Origin: a virus
Lineage: Duplodnaviria > Heunggongvirae > Uroviricota > Caudoviricetes
Direction: 5' to 3' (one strand)
Length of the DNA: 64,000 bases
Virus record (IMG/VR): IMGVR_UViG_3300012007_000008
Coordinates: 64,001 to 128,000 of that record
Both the position numbers and the translations under genes were made by a program. A model generated the notes under the pieces. That model saw only the letters and a program-made list of their open reading frames with translations. It searched no databases and had not been told where the DNA came from. Shown in pieces: positions 1 through 64,000 of this stretch; positions within the stretch are counted from its first letter, which is position 1, and every line of letters starts with the position of its first letter.

Positions 1-1
1 C

Positions 2-247
2 ACGGGATCATATCAGATGTATGAAATGCATAATAATGTAGAGCTATATCAGCTTCATTCTTGTGTGATTAGGCATGATGTTATGCAGGCAAGAGTAGGT
101 CTGCAAGTTACTGGTTTTGGGATATTCTGTAAAATAGATTCTGACATTGTTGATTTCGTTATTAAGGGTGGCACTGATGTGATATAGATAAGAATTAGTA
201 ATAATTCAGTGTATAGAAGAACCAAGGTTGGGCTCAGTCAATTCTAA
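2..247 (+). other. Shufflon silent cassette, 5' end outside window
   Basis: Frame open from base 2 to TAA 245-247 apart from one TAG (185-187); abuts the next crossover site at 249, like the other cassettes. Confidence 0.6.
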
Positions 248-248
248 G

Positions 249-512
249 CTAAATTCCAGATTATTGTATACTCAATCACTAACTACCACTTCAAAGAGTA
301 TTGCCGCCGGAGGGACTGCTGATACAAGCGCCGACGCAGCGAAGTCTGGGTACACACCAATTGGGATTATTGGTTGGCAGAGCTTTTCTACATTCGTTTT
401 TATGTATAACTGTAGGCTCAATGGGAATACTGTAAATTGTGGGCTTCGCAATTATGCCTCGTCCCAACAGTCTGGCAGCATGATTATTACTGTGTTGTAT
501 AAAAAGAACTAA
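249..512 (+). other. Shufflon silent cassette (variable C-terminus LNSRLLYTQ...VLYKKN)
   Basis: Begins at CTAAATTCCAG (encodes LNS); no RBS/start of its own; TAA overlaps the next site. Confidence 0.85.
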
Positions 513-865
513 ATTCCAGAATAGATGGACTACTTACATGGATAGGCGCTTCCTGGAATGGATCATCAAGAAGTATTGGTGCTAATGTCCAAGAAATGGT
601 TTTGTCAATGACTATAAATGTGGGAGGTACCTATCTTCTAATAGGGCGATATACAGCAATAGCATACGGAAAGAGTGTAACTGTTACAGTAAAAGACAAC
701 GATAATATGATCATTTCAGATTGGGGATAGAGCGTAAAAGGGTTTGCTAAACTGGTAAACGTTAACTCTGGGCACATTCTACAGCTTATCGTTTCCTGTA
801 ATGAAGCATGGACTTTTTATCCTGACAATCGAAATAGCTGGCTTCATGCTATCCTGATCCGATAA
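509..865 (+). other. Shufflon silent cassette (LNSRIDGLL...HAILIR), one internal TAG
   Basis: Site at 509-519; frame open to TAA 863-865 with TAG at 728-730; missed by the ORF track. Confidence 0.8.
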
Positions 866-1155
866 ATTCCAGAATCACGACAGAATTCAACTCATTTTTC
901 CCAGAAAGGAAAACGGTAGAACTTAATAATAACTCATATGACATAAACAATTGTATAGACACGACGAAAGTATATTTTTGGAGTGTAAATGTACGACCAA
1001 TCAACGCACCGAGGGACGGTTGTACTATGTTCCCAGTAAAAACACATTGGGGGACGCTCCAAGTGGCAATATCTTATTCGAATTCTGCTACGATTTGTGT
1101 TAGGCATATATTTGTAGGCACTTGGGGAGATTGGAAAAGCGTTACTTTCAGTTAA
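862..1155 (+). other. Shufflon silent cassette, pyocin-knob-like (INSRITTEF...GTWGDWKSVTFS)
   Basis: Site ATAAATTCCAG at 862; open frame to TAA 1153-1155; C-terminal R...W..W pattern typical of phage fibre knob domains. Confidence 0.8.
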
Positions 1156-1526
1156 ATTCCAGAATAACCGAGGAATGTTCCAGCATAAATAACAGAAATA
1201 GCGATTTATATACACGAAACATATATCACGATGGACGTAAGAATTTAAGAATAGTATCAAGTATCGGCACATCGACATCTTATTCAAGACAGCCTTTTTT
1301 TATATTTTCTGTGGCTGGTGGTGCACCTTGGGGAGCAATCATGAGAATATCTACAGAGGATAAGTCATCAAGTACAGCCTACACAAATATATGTAATAAT
1401 GTTATAACTACCGCATCCACAGCCTCTGAAAATGGGAAAGTTGTTGGAATATTTACTGTCGGAGGAAGGTATGATACGAGCATAATACTTAGTAATAGAC
1501 CTTTTTTGGTTAGCGCAACAAATTAA
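1152..1526 (+). other. Shufflon silent cassette (LNSRITEEC...FLVSATN)
   Basis: Site TTAAATTCCAG at 1152 in frame with ORF 1122..1526. Confidence 0.85.
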
Positions 1527-1780
1527 ATTCCAGTAAACAAATGATGCTAAAATCAAAAGACGTTACAATTGGTGACATTGTAATGTCGCAATCTGGATAC
1601 TTCAATATCGCCGGATACAAGCCACAAGGTATGAATCATTTTTTATTTGCCATTTTATGGACTTACGGGGACGACAGCAAACATGGAGCTTTAGGCGTAA
1701 ATGCAAACGGAAACTTTGTTTTTTCTACGGCAGGAGGAACCCTGTCATATGTCACCATAAGGTACTTCTATTACGATTGA
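1523..1780 (+). other. Shufflon silent cassette (LNSSKQMML...IRYFYYD)
   Basis: Site at 1523 in frame with ORF 1541..1780; C-terminus similar to cassette 3297..3824. Confidence 0.85.
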
Positions 1781-1869
1781 TCTGAATTGGGATTTAGTTC
1801 ACAAACCCGCCATTTCTGGGCACAATCCTCCCTTGAGCAATAGAATTGGATATACAATTAATACAATTC

Positions 1870-2871
1870 TCAAGCCGCATATTTCGAATACGACGCCTTC
1901 ACATTCGCGGTTGTTTCCGAATAATAAATCTGCGTAGTCTCAACCGATTCATGCCCGGCCAATATACTTACTTCCTGCATAGGCATTCCTGAATTCAAGA
2001 GGTCGGTTATAAGTGAGCGCCTAAATCGATGGGGGTGTATATTACTCACTCCAGACTTTTTCTCAAGTCGTTTACACGCTGCTTCAATCCCATTCTTACT
2101 CAGCCTCTTTCCTCCCTTACTCGTGAACAGAGCGCCATCCGTTGTCTTCCTACTGTTCAAGTACTCTTTAAGATGAAGAGCAGCGACATCTGTCAAATAT
2201 ACTTTCCGCTGCTTATCACCTTTACCGAGGACAATAATCTCTTTCTTGTCGAAATCTACGTCAGAAACGTTCAGTGCCGAAACCTCTGAAACCCTACATC
2301 CGGTAGAGTAAAGGAAATCAACCAGAGCCAAATCCCGTGGATTATCCTGGCAAGCGCGGCGGATTTTATCCATATCTACGGCAGAAAACGACAGTTTCAC
2401 CTGTTTCTGACACTTAATCTGCGCCAACTTCAGACACGGATTCTTAGCGATAATCTCCTCCTTCGCCAACCACCCGAAGAACGATGACCAACAATGCCGG
2501 ATCCCCTCTAGCGTCAGGTTGCAGTTATGATCCCTATTGCGTTTCAGAGCGAGATAGTACCGCATATCGTTCGTAGTGATCTCATCAATCGGCTTATTCA
2601 CGGCCTGGATCAACTTCATGTTCTCGTCGTAATACCGGTTGAGCGTCTGATCTGACATACCTTCGATCCGTTTAGTCACGATGAATGCCTTCAGATATTG
2701 TTCCGCAGAGGTATCCACCGTGGTCAACGCCGTACACCGCTCCTGAATCTCGTACTTGTTCAGGACGATGTAGAGCGTATCCCTGATCTCATCCTGCAAC
2801 TTCTTACTGACTTCCTTGAGGCTGATAAGGACTGAATTGACAACTTCTTCTCTGATATCGTTCGTTAACAT
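1870..2871 (-). CDS. Tyrosine recombinase (XerC/D-like with N-terminal SAM-like domain), putative shufflon invertase
   Basis: Catalytic motifs GCRVSE, GKGDKQR, HPHRFR, LAGH, TTQIY; ATG at 2871 after GGAGG; TGA stop; no TAG; lies between the two cassette arms. Confidence 0.93.
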   Translation of the reverse strand: MLTNDIREEVVNSVLISLKEVSKKLQDEIRDTLYIVLNKYEIQERCTALTTVDTSAEQYLKAFIVTKRIEGMSDQTLNRYYDENMKLIQAVNKPIDEITTNDMRYYLALKRNRDHNCNLTLEGIRHCWSSFFGWLAKEEIIAKNPCLKLAQIKCQKQVKLSFSAVDMDKIRRACQDNPRDLALVDFLYSTGCRVSEVSALNVSDVDFDKKEIIVLGKGDKQRKVYLTDVAALHLKEYLNSRKTTDGALFTSKGGKRLSKNGIEAACKRLEKKSGVSNIHPHRFRRSLITDLLNSGMPMQEVSILAGHESVETTQIYYSETTANVKASYSKYAA

Positions 2872-2924
2872 GGCTTTTCCTCCTTCTTCTGGATGATCGC
2901 GAGAGCGGCAGCATTGTCTACACA

Positions 2925-2933
2925 ATTATACCA
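2925..2933 (-). promoter_or_regulatory. Extended -10 promoter of recombinase (TGGTATAAT)
   Basis: TGnTATAAT consensus ~55 bp upstream of the ATG; no clear -35. Confidence 0.5.
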
Positions 2934-2975
2934 TTCTCGAAATGATCCAGAAGTAGAACGTTAACTAAATCCCAA

Positions 2976-3300
2976 TTAGGTGAAAGTGAGATATTTCCAA
3001 GCTCCCCATGTCCCCATTTGTTATGCTTCTCATGGCAACTTTCACTCCGCCGAATGAAATGGCGTATTGAGCCTGATAATTTGCGCCTCCGCAACAAAAA
3101 GCAAGCAGAAGGATTTGATTGCCTCCGAGATTTGGGACGGTTCCTGTATAACCAACGGCACACCAGTAAATATGAGTTCCATAGACATTTGAGTATATTG
3201 TATCTATATTATATCTATCTTGAGGATGCCAATAGAATCCGGACATATTTGGATGCTTTAGAGTTATATTTGAAGTATTAGTATTTATTCTGGAATTTAG
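2976..3300 (-). pseudogene. Shufflon cassette with +1 frameshift near its 3' end
   Basis: Starts at site 3290-3300; removing one base of the G4 run (C 3012-3015 on +) gives ...ITNGTWGAWKYLTFT-TAA, matching ...VGTWGDWKSVTFS of cassette 862..1155. Confidence 0.7.
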
Positions 3301-3824
3301 TCTGTATAAAAGTATCGAATTTTAAGACCTGTTATTACGTCGCCACCTGTTCCGAGAAGATAATGGGCATCCATCGTTATAGAAAACGATACGTGTTTGC
3401 TTTCTGACCCCCATGTCACAATCCCAGCGATTAAGAACCGATTCATTCCTGAGGGGAAGTACTGGTAGATATTTGCATATCCATTTGTATCAATCGTCAC
3501 CGATGAGATCGTAACATCTTTGTATTTTATCGGTCTCTCAGGTGTATACCATTCAGAAAATGCCCTACTCATGTCAGATCTAGGTTTACAGAATCTTGTC
3601 CATACAATATTGTTTTCATAGTTCTTAAATATTTGTCTAACGTACAATGTGTTATTATGTCCAGCAGAGAACTCAACTTTCATGATAAAAGCAGCCTCTG
3701 AATATGGTGCATTTTTAAGCGGAATGATGTCCCAGGAATAATAATTACCTGCCTATACTATAGTATTGAGATCTGTATTACTTGGGATAATATTTCCTTT
3801 GCATAAAGAGTATGTTCTGGAATT
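3297..3824 (-). other. Shufflon silent cassette, two-domain (knob-like TDLNTIV*AGNYY plus C-terminal domain)
   Basis: Site 3817-3827; frame NSRTYSLCK... with one TAG joins ORF 3297..3683. Confidence 0.8.
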
Positions 3825-4154
3825 TTATCTATAATATATAGCCACCCTTCCCGTAGAGGATCCACTGACTTTTTGAAAAGAAAGCGAGTTATTATGGTAG
3901 AAGAAGTAATAAACACCCAAAAACCCCGTTTCATACCAAGGGACATGACATGGATGAGACCATTTTGAATTCTTCAGGAGAACTATAGTTCCACCCGAAT
4001 AGACTTGATTATTATTCTTTCGCCCATATTCGATAAAAACTTCTATAGCTGAGGTTGGAATGCTTACAGAATGACCATCTGTGTCTGATAGATCATAAGC
4101 GGCCAGATACGTATACAACCTTTTTGAGTCTGTTTCCGTGATTCTGGAATTTAA
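3825..4154 (-). other. Shufflon silent cassette (LNSRITETD...VAIYYR)
   Basis: Site 4144-4154 in frame with ORF 3825..4118. Confidence 0.85.
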
Positions 4155-4642
4155 CCATTACCCAACATCCATCCTTGACTGGCAATTGCACCACTTATGA
4201 TAAAAAATCCGTGAGTCCACTTTGAGGGGAAGACAACCTGAAAATCATATAAGTCTGACGACACCTCATGCTTATATGTTTTAAAAGTCCCACTCGTCGA
4301 TGTTTGAGTGCTAGAAAATCCTGATAGCTTATAGCTCTGCAAATCCCCCATATTAGTGCAAATAAAAATAACCCCATAATAATAAATACCTCTACAAGGC
4401 CCCACAGTTAGGTAATATTTGTCTACAAACCCAACACATGTTATATTACCGGATAGTTTTTGTTCTAGTGTTGTGACACGGGAACTTGATGCTTTACTGG
4501 AATTTAGTGAATTGTACGCGTCATACAGCGCTTTCTGGCTCGCCGCGATCCCGGTCTAAGCCCCGCCAACCTCCTTATCATAAGTATCCGAAAGCCGCAC
4601 AGGCCCAGCATGATTGGCATCTCCTAACATATTAAACCTCAT
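4151..4642 (-). CDS. Expressed shufflon gene: small tail-fibre tip/adhesin-like protein, 45-aa constant part plus variable cassette (163 aa)
   Basis: AGGAGG plus ATG at 4642; MRFNMLGDANHAGPVRLSDTYDKEVGGA*TGIAASQKALYDAYNS resembles the phage fibre repeat (G.V.LS....S...AA..KA...AY); TAG 4556-4558; crossover site 4497-4507; TAA 4151. Confidence 0.8.
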
Positions 4643-4946
4643 CGTTGCCTCCTTTCTCGGCTTCGTCGCAGTTTTCAGAAATCTCCGTACAATTATCGGA
4701 CGGAGAGAAGAGTTCAGCTTGAATACGGTCAGACTCAGCGTATACCGCATCCTCGAATGCTCGGCGATCCCGCCGCACCAGATCCACATTCTTCCGGTAC
4801 GAATCCTCCTCGGCTTCCTTTTCCGTGATCAGGATATTGTTCGGGTCAGCCTTATTAACCTGACCGTAAAACTTCATAACACAAGTGCCGTCATCGAGTT
4901 CAGAAAATCCCTCGAAGTAAGTCCAAGTATCTGTACGCAACATCAC
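4632..4946 (-). CDS. Hypothetical protein, paralogue of 4943..5236 (possible fibre chaperone)
   Basis: Clean ORF overlapping its neighbours; shared pattern MLRT...E...DG..VM.F...V.KADP.N. Confidence 0.75.
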   Translation of the reverse strand: MMLRTDTWTYFEGFSELDDGTCVMKFYGQVNKADPNNILITEKEAEEDSYRKNVDLVRRDRRAFEDAVYAESDRIQAELFSPSDNCTEISENCDEAEKGGNDEV

Positions 4947-5236
4947 TGATCACCGCCTTCCTCTACAACTTCCTCATACTCGCCGTCCACGACTTCAGCT
5001 CTCGGATTCTCGATCTCATCAATCATCCTGAAAATCTGATTCTCGAAATCTGTGCGGTCAGACGAAGCCATATCTCTATACTGACGATACAGGCTCTCAG
5101 ACTCTTTCTTCACGTCGAGGGCACTGTTCGCCGGATCCGCCTTATCAACCTCCGCCTTGAATGTCATGACGGTAATTCCGTCTGGCGTCTCAGAAACCGC
5201 CTCGAAGATTTCTGTATTTTTCGTAGTTCTTAACAT
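4943..5236 (-). CDS. Hypothetical protein, paralogue of 4632..4946
   Basis: GGAGG plus ATG at 5236; TGA overlaps the next start. Confidence 0.75.
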   Translation of the reverse strand: MLRTTKNTEIFEAVSETPDGITVMTFKAEVDKADPANSALDVKKESESLYRQYRDMASSDRTDFENQIFRMIDEIENPRAEVVDGEYEEVVEEGGDQ

Positions 5237-5249
5237 CCTTTTATCCTCC

Positions 5250-5534
5250 TTAAGACAGTAGAAAATGCTTCTTACCGTCATCAACAGTCACAATCACCTG
5301 AAGCAGCGGAAACACTTTGTCCGTAGCTTCAAAGATCAGTTCGCTATCGCCAGTCTCACAGGCCGTGATCTTCTTAAACTCCTGGCGGAAGATCGGCATC
5401 TAATTCATCTCGTCGATGAGCGCGACGTTCTTGATAATCGTTTCCTTCGTAACCTCTTCACACGGGATCTTCATTCGGTAGGGCAGGAGAGTGCCTTCCC
5501 AGTTTCCCGCGAGAAGGACCAATATATCCTTCAT
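5250..5534 (-). CDS. Hypothetical protein (94 aa, one TAG)
   Basis: MKDILVLLAGNWEG...; RBS present; fills the gap only with TAG read-through; TAA stop. Confidence 0.7.
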
Positions 5535-5646
5535 ATCCGTTTATCCTTTCATAGAAATAGCGAAGCCCGGGGTTAGCCGAGCCTCGCTTCGTCGTAAAAT
5601 CACTGCCGTAAATCGTTGTTTGCGGCAGTTCCGTCTTTGTACGGTA

Positions 5647-5892
5647 TCACCTGAGTGCGTCGATCTTCCTGTTCAGGGTCATGAGAGCCTGATACACCGC
5701 GCCGGAAGTGACGAGATTGTTGCTGTCACGGGTCGGCGCGTCATCGACGGTCGGGTTAAAACTATTCTTAAGCTCTTCGAGAGCCTCCTTGATCTGCTCA
5801 AGGGCGAAGCCGAGATTGGCCTCAGCCTCTTTTGCCCTTGTCATTTCCTTATAGAGGTCTTCGCGGGCCTGAACATCAATAGATTCAGCCAT
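5647..5892 (-). CDS. Hypothetical fibre-associated protein
   Basis: GGAGG upstream; contains PTRDSNNLVTSGAVYQAL, the same motif found in the fibre repeats. Confidence 0.7.
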   Translation of the reverse strand: MAESIDVQAREDLYKEMTRAKEAEANLGFALEQIKEALEELKNSFNPTVDDAPTRDSNNLVTSGAVYQALMTLNRKIDALR

Positions 5893-5906
5893 AATCAATT
5901 ACCTCC

Positions 5907-8609
5907 TTATGAAGCAGTAGTATATCTTTCATTATTCGGCAGAGCCGCCTGACTTGTCAGCGTTTCCAGTGTTTCGCTTACGTAACCAACAACCAAGGTC
6001 AGGTCAATCATAGGCTTTGTATGCGCCCTGAACTCGATAAGCGAAGCACCGGACTCTACGTCTTTAAGTTTGCAGTATTCGATATCGTTGTCATACGTGA
6101 TCGCGTAGTTGACGACTAACGCGGTTCCTGTGTTGGGTGCTTCAGTAATCGTGAAAGTAGTCCCGGAGAAGCTATATGTGCCTGAGCTGACCGACACGCC
6201 GCCCCTTGTCACTGAAGTGATACTTGTCGGGGCGTGTGAAAGCGTAAAGGTCTTTGTGGAACCATCGCCCGTGAACGTGTCTGTGTAGTTATACGTAGTG
6301 GTGGAATCCGCCATGCTTCCTTCAAGCTTGACGCTCACAATTTCAGTCGCCGCCGTGATGTCGTTTCCGGTCGTGATAGCTTGCCTGTATGTGGTCGCGT
6401 TGCCGTTCATGGTATCCCGGTATGCATTACTCCATCCTGAAGTTGACAACGTGATTTTCTTATAAGCAATCCTCTTATGGACGCCGGAAGACTTTACTAC
6501 CTTATCAGATCCCGAAGTCGGGGTAGTATCTATGCTGCCGTAGCCAGTACCTCCGCGGGCTACAGACAGAACCCCGGAAGTAATGTCGCCCGTGCCATGA
6601 GTATGAGAACTGAGCGTCGTATTGATCGTGACGTTGCCGTCAAGTGAAGTAGATACCGAACCGGTAACGCCGCCGTTCGCCCCTGAAGCAACAGCGAGGG
6701 CGATAGTCCTGGCGGATGTCAACTTAGCGGCTGAGCCTACGGCAAGGTTAGACTGCGCAGTCCAAGTAGGAGCCGCGTTTGTACCGCCTGAAGTAAGGAC
6801 AGCGCCGGATGATCCTGGCGAAAGGGCAGAGATCGCATTTGTTCCGCCACCGTACAGGACACCGTTTGCCGTGAGAGTAGTGGCACCTGTTCCGCCGTGT
6901 CCTACTCCTAACGTTCCGGTAATCGGAATCGTTTTCGCATCAGCACTTCCGTTAAACTCTAATCCGGTCGTAGAAGCGGTTCCAAGCGTGACAAGAAGGT
7001 GTATGGTGCTTGCCAGAGATGATGCTTTTCCGGCCGTGAGACTGGAAGGATCAGTCCATGACGGAGCCGCCGATGATCCACCTCCGGTCAGAATAAATCC
7101 GGCGCTTCCGGCGGATGTAACGCCTAAAGCACTTTCTGCGTTACCGTAAACGATTCCGTACTTCGTCAGGGTTGTCTTGCCCGTACCGCCGTGTCCGACG
7201 CCAAGAGTCCCAGTAATAGGAATAGTCGGATGAGAAGCATCTGAACCATCAAGATTCTTTGATCCGTCGAAGGAAGTCTTATTGCTATTCGATGATACGT
7301 TGGCAAGACCGACAACAAGTGACCTTCCGGTAGCCAATTTGTCCGTCGACCCGGCTTTACCGCTGTATGCCGTAATCGCTTTCGGGATACCGTTCTCGAA
7401 ATAAACGGGAACGTTTGTTGATCCGGCATCCGTGTTCAGTTTGTTCGCCGATGTAGCCGCACCTCCGGCTGAAGATGACCCGGCATAGCTATGCGTGTGG
7501 TTTGCCGTTGTAGCCAAAGATACGTTGGCGGAACCATCGAATTCCACTGAGCCTGTAACCGCGCCGGTGAGCGAAATCGTGACAGCACTATTGAGTTTAC
7601 TCGCGGATCCCGCGTTGCCCGAGATTGTAGTCTGAAGCGGATGGACATGGTCTGATCTTGCGACCGTAGAAGCCGATCCTGCGGAAGCTGTCCCGTTTGC
7701 TTTAGGGGCGGTTGTGCTATATGATACGTGAGTACCGTGGCTTGACGCCGCCGCTCCTATATTAGCAGGAGTGATATTGATTTCTACGGCTTCAGATCCG
7801 TCGTAATCGTCAAGTTTTGTCCCGTTCCCTTTGATTGTCAGAGCATTAGGATTCGGCAAAGTGGTATACTTCGTGTCAACCGCTGAAATGACGATGTTAC
7901 CAGAAGCATCCGTCGTAACCGAAGCATTGGTTCCGCCTGAAATCTTGTGAGACGACCGGACTGCGCTATTCTATATTACATTCAGGAATACCGAGCCGTT
8001 AGAAAGAGCGGTTGTGGTTTGCGTCGTACCGGTTGCCGAATTGGTTGTAATATTCTTCGCTGTATGATGAGTATCAGTAAATACCGCATTTGACGGAACT
8101 GTTTTATTGAGTTCATAAGTGCAAGCCGCAGGTTTCCCGCCTGTAAAATATACAGGTTGAGTCGCTGTTCCGGCTGTCGCTGTATCCAGTTTAACAGCAC
8201 TGGTCGCCGATCCCCCTGAAGACGAAGCCCCGGCGTAACTGTGCGTATGGTTGCCAAGCGCGACAGTTGAGGACGACGTTCCGGTTCCCATGTACGCGGC
8301 GGCACCAAGACCTTTTACGGAAACATTAGTTCCGGCGATTTTTACTTGGCCGTTGCTATCGCCGGTCGCCAGGTCTATTCCGTGAGTATGATCCTGACGG
8401 GCATAATTTGTCGAACTTCCTTGAGACGAAGACGAGGCGACTTTCCCAGGGGCTGCCGTCGCCGCAGTATATTTTGTGTCAGTAAACACAGCGTTCGAAG
8501 GAACTGATTTCTCTACGGTAAAACCGTTGATAGTTCCCACTAAATTGCCGTAAAGGTTATTCAGAAACCTCGCCGCACCTGTCACGATCAAATTTCCTAA
8601 TTGAGCGAT
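5907..8609 (-). CDS. Tail fibre protein 2 (~900 aa)
   Basis: ORFs 7971..8591 and 5907..7859 joined by one TAG; G/S/T/A-rich, HxH and GGTG fibre motifs; shares modules with the giant fibre. Start uncertain (ATC 8609 or TTG 8591). Confidence 0.85.
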
Positions 8610-8654
8610 AGGTCATCACCTCCTCATTATTTGATTACCGTAAATATTTACCAT

Positions 8655-9323
8655 TCACCACTCGATAAATTCGGTGGTCTCAATATATTCCGCGTCAGCG
8701 ATTTTCGGGGTGGCAGTATCACTCTCAATGAATCCTGTGGCGGTTCCCGTATAGATATCATCTGTTTCGTTCGGACACCACGGAGTGGGAGTGGAGCCGA
8801 GTTCAAGTTTAACTCTACACATTTGTGTTGTAACACTCGCATCACCAGTTGTTATCCCTATATAGATATTACGATTTGCGTTTGCATTCGTAGTAAAAGT
8901 AACCCAACATCTAGTCCAGTCTTTTGTTAAAGGTGTTACATAATAATATTTATCAACTTTTGTATATGATCCACCATTTATAGTACTTGAATAAATATTA
9001 AACCCAGCATAACCCTCGTCGCCGTCTACTAACCTAGAATCAAATGAAATGGTGTATTGTGTGTTGGCTGCCATTGGGAACGAGTCTATTCCATAACACG
9101 ATGCATCATTCGCAGTTTGTGTGCCAACATTCTAAAATCCATAAGTAACATTATCTATCTAAACTCTTGACCTTGTCATCGTATTTGTTCCGGCTAGTCT
9201 CCAAGTGCCAGTTGATGGATTTGCAGAGCCAAGTTGCATCTATAATGAGTTAGGCATCAGATTCGCCCCAACTCCGATCCCCCTCGCCGTTACCACCCCG
9301 TTCTTTCCTATATTAACTGACAT
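8655..9323 (-). CDS. Tail-associated protein with carbohydrate-binding-like beta domain (222 aa, 3 TAG)
   Basis: ATG at 9323 after GGGGGTG; reads through three TAGs into ORF 8655..9074; ends EFIEW-TGA. Confidence 0.7.
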
Positions 9324-9337
9324 CGCGCATCACCCCC

Positions 9338-11212
9338 TTAAACTTCATTAAACTAATACGCCATAAGCGTTCCGTTGTCTGCCAGTGATGCCGAAGTATG
9401 GTAGAGTTCGAGGACGTCGTCGGGGGAGAGGGCGGTGGCGTAGATTCTGAAGTCAGAATAGTCGTTATTGTTTCTTCGCCAAGCGCCTCCAGCTTTTGAA
9501 AACCCGAGAATGACTGATGTGAAACTTGCTAAAGCCGTTGCTGATGAAAAAGATACGGTATTTTGTAAGACGCCGTTTCTATAAGACTTGGCGTTTTGCC
9601 CGTCATAAGAAAATACGTAGTGGCACCAAGTGTTTTGGAGGAAGGTTATCAGCAACCTTAAATGAGTGTTTGCGGAGGAATTATTAATGTCCACACCGCT
9701 ATCCCGATGATTCATAGCCGACGTTTGATAATCACTTCCTGTATTATCTCCTGTATTATTTGTTGTACAGAATTGTCCTTGGACTGTTGTTGCACCACCA
9801 TACCCTTCCGGCCTCGCGTAGCACCAGAAAGCTATAGTTAACTGATCAGGAGTAGTTAGAGCAACGTTTCCGCGAATATATGCCGTTCCCGCCTTCTGAC
9901 TAACGGTTGAATTGGCACTATGAACATTCGTTGCATAACTATAACGAGGAGAATTTTGAATAGTGCTGATCGAAGCCGTATCATCAACTTTATATAGTTC
10001 ACCGTTGTATCCGAAACCACTTGTGTCATAAATAGTAGTCCGATCTGTCAAAAACGGATCTGAACATATTTCTTTGCCATTTTCCAAATATGCTTCTGAG
10101 AAGTAAACCTTATATCCTGGTTTAACATAAAATCCGATTAAATCATTATTTCCATCCTGCATTACACCTTCTGCTTTACACCAATAGAATCCATTTCCAA
10201 GAGGGGTAATAGAAGTCCATGAGTTATTTGGAACACCACCGCTTCTATTATTCCATGTAGCGTAAACAACATCGTTCGTAATTTCTATTCCGTTCTCTTC
10301 TTTACAGATGCACTGAACGCTACGATAACCACCTCCATAATCAGGACTTTGATAAAGCAGATAATTATATGTTGCACCAGCACCATTAGCAACCCAATGG
10401 CAATATGTTTGATTTGGTCTAAATATATAATTCTTATCAGTTGACTGCCCATATGTTCCAATGTGACCAGATCCACCCCAATGATTCCAACCACCTCCGG
10501 CAACATTTGTATCAAACGTCGGATATGAATACGCGTTATTCATTGCTGTAATATTCTCATTCAACGGATAATGCAACACCAACCCTTTTGATATTTCCTT
10601 TACCTCACGAGGAGAGAGGGCGTGATCGTAGATGCGGAAGTCGTTAATGTACATCTTGGCATTATATGAGCCACCAGTACAACGACCTATGTATAATTTC
10701 GTATCTGTAGTGATGTTCCTTATTGACGGGACAGAAGATAATTCATAACGAGTACCGTTGATATAGAAACACCCTTTCTTTGTATCGTTGCTATCACGAA
10801 CCATTACCAGATGTATCCACTTGTCATACACAATACTATCTACGGCTGTAGCCATCCAAATTTCTGTAGCACCACTTCCATCTGCCGTACTCCACAAGAA
10901 TTTTTTTTGGCTGTAGTTCCAGTAGATGCCGAATCCAGATGACGCTGCCGCCGTAGTCTTACTAGTACAAATTGCATAATATGAACCACCTGTCATGGTT
11001 GGTATTTTTAACCACATTGAAATAGAAAAATCAGAAGTCCCGATAGCAGTAGAATATGTGGTAGCCATATAGTCATCACTGCCATCAAAATAATAGCACG
11101 ACCCGATCTTTCCAGATGTATTCACCGTAGCACCATTATTGGTGACAGTAACATCAGCTAACCCTTGTTGATTCAAATTCCCATTCAGCGGCAACCAAAT
11201 CTGAAGAGCCAT
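9338..11212 (-). CDS. Tail protein with two LamG/concanavalin-A-like domains
   Basis: WLPLNGN, W.H...V, INDFRIYDHALS and SDFRIYATALS motifs; TAG at 9353 followed by FNEV-TAA. Confidence 0.8.
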
Positions 11213-11214
11213 AC

Positions 11215-11322
11215 TCAACCACCCCCTTTCCGAATAGCGGAGGGATAGGGAACCCCCACAAATTCAACTGTCGTAAACACAGGTTTGCGAGAGTTCCCGT
11301 ATTTCATTTGTCCATTTTTCAT
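11215..11322 (-). CDS. Small 35-aa ORF
   Basis: AGGAGG plus ATG; its TGA abuts the LamG gene start. Confidence 0.4.
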   Translation of the reverse strand: MKNGQMKYGNSRKPVFTTVEFVGVPYPSAIRKGGG

Positions 11323-11340
11323 TTTTATCCCTCCTATTAA

Positions 11341-14300
11341 TTATGCAAATATGAAGTCCAGAGACTTTGTCGTACTATTATACTGCATCGTTACAGCACC
11401 TCCACCGACCTGAACGCTCTTAGTCGTCAGGACACCGCTCGTAGTATACACTTCGTTATCCGAATACGTCTTCTGAGCGGATGACGTCTGAGACGCAGCG
11501 CCGATCAGGAAAATCTTACTGGAAGTATCTGCCGACTGAGCAGTAAGTTCGGCACCGGCGGCGGCGTAAGCAGTAGATGCTGTGTACGCGGCACTTCCAA
11601 GACCCTTAACCGACACATTGGTTCCGGCAATTTTAACCTGACCATTGGAGTCGCCAGTAGCAAGAGTAATGTTATGAGTATGATCGCCCCTTGCGAAGTT
11701 TGCATTTGATCCCGCGCTTGCGGTAGTGGAAATAGCAGTGGGTGTTCCAGTGTATGCCGCATCCTTGGTTGCTGTGGTCGCCACAGTAATATTTCCTGAA
11801 GAATCAGATACAACTGTTACTAAACCAGTTCCCACGATCTTATGGGCTGATCTGACTGCGCTGTTCTCTATCAAATTCAGATAGACATTTCCATTGGTAG
11901 CCGCCGCGTTCGCCGTAGCGGTCGCAGATGCTCCAATGATATTTTTCGCAGTATGGTGCGTATCCGTAAATACGGCATCGGACGGAACCGTCTTATTTAA
12001 GCTATAAGTGCAAGCCGTGGGTTTCCCTCCTGAGAAGTATACGGGTTGAGTCGCAGATCCTGCCGTGGCGGTGTCTAGTTTGACTGCGCTGGTAGCCGAC
12101 CCTCCTGCCGAAGAAGAACCAGCGTATGAATGGGTATGACCCGCAGCAGCATAAGCAGTAGACGCGGTGTAAGCCGCACTCCCGAGCCCCTTAACTGCAA
12201 CCTCTTCAACCGTACCGTTCGTATTAACAGAGATCGTTCCGTTCGTACTTCCTGTATCGATAGATCTAACACCAGTATTAGTAACTGTATTGCCTGTGAT
12301 GTCGATGCCTGTTCCACCGGAGTATTTAGTGTCTGTATCCGTGGATGAAATGATGATGTTGCCGGATGTATCGGTCGTTACTGTTGTCGCACCAGACCCC
12401 GAGATTTTATGAGAAGATCTGACCGCGCTATTCTCTATTACGTTCAGGAATACTGATCCATTGGAGATGGCGGTTGTCGTCTGGGTTGTACCGTTTGCTG
12501 TACTGGTCGTAATAAGTTTCGCCTGATGATGGGTGTCCGTGAATACAGCGTTTGAAGGTACTGTCTTATTGAGTTCATAGGTACAAGCTATCGGTTTACC
12601 ACCGGAGAAGTAAATGGGCTTCGTAGCCGATCCCGCATCGGAATCTAACTTAACAGCGGAATTTGCCGAACCTCCAGCGGTAGAAGACCCCGCGTACTGA
12701 TGGGTATGAGTTGAGGGCGGGAAAGAGCTTGGCTTTCCTGTAATACCAGACCAAGGTGCAGAAGAAGCAGTCCCGGCCGTATATTCCCTATAACCAAGCT
12801 CATTATCCAGGTTTGCCGTATCAACAACCCTATACATAACGCCAGTGTCTTCAAGCTGTACAGTATCACCTAATTGGACATCAGAAGTGGTAAGCTTGTA
12901 CATCGCAGCCAGATTTGCGACCGAGATAAGCCTCTCAAGAGCGGCTACCGGGATTCTCGCAATGTCTAACACGCCAGAAGAAATTTCCGAAGCATCATGA
13001 CTATGCGTCTTAGGTGCAACAGGATCAGTAATCCCGTATCCAGCCAGTGTAGTCGGATGATTCGTAATATTTGACCACGGATGAGTATGGCTTGAAGCAG
13101 CCGCGCCAATAGAGGCGGGCGTGATATTGATCTCTACCGCTTCGCTACCATTATAATCGTCAAGCTTTGTCCCATTCCCTTTGATCGTCAGTGTATAGGG
13201 GTTAGGAAGGTTAGTATACTTCGTATCCACTGCCGAAATGACAATATTACCGGACGCGTCTGTCATAACGGATACATTATCACCGCCTGAAATTTTATGA
13301 GAAGATCTGATAGCGTTATTCTCTATTACATTAAGGAACACTGATCCGTTAGAAAGTGCTGTCGTAGTTTGAGTCGCGCTACTCGCGGTATTAGTCGTGA
13401 TGAGCTTCGCCGTATGGTGAGTATCCGTGAATACAGCGTTAGAAGGGACTGTTTTATTCAGCGAATAGGTACAAGCTTCAGGTTTCCCGCCAGTGAAGTA
13501 TACAGGTTGAGTTGCAGAGCCAGCCGTAGTAGTGTCTAACTTAACAGCCGATGTTGCTGATCCGCCAACTGTTGAAGATCCTGCATATTTATGGGTATGA
13601 TCCGCCGTTGCATAATCGGAAGAGTCGGTATATGCCGCAGATCCAAGGCCATAGACGGATACGTTCGCTTCCGTTCCGTTGGTATTGACTTTAATCGTGC
13701 CGTTAGTTGTTCCCGTGGCAATCGCCCGAACGCCGGAGTTTGTGAAGTTCGTTCCCGTCAGCGTAATACCGTTAGAACCGGTATATTTCGTATCTGTGTT
13801 TGTGGATGAAATAATAATATTACCGGACGCATTCGTTGTTACAGTAGTCGCACCGGATCCGGTAATCTGATGCGTGGAACGAACAGAACCGTTTTCTATC
13901 AGATTCAAGAATACTTCACCGTTGGAAAGAACTTCAGATGTATCAGCGGTACCGCTATCAGAATCAGTAACTACATTCTTCGCTGTGTGATGCGTATCTG
14001 TAAATACGGCATCAGAAGGTACTGTTTTGTTCAGGGAATAAGTACATGCTACTGGTTTTCCACCTGAGAAGTATACAGGTTGGGTAGCTGTCCCGGCCGT
14101 GGTGGTATCCAGTTTAACAGCGCTGGTAGCCGACCCTCCTGAAGATGAAGCGCCAGCGTATGAGTGAGTATGGCTTGCCGTTGCATAAGCAGAAGAGTTT
14201 GTATAGGCCGCGCTCCCGAGTCCTTTCACAGCGATATCTTCAACAGTACCATTCGTATTGACAGAAATTGTACCGTTTGTGCTTCCTGTGTCGATAGCCC

Positions 14301-17300
14301 TGACGCCTGTATTGGTGACTGTAGTACCCGTAATATTGATTCCTGTCCCGGCCGAGTATTTTGTATCTGAATCGGTGGATGAGATTACAATATTGCCGGA
14401 TGCATCTGTGGTTACAGTTGTTGCGCCTGACCCTGAAATCTTATGTGATGACCTGACCGCATTATTCTCTATTACATTAAGGAATACCGAACCGTTAGAG
14501 AGGGCAGTTGAAGTCTGAGTCGTCCCAGATGCCGTATTAGCCGTGATAACTTTTGCTTGATGGTGTGTATCAGTAAACACGGCGTTCGAAGGAACCGTCT
14601 TGTTAAGCTCGTAAGTACAGGCTTCAGGTTTTCCTCCTGTGAAATACACCGGCTGAGTTGCAGAACCGGCTGTTGTCGTATCCAGTTTGACCGCGGATGT
14701 CGCTGAGCCTCCCGAAGATGCGGAACCTGCATACGAGTGTGTGTGTCCTGCCGTTGCGTAAGCAGAGGAATCTGTATAAGCGGCACTTCCGAGTCCCTTT
14801 ACGGCGACGTTTTCAGTTGTTCCATTCGTATTGACAGAGACTGTCCCGTTTTTGCTTCCTGTAGAAACAGCCCGAACACCAGTATTAGTAACCGTTGTAC
14901 CCGTAATATCGATCCCTGTTCCGGCTGAATACTTAGTATCCGAATCCGTTGATGAGATTACGATATTACCAGATGCGTCGGTGGTGACTGTTGTCGCACC
15001 GGATCCTGAGATCTTATGCGCAGACCTGACCGTACCATCCTCTATCAGGTTCAGGAATACTGAGCCGTTGCTAAGTGCCTCGTCTGTATCTACTACATCC
15101 GTATTAGCCCCGGTGACCACATTCTTTGCAGTGTAATGAGTGTCCGTAAACACAGCATTGGCAGGAACTGTAGCATTCAGATAGTAAGTAGTGGCTACAG
15201 GTTTTCCTCCTGAGAAATAGACTGGCTGGGTCTCGGAACCGGCAGAAGAGGTGTCTAACTTAACAGCAGACGTAGCTGATCCACCAGCGGTCGAAGATCC
15301 TGCATATTTATGAGTGTGATCTGATTTTGAGAAATATGTATCTGCTTTGTAGGCAGCGGTTCCTAATCCGTGAACGGATACACTGGCAACCGTTCCTCCG
15401 GTATTAACGGAGATCGCGCCATTAGTGCTACCCTATGCAATAGAAAGCACGCCGGTATTGCTGAATTCAGTTCCTGTGAGTTCAAGTCCCGTTCCGGCTG
15501 TATATTTTGTATCGTTGTCTGTCGAAGAAATGATAATATTGCCTGACGTGTCTGTTTTAACTGTTGTAGCGCCGGATCCGCTTATTTTGTGACTCGAACG
15601 TACTGTTCCGTTCTCTACCAGATTCAGATAAACGTTTCCATTAGCTAGAGCAGTACTTGTATTTGAAGTCGCAGTTGTTCCACCCACAACGTTCTTCGCC
15701 TGATGATGCGTATCTGTAAACACAGCATTTGCTGGGACGGAAGCACCTAATGAATAGGTAGTAGCTACCGGTTTGCCTCCTGAGAAATACACGGGTTGCG
15801 TCGTTGATCCGGCATCAGAGTCCAGCTTAACAGCTGAATTTGCTGAACCTCCGGCAGTGGATGATCCTGCATATTGATGAGTATGAGCCGAAGGCGGGAA
15901 AGTACTCGGTTTTCCGGTGATCCCAGACCAAGGCGCGGACGAAGCCGTACCGGCAGTGTATTCTTTATAGCCCAACTCATTGTTCAGGTTGTTTGTATCT
16001 ACAACCCTATACATGACACCAGTATCCTCAAGCTGTACGGTATCACCCAACTGAACTTCAGAAGTAGTAAGTCTATACATTGCAGCTAGATTCGCTACGG
16101 AAATAAGCCTTTCAAGTGCAGCCACAGGGATTCTTGCGATATCGAATACTCCAGACTGGATTTCAGAGGCGTCGTGAATATGTGTCTTTGATGCGAGTTG
16201 ATCAGTAATCCCGTACCCGGCTAATGTCGTCGGATGGTTCGTAATATCTGCCCAAGGATGAGTGTGGCTCGAAGCGGCGGCCCCTATATTGGAAGGTGTG
16301 ATATTGATTTCTACCGCTTCCGTACCGTTGTAATCATCAAGCTTTGTTCCGTTTCCTTTAATCGTCAACGCATAAGGATTGGGTAAGGAGGTATACTTTG
16401 TGTCTGTTGCTGAAATAACAATATTGCCAGAAGCGTCTGTTGTAACCGACGCGTTGTCTCCTCCCGAAATTTTGTGAGAAGACCTGACGGTATTGTTTTC
16501 TATCACGTTCAAGAATACCTACCCGTTAGAAAGTGCACTGGAAGCCTGGGTTTTACCACTTGCCGAATTGGTCGTGATAACTTTTGCGGTGTGGTGCGTA
16601 TCGGTGAACACTGCGTTAGAAGGAACAGACTTCTAAATAGAATAACTTATTGCCGTAGGTTTGCCGTTCGTAAAGTATACCGGCGTAGTTGCAGATCCGG
16701 CAGACTCGGTGTCCAGCTTGGCTGCTGAAGTAGCGGAGCCTCCTGAAGTAGATGCTCCGGCATATGGATGCGTATGATCAGCTTCTGCTTTCTCCGCAAG
16801 GGCATCATACACGCCTCCGGATGTGACCATCTTAGTCGAATTCTCTATTGGCGAAGAATCCACGGATGAGTTTCCGGTACCGCCATGAGCGACATCTATT
16901 ACCCCGACATCTACCGCTTTGGAGCCATTATATGTCTTTCCGTTGATAGATAGGCTATACGGGTTCGGAAGGGATGTGTACTTGGTATCTTCAGACGTGA
17001 CAATGATATTTCCTGAAGAATCCGTTGTTACGGTAGTCGCACCTGACCCTGAGATAGTATGTGACGAAACGACCGCGCCATTTTCTACGTGGTTGACAAA
17101 CACATGCGTATTCGCCAGTGCTGTAGAAGTGTCTACGGTAGCTTCGTTTGTACCGCCGACAATTGTCTTACTGGCATAATGAGTATCAGTAAATACAGCG
17201 TTAGCAGGTACGGAAGCCTCAAGAGTATATGATGTAGCCGTTGGTTTTCCACCGGAGAAGTATACGGGCTGAGTGAGTGATCCCGCGTTTGAATCAAGTT

Positions 17301-20300
17301 TGACAGCTGACGTAGCGGAGCCACCTGAAGTAGAGGAACCGGCATACAGATGTGTATGGCCATTGTCTGATTTTCCTTCAAGAGCTGTGTACACACCACC
17401 AGACGTAACCATCTTGGTAGAATTGTTGGTCGGCGCGGAATCTACGGAAGAATTACCTGTTCCACCGTGAGCGACATCGATCACCCCAACGTCCACGGAC
17501 TCAGAGCCATCATACGACTTTCCGTTAATAGATAAAGCATGCGGATTGGGAAGCGCTGTGTATTTGGTATCTTCGGCATTGATCAGGATGTTTCCTGAAG
17601 CATCTGTGGTTACGGTAGCCGAACCGGTACCTGAGATGCTATGAGACGCAACTACCTCACCGTTCTCTACGTGATTGACGAAGACGTGAGTGTTCGTTAA
17701 TCCTATAGATGTATCAGTAACAGCATCATTCGTGCCGCCAACGACTGTCTTACTCTCATAATGAGTATCGGTGAACTTGGCATTAGCCGGAACCGAAGCT
17801 TCGAGAGTGTGAGTTGTAGGCGTAGGCTTTCCGCCTGAGAAATAAATCGGTTGTGTTGTCGATCCTGCGTCAGAATCAAGTTTCACGGCTGAATTAGCTG
17901 AACCACCGGCGGTAGAAGAACCTGCATACTGGTGAGTATGGGCTGAAGGCGTGAAAGTCTCAGGTTTCCCCGTAATACCTTGCCACGGAACACTGGAAGC
18001 AGCACCGGCCACATATTCCCTGTAACCCGCCGCGTTATCGAGATTCTATATGTCGATTACACGATACATCACTCCTGTATCTTCGCGTTGGACAGTATCC
18101 CCTAACTGGACATCGTTCACCGTCAGGGTATACATTGCCGCCTCGTCTGCGACAGGAATGAGACGTTCAAGAGCTGCCACCGGAATCCGGGCAATGTCTA
18201 ACACGCCAGAGGAAATCTCTGAAGCATCATGCCCATGTGTCTTAGGTGCGAGAGAATCCGTGATTCCATATCCAGCCAACGTCGTCGGGTGATTTGTGAT
18301 ATCGGCCCATGCGTGATTATGGCTTGTCGCTGCTGCACCGATGTTTGAAGGAGTGATATTGACCTCAACCGCTTCGGTTCCGTCATAATCATCAAGTTTT
18401 GTTCCATTGCCTTTGATGGTCAAAGCGTGAGGATTCGGTAAAGCCGTATATTTTGTATCAGAAGCTGTAATAACAATGTTTCCAGAAGTATCGGTTGTCA
18501 CGGAAACAGCATCGCTTCCGGTAATTCTATGTGAAGACCGGACATCTCCGTTCTCTACTAAGTTTAAGAACACTGATCCGTTTGCCAGATTTGCGTCTGT
18601 GTTTGAAGTGGCTGTTTTGCTCGCACCCACAATATTCTTTGCCTGATGATGAGTATCAGTAAAAACGGCATTGGCAGGAACTGATGACTCAAGTGTATGG
18701 GTTGTAGCGGTAGGTTTCCCTCCGGAGAAGTATATAGGTTGAGTGATGGATCCTGCGTTTGAGTCTAATTTTACAGCTGAGGTAGCAGAACCACCCGGCG
18801 TAGAGGATCCGGCATAAGAGTGAGTATGCTCCGCATCCGCCTTTCCTTCGAGAGCAGTATATACGCCACCAGATGTAACCATCTTAGTCGAATCTTCCGT
18901 CGGGGCTGTATCTACGGATGAGTTTCCTGTCCCGCCGTGGGCGACATCAATTACTCCAACATCTACGGCTTCAGAACCATCGTACGTTTTGCCGTTGACA
19001 GATAAACTGTGCGGATTCGGAAGCGCCGTGTACTTAGTGTCTTCAGCATTGACCAGGATGTTTCCTGAAGCGTCTGTAGTCACAGTCGCAGAGCCGGTAC
19101 CGGAAATACGATGAGAAGAAACGACTTCGCCGTTTTCTACGTGGTTAACGAATACGTGCGTGTTTGTTAATCCTGTAGACGTGCCTTCAGTAGCATCGTT
19201 CGTACCACCGATGACCGTCTTACTGGCGTAATGCGTGTCTGTGAAAACAGCATTAGCCGGGACTGAGGCTTCAAGAGTATGAGTTGTCGCCGTAGGCTTA
19301 CCGCCCGTAAAGTATACAGGCTGGGTTGCCGATCCTGCGTTAGAATCAAGCTTAACAGCCGACGTCGCCGAGCCTCCAGCTGTAGAGGAACCCGCATACG
19401 GGTGAGTATGACTCGCATCGGCCTTCCCCTAAAGAGCAGTATAAACAGCCCCTGAAGGAAGGAATTTAGTGGAGTTTTCTATAGGTTCAGTGTCGGCCAC
19501 AGAATTCCCGGTACCACCATGCGCCACGTCAATGACACCTACATCTACAGCCGCGCTTCCGTCATAGGTCTTGCCGTTGATGGTCAAACCGAACGGATTG
19601 GGCAATGCCGTATATTTGGTGGATTCAGCGTTGATAATGATATTGCCTGAAGAATCTGTCCTTACCGTCGCGTCGCCAGAACCGGTTATCCTATGGGAAG
19701 ACCTAACTTCACCATTCTCAACATGGTTCAGGAATACAGCTCCGTTCGCAATAGTGAAATCAGCATCTGTAGTCCCTGTGGAAGAGTTCGTCACAGCCAT
19801 CCTGCTCGTATGATGAGTATCCGTGAATACCGCATTCGCGGGAACACTGGCGTTTACTTCATAATCAGTCGCAACGGGTTTTCCTTGTGAGAAATAAACC
19901 GGCTGTGTAGCGGAACCGGCGTTACTGTTTAGTCTCTCAGCAGAATTAGCCGATCCACCTGAAGTAGATGATCCCGCATACTGGTGGGTATGATTCACCG
20001 CAGCTTTACCTTCAAGGGCTGCATAAACACCGCCGGATGTCACCATCCTGGATGATTCCTGAGTAGGAGCGGTATCTACAGCAGAACTGCCAGTACCGCC
20101 GTGTGCAACATCAATTACCCCTACATCTATAGCCTGAGAACCGTCATAGATGTACCCATTGACGCTCAAGGCGTGAGGATTAGGAAGTGTTGTATATTCT
20201 GATACCGTGCCGTTGATAATCAGGTCACCCTGATCATCATAAGTAACAGTTACTGAGCCAGTTCCTTCGATCCTATGCGAAGCTTTCACCTCACCGTTCT

Positions 20301-23223
20301 CGATATGGTTGATAAAGACGTTTCCGTTACTGATCGCCCTGTTCGAGTTGGTCGTTGAATCTTCCGCGCTGTTGATGACAGTAGTAGAAGAGTAGTGTGT
20401 ATCTGTAAATTCCGCATTGGCTGGAACCGTCTTATTCAGCTGATAATCAAGCGCAACCGGCTTTCCTTCGTAGAAGTATACCGGGGTCACCGATGATCCT
20501 GCGGATGAGGTCTCCAGTCGTACAGCTGAATTTGCCGCGCCGCCTATTGTCTGTGAACCGGCGTACTGATGGGTGTGGTTTACTTCCGCGTTCAGAGTAA
20601 CATTCTCTGAGCCATCAAAATCAGCGCTTCCGGTTACCGCGCCGGACAAAGTGATCGTCCTTGCCGTTGAAAGTTTATCGGCCTTGGCAACTGTCGCTGT
20701 AGTGATATCTGAAATGTCTGAAATAGTATGTGTATGTTCGCTGGCCGGGAATGATTCAGGTTTGCCTGTAATTCCAGACCAGGGGACAGAAGAAGCCGCA
20801 CCGGCCACGTATTCTTTGTAGCCAGAAGGCTTGTCCAGATTGTTTTCGTCTACGACACGGTACATAACGCCTGTGTCTTCCTGTTGTACTGTATCCCCGT
20901 TTTGGACCTGAGCCTTAGTAAGCGCATATCTCTCTGTTTCATTCGCAACGGGGACAAGTTTCTCTAATGCACCGGCGGGAAGCCTCGCAATATCTATTGT
21001 ACCGGAAGTGATTTCAGACGCATCATGTCCATGAGTAGCACTCGCCGCATCTGTGATTCCGTATCCGGCGATAGTGGTCGGCTTATTCTGAAGTTCAGAG
21101 AAGGAATGTTTGTGCCCTGCCGTAGCATAGTCGCTTGAATCTGTATAGGCGGCTGATTTAAGACCGTGAACCGGAATGTCCCTAGCTGTTCCGTCGATGT
21201 TGGCCGTAATGTTTCCGCGTTCAGTGCTCTCTGAAATAGAACGTACCCCGGCGTTAGATATTGTATCGTTAGAGATAGAAATTCCAGAACCCGCCGTGTA
21301 AGTTTTTTCGGTTGCATTAATTATCAGGTTACCGTGTTCATCAGCCGTAACAGTAGTAGCCCCTGTTCCGGTGATCTTACGGGACGATGTGATCACACCA
21401 TTCTCAATATGGTTGAGATAAACATTTCCGTTAGACAATGATACGGCTGTGTCTTCTTTTGCATTGAAACCACCAGCCACAACGATCTTCGAAGCATAAT
21501 GGGTATCTGTAAATACCGCATTTGCCGGAACGGTCGTGTTAAGCTGATGTGTGGTCGCTACAGGTACCCCATTCAAGAAGTATACCGGTTGAGTAGCGGA
21601 TCCCGCGTCTGTTGTAAGGGCAGAGGCCGAATCAGCATTGCCTTTCAGGGCACCTTGGAAATTCCCTACCTTCAAGGTGTCTTTTACCGGATTAAACTGA
21701 ATTCCGGAATTATGAACGGGTTTTTCTGGTGTAAGAGGATCGCTGAACCAGACATCAGAATACGTGTCCGTATTGCTTGTGGCGAAGTCAGCAATAGATT
21801 TTGCCGTATTTGCCGCAAGATTTTGAATATCTAAATCCGTAATATCAGATACGGTGTGTGTGTGGTTCTTCTCAGCTGCATCAAGATCAGTGATTTCAAG
21901 AGCAATGTTCTGGCGACCGTCATAAACCTTCGGGGCTGCGGTAGCCTTACCGGTGACTTCAATAGTTCTTTCCCTAGCGAACTGAGTAGCCGTAGCCGCG
22001 TTCCCCGTGATGTCGATATCCGCCGTCCCAGAAAGAAGACTGGTATCAAGTGCGGTCACCACAAGAACGACATTCCCTGTTCCGTCAAAAGATACGCCCT
22101 GTGCGGTTGCACCTCCTGAAATGGAGAAGAACCTGGGTGTCTTCAGTTGTTCGGCATCGTGAACAGAAGCATCAGCTATATCCGTGATATCAGAGATTTC
22201 GTGTGTGTGAGAAGACGGTGTATAAGTCTCGGGCTTATCCTCAATGCCGCTCCACGGAACAGCCGAAGCTCTTCCGGCAGTATATTCTTTATACCCCGCT
22301 GCCCTGTTGAGCTGCGTGTCATCTACAACACGGTACATTACGCCAGTGTCTAGCTGTTGTACGGTGTCGCCGTTTTGAACCTGATCTCTCGTAAGAGCAT
22401 ATCTCTGGATCCTGTTATCAACAGTGATCAGCCGATCAAGAGCACCGGCCGGGAGCCTTGCTATATCAATAGTACCCGATGTTATCTCAGAAGCATCGTG
22501 TGTATGCTCCGAGACCATCAGTTTTTCAGACGTGCCATCCGGCCTTACAAGGAATGTTTCGCCATCGGATTCGAGGATCGCATTGAAGTAAGTCTCACCA
22601 AAGACATTTCCTTCAGAATCCTGGACAGCGGAAAGGACGTTTTTATCCGCGTCGTGGGTATTGTCAACATTTCCTAATCCTATATTCTCAGGGGTAATGT
22701 TGACATCGCCCTTACGATAGACGGACTCCGCAGCACCTTTAACACCTGTCACGGCGTTCAGGATGATTGCCTCGATCGCCTGTCTGATTTCTGAGTCATC
22801 ATAGTTGTCCACATGACTCAGTCTTTCTTTTTCTATATCAGAAATAAGGCCGTAGCCTTCCTGTTGTTCTACATAATCCCCTTTTGCTTGAATCCCAAGT
22901 TCATCAAGGGTTTTGTTCCCATCGAGTTCTACGTCGTTAATGCTCGGTTTATTGTCAAGGACTGAATAATTAGTCATGAGCTTGTCGATCTGTACAAGGG
23001 TCGTCCATTCTTCATCGGATTCGTACTTATAGTAAATTGTCAAACCATCGGACATAAACTATATGTGTTCACCTCTTAGAGATTGCAACCACTATGTTTG
23101 CGTCCCTTCGAAGCCGTTAGCAACAGCTATCTCATACGCGGAAAGACCTTGAAGAACTTTCTGAGAAATGACCCCAGAGATATTGATACTGCGCGGGGAC
23201 ATCGTTCCTTTTATATTATCCAT
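11341..23223 (-). CDS. Giant repeat tail fibre protein (~3960 aa, 7 TAG seen)
   Basis: Five ORF-track fragments share one frame and are separated only by TAG (23092, 23059, 19429, 18046, 16633, ~16520, 15433); N-terminal G.SAYE.A...GF.GT..EWL.SL motif; TAA at 11341. Confidence 0.9.
11900..21700 (-). repeat. About 15 copies of a ~190-aa fibre repeat
   Basis: Unit HTH.YAGSS..GGSA.SA.KLD..AGS.TQPVYF..GKP....L...VP.NAVFTDTH...NG.V.LN..EN..V.SSH.I.G recurring at ~570-590 bp spacing, longer where extra modules are inserted. Confidence 0.9.
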
Positions 23224-23237
23224 AGGTTATCCCCCTT

Positions 23238-23654
23238 TCATTCTTCAGAACCAGTATCTAGGTCGTAATAGATTTCCATATCGAGTATCAAGAGACCGCT
23301 CAGATACGTACAATGAAAGTTTGGTATCTCAGGGTCATTTGAAGGGATATTGACGGATAACTACCAGTAATACTTATCGTTCGTGAGAGGAAGATTCCTG
23401 GTGTCCGTTGATTTCAGCCGAAGAACCATATCTTTTTCACAATGGACAAAGAATAAGTTCCCCTCGTCGTCTTTGTTCTCTTTAACGGCAAACACTACGC
23501 TGTCACCGTTTTCAAGATCGGGTGTGTACTCATAAGTCTCACCGGTCTCATCGTCGGTCATGAGCACAGTAAGACTTAATGAAGGCGTATCTCCCCTATT
23601 CATTCGCAAAGTGCCCATTTTTTTACTCTCGTTGTAAGTGTAGCTCCAAGCCAT
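23238..23654 (-). CDS. Baseplate-associated protein, BppU N-terminal-like
   Basis: MNRGDT.SL.L pattern; one TAG at 23361; TGA at 23238. Confidence 0.65.
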
Positions 23655-23681
23655 TATCTCACCTCCTTATAATAAGGAAGA

Positions 23682-23705
23682 GAGAGCTGCCGGAGCAGCC
23701 CCCTC
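23682..23705 (-). terminator. Possible stem-loop after the large tail gene
   Basis: GCTGC-tccg-GCAGC stem with G-U extension; weak U tract. Confidence 0.35.
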
Positions 23706-23711
23706 AAATCA

Positions 23712-26700
23712 TTAAGTCGAAAATCCTAGCGGGAACCTCGTCTCAGCGTCAGCGGAAAGCCCGCCATCCCCGCCGATAGATGTAATACACGCGACTGATT
23801 CGTCGGTGTACTGAGTTCTCAGCCAATAGTAAACATTATCACTTGTGTCACGCACTTTCTTAACCCTTGTATTCGCATCGAAATAAACAGAGTTATATGT
23901 CGGGCCTTCAGTTTCATAGATACTTGACAGGAATCCGAATTCTCTTAGTGAAGGAATCCAGATGGTAGGTGTGGACAGTGCGTTATGGTCTTGCGTAATC
24001 TGTGTGCCATCACTAAGTAAGGATCTCGTGTACTTCTTTACCGGCTGTACCGCATTACGGACAGCTTCAGGCAACAGAGCCTTGACATCGTTCTGAAGAT
24101 AAGAATACATTATCATCCCGTCAAACCCGCCGATTGCGCCCTTGCGCGGAATTGCATCTGTCCCGGTGAATTCGGTCGAGATAGTGACGCCGTCTCCTGG
24201 AGCAAATCTGAGAAACAGTGCATCCATACCTCCGTCCTGGTTGATGTCTTTATGGTACGTAGCATCAACCGTTACGACTTGTCCGTTGGTTACTGCGACT
24301 TCGCGTTCCATCCATGTTGTTTCGCCGGAGATCTTGTTCGCGATCTGCGTCCCGTCTACATAAATATTACCGTAATCATGCGTCGTTTCGGAAGAAATCA
24401 TGTAGCGAATAGTCAGGATCCCTGAACCTGAAACAGTAAGCCGCCATTGCCCTATGGCATTGTAGAACGGTTTTCCACAGATGTCAGAAGACCAGAGGTC
24501 AGTCTCAGAATTGTAAACGTATTGTCCGATACCTTCCACGTACTTTTCGTTAAAAGCATGGCCTGTGGGATAAAGGTCTTTCGAGATCCAACTATACTGC
24601 GCGGTATCTGAACCGTTTGCCAATTCATCAGTATTTACGCCGACAATTTGCATCCTGAGGACCGTACCATCAGTAAGCGTCAGGTCTTTATAGTTCCCTA
24701 CTGAATAGGATATGCGCGTCCTGTACTTTATTTCTATGTCTACGTCGCGGTCAGGCGGTGTATTGAACACGATTGTAGCCTGATTTACCGTATAGCCGTC
24801 TACTTCGCCGCCACCAACCTTCACATACATGATTTCTGAAGGGGTGAACTGAAGAGTAAAGTTCGTTGCTAAACCATTACCGGTATATCTTTCAACATAC
24901 CTGTTCGCTGCATTCTGAAGAATGATATCCCAGTCATCTGGGATTTCTTCGTCTTGAATCGGACTTGCGTATGTGGCGTAAACAGTGGCCGTTCCGGTAA
25001 CATTCGTAATACTCTTTGACCAACCAGTGAATGTCCATTCATCGGGATTATCTACGTTCGTCTTTCTCGGCGGATTCTGCGATCCTTCATAAACTGCCTC
25101 TGTTCCGTATTCAACCGTGGTTTCGTACAGCGGCGACCCGTCGTCGTTCACAAAGTAAATTGTGTAAGTGTTGATCGTCTGCTCGAATGTCTGGACAAAG
25201 TTCATGTTTGAGTGGATGTTTTTAAGTGTGTTGTTGTTGTCATTGTCCCAGCCGACATATGTGTACGTGTACTGAGCGTTTCCTGGTTTAACCGGGACAT
25301 CGATATAACCTACCGAATAATTCACCAAGATATAAGATGATTCTTCAGGTGCGGTAGCGAACGTGACTGTATTGCCTGAAATCGTGTAGTCGGTGTCTTC
25401 TGCCATAGAGTTTCCGCCCACCTGAACACTTTTGACTTCAGTAGGCACATTCCTGAGGACGAAAGAAGTAGTTGTCCCGTCGCCGTCGAAGTTCTCTATG
25501 TAAGACTTCTTCGTCGGGTCGGGCGCGGTTCCGCCTTCTTCTATGATAACTTCATAGGTCGGGTTTCCGTGCTCGTCTACCCCGCACTGAAGAGGAGTAG
25601 TTCCGTTCTCAGCATAGTAGCGGCATTTGAATTTGATGGAGCCGCCAATTCTCAGGTAGAGATCAGGATAGGAAGTCACAAAGCTGTCGTACAAGCTGGC
25701 TACGTACGAGATCTGGATTTCGGTTCCAGCCGGTAGCGATTCATCGAATACGAGAGAATAACCTTGCGTATTATAATCACTAACCTAAGTTCCGTCTACA
25801 GTAACAGACGTTATGCTTTCAGGGATGTACTTCATGTTGAACGATAATTCATTACCGACCGCGGTAAATGTATCTGAATATTCGAAAGTGCCCATTGAAT
25901 CAACGGACAGAACACCGGATACTACGGCTTTCGGAATTTCCAGACCAGCATCAGTGGAATCGATACCACGCATAGCCTGGATCTTGTCAAAGATGGCGCG
26001 GGTCTCCGTGTCACCTGAAGAAGTCCAGTCAACACCGATCAGGCGGACGGGCAATCTGTCTTCCATGCTCATCATAATCGCTTTTGAATCGATGGCGGAA
26101 GAGCAGTTTTCTATACGGAGTTTCCTGATATTCGTCGGCATAACCCCAGAAGAAGCGACTTTAATAACAGCGCCGTTGGCCGGGGCGGAATTAAACGTCA
26201 CAGTATTTCCAGAGAATGTGTATTCTGTTGTGACAACGCCATCGACTTTTACGAACGTGATATTTGTCGCATTTTCAGCCAGTTCGAATGCCGTCGTCTC
26301 TCCATCGCCTGTAAACGTGTCTGAGTATGTGAAGATGAAGTCCCTGATGGACGGCTGATTCCTGATCGTAAGAATTGAGATCGTATCCGGCAGATGAAGA
26401 ATTTCAAGAACACCACCGTTCGGAAGTGTCAAGCTGCCGACCGACGTGCCATCAAGATAGACTTCTTTCAGCCCGGTACATTTTTCGAGGCCGTCATATG
26501 ATCCACCGGAGATAGTAGTAAGGTTTGGACAGTTTCTGAGATCGAGCGTTTCAAGCATCTTATTCGAACCTAGACCGATGGTTGTCAGGTAGCCGTTTTC
26601 ATAATTCGGGTCTGAATCGCCAATCTTCAGATGTTGAAGCTTCGTTGCGTTTGCCATCTGGACAGAAGCGATCTTAAGAGGCGACAAGTCGCCAATCTCC

Positions 26701-29700
26701 GCGATCTGGCTCGCTGAGAAGATGGCCACTTCCGTATTGTTCAAAGTGTCAATCGGGCATTCGAGAACTGCGGTCTCAAGTCGCTTAGTCCTCTTTGATA
26801 CAGCCGCCGTGTTACCATATCTCGCCGTAACGTAGAGGTCAATATATGGCTTGATGGAGATATTCGCTTTGTTATAAGCTCTGAATGATACAACGTTTGT
26901 ATATGTGTTGATTGCATCACCAGTCTGATATTTTGAATCCATGTACTGGAATCGGTTGTAGAGCCACCATTCACGCTGACGTTTCTTTGAACCCTGAAGC
27001 ATCGGAAGATAAATTGTGGTAGAGTTCGTGATTTCTCCATCGGGTGTTCTCGTCGGATGACTCAAAGGCCAGATATATTTATAAAGCTGATCTTCATTGA
27101 AGACTGCTTCGGGCCAGTACGCTTGATGATCCTCAAACATCTTCTTTACATTGGCGTAAGTAAGCCGACCAGAACGGAGTGTGCCGTACATGGCAGCAAT
27201 ATCTGAAGCAAAGGCTTCCCGAAGGTTATTCCAGAGCACAGACCTCTGACCATTAAAGACCAGAGCACCAGCCTCGGTAAGATCAGTGTCTTCTAAAGAA
27301 TAGGTAAAGCTCAGCTAACCTTGGTTATCGATGCCTATCGCGGTATCCATGTCATACGGCATCCATGACCATTTTTCGCGGCTTCCGTCACTTTTTACGA
27401 AGAATGACGGGAAAGCGTTCTTAGTACGCGAGTCAACCATTAGGAACAGCTCTGTGAAAATATAATAGAAAATAGTAGATGATTTCACGAAGTAATTCTC
27501 AAATTCATCATGAAACTTAGCGATTCTATATTCACGGCTATCTATTGTATACTCCGTTGTCGTACCGTCAAATACGGGATGTCCCTGAGCATTGAAAGTT
27601 ACCGTGGAATAAGTTTTCGGCTCTTCAAGGGGAGTGTCATAGGTAATGAACTTTGCCACATATGTTACCGAGATCGGAACACCGATTGCCGGGATAGTGC
27701 TGAAAGTAAGTACATTTCCTTCAAGTGTGTAGTTGGTCGTCACGGAATTATTGAGTAGGACATCGCCCATCTCTGTTGGCGTTCTCTTAAGTGCGAACGA
27801 CGCAGAACTTCCGGTTCCTTCAAACGCTTCAGTGAAAGTCGGATATTCTTCGCCGTTAGAATCAACACCTGAAATATCTGTTGACACCACCCATGAAACC
27901 ATTTCAGCTAGATTGGTGCCGTCCTCATTATCTTCAGGGTAACGTCCCTCAAAAGCTTGAAGCCACGCTTTGGCTTTTTCTCCAGTAGTGGCGTCGACCA
28001 CTATGTCAGAGGTGAAATCGTCTGATTTGAAGAGACCCTGAGCAGTATTGTTATTTAACTGTTCCCAAGATTCGTCGCCCTAAGCAAAACCGAAGACTTC
28101 AGGGGTTCCTTTATCATTATTGAAATTCATACGCCCGAGAAATGATGTAGTATTCCCGTCATTCCAAAAAGCGACAATCGGAAATCCGTCAATACCCTAA
28201 CGGACATCGTCGTTTTCAAGTCTATGGGTGTTCCTGTACGGATCAATATCATTATATAGACGAACAAGTTCTACGTTATTAGCACCCTCAGAAGAAGCGA
28301 CGTCTGCCTTAAATGTAAATGTATCTGTTATAATACTATTACCTTCACCCCTCAGATAAAATCCGTCTAAGTGTTTATTTGAATTGGTTAAATCAATTCC
28401 TTTTGCAAATGTAACTTTATAATTCTTCCTTGCATAATATTGCGAAGATGTACCCTGAACATTGATCTTAACACCAGTAGCAGTGAACGATTGCGCCGGA
28501 TTTCCCGGATCGACATACTCAACCGTACAGGTTTTCTTGTCTCCTTTATACTGAGGAAGTTCAGGAGCGGTGAATATGATATATGGAAGCTTTATAGAAT
28601 TTCCAGCCGAGTCAGTAATCTGAAGATCTCTAAACTGTTCCAGAGAGATTTCGCCGTAATCGTTGTAAATCTGGTTCCGGGCATATTCTCTGAGCATTAA
28701 ATTAGAATCCTGGGTATCCGCGATCCAGTTGCCGACGATCTGAGAACTTGTCAGGCTGTTGTTGTAGATACGGATACAATAGATGTCAACCGCGCAGTCA
28801 TCGCTTCCTATAGTAATGCCCACCGGAGTCGTCTGAGTGAAGGTGTCTGATGAATCGTACTGAATGACACCGGACATGATACCATCGATGTACAGGAAGA
28901 TCAGCCTATTCTCACCCGTAACCTTCTGAATAACGAACGAGATGCGAACATGTTCATCTTCCTTAAACTGACATGAAACTTCAGATCCGGCCGACTTCAG
29001 CATAGCTTTCTGCCCGGTAATCTGAAGACCGATGTTGTTGCTGAAGCAAGAGATGATGTTCGAGTTATAATCTTTGACATCGTGTGTCGCAAACTCAAAC
29101 TCGATAGTTTCGCCTGTACCTCTGAAATCCGTTTCAAAAATTTTGAGGGGGATAGTTACTCTGTCATCGCCCATCACCCGCAATACCGTATTCAGTTTTT
29201 CGTCCGAAATCCAGCCGTCAGAAGACCAGTTGAAATTCTGGAATGTCGCGCTGATATTGCCGTATTTCCAGATCGCCGGATTTTGTTCATTGTTTGACCT
29301 GTTCGCAGCGGACAGATAAAGCTGAAGGTTGTCAGTAACCGCGCCGATTTCTGCCTCTGAAGCCGTAACGGTGAACGTAAGCGTCTTCCTGGTCGCGCCG
29401 CAGACGATAGTGAGAGAGAGGGTGCCGACTGTCTCAGCCCTGTAACTCCAGGTGTATTCTCTGGATTCCACACCTTCTTCTGTATTCAGGAGCTTGTTAT
29501 TCACCAACTTCTGGATCGTCGTAGTCGTAGCGTTCGGATCGTACACCATGTAGGTGATGACGATGTTTGAATACTGCGGAACCGTCAGACTCTCGTACTG
29601 CATCGTGATAATCGGCGCGTTCGTACTCGTATCCGCACACGCTATTTCAAATACCAGACGGTTCGAAGTCGTTTCGTCGCCGGACACTATAGCTGTGGCG

Positions 29701-31163
29701 TAAACCTCAAGTCTGTGGGAACCGGATTTCTGAGCCGGAATAGTCTGTGTGACGCTCGTACCAGATGCCGATGTGGTCATCTGAAGATTCGTCTGCTCCA
29801 TTCCGTCAATCAGGAAATGGATAGTCTTTTCCAATTTGCCATTCGGAATAAACGTGAATTGGATCGGGCCTGTGAAAACCTGGTTCGTGTTGAAGCTCGG
29901 AGCGGAGAGCGAGATGTCAATCACCTTGATAGCATATGTGATTGTCCTCGCAGTTCCGTACATATCAGAGACTTTTACCCTGACGGTATTCGTTCCGACT
30001 ACGAGATAGCTGGCCACGGATACAGAGACATTGCCCTGTTCAATACCACGGTTCATCACTTCAGAACCGTTGACTGAAACAGAGAGAGTACCTACACCCG
30101 TAGAAGTCCCGTCGAGAGTAGAACTCCAGTTAAAGGTTAGAACACAAGTCGCAGACGTAGAGATAGAAGTGGAGAGCCATCCTGTCGTATTGGTCACAAT
30201 TACAGTGGAGACTGTTCCGCCGCCACCGCCGCCTCCACCTCCTCCTCCGCCGTATCCGACATAGAATGGTGTGAAGCCATCAATCTCTTCGTTATCTTTT
30301 GTTAAGTGGAGATATCCGGTCTCTTCATCTACATATCCGCCATCAAACGAAGCGCCGATGTAGAACGGTACGAAATCTTCTCTATCAAGAGCTGCACCAT
30401 CCTTAGTGAGATACATATATCCGGCGTTGTCTACGTAGCCGCCGTTGAAATCCATCGAGGAAATCGATTCTATAAATCTCTGATACTGTTCTTCAGAAAG
30501 CCCGGTTTCTACGGACAGGGCCGCTGCCATAGCTTGCTGAGACCAGTACTGAGCGTTATCCGTTGTTTCATCACGGTCGCCGACGGAGCGTTTTCCTACC
30601 TGAGTCCAGACGACACCGTCTGAATCAGTGTAAGTCCCGTTCTCGTTCGCTGTCATAGACGCGAGCCATTTTGTCAGCCTCGCAGACGAAACATCTCTGG
30701 TTATTTTATTCCCGTCAGGGCGGTTTCCTGAGAATGTGTAAACGGTCAGGCCACCGGTGCCGTTCGCGTAAGATTTGACCAGTGCGAGAATTCCGTTCGC
30801 CGTAGAATCAGCGTCGCCAGTATACGAAGCGGGTTCTGCGCGGTCTATCACCGGGATTCGTCCCTCGTAGGTAGTGATAGTAGAGTTATCCTGGGTCACG
30901 TAGATATATACGTTAATCGGATAAGCCTGCCTCAGATACTCATTCGGGATATCACAGGAGATGGTCCCACTTCTGATCGTACAGTTGAACGCCCCGGCTT
31001 CTTCTTGTCCCTGAGCAGAGAAGTGAACCTCCGCACCAGTAATGTCGTCCGAGATTCCGGTACAGTAGATTGACCTTCCGGCGTCGTATCTGTAAACTGG
31101 CTCAGACTATACGTAATGTCCGGGGACATAGTTCGCAAAATTAAAAGTTACTGTCTTACTCAC
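23712..31163 (-). CDS. Large tail protein (~2483 aa): BppU-like N-terminus, Gly linker, LamG-like, CotH-kinase-like, LRR, InlB-B-like repeats, DUF6273-like C-terminus
   Basis: GTG at 31163 after GGAGG; four track ORFs in one frame joined by TAGs; motifs DSRTKN, MPYDMDTAIG, LETLDLRNCPNL, YTYVGWD, YYWLRT. Confidence 0.85.
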
Positions 31164-31179
31164 TTATTCTCACCTCCTG

Positions 31180-34100
31180 TTATTTCGTTAATTTCCTAAG
31201 TCTTTCGACTTCTTTCTTTAATTCGTCAACCTCGGCGGATAACTCCTGAATCGCTTTGGTGACGTACGGCATGATCTTGAAAGTGCTCACCTGATAGGTT
31301 TCACTTCCGTCGGGCTGCTTTACGGGGTAACCGCCTCCGGGAATAACCTATGCTATCTCCTGAGCGATATAACCAAGGTCTTGCTTAATACCACTATCTT
31401 TCCACACGAATTCTCTGTGCTGGATAGTATTAATGAGTGGAAGCGCTTTAACGTTTGTGTCAATAATATTTCTCTTGAGATTTCTATCTGAAGTCTATAA
31501 AGGAACCGTATAACTAGAATCATTTACAACCATTCCCATATACCATCCAGATGTAGAACTACTGTTTAAGTCAAAAAGAAGACTATTCGCAGTGCTGGTA
31601 ACTAGACATTGATATCTTGATCCCCCATGAGGATTACCTGGGCTAGGTCCATGATGTATTCCATCTGGGATTTTTGGGGCGGATGCAAACAATACGGGAC
31701 AATCGAAACTAATATAAGCACCTGTAGAAGAAGCGGGCCCTATGGTAAGTTTTGGCATAGTATACTAGATATAGTATTTACTATCCCAGGTTTCACCGTA
31801 TACAGGTTCATACGTCATTGAAACAACTGTGAGAGTGGTGTTCGTGCCGTTGATATTGGCGTTTAATTTATACTGATTATTTGCTAACAGATCCGTGGCA
31901 TGAATTGTTCCAGTAATGTTAGAAGCGCTTGCAGTCATAGTCCCGTCAGTCCCTACAACAAATTTACCGTTTCCGAGATTGATTCCGTTTGCAGTAATCG
32001 TGCCTGAAATATTTGCGGAAGGAATACTTAGTTTTCCGTTGTTGATCTAACAACCTCCGATAGTCCCGGCGGTCGCGGTAATCGTTCCTGAAACATTCGC
32101 GTCGGTAAGCGTGGCATTGATGGCGGTCAGATAATTACAGTACACAGATCCATCCTGAGCAACACCAAAACGTGAGCCTATAGCTAACTTCAGGTATTTT
32201 CTGTTCGTACCTCCAACCACTCGCTCGAACGTACCACGACTCTTCAGAGTGACATCGCTGTTTCCTGTTCCTGTTTCCTTCGTTCCGAAGTAGATACTGT
32301 TCTCATCGATTGTCCAGCCCGCGAGCTATCCGCCCTTACAGGTGAATGTTCCGTCAGCATCAACCTGGAATTTCTTTCCGACCTTCAGTGTCCCGCCAGT
32401 GATATTGGCAGTATTCGTCGTAAACTTTCCGGCGTTGATCACTGTCTCGGAAGTACCATCGGCATTCCTGGACGTAATGACACCTTCAGCACTAACGAAG
32501 AATGTCGGATTTGATTCCGCGTTCTGAATCACGGAGGAAATGATCTTCGCGCTGGATACGGTTCCACGGAAGTAGCCGTTGCCGTCCGCATCTACAGCGA
32601 AGTTTTTGGCGGAAATCGCGCCAGTCGTCAGGTCGATCAGAGTTCCTGAGTTAGAGTAAACGTCGAGGGCAGTAGCCTGAACATAGTTGGTAGACATCAC
32701 TTTATCTACCGCAATGTATTTCGCGTTTATGAAGCCAGCTTTAATCTTGCCGCCTTGCATGATCACGTCGTCAGTGTCAAGCGCAGAAGCTCGCGCCGTA
32801 TCTAAGACGAAGCGTGACATACCCGGCACAGTTTTCAGAGCGTACATAAATTCTTCTTCCGTAACAGAACTCATGCCGACCCCGCTGATCGGGTTTGTCA
32901 CGGTATTTTTTACGGCTTTCTTGAAAATACCAGTACCCGACAATGCTTGCATTAGGTTCGTCAGGTAATCGATAGCTTCGCCGGATCCGCCGATCTGACC
33001 GTTTGCACCGATCTGGATAGAGTTCCGCTGACCACGGTTGTTTTCCGTATTCAGGATATCCGTGAAGTCTGTGCGGCCAGACCTCGTCGTAATCATATTT
33101 GAGAATTCAAGGGTAAGCTCCTCGGTGATGTCACACGGGTTCCAGCTGATGCCGACCACGCGGAGTTTCACGATATAGTCATCCCTGACGGCCAGATGGA
33201 TATAGTTCAAAAGTTTCAGATCCTTCCGAAGGTTCTTAAATGCCTCGATCCGGTACAAATTATCCAGCTCAGTAGTGAAGGATATCTGAGGCTGGGAGAG
33301 TTCAGATACCTTGTCTATACAGTCTTCCAGAAGATCCTGTTCGAGTTCTACCCTGGTCACAGCGGTGTCCGTTTCCTGCATCGCGATGTTGGAATTCGTG
33401 TAATCCGTATCCATCATAAGAGGATAGATCTGCGCGAGTTCTTCCTCTGTGAACTGACTCGGAAGATCGTAGTATTTTTTGTACGGTGCCATCTGAGCCA
33501 GAATGACAGATAGCTGCCCATTCAGGGAAGCAGAGACCGCTTCATCGGATACTTTCTCACCTTTGCGATTCGTACCATCCCTTTCAAGGTAGAGTTTATC
33601 AAGATGCGTGTATGCTGACCCGTTGGGGCCTACGGCATTGTTAAGCTTAATAAACTCCTGCCTCTGTGTCTCGTAGTATTCCTTGTTCCAGGCATTCGCG
33701 CCCATAATCGCATTCGCCTGTTCAGTGTCTCTGTCAGGCCATGCTTCACCGTACTCGTCTTTCAGAATCCGGTACTGGTTTTCAAGATTCTTGATCTGGT
33801 TTTCCAGTTCAACGATTCCGTACAAATCCCAGTCATAGTCGACCTGTTCTATCGGATCCTTATACCTCGGATCTGAGGGAAGGATTGTCAGGTTGTTCAG
33901 GGCGATCTTGATATTCGGGATGATATATGTCGTAATCTCGTAATATGTGCCGTAGCCACCGTATCCGTTCTGGGCTTCTGAGAGCTTGCCACCATACCAT
34001 GTGTCAGTCTTTCCCTGATTGTAGATCACGTATTTTCCGTTTGCGTCGTACTGTGGTGTGTCGTCCACGGATTCTTGAAGCATGGCAAGTTCTGCCTCGT

Positions 34101-35328
34101 AGTAAGCCAGAGACTTATTCAGGGCTTCTTCATTCATGCCGCTCCATTGTTTCCAGTAGTCGTCATCCGACGGCACTTTGTACGTGATGTCATTGATTTT
34201 ATCGTTGATGTATATAGCCTACGCCGCAAGCTCTTTATATGCCGGGCGGTTGTCGTCGATCATTTTCTGCCAAGCGATGACTTTCTGCGCAGTCTCCTAC
34301 GTCATGTATGGTTCGTGCGCAAAATACGATAGGTCAATCAGGCGCTTCGATCCATAGTTGATATCAAGGAAGTTAAGCCCTTCGCCGCCTTCGCAGTTTA
34401 CCCTCGTAATAACCGAATCTTCGTCAACCTGAAGAGTGACGTCGTTGGCAAGGTTCCTAAACCCGACATAGATTCCCGTGTCGTACTTGTCATTGCTGTT
34501 TTCCATGTACTCCTTGCTGACCACATGGATGATCCTGTGTTCAGTGTCAAAGAAGAAGAGTGCGCCAATCTTCGGGCCAAGGACAGTAGTGAGAAAAGCA
34601 TAGATAGAGATGTTGTCCTCGTCGTAGATACCAACCGACTTCAGTTCGTATTCCGGTTCAGTCCATGTCCCTTCTTCCTGTACAAAATCGCCGTCGTCGT
34701 TATAAACCCAGCGTTTTCCTGAATAAGTGACAGTTTGCGGAATATCTTGTCCGGTCGTTGATTTCTTCGTCGCCTGTAGAAAATTCCCGTTGGCATCCCT
34801 CCGGCGGTAAATATAAGGGTCTACGTATCCTATCGACCATAGTGGGATCTTACTGATCAATATATGCAGAAGAGAAAAACGCTCATCATACGGGTTGTGG
34901 AACGAAATCAGCTTTTCAGGCATGGCATACCCTGTCACGTTGCCGTCGATCAGCATTTCTTGAGAGTCTTCCTCTGCCGTGTTTATCTTCAAGCCTACCC
35001 AGTCCACATTGAACACTTCTTTCTATATAGAATAGGCCGTAATATTCTTCGTTTCTTTATCCCCGTCATTCTCAAGCATCGGATATTCAGACCTGAAGAA
35101 GCCGTAATCCTATACATGATAGTACATGGCTACATTCAGGTATTCGTAGCCGTTCGATTCGACCAGCTTCCCGTCTATGTTCACATAGCGGTCAACCGTA
35201 AAAGTCAGTTCATCGAAGTCCTTTACGTGGGTACTGATCAGCACGGTTTCCGGATCTACGCCGTTTAGCTCACAGATAGGCTCGAGATTTGGGCGGCACA
35301 AATAAATTTTTCTTACGTCTTTACTCAA
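31180..35328 (-). CDS. Tail spike/Tal-like protein with C-terminal peptidase S74 chaperone (~1380 aa)
   Basis: Follows the distal tail gene; fragments joined by TAGs; C-terminal SDRNLKRNI...LGYIAQEIA*VIP...TKAIQEL coiled coil. Confidence 0.85.
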
Positions 35329-36139
35329 ACCATCCACCTACTTTCTTAAACGGTATCTCGTAAGTAATCGTAGCTGTACCTGATCCTGACAGTTCAAGTT
35401 CATTCACTCCTTGGTAGAGCCTGAGCCAGGAAATATCCTAGACTGTCTTCCAGCCGATTTCAGAGAAAGAGAGCGTTTTCCCTGTACTGAGGTCTGTAAT
35501 GATACAGTTCTTACAGTCTATGGAAAGCTCGGAGATAGAAGAGATACCTGTGAGTTTCATGATGTGATCTCCGGTCGTCGTGTTCAGGACGGAGAAGTCG
35601 CCGTTATTATCCTTGAGTGTGATAACCGGATAGATGTAGCTGTCATCAACTCGGGATACAGATATCTTCCGATCAGTATTACCTTTCAGGTTAATCTTCT
35701 CCGTCACTTTCATGAACGGATAAACGGTCGTAGGCTGGAAAGTCAGCTTTACCGCCTGGAATCCGCCGCCTCCCGGAATCCATTCTGTCCTTGTGAAAAT
35801 TCCGTAATAGTAAGGAGTGGGGCCAGTGATGGTCTTTTTCCCGCTCGGTATAAAATATAACGGAGTAGAAAGTTTCGGCTCAGTCAGCCATGTCTCAATC
35901 TTAATCTGTTCCTCCTTGGTGATCAGCCCAGCGCTGCACTTGAGGAGACTAAGCGTAATCTCTGCCGGGGCTTCCAGTGCGCCATATTCATTCGGGATCG
36001 GCCTAGAGAGGGTAGGAGTGCCCCTCTGTAATTCCCGTTCAAGTCCGTAGCCGTCAGTCGAGCCGTCAAAGAAGCCGACCGCGAGGTCGTCCGGCAAAAA
36101 CTCTTCTGTACTCTTGCCGTTGTAAATAAATCCTGCCAA
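35321..36139 (-). CDS. Distal tail protein (Dit-like)
   Basis: Position after the tape measure; FIYNGKS start and LRLYQGVNEL end; one TAG at 35438. Confidence 0.75.
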
Positions 36140-36169
36140 ATTGCCTCACCCCTTTCTTTTATAAAATTA

Positions 36170-36195
36170 GACGGCGGGATTTGACTCCCGCCGCC
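36170..36195 (-). terminator. Rho-independent terminator-like hairpin
   Basis: GGCGGGA-gtcaaa-TCCCGCC stem followed by an AT/U-rich tract on the minus strand. Confidence 0.6.
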
Positions 36196-36204
36196 CTTGA
36201 AGAG

Positions 36205-37416
36205 TTACATTAACTATAACTATTGAACCAATATAGTTTCCAACTATTTTTGTTTCGTATATGGAATACGAATGATATATATTCCGTTTCTTTCACAATA
36301 CAAATTCTTAATGTTGTCATGCTTTTTACATATTAAGAAATCCTACAAAGAAAAGACTGGCTCAAAATGATGTTTGCCATCGAACTATATTACCATATTA
36401 TAATCGGGTAAATAAAAATCAAAAGGTAAGGGGAGTTTATCGACACAGTCAGAGAATTTCTTCTGTCTCTAGTGGCGAATGGAATACTTATTTAATATAC
36501 GATTGATTGTTTCCTCTCCTTTGCTCGACGGATAACAGTTTGGGCAATTTGTATATCCATATTTAATTGCGGTAATAGTTCTGAAAATAACCTACCCGCA
36601 CCCACTGCATTTTATTTTTAAGTTTTTTGTCTGGCAATCTTGATAATCATAAGGATTTAATATTTCGACATCAAGGTTATTGCAAATATCTATGATGTCG
36701 TCAACAGTAAATTTCCCTGGAACAGAACGGATTTTATACGCGCATTTTTGGCAAACCCCTAATGATTTTTTGAATAATTCATAACTAGTGGTAAATAATT
36801 CGCCACATTCCGGACATTTCACCTGTAGGTTCTTTTTTCTTGCATTTATATATTCCCTAGGATTAATCCATTCTATTCCTGAATCATCAAAATACTATTT
36901 AATTTCAAAGAGAGGAGTACGTGTCTTTTCTCGTATAGTTTCATATCCGCACTATCTACACCTTGTCCCTTGTCGAATCTATGAGTAGATAATAGTTTGA
37001 GTCCCGTGTTTCGGGCATTTAAATTCTAATTGGGTGTTCCATCCCTCATAATCGTCAATTTGTGAAAGCGGAACATAATGATTTGTATCGCAATAATCGT
37101 AGTAAATTTTCATTTGCTATTTTGCAAAGCCGTCATTTCTTTGCTTATTCCAGTAATTCTTTCTTCCACATTTTTTACAATAATAATGCCCATCGTTGCT
37201 ATCTAATCTGGCATGATATGCTTGTGCTGTCATAGTAGTTAACGTACCGCAATTATCACATTCTACATGTATTTTCACCCCCGAAGTAGATGGTAAGTCC
37301 CAAGGCTTGACTGGAAATGGTTCTCTATATTTTGTAAATACATAACCAAGTTTTTCATAGTGCTACCTTGTCATATGACTCCATTTAGTTGTTACCCATT
37401 CATCGATATAACTCAA
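36205..37416 (-). CDS. Free-standing zinc-ribbon plus DUF559/Vsr-like endonuclease (~403 aa), probable homing endonuclease
   Basis: TTG after GGAGG; multiple CxxC; C-terminal PFDFYLPDYNMVI*FDGKHH...HDNIKNLYC...IRIPY; about 11 TAGs; TAA at 36205. Confidence 0.8.
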
Positions 37417-37487
37417 ACCATTTTCCTCCTTTGAACATAGCTAGAAGATGATATTACATCATCCCCTAGCTATACAATAATCAATTG

Positions 37488-40400
37488 TCATCTATGAGAT
37501 TTTCTCATTCCACCACGTACCATATCGGCACTAATTTTGCGTACGGTATATTCATAGCTTTGCTTAAGAATTTCTTTAAGCCCTGGAAGAGCTTCCTTAT
37601 CAACATTGCCATTTATTGTGAGCAAACTGCCGTACGAAACATTGACGTTTGTTTTGCTTCCTGAAACGGGGATTTGCGGAACTTCGACTGTACCCATCCC
37701 CGGAAGGTTCGGGTACGCCTGTGCCATTTCGAACAGCTTCTGTGTCAGCCTGGACGGAATCACGCCATCACCAGGTTCGAGCGGGATGAGTACGCCGTCC
37801 TTCGTCGTGATGATTTCTCCGCCTTTTTCCTGAGTCAGATAACGGCCTTTCCTGTTAATTCCGCGGGATCCGGTGGCTTTCTTTTTGTTCTTGTTTTTCT
37901 TATCTCTCTTTTTCGCCGCCGCTTCGGCCGCTTTCGCTGCCGCCATTTCCGCATCGGCCGCGGCTTGAGCTGCATTCTGTGCTGCCTCATTGGATATCCT
38001 AGCAGCTGCTTCCGAATCTATAAATCCGTTTCCACTTGCTACTGGTTCTGGGTCTGAATTCTACTCGGATCCTCCTCCAGTATCATATCCGTTCATTTGA
38101 GCCATTTTTTCAATAATAGTTGAAGCTGCCAAACCTATTGCTTTATTTACAGCCCCTAGAGAACCGGCAATCATAGTTCCAGCCCCTATAACAGCAGAAG
38201 TAGTTCCTACAATGCTCCCCTGTATGGTATAGACTGCCTGAGCTTCGAAATCTGTGATCTCGCCCACCGCAGCATCAATAGAATCAGAAATACCATTCAG
38301 AGGATCCTCTAATTCATCCGGGAGATTAGCGACCATCTCATCAAGATAGATAAGGTGATCGTCGATCATATCAGACGTGTAATCGAGGATATCGATCATG
38401 GTAGCTTCACCGCCGGACGTCAGGTAAGTCCAGGTAGATGCCAGCTTATTGTTCATCACATCAGAAACTGGTCCTGAGAGAGAAGACACCATTTTGTTCT
38501 GCATATCTGCATTTGACCTTACAGCCGCGCTGTATATAGTGTCATTCCCAGTAAAAGCATTGAATCTACCGTTTACTGCGTACACAGCATCGGAAGTCGC
38601 TGCATTCACGGTCGCAACCTGTACGCCCATCTGAGACATATTCGTTCCGAATGTGCTCAGAAGGTTGTCCATAGTCGTAGCCATCTGGTCTGTTGTCAGG
38701 TTGGTACTTCGCATTACGTCGAGCTGTTGTGCGGAATCCGCCTCGAATCCGTGAGACCATTTATCATAGTTTTCCTGAAGCTTCGTCTGAAGATCAGTCA
38801 ACCCTTCCGTCTGGAGCTGTACGCTGTGGTCGCGGATTGTGTCACTCTGTTCTTCACGCTTTTGTTTGATCTGGGCATCGATTCTGGCTTTGAGCGCTTT
38901 GGACTCAGCGTCAGTAACATCTACGAGTGCGCGGGACTGTGCTTCTAAAATGGCTATCTCTTTATTCTGGTCTCTAAGTTGCTTATCATAATCAAAATAC
39001 GCCTTTTTCTTTTGCAAAGCCTATTTGTGCTTGTCTATAACTTTATTTAGCGCAGCTAATTGTCTCTGGGCGGTGACCTCTACGGTTTCCGTAAACGACT
39101 CAAGAGCAGACTTCGCAGCTTGGAGAGCGTCCATCTGTTGCTCCGTCAAAGCTTTGATGTTTTCGTCGAATGCTTCCTGGCCGTAATTCGCGTTTGTCCT
39201 GAATTCCTGATACAGACGGTTCTTTTCGCGGTCGATCTACTGGATTTCTGAAAGTGCCTGATCAAACGACTGCTTATCAACCACCATGTTGAGCTGTCCC
39301 GGCGTTTGGAGATCGCCGGAATCATAATCCCACATCTGAGCGTCGTTGATGAGTTCAGCCATGATGTTTAGGTTATTGATGAACGTATCCTGCTTGTCGA
39401 TGACTCTGTTGAAGTTATCTACGGAATACTGAATCCACTCGGCTTCAAGTTTAGCGACCTCGTTAAGAGTGTCGTAACCATTCTTCCAGAGTTTGTTAAT
39501 CTCGGCCTGTTTCGCGATATAAGAATCAGAATTCTTTACGTATACACCCTGAGAGACAAGCTTGTTGAACATTTCCTGTTCTTTTACCGCCTCCTGGATC
39601 TGTTTGTTGGCAATCGCTCTCTGATCTGAGATATTAGTGGTGTAATAGGATTCTTTCTTATAATTACTGATTGCTTCGTCGCGGTCGTACCAGATGTTAT
39701 TCAGGCCAGCCATCGTCTGCATAAAGTCAACGATCTTATTGTAATGATTTACGATGTCTTCAAGCTTTTTGATATCAAGTTCCTTCTGTTGTACGTTGTA
39801 ATCATGGACTGCCTGTTGCGCCTCATAGATATCCTTCTTCAGTCTCACCCATTCGAGAGAGTACTGTTCCACGTATCCACCGGAAACAGCTTCGTTCAGC
39901 TGCCTCTGAAGAGAGTCGGCCTGGATTTGTTTTCTCTGCTTTTCAATCTGGAGATTATGCTTCTCGAAGTCGCGCATCTGCTCGAAAACTTGATCCCCGA
40001 ATTTTTCTGTATCATCGATATTCCGTTCGTAGTAACTGTGAATGGTCTCAAGGAATCCGATCTGAGTCTCGTAATGATCGTTGATATCGTCGAATTTCTT
40101 CAGTTCGAGCTTCTTAATCGCCACATCGTATTCGTGGACGGCTTGCTCGGCCTCCTTGATTGTCTGTGTCATTTCAACCCATTCGCGGGATCCTTCGAGG
40201 ATTACTCCCTGTGTTTCGCTAACATCGTTCACAGGAGAGTTGATATTCCCTTTCGTTGTGGGCTTATCTACTACGTCTTGCATAGCAACCCACGGCTCTT
40301 TTAGAGATGCCTTCGCCCGTTCTTGAGGGGTACTGCCGTTTACATCGGAACCATTTGTCGTCATTCCGACTTCAAGCTGCTTCTTTAAAGAACTAACTTC

Positions 40401-43400
40401 AGTCTATTTCAGATGACGCTCAATCTTTAGGTTGGCAATCTGACGATCCCTCATTGCGGAGTTAATGCTATTACCGAAGGTTTCAGCATCATCTACCACC
40501 TGTTCGTTCAGTTTTCTTAATTCTTCCTGGAATCCGAGCTGTGTCTAATAGGCATTATTGATGTAATCGAAATTATCGCGGATTTCCTGAACTTTTTGTT
40601 CGGCAAGACTAGCAGCCGACGTGACAAAATCTGTTTCAGCAATATTAGCCGAATCTATGAATGCTTGGAGAGCCGCCTGAGCGTCTGCAACAATCTCATC
40701 CCCAGTTGGAATATCAATAGATCCAGGTCCTTCTTCAGCAACAGGAACAGAAACTCCCCCAGTTTTAACCTGTGCATTATATTTCTTTAATTTCCTTCTA
40801 AGTTTACCTTTTGTTCCTTTCAGCGTAACTTTTTCGCCATTTCTTAATTGACGTTTTTGCTCGGCTGATAATTTTTTCGAATAATTCTTAGCTAATTTCT
40901 TACCGTATTTTACGCCTGGGTATTGATTTTCATATTCGTTAACCAGTTTGTTTTGCTGTTGGACAGCCCTTTTTGCTTTTCCCGTAAGTCCTTTAACAGA
41001 AGCTCTTCGCCCTTGTCTTAATGCTTTGATTTGTTTTGGATTAAGTTTTTTCCCATACTTTCTTGCGACGTCTCTACCAGAAGACTTGACTTCTTTCTTA
41101 GTAATGTCATATTGATTCTCATACTGATTAACCATTTTGTTATAGCTTTGTGCAGCAGCGACAGCCGCTTTCCCTTTTTTACCTTTTCCGTTGATATTAT
41201 CGATGTTTATTCTTTGCCCACGTTTTAGTCTTGTCCTCTGTTTCTTAGTTAACTGTCTTTTGTATTTTTTCGTGAGCTTCCTTCCTGCTTTTTGAAGCTG
41301 CGGCTTTGTTATATACTTTTTAGGCTACTCGGCTTGTTTCTTTTTCTCTTCTTGTTGCTGCGCCATGTTGTTTGTGAAGTTTGCAAAATTAAACAGATTA
41401 TTATAAGCCTCTCTTAATTCTCTGGTAGCTATCTGATAACTGCTTACATGGAATCTGGTCTTATTCCGGTTATCCGCCCTTACAGCGCGGTATCCAGCAC
41501 CACCGAGAAGACGGTAATCTCCGCGGGCACCTGAACCGAGAAGGTTATTCATAAGTGCCTGAGTAGAACCACCTTTTTGAACAGCCTGAAGTCTGGCTTC
41601 AGCAGCTTCGAGTCCGTTAACACCTTTCTTCATACGGTCGATCTGTTTTCCGGCTTCTTCGATGGGAGCGTTTGCCATTTCTTTATATAGTTCAATAAGC
41701 TTCTTACGAAGTTCTTCGATACTCTGTCTAGCTTGTCTGGCAGCGTCTGCATATTGTTGATAATTCTGAAGCTGTTCCGCGAGTTTTTCGTCTTTGATTT
41801 TGCTGATGTCGATAGCGTAACCGCCGTCGATCATCTGTTTGAATTCCTCGAACTGAGAGTTCGCTTTCTGCATTTGTTTCTTTTCTTTTTTATTCTTCGC
41901 GTTTTTGATTTCTTTTTCAGAATACGGATTCTTGACGCTCTGAGCTTCCTGAGTATAGCGGGCGCTTGCCTGATTGGCGGCAGAGATTTCTTCCATGACC
42001 GACGCGATCTGACCTTGGACGCTTTCGCCACTAGATGTGGTTCCGTTTACGAGATTTCCGTTTTTATCGATTCCGCCGACAAGGTTTGCCATCTTATCAG
42101 AATAAGAGGTGAACTCATTGATCGCGTTCGCAAAGTGTTCCGTCTTCTCCGCAAGGACGCTGAGGCGGGAAGTGATCCAGTCGAATACCTGGCCTTCCTT
42201 CTTCTTTTTATCGGTGTTCTCCTTAGTTTCGTCGGTGTTTTCTTTTTGAGCTTTGGTGTTTTCTTTTGTTGCTTTCGTGTTTGCGGTGTTGGCGGAGGAG
42301 TTGTTAGAAGAAGAGTTGTTAGATGAATTCGTTTTATTCGTTCCGCTTAAAGGAGGAGCATATTTAGATGTAGCATACGCAACACCGTCGGTGCCTTGAG
42401 CGAAAGCGAAGGAGTCACTAAGAATTTCAGGATCGTACGTCATTTCTTCGAACGGATTATAGAAATCAATTCCAGTGCCATAAGCGAAGGAATCACTTAG
42501 TAGTTCAGGATCATAGATCATTTCCTCGAACGGATCATAGAAATCGATTGTATCATCGAATGTTCCGTCACTATGAGCCGGAATTAGTTTTCCTGAACGA
42601 GCAGTCTTGCCAGTCTTGAGAAGATCATCCGTTTGCTTTGCGTTGAATACGATATCTGAAGATCTAAGCTGTTCAAGATGTGGTCCACCAGGAAGGAGCA
42701 TCCATTTACCGTCACGTACAATACTTTCCTGACCGATTTCATTTACCAGAGCCGTTTCATTGCTGCCAACCGTAAAATCGCGGCCTTGAGCATAGGCTCG
42801 GGTAATAGATGAGAGAGGAGAGTGGAAAGTACCTAATGCATGGGCGGTTCCAAGTGCTGTAGCTCCACCGACGCTACCTTGCTGGCTCACCCGGACAGTG
42901 ACTGTTTTTTCGGACGGAATAGAGTTCAGAGCCGATATAACCTGATGGAGAGCAAGGAGAGCATTACCTATTCCGTTTGCCGTCACAGAGAACGTCTTGT
43001 CTCCGATCTGAACTTGGCTCAGTCTGTTTGTATTGTTGAGGGTAGACGTGAGGTTTTGAGCAATAACCGCGAATTTCTTATCAGCTATTGCTACCGCATT
43101 AAGTTCATCAAGTTTCGATTTCGCCTTTTCTACTTCGCTGTAATCAACCTACACTTTATTCTGAGAAGTGGATTCTGTTTTTTGCTGCTGAGCGGGCTTA
43201 GGAGCGGCACTTCTATCTTCAGGAACCGAAGTGGTTGAGGAGTCTGTTTTGATTTGACTCATAACTCCTTGAACCTGAACTTCCGGTGTCTGAGAAACCT
43301 CGTCCTAGACTTCTTTCATCTATCCGGTCACCGGGACACTTACATCATCTGGAGCATCAATGTCTGTAATTGTCGCTCTACCTGTTGTCTGTTGCTCTGT

Positions 43401-46400
43401 TTGAGTTGAAGGTTGTTTGTTATTCAATAAACCACCTAAAGCACCGTCAGTTCCCAGAAAATGCATAAGCTACCCAATAATGGCGGTTGGTTCCCAATTC
43501 TGGGATTCCGAAACGGCGGCTATAAGATTATCTATTTTTTCGCCATTTTCTAAAGTATACCCTTGCTTATCTGAATCAATAAGGTCCTGTGGAGTATATT
43601 TTTCTCCATGATCGCGAATAGCATTAGAAATAACGCCCCACATATATTCGTCAAGCTATGAAGAGGAAAGATAGTAGGGGCTGCCGTTATCCCTTTGATC
43701 GAGAGGGGAGTAAGCAATTTCATGGTCATCCCATTCGCCAGACCCACCTAATACTGTTGAATATGTACCTATTAAATCTTCAGGGATTTCTCCCCAAGAT
43801 TGGATAGCAGTTCTAAAATCCTATACTGTTTTTTCGTCCCAGTTTAGAACCTGTCGATTATTTAAATCGATATTACCGAATTGAGTTTGATCTGTCGGAA
43901 TACCCCATGCCTACATGATTTGTGCGACAACAGAAGCCGACGGCTATTTTTCTCCGCCATACAGAGCGCGGTCTACTTCTTCAAATGTGTTATATGAACC
44001 AGAATCTGCGGACCCAGTTTTGTCAGATTCCTAAATCTAAATTTCGGCCGTACCTTCTACTTCTGTCTACGTAGTGCCTTGCGCCTAGACTACAACGTTA
44101 TCTGTCTATATTGTAGTTTCACTTAAAGGCATTGTTTCTTGTGGCAAATTTAATTCCTCGTTTATGGCTTGATCTCGTTCTTTTGGCGGTAAGTCATTTA
44201 AATATTGACCTACTATAGGGTTAGAAAAGAGATCTTTAATATCTTTAGGAAGATTCGAAGTGTCCTATATTTTTCTCGGTATTATTTCCGTCTATTGCTA
44301 TGCCTAAATCTACCTATAAGGTTCAACGTATTCATCGATGGCCTTCTTAAGAGAATTCACATCATCAATGCCTTGCTCGTGTACATAATCTTTTACATCA
44401 TCAGGGATGTTGTCCTAGTTTTTTTGCTTCGCTTTATTTTTTTTCTTAGTATACGGAGTTTCCATGTTTGTGCCGCGCATAGAAGCAAAGAAATGCTCGC
44501 TGTTTTGTTTATTTTCTTCTTTTTTCTATTGGGCTTTCTTCTCCTGTTTTCCCTATTCTCTTTTCTTATCTGCGGCGCTCTTAGCCTTCGAAAGCACTCC
44601 TTCTCTGAATTCTTCTTGTTTCTCTTTCTTTGTCTATTCCCTTTTCTTGTCGGCAGCTTCTTTAGCCTTTGTAAGAACTCCGCCTCTGAAGTTTTCTTGT
44701 TTTTCCTTTTTCTTTTGTTCTGCTATCTATGCTCTTTTAGCATCAGCGGCCTCCTTAGCCTTTGTAAGGACGCCTTCTCTGAATTTATCTTGTTCTTCTT
44801 TTTTCTTTTCTTCTGGATTTTTGAACTTCGACACCTAATAAATGGCAGAGATTATTCCTTGAGCATTTTCAGAAGCATTTGAAGTAATATCCGATGATAG
44901 GTTCTATACATCGGACGTTAAACCTAATTCTCTGAAAGTCTAAGCTACTTCACCCATTTGATTTCTAATAGCCTGAGAAGTCTACTAGGTATTACTCGTA
45001 TCTATGCCCTACAAATCGAATCCGAGTTTGCTAAGAATTGACTCTCCACCGTCTTTTGTGGCCCCGTATTCGGCATTGGCTAACTATTCCGCAATTTCAT
45101 CGACTCTTTTCTGATTATCATTCATGAATGCGCTGATGGCCTATTTTGTTTTCTGGATATAGCCACTATTTTCGTCTACAGTTAAAGTTGACCCGGTGAT
45201 ATCCAATACAAGACCGTTCTATTTCGCGTATGTTTCGATCTGATCTCTTAGATTATGAAGGACAGAATATTTTGTCTAATCATCAATAGAAGTATCATCT
45301 TCAATAGATTTATACCCTTTATACATCTAGTCAATATATTTTTTAGCTATTTCAGATTGTTCTTTTGCTCCTTCTGCCTATTTTTTCGCGAGTTGAGGTA
45401 TCATGTCGGCAGTGGTATTGTATTGATCACGAAGTTTCTCGATCTATTGTTCTTGTTCCTGAATAGCAAGTGTATAGTCACCAGAGCCTTCTTTTTGCAA
45501 TTCTTTCATGCGTTCTAACTTCTATTCGGCAGCGTCTAATTCTGATTTCTTATCTGCGAGTCCAGTGAGCGCCTACGTAGTGCTTCCGTAAGCAGTGACA
45601 CTATATCCTTTGTCGTTTAACAGACCAAGCATCGCAACAATCTATCCTACCGGACGGGTAGCTTTAACGGCTGCCTCGCCAAGATCCATGATGCCGATAC
45701 TCCAGTCACCAGCCTCGTCCTGGATGGCATAGCCAGCCTCTTGCATATCAGCTAAGAAATTGGTTATATCCTGAGTCTAATCGCCAGAGAACCATCTGTC
45801 CGCATCCTCGATATTTTGATCAAAGTTCTGCCAACCAGTAGAATCTGAAGGAGAGAAGGATTTTGCAATTGATTTGAACTATTTAGTGCCAACATCATTA
45901 GATTCACGTAACTCTTTCCCACGTTTCAGATTTTTGACGTACGCGTCATAATTGTCTCCTAATTCAGTCTGCTTCGTTGCATCCTATACATCGTAAAGAT
46001 TCGGATCGTGCCAAACTGAAGCCAGCTACTCCTAAGCGGCGGCGGCCTGAGCTGCAACCTGTCCTGTAATGACACCAGCCTATATAAGAGCATTGATGAA
46101 CGCCCTCAGTTTAGCTTCACCCTATGCCGTTCCGCTTCCCCACATGTCTTTAGTAATGTCAAAAGCTTCGGCGAGACTTCTAACTGCCTACTATTGTTCA
46201 TTTGTACCCTTAATATCCCACATCTACTGAATATCGACTTCGTCAAGATCCATTTTTTTGATATCTTTGGTTATATTTTGAAGCGAATCATCGAATCTTT
46301 TTGCATACATATTGCTTTCATCAAACTATTTTCCAGAAAGAGTATCTGAAAGTGCTTCCTGAAAATCATGAAGTTGCATTTGGCTTTTGTTTAAGTTTTT

Positions 46401-49400
46401 GCTTAGCGAAAGGATATAGTCGCCTAGCCCTTCTTTTAACTATGGCGAAATCGGCAAATTACCAATGAAAGATGAAATCTATTGATATGATTGTTTATAT
46501 TTTTCTTTGGCATTATCAATTGCCTACTCATCAGAACCAAATAGTGCATCGTTGAAATTGGAAATAGAAGAGGCGAATCCAGTGAGTTTATTTCCTCCTC
46601 CTTTTGAGTATAAAAGCTGTTCGAGATAAGAATTATAATTTGCCTGGTAATCATTAAGCGTTCCTTTTGTTGCTTCTGCAGCCTTGTTCGCTTGGCTTAT
46701 AATATTCTGTAAGATAGGAGACTATTCAGAAGACACGTTTTTAATTCCATTAAGATCTGCAAGGAGAGAAGTAAATACCTCATGCGCCTAAGCGGCATTC
46801 CCTACGAAATTAATCGACTAGAATCCTTCTGCTAGTGGCTCAGTTATAAATCCCTAATATTTCTATAAAATGCCGTCTAATTGCTTTTTGACCTATGTAT
46901 CTTTTATTTCATCTGAAAATGAGAAAACAGTGTAATTACGCTATTTTTGCATTTCACTCATAGCGTCTTCGTACGCCGAGATGTTATCGGCAATATTAGA
47001 AGTCGCTTCGTTTTGAGAGATACTATTGAGTTGTTCTAGTTGTTCTGAGAGTTTACCGTTAACGAGGTCTATGCCGGACGCCTGAGCACCATACTGCTAT
47101 ACGATTTGTTTTTGCAGGTCAAGAAGTTGTTTCTTAATGCCGATTTGTTCTTGTTCAGAGAGGTCTTCGGAATCGAGTTGAAGTTTGAGCTATGTATATT
47201 GATCGATGTATTCTTGGAGAGATTCTTTAGTCTGGCTCCATTGGGATGCACCCTCAGTAGCTTGCTATTTTAGGGCTTCTTTTACTCTCTTCGCGTGAAT
47301 GGCAATAGCGGCAGCTGCAGCAATAACACCAGCTGTTACAGCCAGAATTGGATGAGAGATGAATGCTCCTTTTATGGCAGAACCAACGCCTTTTAATGCG
47401 ATTCCTATGTTGGTGATCTTTGCTTTAAGACCATCTAATATACTCCCAGATCTCGCAACATCTCCAGCAGCATCAGACACATTCTCAATGGCACCAGATA
47501 CCTATTCAGCAGCGTCCGATACTTCATTAATATGTTCAGCCGCCTGAACCGCGCCATTTCCGAGATCATCCATTACAGAGGCAGCATCTTTTGTTGTCTA
47601 TTCTATAACATCGATTCTCTATGCACTTTCTGAAATCTAAGAAACTGATTCTGCGGCTTTGGAAACTGGATTATCTGTTGCTTCCTAAACGACCTATTTT
47701 GCGATATCCTTTGTGCTTTCTTTAGTGGCTTTTTGTGCCCCATTCTAAATTATTTTTTCGGCGATCTATCCAGTTGCTTCTCCCAAATATTCTGAAATCG
47801 CATCAGATGCTACAGAATTTCCATATACTTTACCAAGTTGTTTGCGAAATGTCTCGGCTTGTTTTTTGTCGTTTAGGTCAACAATACCTTTATCAACATA
47901 TTGCGCAACGACCTGAGGAGCACTCATTCCTTTATTCGCCAAAGATTTAGTATAGTTAAACATATCGCCAGCGTTTTTGACGTCTTGGCCTTTGAGTTTT
48001 AACTCATCATAATTCTTAATAAACGAGACAATGCCTCCCGCTATTGCACCGCCTCCAAGAAGAGTATTTATTGATCCTATACCTTGTATAATGTCGTTGA
48101 TAATATTGACAATTTGTGTTCCAAAATCTATGGCTCCTTTGATAAAATCAGACTTCATCAGAGAAGTAGTAAATTCTTGAACTGAATTATTGAATTGTTG
48201 CTGTTTACCTTCAATGGATTCCATGAATTTAAGATTTTCTTGTTGTGCCGATCCTGCCGCGTTGCTGGCGGCCTAATAAGATTTTACGAGGATATCAGGA
48301 GATTCAAGTAAACTAGCAAGGATATTGGAACGATTTTTTCCAGCCATTGTTTCAAGTAAGAATGCTTGCTCATTTGTGCCGTTTTGAATATCTTTTTGTC
48401 CAATCTATTCCCAAATTTTAGCTATGTCTAACAGGATATCATATGTTGAGCGAAGATTTCCGTTCGTGTCTTCTATATCTACGCCAAGGAAATCGTTGGA
48501 TTTTACACGAGTAGCGTTAATTATTTCTTCTCTAAGTTTAGACGTGGTCTCAGTCATGTCTGACGTGTCCTCGCCCTACTCGGCGAGTTGCTGTTTCTGT
48601 CCGGCTAAACGAAGAGAGATAGTACGAATACCGGCTCCAACCTTGTCGGGATCCTGCACAACCTGGTTTCCAGCCGTTAAAAGAGCAATTGACTCTGCTA
48701 AATCATTTCCTTCTGTACGAAGGGCAGAAGCCGAGGCTTGAAGGGCAGTAGATAAGCCCTACGTCGATATGCTAAATTCATTGCCTACCTTGTTTAATGA
48801 ATCCAATATCTCAGTTTGTGAATAATCATCGAACGCTTGTGACATCGCAATAAGAGAAGTAGTAGCTTGATCTATAGAATCAAATTCGGATACATTGAAC
48901 AGAAGAGAAGCATTCTTTGCAGATTCTTTCGCTTCAGTCAAACTTTGACCAAGGCGCATAAAATCCGCAGTACTTTGTTGAATCTGAAGACCTGTGGTTC
49001 CTACAGAATCAGCCAAACCAAAACTCTCTACTTGAAAATTCTTAAGCGAGGAAAGCGATTCATCCGATACTTTTCTCATCTATGTAAGGGCGGTATCAAA
49101 CTAAGTAACAGTTGATATACCTTGTTTTATCCAATCAAACACCTCATATATCGATGCGAATGACGCAAGATAAGCGCCCATTTCCATAATCTTATTTTTC
49201 CAGGTAGATCCAAACTTAGATAGTAGTCCCTCGTGTTTGACGATTTTCCCATCTAATTTCTATATGGCTCTTGACTGCTCGTCAAAAGAGTAGATTAATG
49301 TCTAATCCATACCTTGTTTGTTTTTTATGTTAGCCGTATAGCGATGTTTTCCTTTTTGAGTCACGCCTTTATCAATTATATCATTTGGATTAAGAAAGTA

Positions 49401-52400
49401 ATTATTACCCTTAGCTTCAGAAAACATCATTCTTTGTATCTATGCTTTGGCTCTAGACACATCGTCTGTGTCCATTACTCGGACGACATTTTTCATTCCA
49501 CTTAGCTACTTCTGAGCTTTTTTTACAAATGTAGACCTGTCCATTTCGTTACGGGCATATTTGACCGAGTAATCCTTGATTGATTTTGATGCCGCCTTTA
49601 CTTGATCCTAAAGCCCAATTACATTTCTGCTTTGTATTTCGGATAATAACTAATTAACGTGAGCAATGGCAGGATCGGTTTGTAATTTATTCCTGGCTTC
49701 ATTTAACAGTTTTTCTTTTTCTGGCCTTTGTTTCTAAATCCGTTCATTAGCTTCCCGCAGTCTTTCCTGTGCGTTAATAATAGACTCCGTGTTGTCTTCA
49801 GCCCCATCTAAAGCTTGTTTATAGGCACCAATAGCTTTCGTACAATCATCAAAACTTTTACTTAATTTTATTAGTTCGGTCTATTCTTTACTGGTGATAA
49901 CACCAGTTTCCGATTTCATAACCAAATCCTAATATTTCTATTGGTTCTTTGCCATGTAATTGTAGTCAGTAACAGCACCCTAACGAAGTCTTTTTATGTT
50001 CTAAGGTAGTTTCTATGAGATTGTGTCTTCTTTTATAGATTGTCTATACATATTTATAGCTTGTTCTTGAATCTCGCGGATCTAATCCTGAAACCACCCA
50101 TTATCATTCCTATATCTGTCTTTCTAGCTTCCTATAGTAAACGCACTTAGGTCATCACTCATCTGCTAATTCATGTATTTTATATAGTTCTGCAACAAAG
50201 ATCGTTTTAAGTTTGCAATTGTTTTTTCATCAATGCGTTCTGCATATAATCTTTCATTAGAAATTGCATTTTGAATGTCCCAAGTGTCTTCCTCAAGTTG
50301 TTTGCGTTTATCGTCTGCATACTATTCTGCGCTTCTTGGTTTATTGCGATACCCGTCTTCGACTGTTAACGGCTATTCATGGTTTTCTACTTGCTGATTA
50401 TCTGCCTAGGAATTAGCAGATTCGGCAGCCTTTTTCATCGATTCAGATAAGAGATCAATTGATGAGGATAATTCTGTGGCTCCAGCAGTGGCCCCGTCAA
50501 ACGAATCAAAAATACCCTACATAGAATCTAGTATCTGATCCTAATCGATATCTACGTTCGTCTACAGTTTTGGACCTGGCGACTTGTTCTATCTCTATCC
50601 GAAAAGCTATTGCTCGATCCTATCGGAAACAGCTTCCTGTTGGTCTGCAATTATTCTCACGGAAGAAGATTCCTCAGCCTGAGACTATTTTATGTAATTA
50701 GAATATTGCTTTCGATATTTACTCTCACCATAGTTCTTGCCAGTTAATTGGTTAATTATATCTGCGACATCTTGCCATGTACCAATTTTAGATTTATCCT
50801 TAGCCACACGAAGGAGTAATTCATCGTCAGTCTCTCCGTCGAGACGTTCATAAGTTGGCTTTTGTTTTGATTTTTTAATCTATCCTGAAGTAGAAGAGCT
50901 GGTTTTTTTAGCGGGTGTCTCCAAAGTTTCGACCTATTCTTTTATTTTACTAGTCGTTTTTTCCTGTGATTGTGCCTATTCGTCCAACGACTGTTTGGCA
51001 TTTTTCGCTGCTTCCTAAACATTACTAAGACTTTCCCGCACTTCATTTAGTGTCTTATTGGTGAAGCTGAATTCATAAGCGTCTTCCTAAGTGGAAGTGA
51101 TGTCCCGCTCACTTACATCCCATCCAGCAGAACTTTTTTTGACTCGATATTTGTGGTCTTCCGTGTAATATTCCCCAGTACTTTTATCCTTTATTAGTTT
51201 GACTTTATTAGTTTTAGAAGCTGAAGGTTTATGTTGTTCAGTTTCTTTATCAGGCTCGTTTCCTCCGAATATACTGCCTAATCGTCCAGAAAGATCTGAA
51301 GACTGGACACCTGAAGGCCTCTATTCTTTAAGAGGATTACCATTTTTTGTTAACTATAGATCTATCTTTGATGCTGCACGAATCTACTCAAGAATATTTA
51401 ATACTTCATTGAGCCTAGATACAAGTTTATCAACAGAAGAGAGAAAATCATTCAATGATGGTTGAACAGAAGAGAGCTCTGATAAATCACGAATTCCAGT
51501 GAAAGTCTGATCAGTTAATGAACTTAGATTAAAATCTGACAATGCTTCGTATGTCGCGGCTCTGAGAATGTTTGCGTTTTTATTAGAAAATAGTGAAAAA
51601 TCTAGTGTTTTATTTTTTTCGTCTACCCCGCCTTTTGATTTTATATAATGTAGGGCAGCATCTTGAAGAGTATAATTATTTAAATCTTTAAGGCCCATTT
51701 GTTCATGTGCGTAATTAGCCCAATAAGCATTCTATTTCTATTTAGCATAAGAACCGATTCTTTGAATAATATTTGATAATTCTAAGTTAGGATCAGACGT
51801 CCCGTTTTTCTGTAAAAACGATTTAATGGCTGAAAAATCAAAATCAAGTATTTTTCCACCTGACTATATCAGCATTTTTGTAATGCCTTGTGCAGATATT
51901 CTAGACCATGCATCAAAATCTTCCTATGACGGAAGCAGGTCATATCCAATGGTTTTATAATCTATTCCATCCCCAAACGGATTAATAAATTCTCTCATTG
52001 GATGAGAGTGAACATCTGTATCAAAGTCAGACATTCTATAACCATTGTTTTTCATCCACTAAAAAATCTGATTAAAGTTAAATGAATCTCTCTGATCATA
52101 TAAAAACGGATTTGTCATCAACCCTGTTTTTGAATTAATAAATGCCCCGCGTTCCATAGACATTCCATTTCTGAATTTCTCTATGATTGTGTCGGACTAA
52201 CCCCAGTTTTTTAGAGTTTTATACATATTAGCAGAATTGTTATTTAAGCCAAGGGCAGATATTCGTGTTTCTAAAGACGAGAGTGTAGATTGGGCAACAT
52301 TCCCAACGTCAAGAATGCCGTTCTTTATGGATGTAATAACAGAACTCAAATCACTATTTATTGATCCTTCGGTTATGACTTTTGATGGCAAAGACTCTGA

Positions 52401-55400
52401 ATCATTATTGGCAACTTTGTTGTTTGCCAAATTCCATAATAAGTTTCCAGTTTTTATTTGTTTGTCATTGTTTAATAATAAAGAAAATTTATCATAAGAA
52501 AATCCGTATTCTGAATTGCCGGACAGTCTTTTTATTAGATCAATTGATTTTTGTTGATATGCGGTCTTAATGGACTAAATCTACGGAGAAGAAATGTCAA
52601 GACCGTCATAGTGGGAAAGACGGTTAATTGATTCTAATAAATCATTTTGTAATTGATTTTTAACTTCGTCAACAGCGGAATAATATATATAATCAAGACC
52701 CAAGCCTTCTCTAAAATCATAATCAGAGATATTTGCTTTTGACTTGAACTCAGGTGAAAAATAAAAATCTGATATCTCTTTGAAGTTCTATTCAGAAGAC
52801 TTTAGCGCAGATATTAACGAATCTCTATAGTTGTTAGCTAGTTCATATACCTGATTGTCCTCATAAAGATACGGAGCTTCATTATAATCTCCAATATCTT
52901 CTTTGTATTCCTTGGTTCTTAAAACTAACTGATCTATGTAATCCTATGCCCCAATAACTTTTTTGTCTAATCCCGCGCTTCGAACACTCAGAATCTCCTA
53001 TCCAATTTCCTGAGTAGTTTTTCTTGGGTATCTATTAATCCCAAGGATCATGTCACGCACATCACGAGATCCTAGATTCATTTCTTCCTGATTTTTAATA
53101 TCATCTTGACTTCTGCCTTTTGTATCTATAATAATATCTCCGGGTGCGATAATCTTATTAGGTTTGGAATCGGAAGTAATAATTGGGCCAGCGATTTCCT
53201 AGCCATTTCGCAATATCTTCTTTTGAATATCACTTTTTTGTGCCTATGACACATTAGAAACAACACGAGATAGTATTGAAGAAAGTTCGTTGAAACTTGA
53301 TCTTATTTGCTCAATGGCGGATCTTATAGCATTTGGTAGTTCTGTTCTGATGACATCTATAATAGATTTGAATTCTCCAGAAATGGCGGTTAAATCAGCT
53401 TTAGTTTCTTTCTTAGTTTCGGCAGACTATTTTTTCTATTGTGTTGGTTTTTGTTTTTTTAATGTGGGGTTTTTGGCTTCCTCTTTTTGTCTTTTAACTC
53501 TTGCCTCAGATATCTATTTTAGTTTTTCTTGTAATGATTGTTCTTCCTTCAAGATAGCATTATAATCGCCGTATGTTTGTATCATATATTCATCATATGC
53601 TTTGGCGCTAGAATAGATCCCTTCTTTTGCAGAAAATATTTGCTCATCGGTGAACCGTCTCTTGCCAGTCTAATCTTTAGCCATACGCAAGCTTTGGATA
53701 TAAGCAGCATCTCCACCCTATTTTGCGTATTTTGATCCTTTACCGGAAAACGGATTATTTATTTTTTGATCCTGCCATTTTTGAAACAACTAATCAGGAT
53801 TCATTCCGCGAAAATCTGGGTTTTGTATTTTTGCCCACAACGCTTTTTGGAATTCTCCGGCTTTTAAATACTTAGGATCGGAGAGTAAAGCCTTTGTTTC
53901 TTTTTCGAGATCATACAACTATTGTCTAGTGTAATCTTTTGTATTTATCTATTTGTTTAATATCTCTGCGATCTTCTGCTCTTTTTTAGCCAATGGAACT
54001 TCAGTGTATTCTTTGCGCGCAAGTTGATTATTTACAGAAGCTTGAGCCTCTGCATACATTTGTGCAATTACTGTTCCTTTTTGCTATGCTTCAGATAGTG
54101 CGTTAATTGCTGTTTGTACATTCCTCGCGGAGATTTCGTCAATCTGGCCACTCTATAAAGCTTCTTTTAGACTTATTTGATCTATTCCGCTTGTTTTCAT
54201 TTTTACAAGCTGCTATGCAAGTTCCGCATTGCTATTATATCTTATTGCAGATATGTTCTAATCCGTAGAATCCACTCCGATGGCTTGTAACATTTTTCTG
54301 GCGGGCAAGTCTCCTTGAAGTTGTCGAAAATTTGCATAAGCACTCGCTACTTGTTTAGCATTCTATACAATTTTGTCGTATGATTTAACGTCAAAAGCTA
54401 ATGATTTCTAAATATCCTAAGATACTTCTTCAACAGACTTTTCTTTTGGCTTAGTCAATCCTGAGAGACGATTTGTTATCTAAGACTATCTATTCCTTAA
54501 ATGAGCCTATCTGTCATGTTCCTAAACAAAATGGGATGTTACAGAATCAATAAACTAATCCTATCGTCTTTGTTCCTATTCTTGCTTTTTTTGTGCTTTA
54601 GCTTTCTATTCTTCCTGCCTATCTTTTTTTCTTTTCTATTGTTTTCTAGTTTCTTCTTTCGTTATTAATTGTCGATTTATAGGGTGTCTTCCTTTTAACG
54701 CTATAACCCTATTCATTGCGCCTTGAGTCTAACTGTTATTTGTGTCATTAAACATATCGAACGCGTCGAACACATTAGTTAGAATATCTATACCCTATTG
54801 GTCTAAATCTGGATCTCCATAAATACCCTATAGCGTTTTTCTTTTTCTAGAAAGCTTATATGAGAGAGTAGCAACATCATTTAGTTTACCCTCCCTATAG
54901 TTCCTAATATTTCTGTCTGCCTTATCTTTAGTGGACATATCAGCTCCAAGTTCTGTGTCTAGGAACTTTGAAAGCTACTAATCCGATGCGGACATAACAG
55001 TAGATAGCTATTCTTGGGCTTTCGATAATTCTCTTACTAATTTCTAAGTGTTTTTTAATTGATCTGAATACTACGATAAGCTCTTTTTATTTTCGTTTAC
55101 GCTCCGCTAGACATCCTAAGTTTGTTCAGTTTGCTTTTCCCTCGTCTGAGAGTGTTCTCTCATCCAAGCTGCTTCATTTTGCTTTCGCCTGTCTTTTTCG
55201 GCTTTATCCCATTCTTGAGCCGTTTGTTTCTGTTCCTGTTCAAGGTCCGAAAAATATTTATCCCACTATATTCGCATATCTCCTACATAGCGATGTGTGT
55301 TCTTTGGCAATTTCTTTTTCTCTCGTTGATTATCCTAATCTTCGTATGAGAACAAAATATCATCCTAATAAATATCACGTATTTCATTCTACATTTTCTA

Positions 55401-56549
55401 TGAGATCCTTGTTTGCCGTTTTATTCCGGATATTTTTTCTTCATGCGTTTCTCTGGCGCGAAGCTGCTATAAATCCTACACTAATTGAAGAGCCTTTGAT
55501 TTATACTATGGAGTATATAAATCATCTTCACTAGCGTTCTTATACTATGTTAGAGTCGAGATTATATCTTTTTCAAGCTGATCGAGTGATTTTACTTTTC
55601 CTTGATACTATTTACGTGTCTATAAATAGTCTTCTTCGTTTAAGGCCAATGCTTCCTACCGTGAATTAGCATTAATAACATATTTATCCTTGGAAACTAA
55701 AGAGCGGCGGTATTTCGCATCGGCTCGTCCTGCAAACTGCTACTCATCAGGTTCGTATAGTTTTCTGTTATCTTGCTACGGCTATGATGTTTTGTTGGAT
55801 GATTTTTTTGCCTCCTCCCAATATTTCTAACGATCTATTTTTTTCTTCTTTAGCATCTTATTTATTTCTTTATCAAATGCATCGTTTTCGGCTCCAAGAA
55901 GGGCAGAAATATCCATACCATTCTGGATAGCATCTCTTGCTAAGGAATACATATTCTTCATAGACCCAAAGGAGTTTTTCCATTGAACCTTATTTTTATC
56001 TGCATATTCCTCCATCCTTTTTGTTGTATCTTCATATATCATTTTGAACAGAGGCATATTACTTGTGCCATCCTCATTCTTTAGTACTTCGGCGAGATTG
56101 CGGGATCGAAGCAAGGCGGCTGCATCTTTTTTCCCAGTATTTGCTCCCCAAGCGTTCGCCCACGCAGTCGCCTACTCGGCGTAGTTCATAGCCGCGCCTT
56201 TATTTCCTTTTTCTGATTCCTACCTGTATTTTCGCATAGCTTCCCTAAGTGCTTCTAACTGTTTAACTTCATCTACGAGAAATTTGTTTGTTCCTCCACT
56301 TAAAGCACCGTTCAGGCCTTTTAATTGATCAACTGCTTTGTCGGCATCATTGGCCATGCCAAGGAGAGCAGCCGACATGTTATCAAGGCCAGTATTTTTC
56401 TTACCAATACTTTCAATTGTTTTTGTCAACTCTTTAAAAGATTTTTCGTCTTTCTCTGCTTGACTCTAGAGACTTTGCAGCGCAGAAAGGCCATTACTCA
56501 CATCTATATCAAATTTTATACTTATATTTTCTTGTCCACGTGCTCCCAT
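37488..56549 (-). CDS. Tape measure protein, ~6353 aa if uninterrupted
   Basis: ATG 56549 after GAGGTG; twelve track fragments share the frame; spot-checked gaps contain only TAG; TP901-type core at ~48200-49100; typical A.GT...E.G.E C-terminal motifs. Not every codon was checked. Confidence 0.8.
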
Positions 56550-56554
56550 TTATA

Positions 56555-57145
56555 TCACCTCTTTCTGCCAACACGTAATCCGATATTTCTGGCAACTCTT
56601 GACGGAAGGCCGCTACCTCCGCCATCCATAATCATTGCTGTGAAATCTTGCTACAATATTCTTGTCCATTTAGGTATGAAGCTGTCTTTTTTTACAATAA
56701 ATAACGTTTTGATCGGCGTTGTTTGCACTGCTGGATCTCCCCAAAAATAGAACTGAGGATTAGGCGTTCTATATGATGGTACGCCAGGAATTGATCCGGA
56801 ATAATCTGCTCCACCCAAAGAACCACCATGATAACCTTCATAAAATGCATAATCAAACACGTAACCAGGATCCTGATGTGAAGCGTACTATCCAGCAAGA
56901 AACATTGCATTTATTGCGCCTGGTCCTGCAACACTAGCTTCATACCAATCACGTGCAGTCGATTGCCTATTATAAGAGATAGGAGAGTAGCTGTCGTACC
57001 ATTCGTTCACGCTGTCTTCGATTATCTGTTTATAATCTTGAAATATCAATGGAGTATTCTTCTATAGAACAGCCGTTTTAGCAGTATTTATGCGTGTTTT
57101 AAATTTTTCAATATAATCAATAAAAGGTTGTAAAGTTGCCGCCAT
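56555..57145 (-). CDS. Hypothetical tail-related protein (196 aa)
   Basis: GGAG plus ATG 57145; WYDSYSP..Y.R and VFDYAFYEGYHG motifs; 3 TAGs; TGA next to the tape measure RBS. Confidence 0.7.
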
Positions 57146-57177
57146 ACAAGTATCTCCTTTCCCTCATTAATAAAATA

Positions 57178-57205
57178 GTCTCCATGGCTTTGACCCCATG
57201 GAGAC
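57178..57205 (-). terminator. Terminator-like hairpin
   Basis: GTCTCCATGG...CCATGGAGAC 10-bp inverted repeat followed by TATTTT on the minus strand. Confidence 0.6.
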
Positions 57206-57211
57206 TCAATA

Positions 57212-57799
57212 TCATTCTTCGATTCCGGCCAGTACTTTTTGTATTTCTGGTGTTGTAATAAGATTTTTTATATCTTCAAAAGTGATTCCCATATTATTCA
57301 TAATTGGCTCAATGGATTCTCCAATGATCCTTCCGAGAGTATCGATTTTCTTTGATATCCATGAATCAATTTCGTATTCGTTCTTAAATGTGTCAGACTG
57401 AACCATATCGTATACCATTTTGAACTATTCGTATTCGGATTTTGGTATACGCTTAATCAATACAAGAATCAAACCGCTTTGATTTAACATATCATACTGA
57501 TTTGCGAAATCATCATTGACATTCAATACTTCAATATCCGTGTATGACTTGATTAAACTAAGTACAAAAAATAAATATCCATTAGGAGAGTCTATATGGA
57601 ATGATTTTCTTGTTGCGATTCCATTTTTATCTCTCGCTTCAACCCTATAATAACAAGCGTTCACTATACTATTACAAACCGCAATTTTCTATACATACGG
57701 AACATAATCGCGAACCATTCTTTCCTGAAGAAATTTTTCTTCACTTTCTCTTGCTTTGGAAGCAAACTTATATTGCCTTAAAAATTCTTCAACTTTCAT
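57212..57799 (-). CDS. Probable tail assembly chaperone (195 aa)
   Basis: ATGA overlap with the upstream gene; two track ORFs joined by TAG; position upstream of the tape measure. Confidence 0.65.
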
Positions 57800-58257
57800 A
57801 ATTTTTCCTTCTTTCCCTTTCTTTTCTACTTCATAAATTCATCCCAATTGACCCACTTTCCGCAATAATAACAGACCCACTCAAAATCTACATCAGGATA
57901 GTAGTAGTAGAATAGTTTTTTCTTAATTTTAGCGACCGGATCAATCAGATTACTTGCCCCTTTGACATCTTTTACTTCTATGCGCCCGTCCTTAAACTTC
58001 AGCCAGAAGTCCGCTACGTAATCAATCCGCCGGATTTTCTCGCCGTTATTGCGCTAAAACTTCGGAAGTAACTCATACCTTCTCTGAAGGTCGTAATCTA
58101 CGATCTATCCTTTCCTGAAGAGAGGAACTACGTATTCGTCGTAGTAACGTTTCTATGCGGCGGAATCGAACACAATTGTTTTTCCGGTATGTTCGTCGTG
58201 GACAGTCCGCGCCTTCTTTGCTTTTGGAGACATATCTACACCGTATTTGCTTCTCAT
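57796..58257 (-). CDS. DUF1064-like PD-(D/E)xK nuclease (153 aa, 4 TAG)
   Basis: FDSAA*KRYY, G*IVDYDLQ, YVADF, EVKDVKG motifs; absent from the ORF track. Confidence 0.8.
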
Positions 58258-58274
58258 TGTTTAATTCCTTTTCA

Positions 58275-60320
58275 TTAAACCTTCAACTTTACCGTCTTCA
58301 ATAAACAGTCGAAGTTGTGTTTCTTCAGAATCTCAGCCCTTTCATTTGCTTTGGCTGGCTGTGAGAAACTGCCACAATAAACGACATAGCTCCCACCAGA
58401 GGTCTCGTAGAAACAATCGAAGCCTGTTTCCTCCTTAATCCGTCTGATCAATAAATCGCGAGTTTCCGCATGAGAGTAAATTCCTACCTGAACACGGGTA
58501 AGAGTCTTTTTGGTTGATGTGGTAGGAGAGGAGATTGCCGCGCCACCAAGCCTCAGAACACAATCCCACGGGGAGTTGTAGTATGCGCGAGTAGTGATCT
58601 CTTTCCCGTCTTGATCTCCGGATGCGCCGCCTGTTGCCCCGCCGTTCTCATTACGAGAAGCGTGTACGATTTGCCCGTTGCCGATATACAGAGCCGTATG
58701 TTTGACCTTGTTCAGAAGAACATCACCGCGAATCAGCCCTGAACCACTTGAAAGATTGACCGAAGAAGTCACGTCCTTAAAGCCACACTTGATGAAAACA
58801 TCATACATGTTACCGGTATATGTTGCTCCGGCGGTTTTTACTTTTACGCCAGCCTGTTCAAACGCGGTTATCACGAAGCTCGAACAGTCATAGTTTGGCC
58901 CCCAGCGATTCGCCTGATCATAACCGTACTTAGAATCAGCGGCGGTATTCAGTGCCCACCGAACAGCTTTCTCAACCTGAGAAGTAGCAGAAGAGGAAGT
59001 GACAGTCTTTTCCTGAAAAGTAGAGCTCTTTACACCAGGGTCAAACCGATCAAGATTATACTGCTTAATCAGGTTCAGGATCTTTCCTTCATAAGCCGGA
59101 TCCGTACAATACCCCTCTGGATGTTCCGCTGTCCCGGTTCCGATGCGGATAGCGCGGATTACCTAAGCAGCATCAATCATCCCGGCGACTCGTGCGTATT
59201 TCAATCCTTTGTCGTTCCTGACATGAAGAAGGAACATCTCATAGTCCCTAATGCAGTTTTCATAGTCAGTGTACTTACGGAAACTATCAACGATGTAGGT
59301 CAGCTTGCCGTTGTAATATTCAGGTGTCCGTTTCTGAATACTTTCGCCGTTCCAGACCGACCATTGTTTCCAGGTAGAGTTGATAAGATCGCTTTTCATC
59401 CCTAACAGATTATTCACCTTCATCAGCTCCGTACTATCAGAACCGAGTCCGAAACCTGTTTCCAGGCAGCATTGCGCCGCCACGACCGAAGGAAGAATCT
59501 TTGTTTCCTTATACAGCTCACGGCAAATTGTCCCCACAGCCTCGATGTAAGCTTCTTTGCTCGCGGGAATGCCGGACGGATATTTTGCAAGAGGCACGAC
59601 GTCGGGAGTGATTGGCCTGAATAGCTCTTTACCAGATTCGTCGTACACAGCATAACCATAAGGGCAGTTGTCCTTCGCATTCTGAAGAATGGTGTACGCA
59701 CCGAGCTGAGAAGAGGAATCTACCCAGGTCCTGCGGACGCGGTAATATTTGGGTTCTACGTATGCGTCTCCGATCTTTTCCTTAAACGCTTTCCATTTAC
59801 TCTCATCCCCGGAGTCCTTATTCCATCCAATTACACCCGGGCACGGCTTTCCGTTACAATCGTAGTGACGGATCACATGCTCCGCGCCAATCCCATACAT
59901 CTGCATCAGCTGTTTCACCGCTTCCTTCGCCTTCTCCAGTACTTTATCCGTAAAGGAATAAGCCGGATCATTCGGAACCGTAATCTTCCCCTTGGAATTC
60001 GTGCTGCAGATCTCAAGGCTGACGCAATTCGCATTCCTGGCAATGCCGTACAGCCGTCCGCCCATCGTATCGTACCTGCTTCCTCCTACCGCATGGCAGT
60101 ACCTGTTCAGCGGGTCAGGATTGTACTGCACCAGCTCTTCCTCATCCACGATATAATCCGCTGATCCTCCCGCGTCCGGATTCGCGAACCACGCCGCACA
60201 TCCCCTCGCGGAACCGCCCTTCGAGCTCACCCCGGCAGTATAATGGACCGCCAGATAAAGAATCTGTCTCCCCGGGCAGTAAGTCGTATTCGCCGTTCCG
60301 GTCTGCTTTATGATCTTCAT
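58275..60320 (-). CDS. Endolysin (681 aa): Amidase_2, glucosaminidase-like, NlpC/P60-like and SPOR-like domains
   Basis: HYTAG...SADY...HAVG...EIC...RHYD; AQCCLETG...NNLLGMK; YDCSS...HTALY.G.G..VHAS; one TAG at 59163 links the two track ORFs. Confidence 0.88.
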
Positions 60321-60334
60321 AAGACCCTCCTTTC

Positions 60335-60745
60335 TCAGGCTGTAACCTCTACGGTAAGTTTAGTTTCCCTAACCAGAGCCTCGATCTGAGCGTTAATGTA
60401 AGCTTCAAAGTCGTTATACAAAACTGTAATCGCGTTTCTTGAAGCATCAGATATCAGCTCTTTAGCACGAGCAATGGCCATATTCTTTGCTGTTTCCTGA
60501 GCCTCAGGAGTAAACTTTCCGGATTTCTTCATACTGTCAACATATGTCTGACTGACACTGAGAACGATAGATGCGATGATTTCATTTGCGTCTTCAACAT
60601 ACTTCCGAAGAGTTTCATTTTCAGTCTTTCCCGCAATTTCCTTTGTCTTCGCACTAAGAAAGACTACTATGTACCGCACGACTATCGGCAGTATAAACAC
60701 AATAAGTGCGTACAAAATTTCATGTAAAGCTGTCTGCCAATCCAT
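60335..60745 (-). CDS. Holin, LL-H-like
   Basis: N-terminal hydrophobic helix; C-terminal AQIEALV motif; directly upstream of the endolysin. Confidence 0.7.
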   Translation of the reverse strand: MDWQTALHEILYALIVFILPIVVRYIVVFLSAKTKEIAGKTENETLRKYVEDANEIIASIVLSVSQTYVDSMKKSGKFTPEAQETAKNMAIARAKELISDASRNAITVLYNDFEAYINAQIEALVRETKLTVEVTA

Positions 60746-60757
60746 AACTTATCCTCC

Positions 60758-61186
60758 TTATCCTGGAAAATCCTCACCAGATTGATCAACTGGTATTTCC
60801 TGAACGTTCAAGTCGTCATCATAAGATTCATCATCTGCGGCATGTTCTTTCATGGCAGTCTCATACACTATGCCATTCGCACAGTTTTCCTTTGCGGATT
60901 TATCATAATATTTCCATACAATAGGAATCATAGCTGCCGGAATACCTATAAGAACATACAGAGATGAAAAATCTCCGAAGCGCCACATGATGATCTGAGC
61001 AAATATGACAATCTCAAACATTATTGCCATCATTATCCACAAAGCCAATTTGCTCGTGGTTATTTTCTTTTTCTTCTTATATTTCTTTTTCTATTCATTG
61101 AGTTTCTATAGTCTGAGCTTCGAATCATTCATCCTCTGAATTTCGTGAAGCCGACGTTTATACTCTTTTTCGCTTACATAGCGCAT
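60758..61186 (-). CDS. Two-TM membrane protein, possible second holin/lysis regulator (142 aa, 2 TAG)
   Basis: GGAGG plus ATG 61186; basic N-terminus with two TAGs, then two hydrophobic segments. Confidence 0.65.
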
Positions 61187-61200
61187 CTGGATACACCTCC

Positions 61201-61437
61201 TTATTTCTTTTTAGGATTATTCTGTACCCATTCCTCATACGCCTTAGCTGTTTTCTTTTTCTAAAAGAGCATGATAATGATGTCGTTGCCCTTTGCGTCT
61301 GGGTCTCCGCCATAAATATCAACTGGCTGGATCCCATATTTGCAGACATAAAGAGTTTGAAGTCTTCTGTCCGCTACTCGCGCTAAGTCGCGTAGATTGT
61401 AGGTTTTTCCCGTAAGTGGGCTACTATATTTATCCAT
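61201..61437 (-). CDS. Hypothetical protein, DUF5659-like (78 aa)
   Basis: AGGAGG plus ATG; ...IIMLF*KKKTAKAYEEW...; TAA stop. Confidence 0.6.
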
Positions 61438-61486
61438 ATCCGATTATCCTCCTTTGTCCAGTTTTCCTGATTACTAATGCGAAAAA

Positions 61487-61528
61487 ATAGGGTCCCTCTA
61501 CTTATACCTAAAGTAGTAGGAACCCTAT
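61487..61528 (-). terminator. Terminator-like hairpin
   Basis: ATAGGG(T)TCC.../...GGACCCTAT stem followed by T6 on the minus strand. Confidence 0.55.
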
Positions 61529-61576
61529 AAATGTTTTTTATTTTTAACCGCGCCTTTAGTTGTCGGTTCATACACT

Positions 61577-61837
61577 TTAGATATTAATTTCCGAGGTCTC
61601 ATCGAGAGCCTTGATCTGAGTCTTAATACCTTCGTCGAATTTCTCTAACCCAGAAAGATCGAGCGTTCCGAGCAACTCCTTCTTCTCACCATCCGACATA
61701 GAAGAGGACATTACCTCGAAAATATCGTGGCAATTCTGAGAATCAAAAATTGCTTTCCAGCTCGGAGTTTCGGGATTACAGCCTTTGCAATATTCGTAGA
61801 CTTTTCCGCATACAAGACATTTTCTCTTCGTAATCAT
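61577..61837 (-). CDS. Hypothetical protein with CxxC...CxxC
   Basis: AGGAGG RBS; clean ORF downstream of the major tail gene. Confidence 0.75.
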   Translation of the reverse strand: MITKRKCLVCGKVYEYCKGCNPETPSWKAIFDSQNCHDIFEVMSSSMSDGEKKELLGTLDLSGLEKFDEGIKTQIKALDETSEINI

Positions 61838-61915
61838 TCCTTGTCCTCCTTAAAATAGAATAGAGGGGCAGAGGAACTTCCTCTTAACCCCTCAGAAAGT
61901 CAGGTTAGATTACGA

Positions 61916-62719
61916 TCAAACCTTCTCCTGCTCGATGTCGTCGTCCGCCCAAGTCAGGATGTACAGAGCTTTGTCGTCGGAGCAGTAGTCAACCTGCGCA
62001 TCACCAGTGAAGTCAAAGGTGCTGTCGGTCGTAAGCTCGAAGCTTACCTCAGGAGACGGCTGGAAGGACGGGAACTGTACGTACAGAGCCTTAAGTTCTC
62101 CCAGGTGGCACGGATCGACGGCGAGGCACTTAAGGGTGAGCTTCACCGTGCTCGGAAAGTCGTCCGCAGAGTTGACAACCTTCATACCGTTGGTCACAGT
62201 ACGATCATAAGAGATCAGGTACTTCGTAACATCGGCATCTGGGGTTGTCGGCGGCACAAACTTGTCATCGGTGATGCAGAACTGCTTCGCAGCCGCAGCG
62301 GAACCCAGCTTGTAGGTCTCGACGATAGAGTTGTTGTTGTTGACACCGGCAACAGAGATTGTACCCTCAACCAGACCAGTGAGATCCAGCTCAGCACCCT
62401 TCTTCAGGATGACGATCTTCGGAGCAGTGAATGCGCTCTGAGCATCAGAAGCGATGGTCTTAGCATTATCACCGGACTGACCCGCGATGGTGTTCAAATC
62501 GAGCAGGGCGTTCGTCGCCGAGAAGCTGGCGGCCTTACTCTGGTAAAAGCGCTTGATGAGCGTCCCGTTAGCGTCAACAGCGTCACGGGTATCCGCGGTC
62601 GTGTCGATGGTAGCGGTATTCAGCTGCGTAAGGGTATACAGAAGAGAGTCATCAACAAGAGACTCAGCGATCGCAATCTGGATGCGATCGACAACCACAC
62701 CGTTTAGGTTAAAAGCCAT
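61916..62719 (-). CDS. Major tail (tube) protein (267 aa)
   Basis: AGGAGG plus ATG 62719 (MAFNLNG); strongly biased codon usage, no TAG; position in the tail module. Confidence 0.75.
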   Translation of the reverse strand: MAFNLNGVVVDRIQIAIAESLVDDSLLYTLTQLNTATIDTTADTRDAVDANGTLIKRFYQSKAASFSATNALLDLNTIAGQSGDNAKTIASDAQSAFTAPKIVILKKGAELDLTGLVEGTISVAGVNNNNSIVETYKLGSAAAAKQFCITDDKFVPPTTPDADVTKYLISYDRTVTNGMKVVNSADDFPSTVKLTLKCLAVDPCHLGELKALYVQFPSFQPSPEVSFELTTDSTFDFTGDAQVDYCSDDKALYILTWADDDIEQEKV

Positions 62720-62796
62720 AATAAATACCTCCTTTTCCGTGATAGATTTGTGCAAAATAAATAAAGAGCCGATTGCTCGGCTCTTACAGATCTGGA

Positions 62797-63567
62797 TCAG
62801 ATTTCTCTGAACCAGTTCAGTTCTTTTGATGTGTCTATTTTCGAAGTATCCAAGAATCCTGAATACATTCCTTGCATCAGGGATTCCGTGGATTTCCAGA
62901 CTTGAAATCTCGACACGTATTCCATGAATTCGACGATATTGCACTACTTCAGTTCTGACTTCTTATACTTGAAGCCAGGTGTAATCAACATCGTAGAAAT
63001 CAGGGAAAATAAATAGGAAGAAGATTCCTTCTCCTTCCCCATACGAACCATTCTCTGATGGTTCCGAATATTCATGCGGTCTCCATCGATGATCGCAAGT
63101 TTTGTCTGCTTACCACGCGCTTTCTATAACTTCGGATACTGATTCAGCGCCATGCGGATGTACTCACGCATCATGATATATGTCGCCTTATCTATAAGCG
63201 TATCCGTAACGGGATCATAGAGAACATGCTCCTAAGTATCCTTTCTCATCATCAACTGAAGGTTGGTGAAATCGTACCGCCCGAAGACAATACAAGATAT
63301 TTCAGGTGGAACTGAAGGGATGAGCATACAGAAGAGGTCAAAATCATCAATCTCGTTCCAATCAACACCTAGATCCCAGAGCTGAAGTCTGTGTGTGGTG
63401 GGATTGCCGACGAATGGCGCGACGGCCTCGAAGAAATATTTTTCCCCGAAGTCAACGATGTCGCCCACTGAACATTCGTAGATAGTAATAGATTCGTTTA
63501 TGACATAGTTCTCCCCGAAGAACATTTTCAGCTTGTCATAACCACAATCAATAGGCGGCTCAGTCAT
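62797..63567 (-). CDS. Conserved hypothetical virion-module protein (256 aa, 3 TAG)
   Basis: Track ORF 63232..63567 continues through TAGs to TGA 62797. Confidence 0.7.
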
Positions 63568-63569
63568 AC

Positions 63570-64000
63570 TTAGTCAAACCGCACTTTGTTGACAACATCC
63601 CCCAGATTCGAGTAACCATTCGGGGTCGTTTGCTCGAAGATCAGAGTGCGGAGGACGTATTTATTACTATCCACCGCATAGGGTCTGTTACCCACAATAT
63701 GAACCTGAAAACCAAAATCATTAGACCAGTCGAACTCGTCCTAGATCAAAGCAGCGATCAGGTCGTGCCTCGCGATCCCGGTTTCGCGGTCGTAAATATT
63801 CTTAGGATCAGCCAGAATATAGAAGATAATCTGTTGATACTTCTGAGTCGCGTTATACCGCGGCTGTTCTGTCATCGATGTCTCGAAACAGATGAAATTC
63901 TGAGCCTGAGTCTTGACTTCAGGAAGGACGAAGTACGGAATAATATACTTACCCACGTAAGCATCCGGGTCGTCATCGGGGTCAAGGTCTGGCGCATCAA
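63570..64000 (-). CDS. Tail completion/terminator-like protein, 5' end outside window
   Basis: Open frame with one TAG at 63741; TAA at 63570 abutting the next ATG. Confidence 0.6.

Follow-up and report, generated by a model that had tools for sequence, protein, structure and literature searches.

Evolutionary constraint showed that glutamate is the residue selected at the TAG codons of a large gut phage (record IMGVR_UViG_3300012007_000008); no peptide data are available. The phage probably translates UAG as glutamate and retains UAA and UGA as stops, but the inserted residue is inferred, without peptide or aminoacylation data. The whole analysed stretch of 64,000 nucleotides, termed the window, comprises positions 64,001-128,000 of the record, and window coordinates are used unless "genome" is stated. 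The features are compiled in Table 1. In all peptide motifs X denotes the position of a TAG codon.

Table 1. Genes, TAG sites and the tRNA discussed in the text.
Feature	Position	Strand	Properties
Fibre paralogue, 894 aa	5907..8591	-	single TAG, 7971-7973
626-aa protein	9338..11218	-	TAG 9353-9355, five codons ahead of the TAA stop
Giant fibre protein, repeat-rich, 3960 aa	11341..23223	-	7 TAG, including 19429, 16633, 23092
Tail or fibre protein, 2483 aa	23712..31163	-	5 TAG, including 28197
Tail-fibre protein, 1407 aa, Peptidase_S74 chaperone domain	31180..35403	-	10 TAG, including 35023, 31348
Homing-type endonuclease (PHROG 559, Vsr/DUF559-like C-terminal domain)	36205..37416	-	12 TAG
VIXFDG motif TAG of the endonuclease	36385-36387	-	invariant-Glu column
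Tape-measure gene	37488..56549	-	one 6353-codon frame, 183 in-frame TAG, no TAA/TGA
Tape-measure core TAG pair, motif VTXFDTALTXMRKV	49080-49082, 49101-49103	-	conserved core
DUF1064 protein, 153 aa	57796..58257	-	4 TAG, including 58153, 58105; Pfam PF06356, E = 3e-22
tRNA, anticodon CUA	genome c[141,111-141,183]	complement	ARAGORN and Rfam RF00005, 57.5 bits

TAG is a sense codon in the phage

The window contains 33 genes with 254 in-frame TAG codons within 20,840 codons, and TAG is present in 18 of the 19 genes of at least 150 aa. In each of the remaining two frames of the window genes 343-804 TAA or TGA codons were counted, and, thus, the long gene frames devoid of both triplets are real. 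The terminators are TAA or TGA in all 33 window genes and in all 210 genes genome-wide, which is partly true by construction, because TAG had been treated as a sense codon. Most genes (129 of 210) terminate with TAA, and this triplet does not occur within the gene frames. A TAG within the final one to five codons was seen in at most seven genes genome-wide, and it was then soon followed by TAA or TGA in each case. TAG is a sense codon in this phage. A preliminary description of the window had claimed that TAG codons split genes that end only with TAA or TGA, and this held. The 13 TAG sites that it quoted are all CTA on the plus strand, i.e., TAG in a minus-strand frame, and their coordinates and peptide contexts were exact.

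The distribution of TAG is uneven. The late minus-strand block contains 302 TAG in 26,216 codons, compared to 88 in 28,138 codons elsewhere in the genome. TAG is concentrated in this structural block and in the homing endonucleases and is rare across the rest of the genome. Within the tape-measure gene, the initial 4500 codons contain 177 TAG, compared to six in the last 1850.

A possible explanation is an artefact, i.e., GAG misread as TAG during assembly or base calling, or pseudogenes. Nothing speaks for it except that 183 stops in a single gene are odd, and it can be all but excluded: a matching tRNA(CUA) is encoded in the genome, TAG is found at identical positions in the independent assemblies G001, L015 and L016, contigs that are 95-99% alike were recovered in sequencing runs of other studies, and neither TAA nor TGA occurs in the same frames. 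The contigs 95-99% alike came from four runs compared on the tape-measure gene, and an exact protein look-up for strain contigs returned only the source contig.

Residues opposite the TAG codons

The residues opposite TAG were tabulated by column voting for 134 TAG sites genome-wide (66 in the window), using DNA-verified codons of related phages. Protein-database homologues were unusable for the distinction between Glu and Gln, because the databases store recoded contigs with TAG rendered as Q. Opposite TAG the distribution was E 34.5, D 10.4, K 8.3, N 6.7 and Q 4.4%. The reference columns of true Glu had E 42.3, D 11.8, K 10.1 and Q 4.6%, whereas true Gln columns had Q 35.4%. The profile opposite TAG thus closely matches that of true Glu columns, without an excess of Q or K. 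The log-likelihood favoured Glu over Gln by 55.3 nats genome-wide, by 29.5 nats for the window only, and by 35.0 nats when the nearest relative was left out. At 54 sites E was the majority residue, versus five sites for Q, and several conserved columns that contain a TAG had E throughout. For the tape measure alone, 26 TAG sites had homologous codons (E 29%, D 17%, Q 0%), and the best fit was again Glu.

The same pipeline was applied to single phages as a control. Glu was called for the query phage (Gln at -53) and for its nearest relative G001 (Gln at -44), while Gln was called for G003 (Glu at -56), G004 (Glu at -86) and G002. Since Gln is returned for three related phages, the method can separate the two residues. 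These three sister phages (IMG/VR, the same SPbeta-like group) are likewise TAG-recoded and share gene content with the query, i.e., a YonO-like RNA polymerase with 52-57% identity, a giant tape measure, a portal and others. They differ in that their TAG columns vote Gln, and, unlike the query, they read TAG as Gln. TAG positions common to the query and G001 amounted to 33 of 109, versus 0 of 64 and one of 52 for Gln-type relatives. The codon-normalised exchange between query codons and TAG in G001 was 2.8% for GAG and 1.9% for GAA, versus 0.8% for CAG; with G004 it was reversed (CAG 2.1% and CAA 2.3%, versus GAG 0.5%). The codon usage of the query phage was compared as well: the share of GAG was 2.83% in TAG-free genes versus 1.80% in TAG-bearing genes, in which TAG makes up 0.92%, and the share of CAG was about unchanged (1.83% versus 1.77%).

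Individual sites were also inspected. The TAG in the VIXFDG motif of the endonuclease occupies a column in which all 118 nuclease homologues have E, and on the DNA level it is GAG in L015, GAA in G003 and GAA in MT835469. This glutamate is conserved and probably catalytic, the catalysis being inferred. In the tape-measure core, five homologues had GAG, GAG, GAA, GAA and GAG opposite site 49080, and four times GAA and once GAT opposite site 49101. Opposite codons were GAA in G001 and G003 for site 35023, GAA in G003 and G004 for site 23092, GAA in G003 for site 9353, GAG and GAA for site 58153, and GAA, in addition to TAG in G001, for site 58105. No relatives of the tape-measure core were found in IMG/VR and INPHARED by peptide patterns or megablast, its N-terminal 2400 aa gave only two short matches to five related records, and PDB sequence searches with the lysin and the endonuclease yielded nothing informative.

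Internal paralogues had been quoted as carrying E at TAG positions. This was verified for three sites: YTALXGK (19429) aligns with YTALEGK (twice) and YAALEGK, NVIXNSAV (7971) with NVIENSAV, and YSIXKSVP (16633) with FTVEKSVP. For 7971, E was opposite in 12 of 13 alignments to the giant-fibre repeats. The remaining internal matches were scattered, and therefore paralogues alone are insufficient to settle the meaning of TAG. Homologues were found for nine of the 13 quoted sites, and at eight of these every opposite codon is GAA or GAG, with the one GAT at 49101 as the exception. The quoted glutamate column at 36385 held. The ninth site, 28197, had been described as often Q in homologues; the sole homologue found (G003) has GAC (Asp). 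The reading of the preliminary description, Glu rather than Gln, is supported by column voting, but direct proof of the inserted residue is lacking.

A rival explanation is the ordinary code 15, in which TAG would be read as Gln via a tRNA-Gln-derived suppressor and host GlnRS. It is the sole amber reassignment published for phages, the hosts possess GlnRS, and database proteins have Q at the TAG sites. These Qs, however, are table-15 translations of TAG codons and no evidence. Code 15 is very unlikely, because Q is far rarer opposite TAG than in true Gln columns, Gln is 55 nats worse although the pipeline does return it for the three sisters, and TAG stands at the invariant nuclease glutamate.

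The suppressor tRNA and its putative charging

A tRNA(CUA), the predicted decoder of TAG, was found to be present in the genome, about 13 kb beyond the window, adjoining a phage tRNA-Gln(UUG). Its features were compared with 242 Lachnospiraceae tRNAs of 14 isotypes. The suppressor carries a 4-nt variable loop (no nucleotide 47), A73 and G2·U71; each of these is present in 22 of 22 Lachnospiraceae tRNA-Glu, whereas the three never occur together in the 13 remaining isotypes sampled. Up to six of the seven acceptor pairs are common to tRNA-Glu and at most three of seven to tRNA-Gln. U1-A72, G2-C71, G3-C70, G73 and the 5-nt variable loop, common to 25 of 25 host tRNA-Gln, are all missing, which also argues against code 15. 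The suppressor differs from tRNA-Glu in its 1:72 pair, which is C-G instead of G-C, and in its anticodon, CUA instead of UUC. Taken together, it has a Glu-type architecture, whereas aminoacylation by GluRS is inferred, without charging data.

Comparisons of the whole sequence were less clear. Covariance models gave 54.7 bits for Glu versus 52.1 bits for Gln, a margin of only 2.6 bits; the Glu score is similar to that of a genuine phage tRNA-Glu(UUC) (54.5 bits). For the G001 suppressor the margin was 14.5 bits (54.4 versus 39.9). A profile-HMM isotype ranking placed Gln (19.9 bits) above Glu (7.5 bits); it was judged ambiguous, and feature counts and covariance models were used instead. This ranking, the score of 52.1 bits and the adjoining tRNA-Gln gene are points for code 15, and whole-sequence similarity is ambiguous between the two isotypes.

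The suppressors of G001 and of the unrelated recoded contig L189 retain the acceptor stem, although the rest of the tRNA differs. The G002 suppressor is Gln-like, with a weak A1-U72 pair, G2-C71 and G73. L189 was the one real hit of a metagenome pattern scan that was too loose (119 of 120 returned rows were chance matches). Its TAG-rich 411-aa ORF had only two database homologues, too few to determine the meaning of TAG there. BLAST of the suppressor against a host genome gave nothing useful.

Related prophage-like copies are present in Lachnospiraceae genomes, and on this basis Lachnospiraceae-type bacteria are likely to be the hosts. Host GlnRS is present, and host glnS and gatB are read through without internal stops. 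An escape from GatCAB transamidation was set aside as a mechanism, because the hosts own a true GlnRS.

In the proposed mechanism the phage-encoded tRNA(CUA) with its Glu-type body would decode UAG. Host GluRS is the predicted charging enzyme. The phage record, which is 88% complete, yielded neither a class-Ic synthetase nor a release-factor PCRF domain. The flipped C1-G72 pair and A73 may keep host GlnRS off the suppressor. By analogy with what has been proposed for phages with TAG=Gln, the change of code may hold back the translation of late genes until the suppressor tRNA has been made.

A further alternative is ambiguous decoding, i.e., mostly Glu, with a substantial share of Gln, because GlnRS accepts CUA-like anticodons, or of Lys. 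Each TAG site would then carry a statistical mixture of residues, which most surface positions would tolerate. E. coli GluRS is reported to read the anticodon, E. coli tRNA-Glu(CUA) suppressors are reportedly partly mischarged by GlnRS (Normanly, Kleina, Abelson, Miller 1990), and several A73/U35 suppressors are reportedly mischarged by LysRS in E. coli. In addition, the tRNA scores favour Glu over Gln only slightly, and some TAG-to-CAG exchanges with close relatives were seen (six of 76 non-TAG codons in G001, one in L016). Nevertheless, this alternative is unlikely, because the profile opposite TAG resembles that of true Glu columns, TAG stands in all-E columns and in one where glutamate never varies, and the acceptor stem lacks all GlnRS acceptor determinants. 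As the hosts have GlnRS, some insertion of Gln at TAG is not excluded.

Comparison with known codes and implications

The known TAG-recoded gut phages with code 15 include crAss-like, Lak, Garnet/Topaz and phAss-1 phages (10.1101/2021.08.26.457843; PMC9523058; PMC10607447). The query phage is similar to them in that late and structural genes are enriched in TAG, only TAA and TGA are stops, and a tRNA(CUA) is phage-encoded without a recognised synthetase; the likely hosts are presumed to use the standard code, as those of the code-15 phages do. It differs in the residue, Glu instead of Gln, and in the tRNA-Glu-type acceptor stem, variable loop and discriminator of its suppressor; its TAG codons do not align with Gln columns, as code 15 would require. 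Glu is the meaning of both TAA and TAG in NCBI tables 30 (peritrich ciliates) and 31 (Blastocrithidia). UAG is likewise read there as Glu by a tRNA-Glu-derived suppressor, but these are eukaryotic nuclear codes with UAA also reassigned, whereas in the phage only TAG is sense, and the change is confined to a virus while its host presumably retains the standard code. The literature searched contained no description of a phage with TAG = Glu.

A bolder joint reading is fairly likely. It states that UAG = Glu is an unpublished phage code that arose in one branch of SPbeta-like Lachnospiraceae phages, with sister branches using UAG = Gln or the standard code, and that it is carried by a tRNA-Glu-derived suppressor with C1-G72 and A73, which would be accepted by GluRS and rejected by GlnRS. 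As the same suppressor type occurs in the unrelated contig L189, the code may spread by tRNA transfer.

If TAG is Glu, public databases mistranslate the proteins of this phage. Gene callers with table 15 put Q at every TAG, which amounts to 183 wrong residues in the tape measure and turns the conserved, likely catalytic glutamate of the nuclease into Gln. Proteomics searches based on such translations would miss the peptides that span TAG. A natural Glu-inserting amber suppressor that avoids GlnRS could possibly serve genetic-code engineering. For phage biology, a Glu-type code would break the published rule that amber recoding in phages is glutamine only, which had been explained by a special susceptibility of GlnRS, and it would show that a second synthetase is open to hijacking. 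One codon can differ in meaning between closely related phages, indicating fast divergence of the code.

Gene structure with TAG read as a sense codon

Under the standard code the long minus-strand genes of the window are broken, and reading through TAG resulted in 33 joined genes (the phage record has a length of 174,862 bp, of which the window comprises bases 64,001-128,000). In-frame TAG was found in 18 of the 19 window genes of at least 150 aa, and the window genes contained 254 TAGs among 20,840 codons. They ended with TAA (20) or TGA (13) and with no other codon, and their remaining two frames contained hundreds of TAA and TGA codons. All 13 TAG sites quoted in the preliminary description were verified, i.e., each is a TAG codon with correct position and context.

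The most extreme case was the tape-measure gene (see the table of features). Over its first 4500 codons it carried about 20 TAGs per 500 codons, but over the last 1850 the density dropped almost to zero. At this TAG-poor end (window 37488-43000), GC content and CAG use were higher than in the remainder (43000-56549), and the end matches the standard-code phage MT835469. A mosaic join is one possible reading of the drop. Seven genes genome-wide carry a TAG within the last one to five codons, soon followed by TAA or TGA (window example 9353-9355), and these resemble tandem stops, which would function under both codes.

Features of the phage genome and of metagenome contig L189 (Ga0247610_10006810)
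Feature	Location	Strand	Remarks
Tape-measure gene	window 37488-56549	(-)	6353 codons, 183 TAG
Endonuclease gene	window 36205-37416		
Suppressor tRNA(CUA)	genome c[141,111-141,183]		adjoins tRNA-Gln(UUG)
906-aa protein	L008:5667-8387, genome 145,667-148,387	(-)	12 TAG; PHROG 8308
Large-terminase-like gene	L005:8176-11000, genome 136,176-139,000	(-)	8 TAG; adjoins LAGLIDADG homing endonuclease gene, 3 TAG
tRNA(CUA) of L189	L189:5303-5375	(+)	85% identical to the suppressor of this phage

Residues facing TAG in this phage and its relatives

The near-identical and 62%-identical database homologues of the endonuclease have Q where this phage has TAG. Both carry the flag 'translates with_TAG=Q', their DNA has TAG at those positions, and the source contig's own proteins are likewise stored with TAG translated as Q. 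The database Q is a translation of TAG, and therefore only DNA was used for the E-versus-Q question. All proteins were X-masked at TAG and compared by tblastn with three INPHARED phages (MT835469, MT837385, MT835887) and with 16 IMG/VR loci and five whole IMG/VR records (G001-G005), and the codon facing each TAG was read off. The relatives are few and partly kin to one another; one vote per site was counted and the analysis was repeated on subsets.

At 134 sites, E accounted for 34.5% of the residues facing TAG, D for 10.4%, K for 8.3%, N for 6.7% and Q for 4.4%. True-Glu columns of these alignments had 42.3% E, 11.8% D, 10.1% K and 4.6% Q, and true-Gln columns had 35.4% Q. Glu was favored over Gln by 55.3 natural-log units. 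This margin was 29.5 when only the 66 window sites were counted and 35.0 when the nearest relative was left out; in well-aligned neighbourhoods it was 66. Every conserved column facing TAG had E, among them the two sites in the tape-measure core (49080 and 49101), and no Q-conserved column was found among the sites compared. The TAG of the endonuclease VI*FDG motif faced E in 118 of 118 homologues. In addition, TAG-bearing genes contained less GAG, the deficit being close to the TAG frequency, and CAG showed no such deficit. The preliminary description had proposed Glu and had suggested tabulating the residues opposite TAG in standard-code relatives; a tabulation of this kind, run at the DNA level with recoded relatives included, yielded Glu and not Gln. 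It is thus likely that TAG means Glu in this phage, although this is inferred from selection, no residue was observed, and partial insertion of Gln or Lys is not excluded.

As a control, the identical script was run with each relative in turn as query. G001, the nearest relative (81% identity in the polymerase-like gene), returned Glu (Gln at -44). Gln was returned for the TAG-recoded sister phages G002 (L066-L067), G003 (L042-L049; Glu at -56) and G004 (L050-L060; Glu at -86), showing that the method distinguishes E from Q. G005 and MT835469 are standard-code phages. The codon-normalised exchange agreed with the votes, i.e., GAG/GAA to TAG in G001 and CAG/CAA to TAG in G004. This phage shared 33 of 109 TAG positions with G001, 0 of 64 with G003 and 1 of 52 with G004. 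A CUA tRNA was not found in G003 or G004 by ARAGORN. Judged by the column votes, both meanings of TAG probably coexist within one phage group.

The suppressor tRNA, neighbouring regions and hosts

The phage genome contains four tRNA genes, one of which has the anticodon CUA. It was compared with 242 Lachnospiraceae tRNAs, which covered 14 isotypes and came from about 60 genomes. The combination of a 4-nt variable loop, A73 and G2·U71 occurred only in tRNA-Glu, each feature in 22 of 22, and the suppressor carries this set. Lachnospiraceae tRNA-Gln has a 5-nt variable loop, G73, G2-C71 and U1-A72. Up to six of seven acceptor pairs of the suppressor match tRNA-Glu, the sole mismatch being 1:72, flipped to C-G, and at most three of seven match tRNA-Gln. 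Although the overall identity of the G001 suppressor is only 68.5%, it retains A73, the 4-nt loop and six of seven acceptor pairs; the L189 suppressor has the same acceptor stem and A73 as that of this phage.

Scores (bits) in covariance models trained on host tRNA-Glu and tRNA-Gln
tRNA	Glu model	Gln model
Suppressor, this phage	54.7	52.1
Suppressor, G001	54.4	39.9
Suppressor, L189	55.1	51.8
Phage tRNA-Glu(UUC), control	54.5	36.0
tRNA-Gln(UUG), this phage, control	34.8	71.9

A cruder profile-HMM isotype ranking placed Gln first for the suppressor. The discrete determinants are of the Glu type and the margin of this phage's suppressor between the two models is narrow, and therefore the tRNA evidence indicates Glu by determinants and only weakly by overall similarity.

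No protein shared between L189 and this phage was detectable. L189 appears to be TAG-recoded, the meaning of TAG there not being established. A 97% identical protein, P0122, is located on a 135-kb contig, a relative of L189.

The PHROG 8308 protein is annotated as RNA polymerase in an Enterocloster phage. Genes around the 906-aa protein match Pfam YonB, YomW, YomU_Tube and YonJ_N, and the phage is therefore SPbeta-like. From annotation and neighbours, the protein is probably a YonO-type polymerase. In several relatives the polymerase-like gene spans 3.0-3.8 kb, which could hint at insertions. MT835469 contains four paralogue matches to the window's 12-TAG endonuclease.

Prophage-like relatives were present in the complete genome of a Lachnospiraceae bacterium as well as in MAGs, and phages that infect Enterocloster are distant relatives; the hosts are thus probably Lachnospiraceae. 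GlnRS was found in five of five hosts, together with one GluRS; neither a class-Ic synthetase nor a release factor was found in the phage record. The host GluRS would charge the suppressor, and C1-G72 and A73 would keep GlnRS off; both steps are inferred from the tRNA identity rules of E. coli, without charging data. Contigs 95-99% alike at window 46000-52000 occurred in sheep and goat gut metagenomes of several independent studies, and hence the lineage seems likely to inhabit ruminant guts.

Comparison with known recoding

Amber recoding of late genes by means of a suppressor tRNA encoded by the phage is an established phenomenon, and its meaning was Gln in every published report examined, in contrast to Glu here. 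One phage survey reported no reassignments other than TAG to Gln and TGA to Trp where the phage code differs from that of the host, and full-text literature searches found no Glu reassignment in phages. In the eukaryotic tables 30 and 31 UAG also means Glu, but UAA is reassigned too, while UAA is the main stop here.

Follow-up and report, generated by a model that had tools for sequence, protein, structure and literature searches.

A phage-encoded tRNA(CUA) and probable glutamate decoding of TAG in an SPbeta-like gut phage

TAG-bearing genes and tRNA genes

The window analysed here comprises 64,000 nucleotides (positions 64,001 to 128,000) of the viral record IMGVR_UViG_3300012007_000008, a linear genome of 174,862 bp with an estimated completeness of 88%. 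TAG is a sense codon in this gut phage, with 251 in-frame TAGs in the genes of the window and 377 in the 54,211 codons of the whole genome. Most of these are carried by the minus-strand genes found at 65-150 kb of the genome, which correspond to late and structural functions, and the early genes are almost TAG-free, the plus-strand genes at 1-60 kb mostly containing none. The main consumer of the suppressor is a tape-measure ORF of 6353 aa (37488..56549, minus strand), which forms a single frame with 183 in-frame TAGs once TAG is taken as sense; in this ORF, TAG accounts for 2.9% of the codons and for 29% of the presumed Glu codons. Three further minus-strand ORFs are open only with TAG as sense, namely those of 1407 aa (31180..35403; 10 TAGs), 2483 aa (23712..31163; 5 TAGs) and 3960 aa (11341..23223; 7 TAGs), the last of which is split by the standard code into five same-frame pieces. 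A HNH/Vsr-like homing endonuclease of 403 aa (36205..37416, minus strand; PHROG 559, E = 2.6e-62) contains 12 in-frame TAGs, including the codon of residue 344 (36385..36387, minus strand) within the motif I-x-FDG-x-H-H. NCBI table 30, in which both TAA and TAG specify Glu, was also considered and failed on TAA, which terminates 115 of the 190 called ORFs.

No tRNA gene was found in the window by ARAGORN, either by default or with introns or a lowered threshold, nor by Infernal when the gathering cut-off of Rfam RF00005 was applied, a search that recovers all four tRNA genes located elsewhere in the genome. The first-pass annotation had stated that a CUA tRNA must be encoded outside the window, and the whole-genome scan bore this out: both programs detected a single tRNA(CUA), a predicted amber suppressor, at genome positions 141111-141183 (L001:6111-6183, minus strand), 13.1 kb beyond the right end of the window and within the late-gene block. 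The other three genes, all on the minus strand and detected by ARAGORN and Infernal alike, encode tRNA-Gln(UUG) (141020-141091), of canonical Gln build and 17 nt downstream of the suppressor, tRNA-Lys(UUU) (151134-151206) and tRNA-Leu(UAA) (151209-151295).

Architecture of the tRNA(CUA)

The tRNA(CUA) is 73 nt long, does not encode CCA and scores 57.5 bits against RF00005, with every stem paired. Its acceptor stem displays C1-G72, G2.U71 and C3-G70, with A73 as discriminator; the D arm consists of a 3-bp stem and the D loop AAGCGGTCTAA; the anticodon loop is CUCUAAA; and the variable loop, AATC, has 4 nt, lacks nucleotide 47 and is the same as that of tRNA-Glu(CUC) of the Lachnospiraceae genome G001. 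Variable loops of 4 nt were present in five of the five distinct Glu tRNAs listed, and of 5 nt in most Gln tRNAs. As regards extra D-loop nucleotides (position 20a), the D arm, at 17 nt, is longer than those of host tRNA-Glu (16 nt) and tRNA-Gln (15 nt), and the Infernal alignment places a two-base insertion in the D loop. The features in common with Lachnospiraceae tRNA-Glu are the 4-nt variable loop, G26, the extra D-loop bases, G2.U71 and C3-G70, and with the anticodon masked the molecule clusters with tRNA-Glu. The set proper to tRNA-Gln (weak 1-72 pair, G2-C71, G3-C70, G73 and 5-nt variable loop) is absent from the tRNA(CUA) and present in full in both the host tRNA-Gln, which also has a shorter D loop, and that of the phage. 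The body is accordingly assigned, on sequence grounds, to the tRNA-Glu type and not to tRNA-Gln, and the intact Gln identity that had been contemplated for the only CUA tRNA of the genome was not seen, its elements being missing.

Some positions depart from host tRNA-Glu. The 1-72 pair is C-G, and G-C or G.U in the host, with G at position 1 in the relatives L091 and L061; the 11-24 pair is A11-U24, as in the G004 and L091 homologs, and U11-A24, a GluRS identity element in E. coli, is found in host tRNA-Glu and in the Sup tRNAs of L061, L071 and L083. These departures at 1-72 and 11-24 count against charging by GluRS. The anticodon is CUA and not YUC, with C34 and U35 kept and A at position 36, as every amber suppressor needs, and position 38 is A in place of the C of tRNA-Glu.

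The tRNA(CUA) is predicted to be functional and conserved: when six CUA tRNAs of Glu type were compared across phage contigs, pairing was maintained in 100% of 120 cells and compensatory changes were observed in 16 of 20 pairs, and a homolog is present in a complete 142-kb TAG-recoded phage. One of two routes initially proposed held that a tRNA-Glu(CUC) became CUA by one change at position 36. Derivation from tRNA-Glu is indeed favoured, but not by that single step, because A38, the extra D-loop bases, the flipped 1-72 and 11-24 pairs and the divergence in all stems look like an old phage tRNA lineage, common to at least one other phage clade.

The amino acid at TAG sites and its decoding

With a leave-one-codon-out control that returned 58 of 58 sense codons correctly, codon calling assigned TAG to E (log-likelihood -396.8, as compared to -603.0 for D and -648.6 for Q, the latter about 250 units below E), and the 142-kb recoded phage again gave Glu (E -136.4 versus Q -197.8). 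In its substitution profile, TAG is very close to GAA/GAG, and the base following TAG shows a GAG-like pattern, unlike that after stop codons. In the comparison with sibling recoded contigs, 137 aligned sites carried TAG in one genome or more; besides TAG, only GAA/GAG occurred at 64 of them, and only CAG at 3. In the YonO-like protein, E or D is dominant in 7 of 12 TAG columns across 119 homologs (e.g., E in 115/119, D in 111/119 and 105/119). Residue 344 of the window endonuclease is an invariant catalytic Glu in 119/119 homologs, and a TAG of the terminase corresponds to the Glu that follows the Walker-B Asp (79/79), with Walker A located about 110 residues upstream of this site in full-length relatives; in ASCE ATPases, replacement of the Walker-B Glu by Gln is the classic hydrolysis-dead mutant. 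In these alignments, TAG sites behave as Glu.

Variation is seen in several of the TAG columns (N, K, S, T), some of the columns in the YonO-like protein and the endonuclease contain Q or K, and a minority of TAG sites is aligned with CAG or CAA.

Synthetases and release factors were also surveyed, the hosts examined being Lachnospiraceae that carry standard-code relatives of the phage, i.e., stand-ins for the actual host. PF00472, PF03462 and PF00749 (release factor, GluRS/GlnRS) were unmatched in the 174,862-bp record, which is an estimated 88% complete, and were matched in control genomes, so that no recoding component besides the tRNA(CUA) was found in the record; a phage GluRS or RF2-like factor, which the first-pass annotation thought might accompany the suppressor, was not found. 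A true GlnRS is encoded in three Lachnospiraceae genomes with related prophages (712 bits, cut-off 426), and GatB is present in such genomes. In G001, the one genome examined for this trait, the single GluRS has an Arg equivalent to T. thermophilus Arg358, the residue that reads C36, and is predicted to be of the discriminating type; this Arg counts against charging of a tRNA with A36.

We consider it likely that the phage's own tRNA(CUA), of tRNA-Glu lineage, decodes UAG and is charged with Glu by the host GluRS. The presence of the gene, its folding, its Glu type and the Glu-like TAG sites are all computational results, and Glu charging is what we infer from the build of the tRNA and from the residues that selection accepts where TAG occurs; to this extent the earlier claim of a Glu-charged CUA tRNA is sustained in silico. 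The tRNA(CUA) and tRNA-Gln(UUG) are probably co-transcribed, just upstream of a yonG-like gene, and the host would process the transcript and add CCA, since the transcript lacks it. The ordinary host GluRS would then charge the tRNA with glutamate, because the Glu body is kept (4-nt variable loop, enlarged D loop, G2.U71, C3-G70, C34 and U35), and GlnRS should reject it because of the strong C1-G72, the lack of G2-C71 or G3-C70, and A73. According to Yarus's 'extended anticodon' rule, A37-A38 is a suitable context for an anticodon with A36 as its last base and should aid competition with host RF1. Since GlnRS and LysRS of E. coli also recognise C34 and U35, some mischarging is conceivable.

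Under the standard 'code 15', the host GlnRS would charge the tRNA(CUA) and TAG would mean glutamine. This is how the public protein collection renders the TAG of this genome (Q in P0002), and Gln is the sole meaning reported for TAG in the literature on phages with a code unlike that of their host; moreover, the suppressor gene adjoins a tRNA-Gln gene, the E. coli GlnRS makes contact with C34 and U35, both retained here, and the minority of sites matching CAG or CAA agrees with it. We nevertheless regard it as very unlikely, given the TAGs on catalytic Glu residues invariant in 119/119 and 79/79 sequences, the deficit of Q of some 250 log-likelihood units under a 58/58 control, and a tRNA devoid of the weak 1-72 pair, G2-C71, G3-C70, G73 and the 5-nt variable loop. 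The other route initially proposed, a Gln-like suppressor glutamylated by a non-discriminating GluRS and left un-amidated by GatCAB, would yield an equal end product, Glu at TAG, and would be compatible with the GatB of the Lachnospiraceae genomes. In addition, the tRNA(CUA) possesses a C1-G72 pair and an enlarged D loop, features that, in work of Nakamura et al. from 2006, reportedly make GatCAB reject a tRNA. However, none of its class-defining features is Gln-like, and the same genomes encode GlnRS; as G001 combines GlnRS with a discriminating-type GluRS, the premise of a non-discriminating enzyme fails there, and this route is highly improbable.

Ambiguous decoding, in which some copies of the suppressor would carry Glu and others Gln (or Lys), giving mixed proteins, seems unlikely. 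It would account for the TAG columns that contain Q or K, A36 costs one GluRS contact, and Normanly, Kleina and Abelson are said to have observed in 1990 that E. coli amber suppressors derived from tRNA-Glu insert mainly Glu and some Gln. Against this, TAG occupies catalytic Glu positions of essential proteins and provides more than a quarter (29%) of the presumed Glu codons of the tape measure, both of which imply reliable decoding, and its substitution profile remains close to that of GAA/GAG. Finally, the possibility that a host suppressor, or near-cognate read-through after RF1 disabling, reads TAG instead of the phage tRNA(CUA) would fit three sibling recoded contigs, fragments of 11-19 kb, in which the syntenic site has no CUA tRNA, and the mention in the literature of recoded phages without a suppressor tRNA. 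It is extremely improbable, considering that the CUA anticodon is absent among the 60 tRNAs of the stand-in host, that the phage tRNA is intact and shows compensatory changes relative to its homologs from other TAG-recoded phages, and that 377 in-frame TAGs, 183 of them in one gene, require efficient decoding; furthermore, when UAG is read through by near-cognate tRNAs, the residue inserted is usually Gln, Tyr or Lys and not Glu.

Known recoded systems and meaning for the phage group

In the code-15 gut phages (crAss-like, Lak, Garnet and Topaz), TAG is likewise read as sense and is concentrated among late and structural genes (Borges et al., bioRxiv 10.1101/2021.08.26.457843; Peters et al., PMC9523058), and the resemblance extends to early genes almost without TAG, a phage-encoded CUA tRNA, a standard-code host and reliance on host synthetases. 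The phage described here differs from them in the predicted amino acid (Glu instead of Gln), in a suppressor built on a tRNA-Glu and not a tRNA-Gln body, and in having no RF2 gene; only TAG->Gln and TGA->Trp were seen by Borges et al. (bioRxiv 10.1101/2021.08.26.457843) in phages with a code unlike the host's. Another comparable case is the 136-kb phAss-1 of the proposed Phassvirus (PMC10607447), also a large gut phage with Clostridia-type hosts and kinship to Enterocloster phages, which shares TAG in TerL, tape measure and portal genes, CUA tRNA genes and the lack of a dedicated synthetase. Its TAG was assigned to Gln from TerL alignments and tRNAscan-SE (PMC10607447), unlike the TerL TAG of our phage, which corresponds to the Walker-B Glu. 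At the nucleotide level, neither this genome nor G004 showed similarity to GenBank phages.

In the nuclear code of peritrich ciliates (NCBI table 30), TAG also means glutamate by means of a tRNA-Glu-like suppressor, but that code is eukaryotic and genome-wide and reassigns TAA as well, which is a terminator here. Raftery and Yarus in 1987, and Normanly, Kleina and Abelson in 1990, reportedly found that stop-reading E. coli tRNA-Glu bodies are still charged by GluRS and that anticodon-arm changes, including positions 37-38, raise suppression efficiency. Those laboratory suppressors are engineered and inefficient, whereas the phage tRNA(CUA) is natural, conserved across clades and would serve hundreds of codons. 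Gene set and order are common to this phage, SPbeta, and the SPbeta-like Lachnospiraceae prophages and Enterocloster phages, including YonV, the YonO-like RNA polymerase, YonJ, an HU-like protein, YonG, TerL and YomU. These relatives differ in using the standard code, their homolog genes P0013 and P0025 (on L004-L007) being translated under table 11, and no CUA tRNA was found in the scanned stretches L004-L007.

With the integration of these findings, we lean slightly towards an SPbeta-like phage radiation of gut and rumen Clostridia with an undescribed TAG = Glu code, served by an old phage-borne suppressor derived from tRNA-Glu and by a discriminating-type host GluRS, the tRNA acting as a gate of late expression. 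If so, the tRNA may be the master gate, since both the YonO-like late RNA polymerase and the catalytic Glu of the terminase need it. The question is now directly testable, as the tRNA and its candidate synthetases have been defined, together with hundreds of diagnostic peptides. Were this reading true, the use of table 15 in public databases would lead to mistranslation of every phage in this radiation, and public collections would place Q for E in proteins of these abundant gut phages, catalytic residues included. A natural Glu-inserting amber suppressor would also become available for Gram-positive hosts, GluRS would be recruitable for recoding beyond GlnRS and TrpRS, and TAG->Glu would add one more natural genetic code to those of bacterial viruses.

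TAG as a sense codon in the late genes

Reading TAG as a sense codon opens a tape-measure frame of 6353 aa on the minus strand of the window (37488-56549), with 183 in-frame TAGs, as well as frames of 3960, 2483 and 1407 aa that lie consecutively at 11341-35403, also on the minus strand. These three are open only under this reading; with the standard code the giant frames appear as same-frame pieces, the 3960-aa frame as five ORFs. In-frame TAGs number 251 in the window genes and 377 genome-wide among 54,211 codons; the called ORFs stop at TAA (115) or TGA (75) and at no other codon, and the plus-strand early genes (1-60 kb) are nearly free of TAG. The premise that TAG is a sense codon is therefore sound. 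Some ORFs, including those at window positions 9338-11218 (minus) and genome positions 29826-30410 (plus), carry their sole TAG within the last 2-6 codons (e.g., residue 621 of 626); such a TAG could stop these proteins before the suppressor, that is, the tRNA(CUA) of the phage, is made, and later add a short tail.

The phage belongs to an SPbeta-like lineage, its closest named relatives being Enterocloster bolteae phages. Megablast searches of the GenBank phages with the tape-measure region and with the DNA of G004, another TAG-recoded phage, returned nothing, and neither did a scan of IMG/VR for close relatives with the 1407-aa protein.

The amino acid inserted at TAG

The amino acid was assessed in four independent ways, with TAG translated as X throughout and no answer assumed. 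A 906-aa protein whose gene occupies the place of SPbeta yonO (late RNA polymerase) contains 12 TAGs (locus L001, past the right end of the window: L001:10667-13387; genome 145667-148387, minus), and its columns were compared across 119 full-length homologs. Acidic residues dominate 7 of the 12 TAG columns, three of them strongly (E in 115, D in 111 and D in 105 of the 119), and the other four with E in 89, E in 58, E in 56, and D in 54 together with E in 37. The minority Q in these columns comes mostly from close relatives whose database translations use table 15; in the database copy of the phage's own protein, every one of the 12 TAGs is rendered as Q.

The phage was also compared, in codon alignments, with three recoded sibling contigs (L008-L010) that yield a translation only 'with TAG=Q'. 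Where at least one genome had TAG (137 sites), TAG was accompanied by only GAA/GAG at 64 and by only CAG at 3, and the TAGs of the siblings stood opposite the phage's E at 60% of sites and opposite its Q at 2%. A 255-kb provirus (G008) intended as a TAG=Gln positive control was dropped, as it is not TAG-recoded. In its place, the sibling alignments served for a leave-one-codon-out control; this correctly classified 58 of 58 sense codons, CAG and CAA among them, and called TAG as Glu (log-likelihood -396.8, vs -603.0 for Asp and -648.6 for Gln).

Two single sites point the same way. In an HNH/Vsr-like endonuclease (window 36205-37416, minus), the TAG at residue 344 (36385-36387), within the motif I-x-FDG, falls in a column where all 119 homologs have Glu. 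In the terminase large subunit, a TAG directly follows the Walker-B Asp (VIFD-x-CGF), and all 79 homologs have Glu in that column; Gln at the Walker-B Glu position of ASCE ATPases is a classic hydrolysis-dead substitution. The Walker-B assignment rests on a PHROG terminase match and on motif spacing, Walker A lying about 110 residues upstream of Walker B in full-length relatives; in sequence searches, neither the terminase nor a full-length homolog matched any PDB entry. Finally, the base following TAG has a GAG-like pattern, unlike that after stop codons, and GAG drops from 2.8% to 1.8% and 1.6% as TAG rises, with no drop in CAG; codon usage by itself is only suggestive of Glu.

A late-gene use of TAG together with a phage-encoded suppressor tRNA is the known phage scheme, from which the present case differs in the amino acid and in the parent tRNA. 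Only TAG to Gln and TGA to Trp were seen by Borges et al. (bioRxiv 10.1101/2021.08.26.457843), TAG was assigned to Gln in the phAss-1 paper (PMC10607447), and no phage with TAG to Glu turned up in our literature searches. NCBI table 30 (peritrich ciliates) also has TAG as Glu, but TAA is reassigned there and is a stop here.

The CUA tRNA and its parentage

ARAGORN found no tRNA gene in the window, with default settings, with introns allowed or with a lowered threshold, nor did Infernal with Rfam at gathering scores, in a run that recovered four tRNAs in the flanking loci; the first-pass annotation had likewise noticed none. The window spans positions 64001-128000 of one virus record of 174,862 bp, in the whole of which ARAGORN found four minus-strand tRNA genes, none encoding CCA: a single tRNA(CUA), also found by Infernal (genome 141111-141183, minus), a tRNA-Gln(UUG) 17 nt downstream of it, and tRNA-Lys(UUU) and tRNA-Leu(UAA) near 151.2 kb. 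The tRNA(CUA) gene is located in the late block, 13.1 kb past the right end of the window, with an HU-like gene on one side and a yonG-like gene with 12 TAGs on the other; it scores 57.5 bits in Infernal, with every stem paired. In its 440-nt upstream leader, a permissive Rfam search found no ribozyme or other family, and promoter-like hexamers were no more frequent than expected by chance. The core prediction, that a CUA tRNA for Glu would be encoded outside the window, is borne out in silico.

As to its origin, the first-pass annotation had proposed either a tRNA-Glu changed in one step, or a Gln-like tRNA glutamylated by a non-discriminating GluRS and escaping GatCAB. Three Lachnospiraceae genomes that carry related prophages were searched by BLAST with the 86-nt tRNA stretch and gave only chance matches of 14-15 nt. 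The full set of 60 tRNAs was therefore extracted, with RF00005 and ARAGORN, from one of them (G001, a complete genome with a related standard-code prophage, used as a stand-in host); none has a CUA anticodon. Raw pairwise identity was rejected as a test of parentage, since the suppressor has 47-48 matches to Glu or Gln tRNAs alike; class-defining architecture and a tree with masked anticodons took its place. In G001, tRNA-Glu has a D arm of 16 nt, a variable loop of 4 nt, G2.U71 (UUC) or G2-C71 (CUC), C3-G70, G-C or G.U at 1-72, and A or G at position 73; tRNA-Gln has a D arm of 15 nt, a variable loop of 5 nt, G2-C71, G3-C70, a weak 1-72 pair (U-A or A-U) and G73. The suppressor has a D arm of 17 nt, the 4-nt variable loop AATC, as in tRNA-Glu(CUC) of G001, and G26, G2.U71, C3-G70 and A73, differing from host tRNA-Glu at C1-G72, A11-U24, A36 and A38. 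The phage's own tRNA-Gln carries the complete Gln set, mismatched 1-72 pair included. In the masked-anticodon tree, which is small and indicative only, the suppressor groups with tRNA-Glu, as do five phage CUA tRNAs similar to it; a CUA tRNA of Gln type groups with tRNA-Gln.

Each of the three Lachnospiraceae genomes has GatB, a single GluRS and a true GlnRS (about 712 bits, cut-off 426), and the G001 GluRS has an Arg aligned with T. thermophilus Arg358, reported by Sekine et al. (2001) to read C36 in discriminating GluRS. Since the tRNA is not Gln-like, GlnRS is present and the G001 GluRS is of the discriminating type, the Gln-like route is not supported: the enzyme in G001 is not the non-discriminating one it assumed. 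An accompanying phage GluRS or RF2-like factor had also been suggested; neither the GluRS/GlnRS catalytic domain PF00749 nor the release-factor domains PF00472 and PF03462 were found in the record (linear, estimated 88% complete), and control genomes matched. Descent from tRNA-Glu is favoured, as an old, diverged lineage with predicted Glu charging and not as a one-step mutant.

Homologs of the suppressor were sought by pattern scans of IMG/VR and metagenomes. In six Glu-type CUA tRNAs, standard pairing is found in 120 of 120 pair cells, and both partners have changed in 16 of the 20 pairs; neither shuffles nor a displacement of the 3' partners by 1-3 columns came near the real structure. The nearest homolog, with an identical D arm, belongs to G004, whose 142-kb genome is complete and has terminal repeats; the TAGs of G004 also score best as Glu (-136.4 vs -197.8 for Gln), with only GAA as partner at 22 sites and only CAA at 7. 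Among the 33 tRNAs of G004 (32% G+C) are the suppressor and a tRNA-Glu(CUC), but no tRNA-Glu(UUC), and two tRNAs are given four-base anticodons (tttg, gcat) by ARAGORN; these observations concern L092-L099 positions 8216-8292, 9936-10007 and 141051-141126. More Glu-type CUA tRNAs occur in other IMG/VR phage contigs (L061, L067, L079, L071, L083); their variable loop is 4 nt long and their D arm has the pattern GTC-AAGCGGTT(T)AAG-AC, with CCA encoded in some. The provirus G008 has a Gln-type tRNA(CUA) (L102-L114, 18373-18447) on the strand opposite its 45 other tRNAs. No CUA tRNA was found in the 11-19 kb of each sibling contig; their syntenic site (L008:15010-15173, L009:12054-12127, L010:11428-11590) holds tRNA-Gln(UUG), followed in two by tRNA-Asn(GUU), and their suppressor must be elsewhere or absent. 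A 174,889-bp contig (L115) was rejected as a second case: it is identical to the phage genome over 22.7 kb, and so is not an independent confirmation.

Other loci and a possible dependence on the suppressor

The terminase large subunit is apparently split (L001:1176-4748; genome 136176-139748, minus). Its 486-aa ORF starts just before Walker B, homologs having about 190 extra N-terminal residues with Walker A, and between it and a 232-aa ORF farther upstream is a 375-aa ORF with LAGLIDADG and sigma-70-region-4 domains; the arrangement is probably that of an intron or intein. Directly upstream of tRNA-Leu(UAA) and tRNA-Lys(UUU) are TAG-free genes for a T4 Rnl1-type RNA ligase and a kinase/HD-phosphatase (L001:16366-18517; genome 151366-153517, minus), a pair resembling the T4 Pnkp/Rnl1 type of tRNA-repair module. 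The putative module adjoins tRNA-Lys, and tRNA-Lys is the usual target of anticodon nucleases.

An Enterocloster phage homolog of the 906-aa protein is annotated as an RNA polymerase. If the 906-aa protein, with its 12 TAGs, is indeed the polymerase, late transcription would depend on the suppressor, and the tRNA may thus act as a gate for late transcription.

Follow-up and report, generated by a model that had tools for sequence, protein, structure and literature searches.

A probable sixteen-cassette inversion switch ending the tail-gene block of a TAG-recoded phage from the ruminant gut

Why should start-less reading frames be strung between copies of one 9-bp sequence on both sides of a recombinase gene? 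The question is raised by the first 4.5 kb of the window (the whole stretch of 64,000 nucleotides analysed here), which holds nine of its eleven exact copies of AAATTCCAG; two lie in the remaining 59 kb. As the original prediction had it, five of the nine cores are on the + strand and four on the - strand, with the recombinase gene between the two arms (Table 1). The array, said to leave the window, continues leftward in the virus record of 174,862 bp, where 16 cores (12 on the + and four on the - strand) lie within 61911–68505 (6.6 kb) and four in the other 168 kb. Each of the 16 opens a cassette; at least ten alternative C-termini had been claimed. We consider it very likely that the locus is a multiple-inversion switch (shufflon) ending the tail-gene block of a TAG-recoded ruminant-gut phage of about 175 kb.

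Table 1. Features of the inversion locus (positions in the window)
Feature	Position	Strand	Remarks
Far-arm cassette, 3' part	1..247	+	stop TAA 245-247; one in-frame TAG
Crossover core AAATTCCAG, far arm	251..259	+	
Silent cassette, 86 aa	252..512	+	stop TAA inside next site
Crossover core	511..519	+	
Silent cassette, 117 aa	512..865	+	TAA of next site reached only if TAG 728-730 is sense
Crossover core	864..872	+	
Silent cassette, 96 aa	865..1155	+	
Crossover core	1154..1162	+	
Silent cassette, 123 aa	1155..1526	+	
Crossover core, innermost of far arm	1525..1533	+	contigs of likely source run break here; minor 50-nt contig
Silent cassette, 84 aa	1526..1780	+	
Variant repeat AATTGGGATTTAGTTCAC	1785..1802	.	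downstream of recombinase gene; inverted repeat with 2960-2977
Xer-like tyrosine recombinase, 333 aa	1870..2871	-	no arm-binding domain; no in-frame TAG
Recombinase upstream region: RBS, TATAAT box, AATTGT..ACAAT palindrome	2880..2958	-	conserved in five lineages
Innermost constant-arm cassette	2926..3297	-	123 aa if TAG 2967-2969 is sense; 110 aa if stop
Variant repeat GTTAACTAAATCCCAATT	2960..2977	.	upstream of recombinase promoter
Crossover core	3290..3298	-	breakpoint of contigs of likely source run
Silent cassette, 175 aa	3297..3824	-	one TAG
Crossover core	3817..3825	-	A precedes, so TAA one base earlier
Silent cassette, 108 aa	3825..4151	-	
Crossover core	4144..4152	-	
Cassette expressed in this assembly, 117 aa	4151..4504	-	
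Expression-site core	4497..4505	-	
Constant N-terminus, 48 codons to YNSLNS	4498..4642	-	last codons overlap expression-site core

The site consists of the invariant 9-mer with about four semi-conserved flanking positions (9–14 bp); among 41 sites from five lineages, whose recombinases are 70–100% identical to this one, the 9-mer is invariant and the flanks are unrelated. T precedes 13 of the 16 cores. The claim that every site encodes x-N-S in the cassette frame was borne out, this frame being open for 84–175 codons at each. The x codon of site 3825 is a TAA; only its third base belongs to the core, and a crossover would replace the other two. For eleven cassettes the terminating TAA overlaps the site that follows, and successive cassettes lie in differing frames. 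For three cassettes of the window (512–865, 2926–3297 and 3297–3824) the open frame requires readthrough of TAG. A Pfam search of this genome's 16 cassettes returned no match, and the best structural match of one tip domain (Z 5.3) was within noise; the tip domain of cassette 1526–1780 shares 38% identity with the C-terminus of cassette 3297–3824. The cassette cut by the window edge (1–247) has its own site at genome position 63953, 47 nt to the left of the window.

A row of frames in which each repeat is overlapped by TAA might also be a tandem of small independent genes, the DNA staying unrearranged and the repeat acting as a junction signal, for instance for termination-reinitiation or coupling. 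The outermost site does carry a Shine-Dalgarno sequence and a GTG in the N-S frame, but it is alone among the 16 in this; near the beginning of the other 15 cassettes there is no Shine-Dalgarno sequence with a start, which, that one site apart, agrees with the earlier description of the cassettes as start-less. The change of frame between successive cassettes and the inversion of the arms around the recombinase gene also speak against independent genes, and the reading is contradicted by the reassorted core flanks of relatives and by the metagenome proteins in which cassettes are fused to the constant N-terminus, both described below. We regard it as highly improbable.

The expressed gene begins at an ATG (4642–4640, - strand) preceded at 5 nt by the Shine-Dalgarno sequence AAGGAGG, its start overlapping the end of the upstream gene. 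Its constant part contains an in-frame TAG (4556–4558), and the 48 residues correspond to one unit of a repeat which occurs 7–15 times in long proteins elsewhere. The genes upstream match tail PHROGs and lectin/CBM domains; constant-plus-cassette fusion proteins match tail or tail-fibre PHROGs, and one relative's cassette matches T4 Gp10_C (E 1.8e-14). Position, weak family matches and analogy suggest that the cassettes are receptor-binding fibre tips; on the same grounds, switching may change adsorption or host range.

The constant N-terminus ends in Leu-Asn-Ser, the codons of which sit on the crossover core (T)AAATTCCAG. In the mechanism which we propose for the shufflon, the recombinase would join the expression-site core with any oppositely oriented core, inverting the intervening DNA and putting a different start-less cassette in frame behind Leu-Asn-Ser. 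Since the cores point one way on one side of the recombinase and the opposite way on the other, every allowed inversion would span the centre, so that each would flip the recombinase gene and transfer cassettes between the arms while preserving the two-arm layout; nested inversions would bring all 16 cassettes within reach. The T before the core and the first two A's of the core form the TAA ending the preceding cassette. Because this TAA overlaps the core, one short site is stop, linker and crossover point at once.

The clearest evidence for rearrangement comes from relatives. Contigs L010/L011 and L012–L014 encode the same recombinase protein (P0018), which is 76% identical to the one described here, and their six cores have left and right flanks reassorted at the 9-bp AAATTCCAG. 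The two forms read const-S1-S2-S3-S4-S5 and const-S1-S3-S2(inverted)-S5-S4, and the corresponding segments (const+S1, S3 plus, S2 minus, S5, S4 and flank) are 99.3–100% identical by blastn. Crossover inside the 9-bp core thus occurs in relatives, and since close relatives are found in different states the switch is real. The original prediction had proposed comparing cassette order across related assemblies; alternative orders and orientations were found, so the uniform order that would have spoken against it is not what these assemblies display. Among the lineages the number of constant-arm cassettes is 1, 2, 3, 4 or 6. Twenty metagenome proteins share the N-terminus as far as YNSLNS (or YNSITT), beyond which they fall into about 14 unrelated C-terminal families. 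These include P0136, in which the constant N-terminus is followed by an 81%-identical homolog of silent cassette 3297–3824 with Gln at the TAG position; P0128, with a 56%-identical homolog of silent cassette 252–512; and P0127 and P0141, which carry cassettes silent in L010.

Does the array described here still invert? It might be a fossil which records past shuffling, or that of relatives, and is now frozen with no appreciable inversion. In the likely source run the main contigs keep the reference order, and the orientation of the recombinase is identical in every readable assembly. Against this, contigs of that run branch precisely at cores 1525 and 3298, where they overlap by 30 nt, and at core 1525 there is a minor contig of 50 nt (depth 4 versus 13), as long as a recombinant junction would be expected to be. 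Inversion in this run is read from the contig breakpoints and the 50-nt contig, which imply only one junction class of the two expected. Furthermore, none of the 16 cores deviates from the 9-mer, the recombinase gene is undamaged and keeps its catalytic motifs, every cassette is still open, and contigs with identical recombinases differ in arrangement between samples. In other ruminant-gut runs there are joints at cores with cassettes permuted or inverted; these derive from related phages (90–99% identical), and for several of them the entry reads 'between: not known'. A fossil array is in our judgement unlikely, and inversion at a useful rate probably continues in the genome described here. 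The predicted swapping of C-termini by a tyrosine-recombinase shufflon is thus supported along three independent lines: the reassorted flanks, the fusion families and the contig breaks at cores. As regards the marks of a shufflon, the locus has more than the minimum of at least three short crossover sites in both orientations, a dedicated recombinase in or beside the array, and a constant 5' part with in-frame start-less 3' cassettes of which natural fusions exist; breakpoints inside the sites are seen in relatives and, for this genome, inferred from contig breaks.

The only domains found in the recombinase are PF00589 (E 1.4e-38) and a SAM-like N-terminal domain. Its best NCBIfam matches are of the XerA/XerC/XerD type, and no Rci-named model is among the matches; alignment to the XerC-like structure 4a8e across the catalytic domain shows the RVSE, HxxR, GH and terminal Y motifs. 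More than 2,000 homologs are detectable at E <= 1e-20, and those whose context was read adjoin tail-fibre genes of gut Clostridia phages. Some homologs are named 'tyrosine recombinase/integron integrase' in their sources, and in other runs some of the joints might reflect deletion between cores in direct orientation, as would occur if the enzyme captured and excised promoterless cassettes instead of inverting them. The score against the integron-integrase model TIGR02249 is, however, 72 bits versus a cutoff of 265, the sites are of 9–14 bp rather than the long imperfect palindromes of attC, the start-less cassettes read as C-terminal fusions and the arms are inverted. Having neither an IntI above the cutoff nor attC sites, the locus has very little chance of being integron-like.

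In this phage the stop codon TAG encodes an amino acid. The genome has a tRNA-CUA; between genome positions 60 and 130 kb the ORF coverage rises from 0.65 to 0.96 when TAG is taken as sense, and ORFs of 6353, 3960 and 2483 aa exist only on that assumption. TAG stands opposite Gln at five of five well-aligned cassette positions. With a suppressor tRNA, in-frame TAGs in long genes and a single aligned amino acid, the phage has the features of TAG-recoded phages and probably recodes TAG to Gln. For the fibre product to be made, the phage's own tRNA-CUA must suppress the amber codon; as the recombinase gene contains no TAG, the standard code would suffice for the enzyme.

The pair of variant repeats flanking the recombinase gene has the left half AYTAAAT in common with the cassette sites, and its central 4 nt are the same within a lineage and lineage-specific (CCCA, CTGG, GTCG, GCGG). 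In all five lineages in which the relative orientation could be read, the recombinase gene is co-directional with the constant gene, unlike the mixture of both orientations to be expected if single inversions were free. Tentatively, 1785–1802 and 2960–2977 could be a second, orthogonal recombination-site pair. Each repeat would then recombine with its partner only, flipping the recombinase gene alone and resetting its orientation after every cassette inversion, which would account for its running the same way as the fibre gene wherever the orientation is readable.

As to known systems, the original prediction had likened the array to the R64 shufflon and p15B Min. This holds for the kind of switch, but the nearest precedents are the phage tail-fibre shufflons, Rin and that of the BV01-like phages. 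The R64/IncI1 shufflon, in which Rci acts on pilV, a plasmid pilus adhesin gene, comprises four segments with rci outside them and seven sfx sites of 19 bp (a 7-bp core and a conserved 12-bp arm). It shares with the present locus a tyrosine recombinase, many sites in both orientations, sites more conserved on one side, and a constant N-terminus with alternative adhesin C-termini; here, by contrast, the target is a phage fibre, the recombinase scores best with Xer-type models and the site is an invariant 9-mer, so neither an R64-type sfx site nor a pilV target is present. According to PMC6109161, p15B Min, Mu Gin and P1 Cin are serine invertases with far fewer cassettes and a large constant fibre part; they too switch tail-fibre C-termini by site-specific inversion, Min by multiple inversion. 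A serine-invertase fibre switch (Gin/Cin/Pin/Min) is ruled out by the tyrosine-type recombinase.

Rin, of the Bifidobacterium prophages Bb423phi1 and Bl157phi1, is by its description likewise phage-encoded, with an XerD-like tyrosine recombinase that is also armless, a short asymmetric crossover site opening each cassette, a constant receptor-binding-protein N-terminus followed by dissimilar C-termini of about 100 aa, and inversions documented via genome comparison (PMC6109161). It has five cassettes and a 168-aa constant part as against 16 and 48 aa; its rix site is the 11-bp TTCCCTAACCC rather than a AAATTCCAG core also supplying the preceding stop codon; and its recombinase lies at the distal end of the array rather than centrally within a second repeat pair (PMC6109161). 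The locus thus differs from Rin in its core and in the central place of its recombinase, and its expressed gene, unlike that of Rin, contains recoded TAG codons. In a BV01-like phage of Phocaeicola vulgatus (a Bacteroidota phage) an active tail-fibre shufflon with a 10-bp directional motif shows all configurations in reads, but has three cassettes giving six isoforms which differ in variant stop positions, not discrete tip domains (PMC13596623). Lachnospiraceae myovirus-like prophages (P0085; L016–L019) hold an uncharacterised invertase family, with recombinases 54–55% identical to this one. There the recombinase lies within the invertible DNA, adjoining a PF12571 tail-fibre gene, the core CTAAACACGGA begins with TAAA as here, and contigs differ in arrangement and in recombinase orientation; this family has only four sites, in convergent cassette pairs, and its recombinase-flanking repeats have the cassette-site core, unlike those described here.

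The switch is therefore real and, for a kind known from phages and plasmids, unusually large; since that kind is already represented by Rin, the BV01-like phages and R64, the array is a variant of it. It differs in the number of cassettes (16, against 3–7 in the systems compared), the central recombinase with a second repeat pair, the stop codon embedded in the site, and the dependence on amber codons, through which stop-codon recoding and programmed DNA inversion converge on one gene. If the second pair is real, the shufflon would regulate itself through two site specificities. Combined with the amber codon in the constant part, this would separate the choice of a tip, which the standard code would allow (in a lysogen, for instance), from its production, which would follow only once the code has switched. 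The co-varying repeats offer a testable case of spacer identity separating two inversions by one recombinase. The compact site, the 48-residue anchor and the unrelated tips amount to a natural library of swappable putative receptor-binding modules on one scaffold. Published phage tail-fibre shufflons are few (Rin, that of the BV01-like phages, p15B Min), but with more than 2,000 recombinase homologs, those read adjoining tail-fibre genes, such switches may be a common and largely unnoticed route of host-range bet-hedging in gut and rumen viromes, and if common would also break assemblies at these loci.

Eleven exact copies of the 9-bp crossover core AAATTCCAG were located in the window by pattern search, nine of them within the first 4.5 kb. 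These nine face right (five) and left (four), as originally predicted, and the two groups are separated by a tyrosine recombinase gene (PF00589, E = 1.4e-38, with an N-terminal SAM-like domain), again where it had been placed. The array also continues past the window edge, as had been expected: the whole 174,862-bp record, which is linear and ca. 88% complete, holds 20 exact cores, and 16 of these lie between genome positions 61911 and 68505, with twelve plus-strand cores on the left side of the recombinase and four minus-strand cores on the right. Every one of the 16 start-less C-terminal coding segments (cassettes) that they bound is open, and nearly all are mutually unrelated; alternative C-termini are thus present, in larger number than the ten or more first proposed.

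In the frame xxA-AAT-TCC-AGx each window site encodes Leu/Ile-Asn-Ser, which agrees with the x-N-S reading proposed for the cassette frame, and is followed by 84–175 open codons. The x codon of site 3825 is TAA, whose two leading bases are not part of the core and would be swapped out by crossover. Thirteen cores are preceded by T, which forms a TAA with the core's initial A's, and at two A-preceded cores the TAA lies one base earlier. Since this TAA, overlapping the next site, is the stop codon of eleven cassettes, one site serves to end the cassette before it, to supply linker codons and to undergo crossover. No Shine-Dalgarno sequence plus start codon was found near the cassette beginnings examined, apart from a doubtful case at the outermost site to the left of the window (genome 61883–61911, or 2883–2911 of L009, the locus of the present virus), where GGGAGGAG and a GTG precede the site by six codons, in frame with its N-S. 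The cassette there could be produced as a short protein of its own. That this combination serves as a second expression site remains doubtful, its frame being unconserved in the related metagenome loci L010 and L015. On the left the array ends at an intergenic region, where the conserved GTGTCAAC abuts the outermost site and belongs, as the -35 box, to the promoter of the divergent neighbour gene. A plus-strand ORF (2946–3407) antisense to cassette 2926–3297 is open, but it lies out of the site frame and has an antisense-like composition, and was taken as chance.

Features of the shufflon region and long reading frames in the window
Feature	Position	Strand	Remark
Cores, plus strand	251, 511, 864, 1154, 1525	+	exact pattern search
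Cores, minus strand	3290-3298, 3817-3825, 4144-4152, 4497-4505	-	exact pattern search
Inverted repeat flanking recombinase	1785-1802 and 2960-2977		
Palindrome 3' of recombinase stop	~1805-1865		
Recombinase gene	1870-2871	-	333 codons
TATAAT box, then palindrome	~2890-2950		upstream of recombinase start
Expressed cassette	4151-4504	-	
Start codon of shufflon gene	4642-4640	-	ATG
phrog_2566 gene	4632-4946	-	overlaps shufflon gene start
phrog_2566 gene	4943-5284	-	
In-frame TAGs, constant part and cassettes	4556-4558, 728-730, 2967-2969, 3753-3755		first is codon 29 of constant part
3960-codon ORF	11341-23223	-	5-10 in-frame TAGs
2483-codon ORF	23712-31163	-	5-10 in-frame TAGs
1407-codon ORF	31180-35403	-	5-10 in-frame TAGs
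6353-codon ORF	37488-56549	-	183 in-frame TAGs

The expressed gene has AAGGAGG 5 nt upstream of its ATG, which overlaps the 3' end of the preceding gene, and consists of 48 constant residues running to YNSLNS followed by one cassette. The TAG within the constant part does not disrupt the gene, since TAG is a recoded codon in this phage. Four very long minus-strand ORFs of the window attain their lengths only with TAG as sense; ORF coverage between 60 and 130 kb of the genome rises from 0.65 to 0.96 once TAG is so read; and a tRNA with anticodon CUA adjoins tRNA-Gln(UUG) at genome 141019–141184. Within the array, cassette 512–865 must have its TAG read through to extend as far as the TAA at the following site. 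The recombinase gene is free of in-frame TAG. When cassette TAGs from the window, L010 and L015 were compared with homologues bearing a sense codon, the latter specified Gln at all five well-aligned positions; from these matches, together with the signs of recoding, we read TAG as a putative glutamine codon.

Gut metagenomes contain recombinase homologues of 70–97% identity, and many of these are on contigs only 1.1–1.2 kb long. One protein (P0018), 76% identical to the present recombinase, is encoded identically by five contigs from five samples, and these contigs fall into two forms, each with six AAATTCCAG cores, whose left and right core flanks are reassorted. By blastn, L010 has the order constant part plus S1, S2, S3 (with the recombinase), S4, S5, and L012 the order constant part plus S1, S3, S2 inverted, S5, S4. 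Cassette order thus does differ between related assemblies. The segments are 99.3–100% identical and the break points fall at cores, and recombination therefore occurs within the 9 bp. Across 41 sites from five lineages the 9-mer is invariant and its flanks are unrelated, and the number of cassettes on the arm that carries the constant gene varies among lineages (1, 2, 3, 4 or 6).

With the 48-residue N-terminus of L010 as query, 20 proteins were recovered that share the constant part (71–100% identity) up to YNSLNS or YNSITT and, past that junction, belong to ca. 14 unrelated C-terminal families. Two of these fusion proteins end in homologues of window cassettes that are silent here: P0136 of 3297–3824 (81% identity over 175 residues) and P0128 of 252–512 (56%); the tips of P0127 and P0141 are cassettes silent in L010. 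The fusions and the reassorted flanks together support the original prediction of a shufflon joining alternative C-termini in frame. Exact pattern scans of viral and metagenome contigs for the constant end plus core gave no matches, and a recombinase search among viral contigs found no relatives.

The stretch itself is found in sheep, bovine and goat gut metagenomes. In the likely source run, contigs overlap by 30 nt exactly at cores 1525 and 3298, and a 50-nt contig at core 1525 has a depth of 4 against 13; from its length (20 + 10 + 20 nt, k = 31 graph) we infer a minor recombinant junction of these two cores. In other runs, relatives at 90–99% identity share the recombinase block and constant region and carry mostly other cassettes, with the joints at cores. 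One such run has cassette 252–512 inverted beside the recombinase block, and two have a permuted cassette order joined through 9–10 shared letters, which correspond to the core alone or to the core and the T before it. We consider it very probable that the array is a true shufflon and that its sites undergo recombination in the lineage of this phage. In related phages of two runs (X2 and X4; L009 joints 7976–7978 to 9495–9497 and 2919 to 6785/6786) the constant end plus core, and also the outer boundary plus core, seem to abut the recombinase block, possibly with intervening letters; these joints may reflect an off state in which the protein has no tip, or else a deletion derivative.

Cores of one arm are direct repeats, and inverted pairs exist only across the arms. 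Each cross-arm inversion would span the centre, flip the recombinase gene and move the cassettes between the sites and the centre to the opposite arm in reversed orientation. Sites left of the centre all face one way and those right of it the other, and every inversion would keep this polarity, which accounts for the same two-arm layout in every lineage. A cassette of the far (left) arm would reach the expression site by one inversion, and one of the constant (right) arm by two.

The recombinase is Xer-like and lacks an arm-binding domain. Its closest cellular relatives (54–55% identity) are encoded by Lachnospiraceae prophages (L016–L019), within tail-fibre inversion modules that have four sites, a different core (CTAAACACGGA) and an adjoining PF12571 tail-fibre gene; arrangement and recombinase orientation vary among these contigs. 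L016 has two copies of the recombinase gene, perhaps an assembly effect, and most contigs bearing the same Lachnospiraceae-type protein are shorter than 2 kb. In the present virus the gene and its promoter are flanked by an inverted repeat (TAAAT-CCCA-ATT) that bounds a 1.19-kb block, window 1785–2977, and such a repeat is present in all five lineages (including L010, L015, L020 and L021). The repeat has AYTAAAT in common with the cassette sites, and its central 4 nt are identical in both copies within a lineage and differ across lineages (CCCA, CTGG, GTCG, GCGG). This is the pattern expected of a second site pair, and the two copies may share the binding arm of the cassette sites and, through a private spacer, recombine only with each other; in the Lachnospiraceae modules the flanking repeats have the core of the cassette sites. 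Single free inversions would yield both recombinase orientations, but only the one co-directional with the constant gene is seen in the five readable lineages (this genome, the L010 and L012 forms, L015, L020 and L022). That the pair works as an "orthogonal reset switch" is a tentative and rather doubtful reading; no junction was seen inside the repeats. The TATAAT box and the palindrome AATTGT-N-ACAATT upstream of the recombinase start are conserved, and with the similar palindrome just 3' of its stop codon they occupy the same places in L010, L015, L020 and L021. The palindromes may be operators or accessory binding sites.

The R64 Rci shufflon is the classical analogue of this array. Further classical analogues are the serine-invertase systems Gin, Cin and Min, and tyrosine-recombinase shufflons of phage tail fibres have already been described as Rin in bifidobacterial prophages (PMC6109161) and, with three cassettes, in BV01-like Phocaeicola phages (PMC13596623). 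In Rin the constant part is 168 residues long, the site measures 11 bp, and the recombinase lies at the distal end of a five-cassette array (PMC6109161); the present array has 16 cassettes, a 9-bp core, a 48-residue constant part and a central recombinase. GenBank phages yielded no recombinase more than 40% identical to the present one and no megablast match to window positions 1–9000, and a literature search found no paper uniting a shufflon with stop-codon recoding. Since this kind of switch is already known, we regard the array as a variant of it and not a new type, distinguished by its 16 cassettes, the 48-residue anchor, the stop codon embedded in the site, the central recombinase with a second repeat pair and the amber dependence of the product.

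The shufflon gene is the last of a tail-gene block, and among the proteins encoded upstream of it are matches to tail PHROGs, to a lectin fold (Laminin_G_3) and to a carbohydrate-binding module. Directly upstream are two small paralogous genes (phrog_2566, function unknown), a pair that L010 likewise has in front of its constant gene. The constant motif (residues 6–53) recurs elsewhere as a repeat unit, with 7–15 copies in long proteins (P0144, P0145, P0147 and P0149; ca. 700–1300 aa, without Pfam or PHROG match); an HMM search found no second copy in this genome. In Pfam searches none of the 16 cassettes had more than chance matches below threshold. One L010 cassette has a match to the Gp10 C-terminal domain (T4 baseplate protein; E = 1.8e-14), and the fusion proteins match tail and tail-fibre PHROGs. 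Structure prediction of the fusions succeeded in part: an AlphaFold2 model of the expressed protein, made with no alignment, failed with a mean pLDDT of 32, and a model of P0136 (59-sequence alignment) showed a confident small beta-sandwich only in its last 80 residues (142–221). Foldseek found no match in the PDB at E <= 0.001. The best VIA-align neighbours were trimeric lectins and phage or pyocin fibre tips (H-type lectins, the Kp32gp38 C-terminus, the R2 pyocin fibre foot), at a Z of 5.3 that is inside the noise range of the tool and was not used as evidence. By genomic context and relatives, a fibre-tip or receptor-binding protein is well supported, and the 16 cassettes here would encode its alternative ends. 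Our confidence in what follows is lower than in the shufflon itself, because it rests on context and analogy: the switch probably changes receptor specificity.
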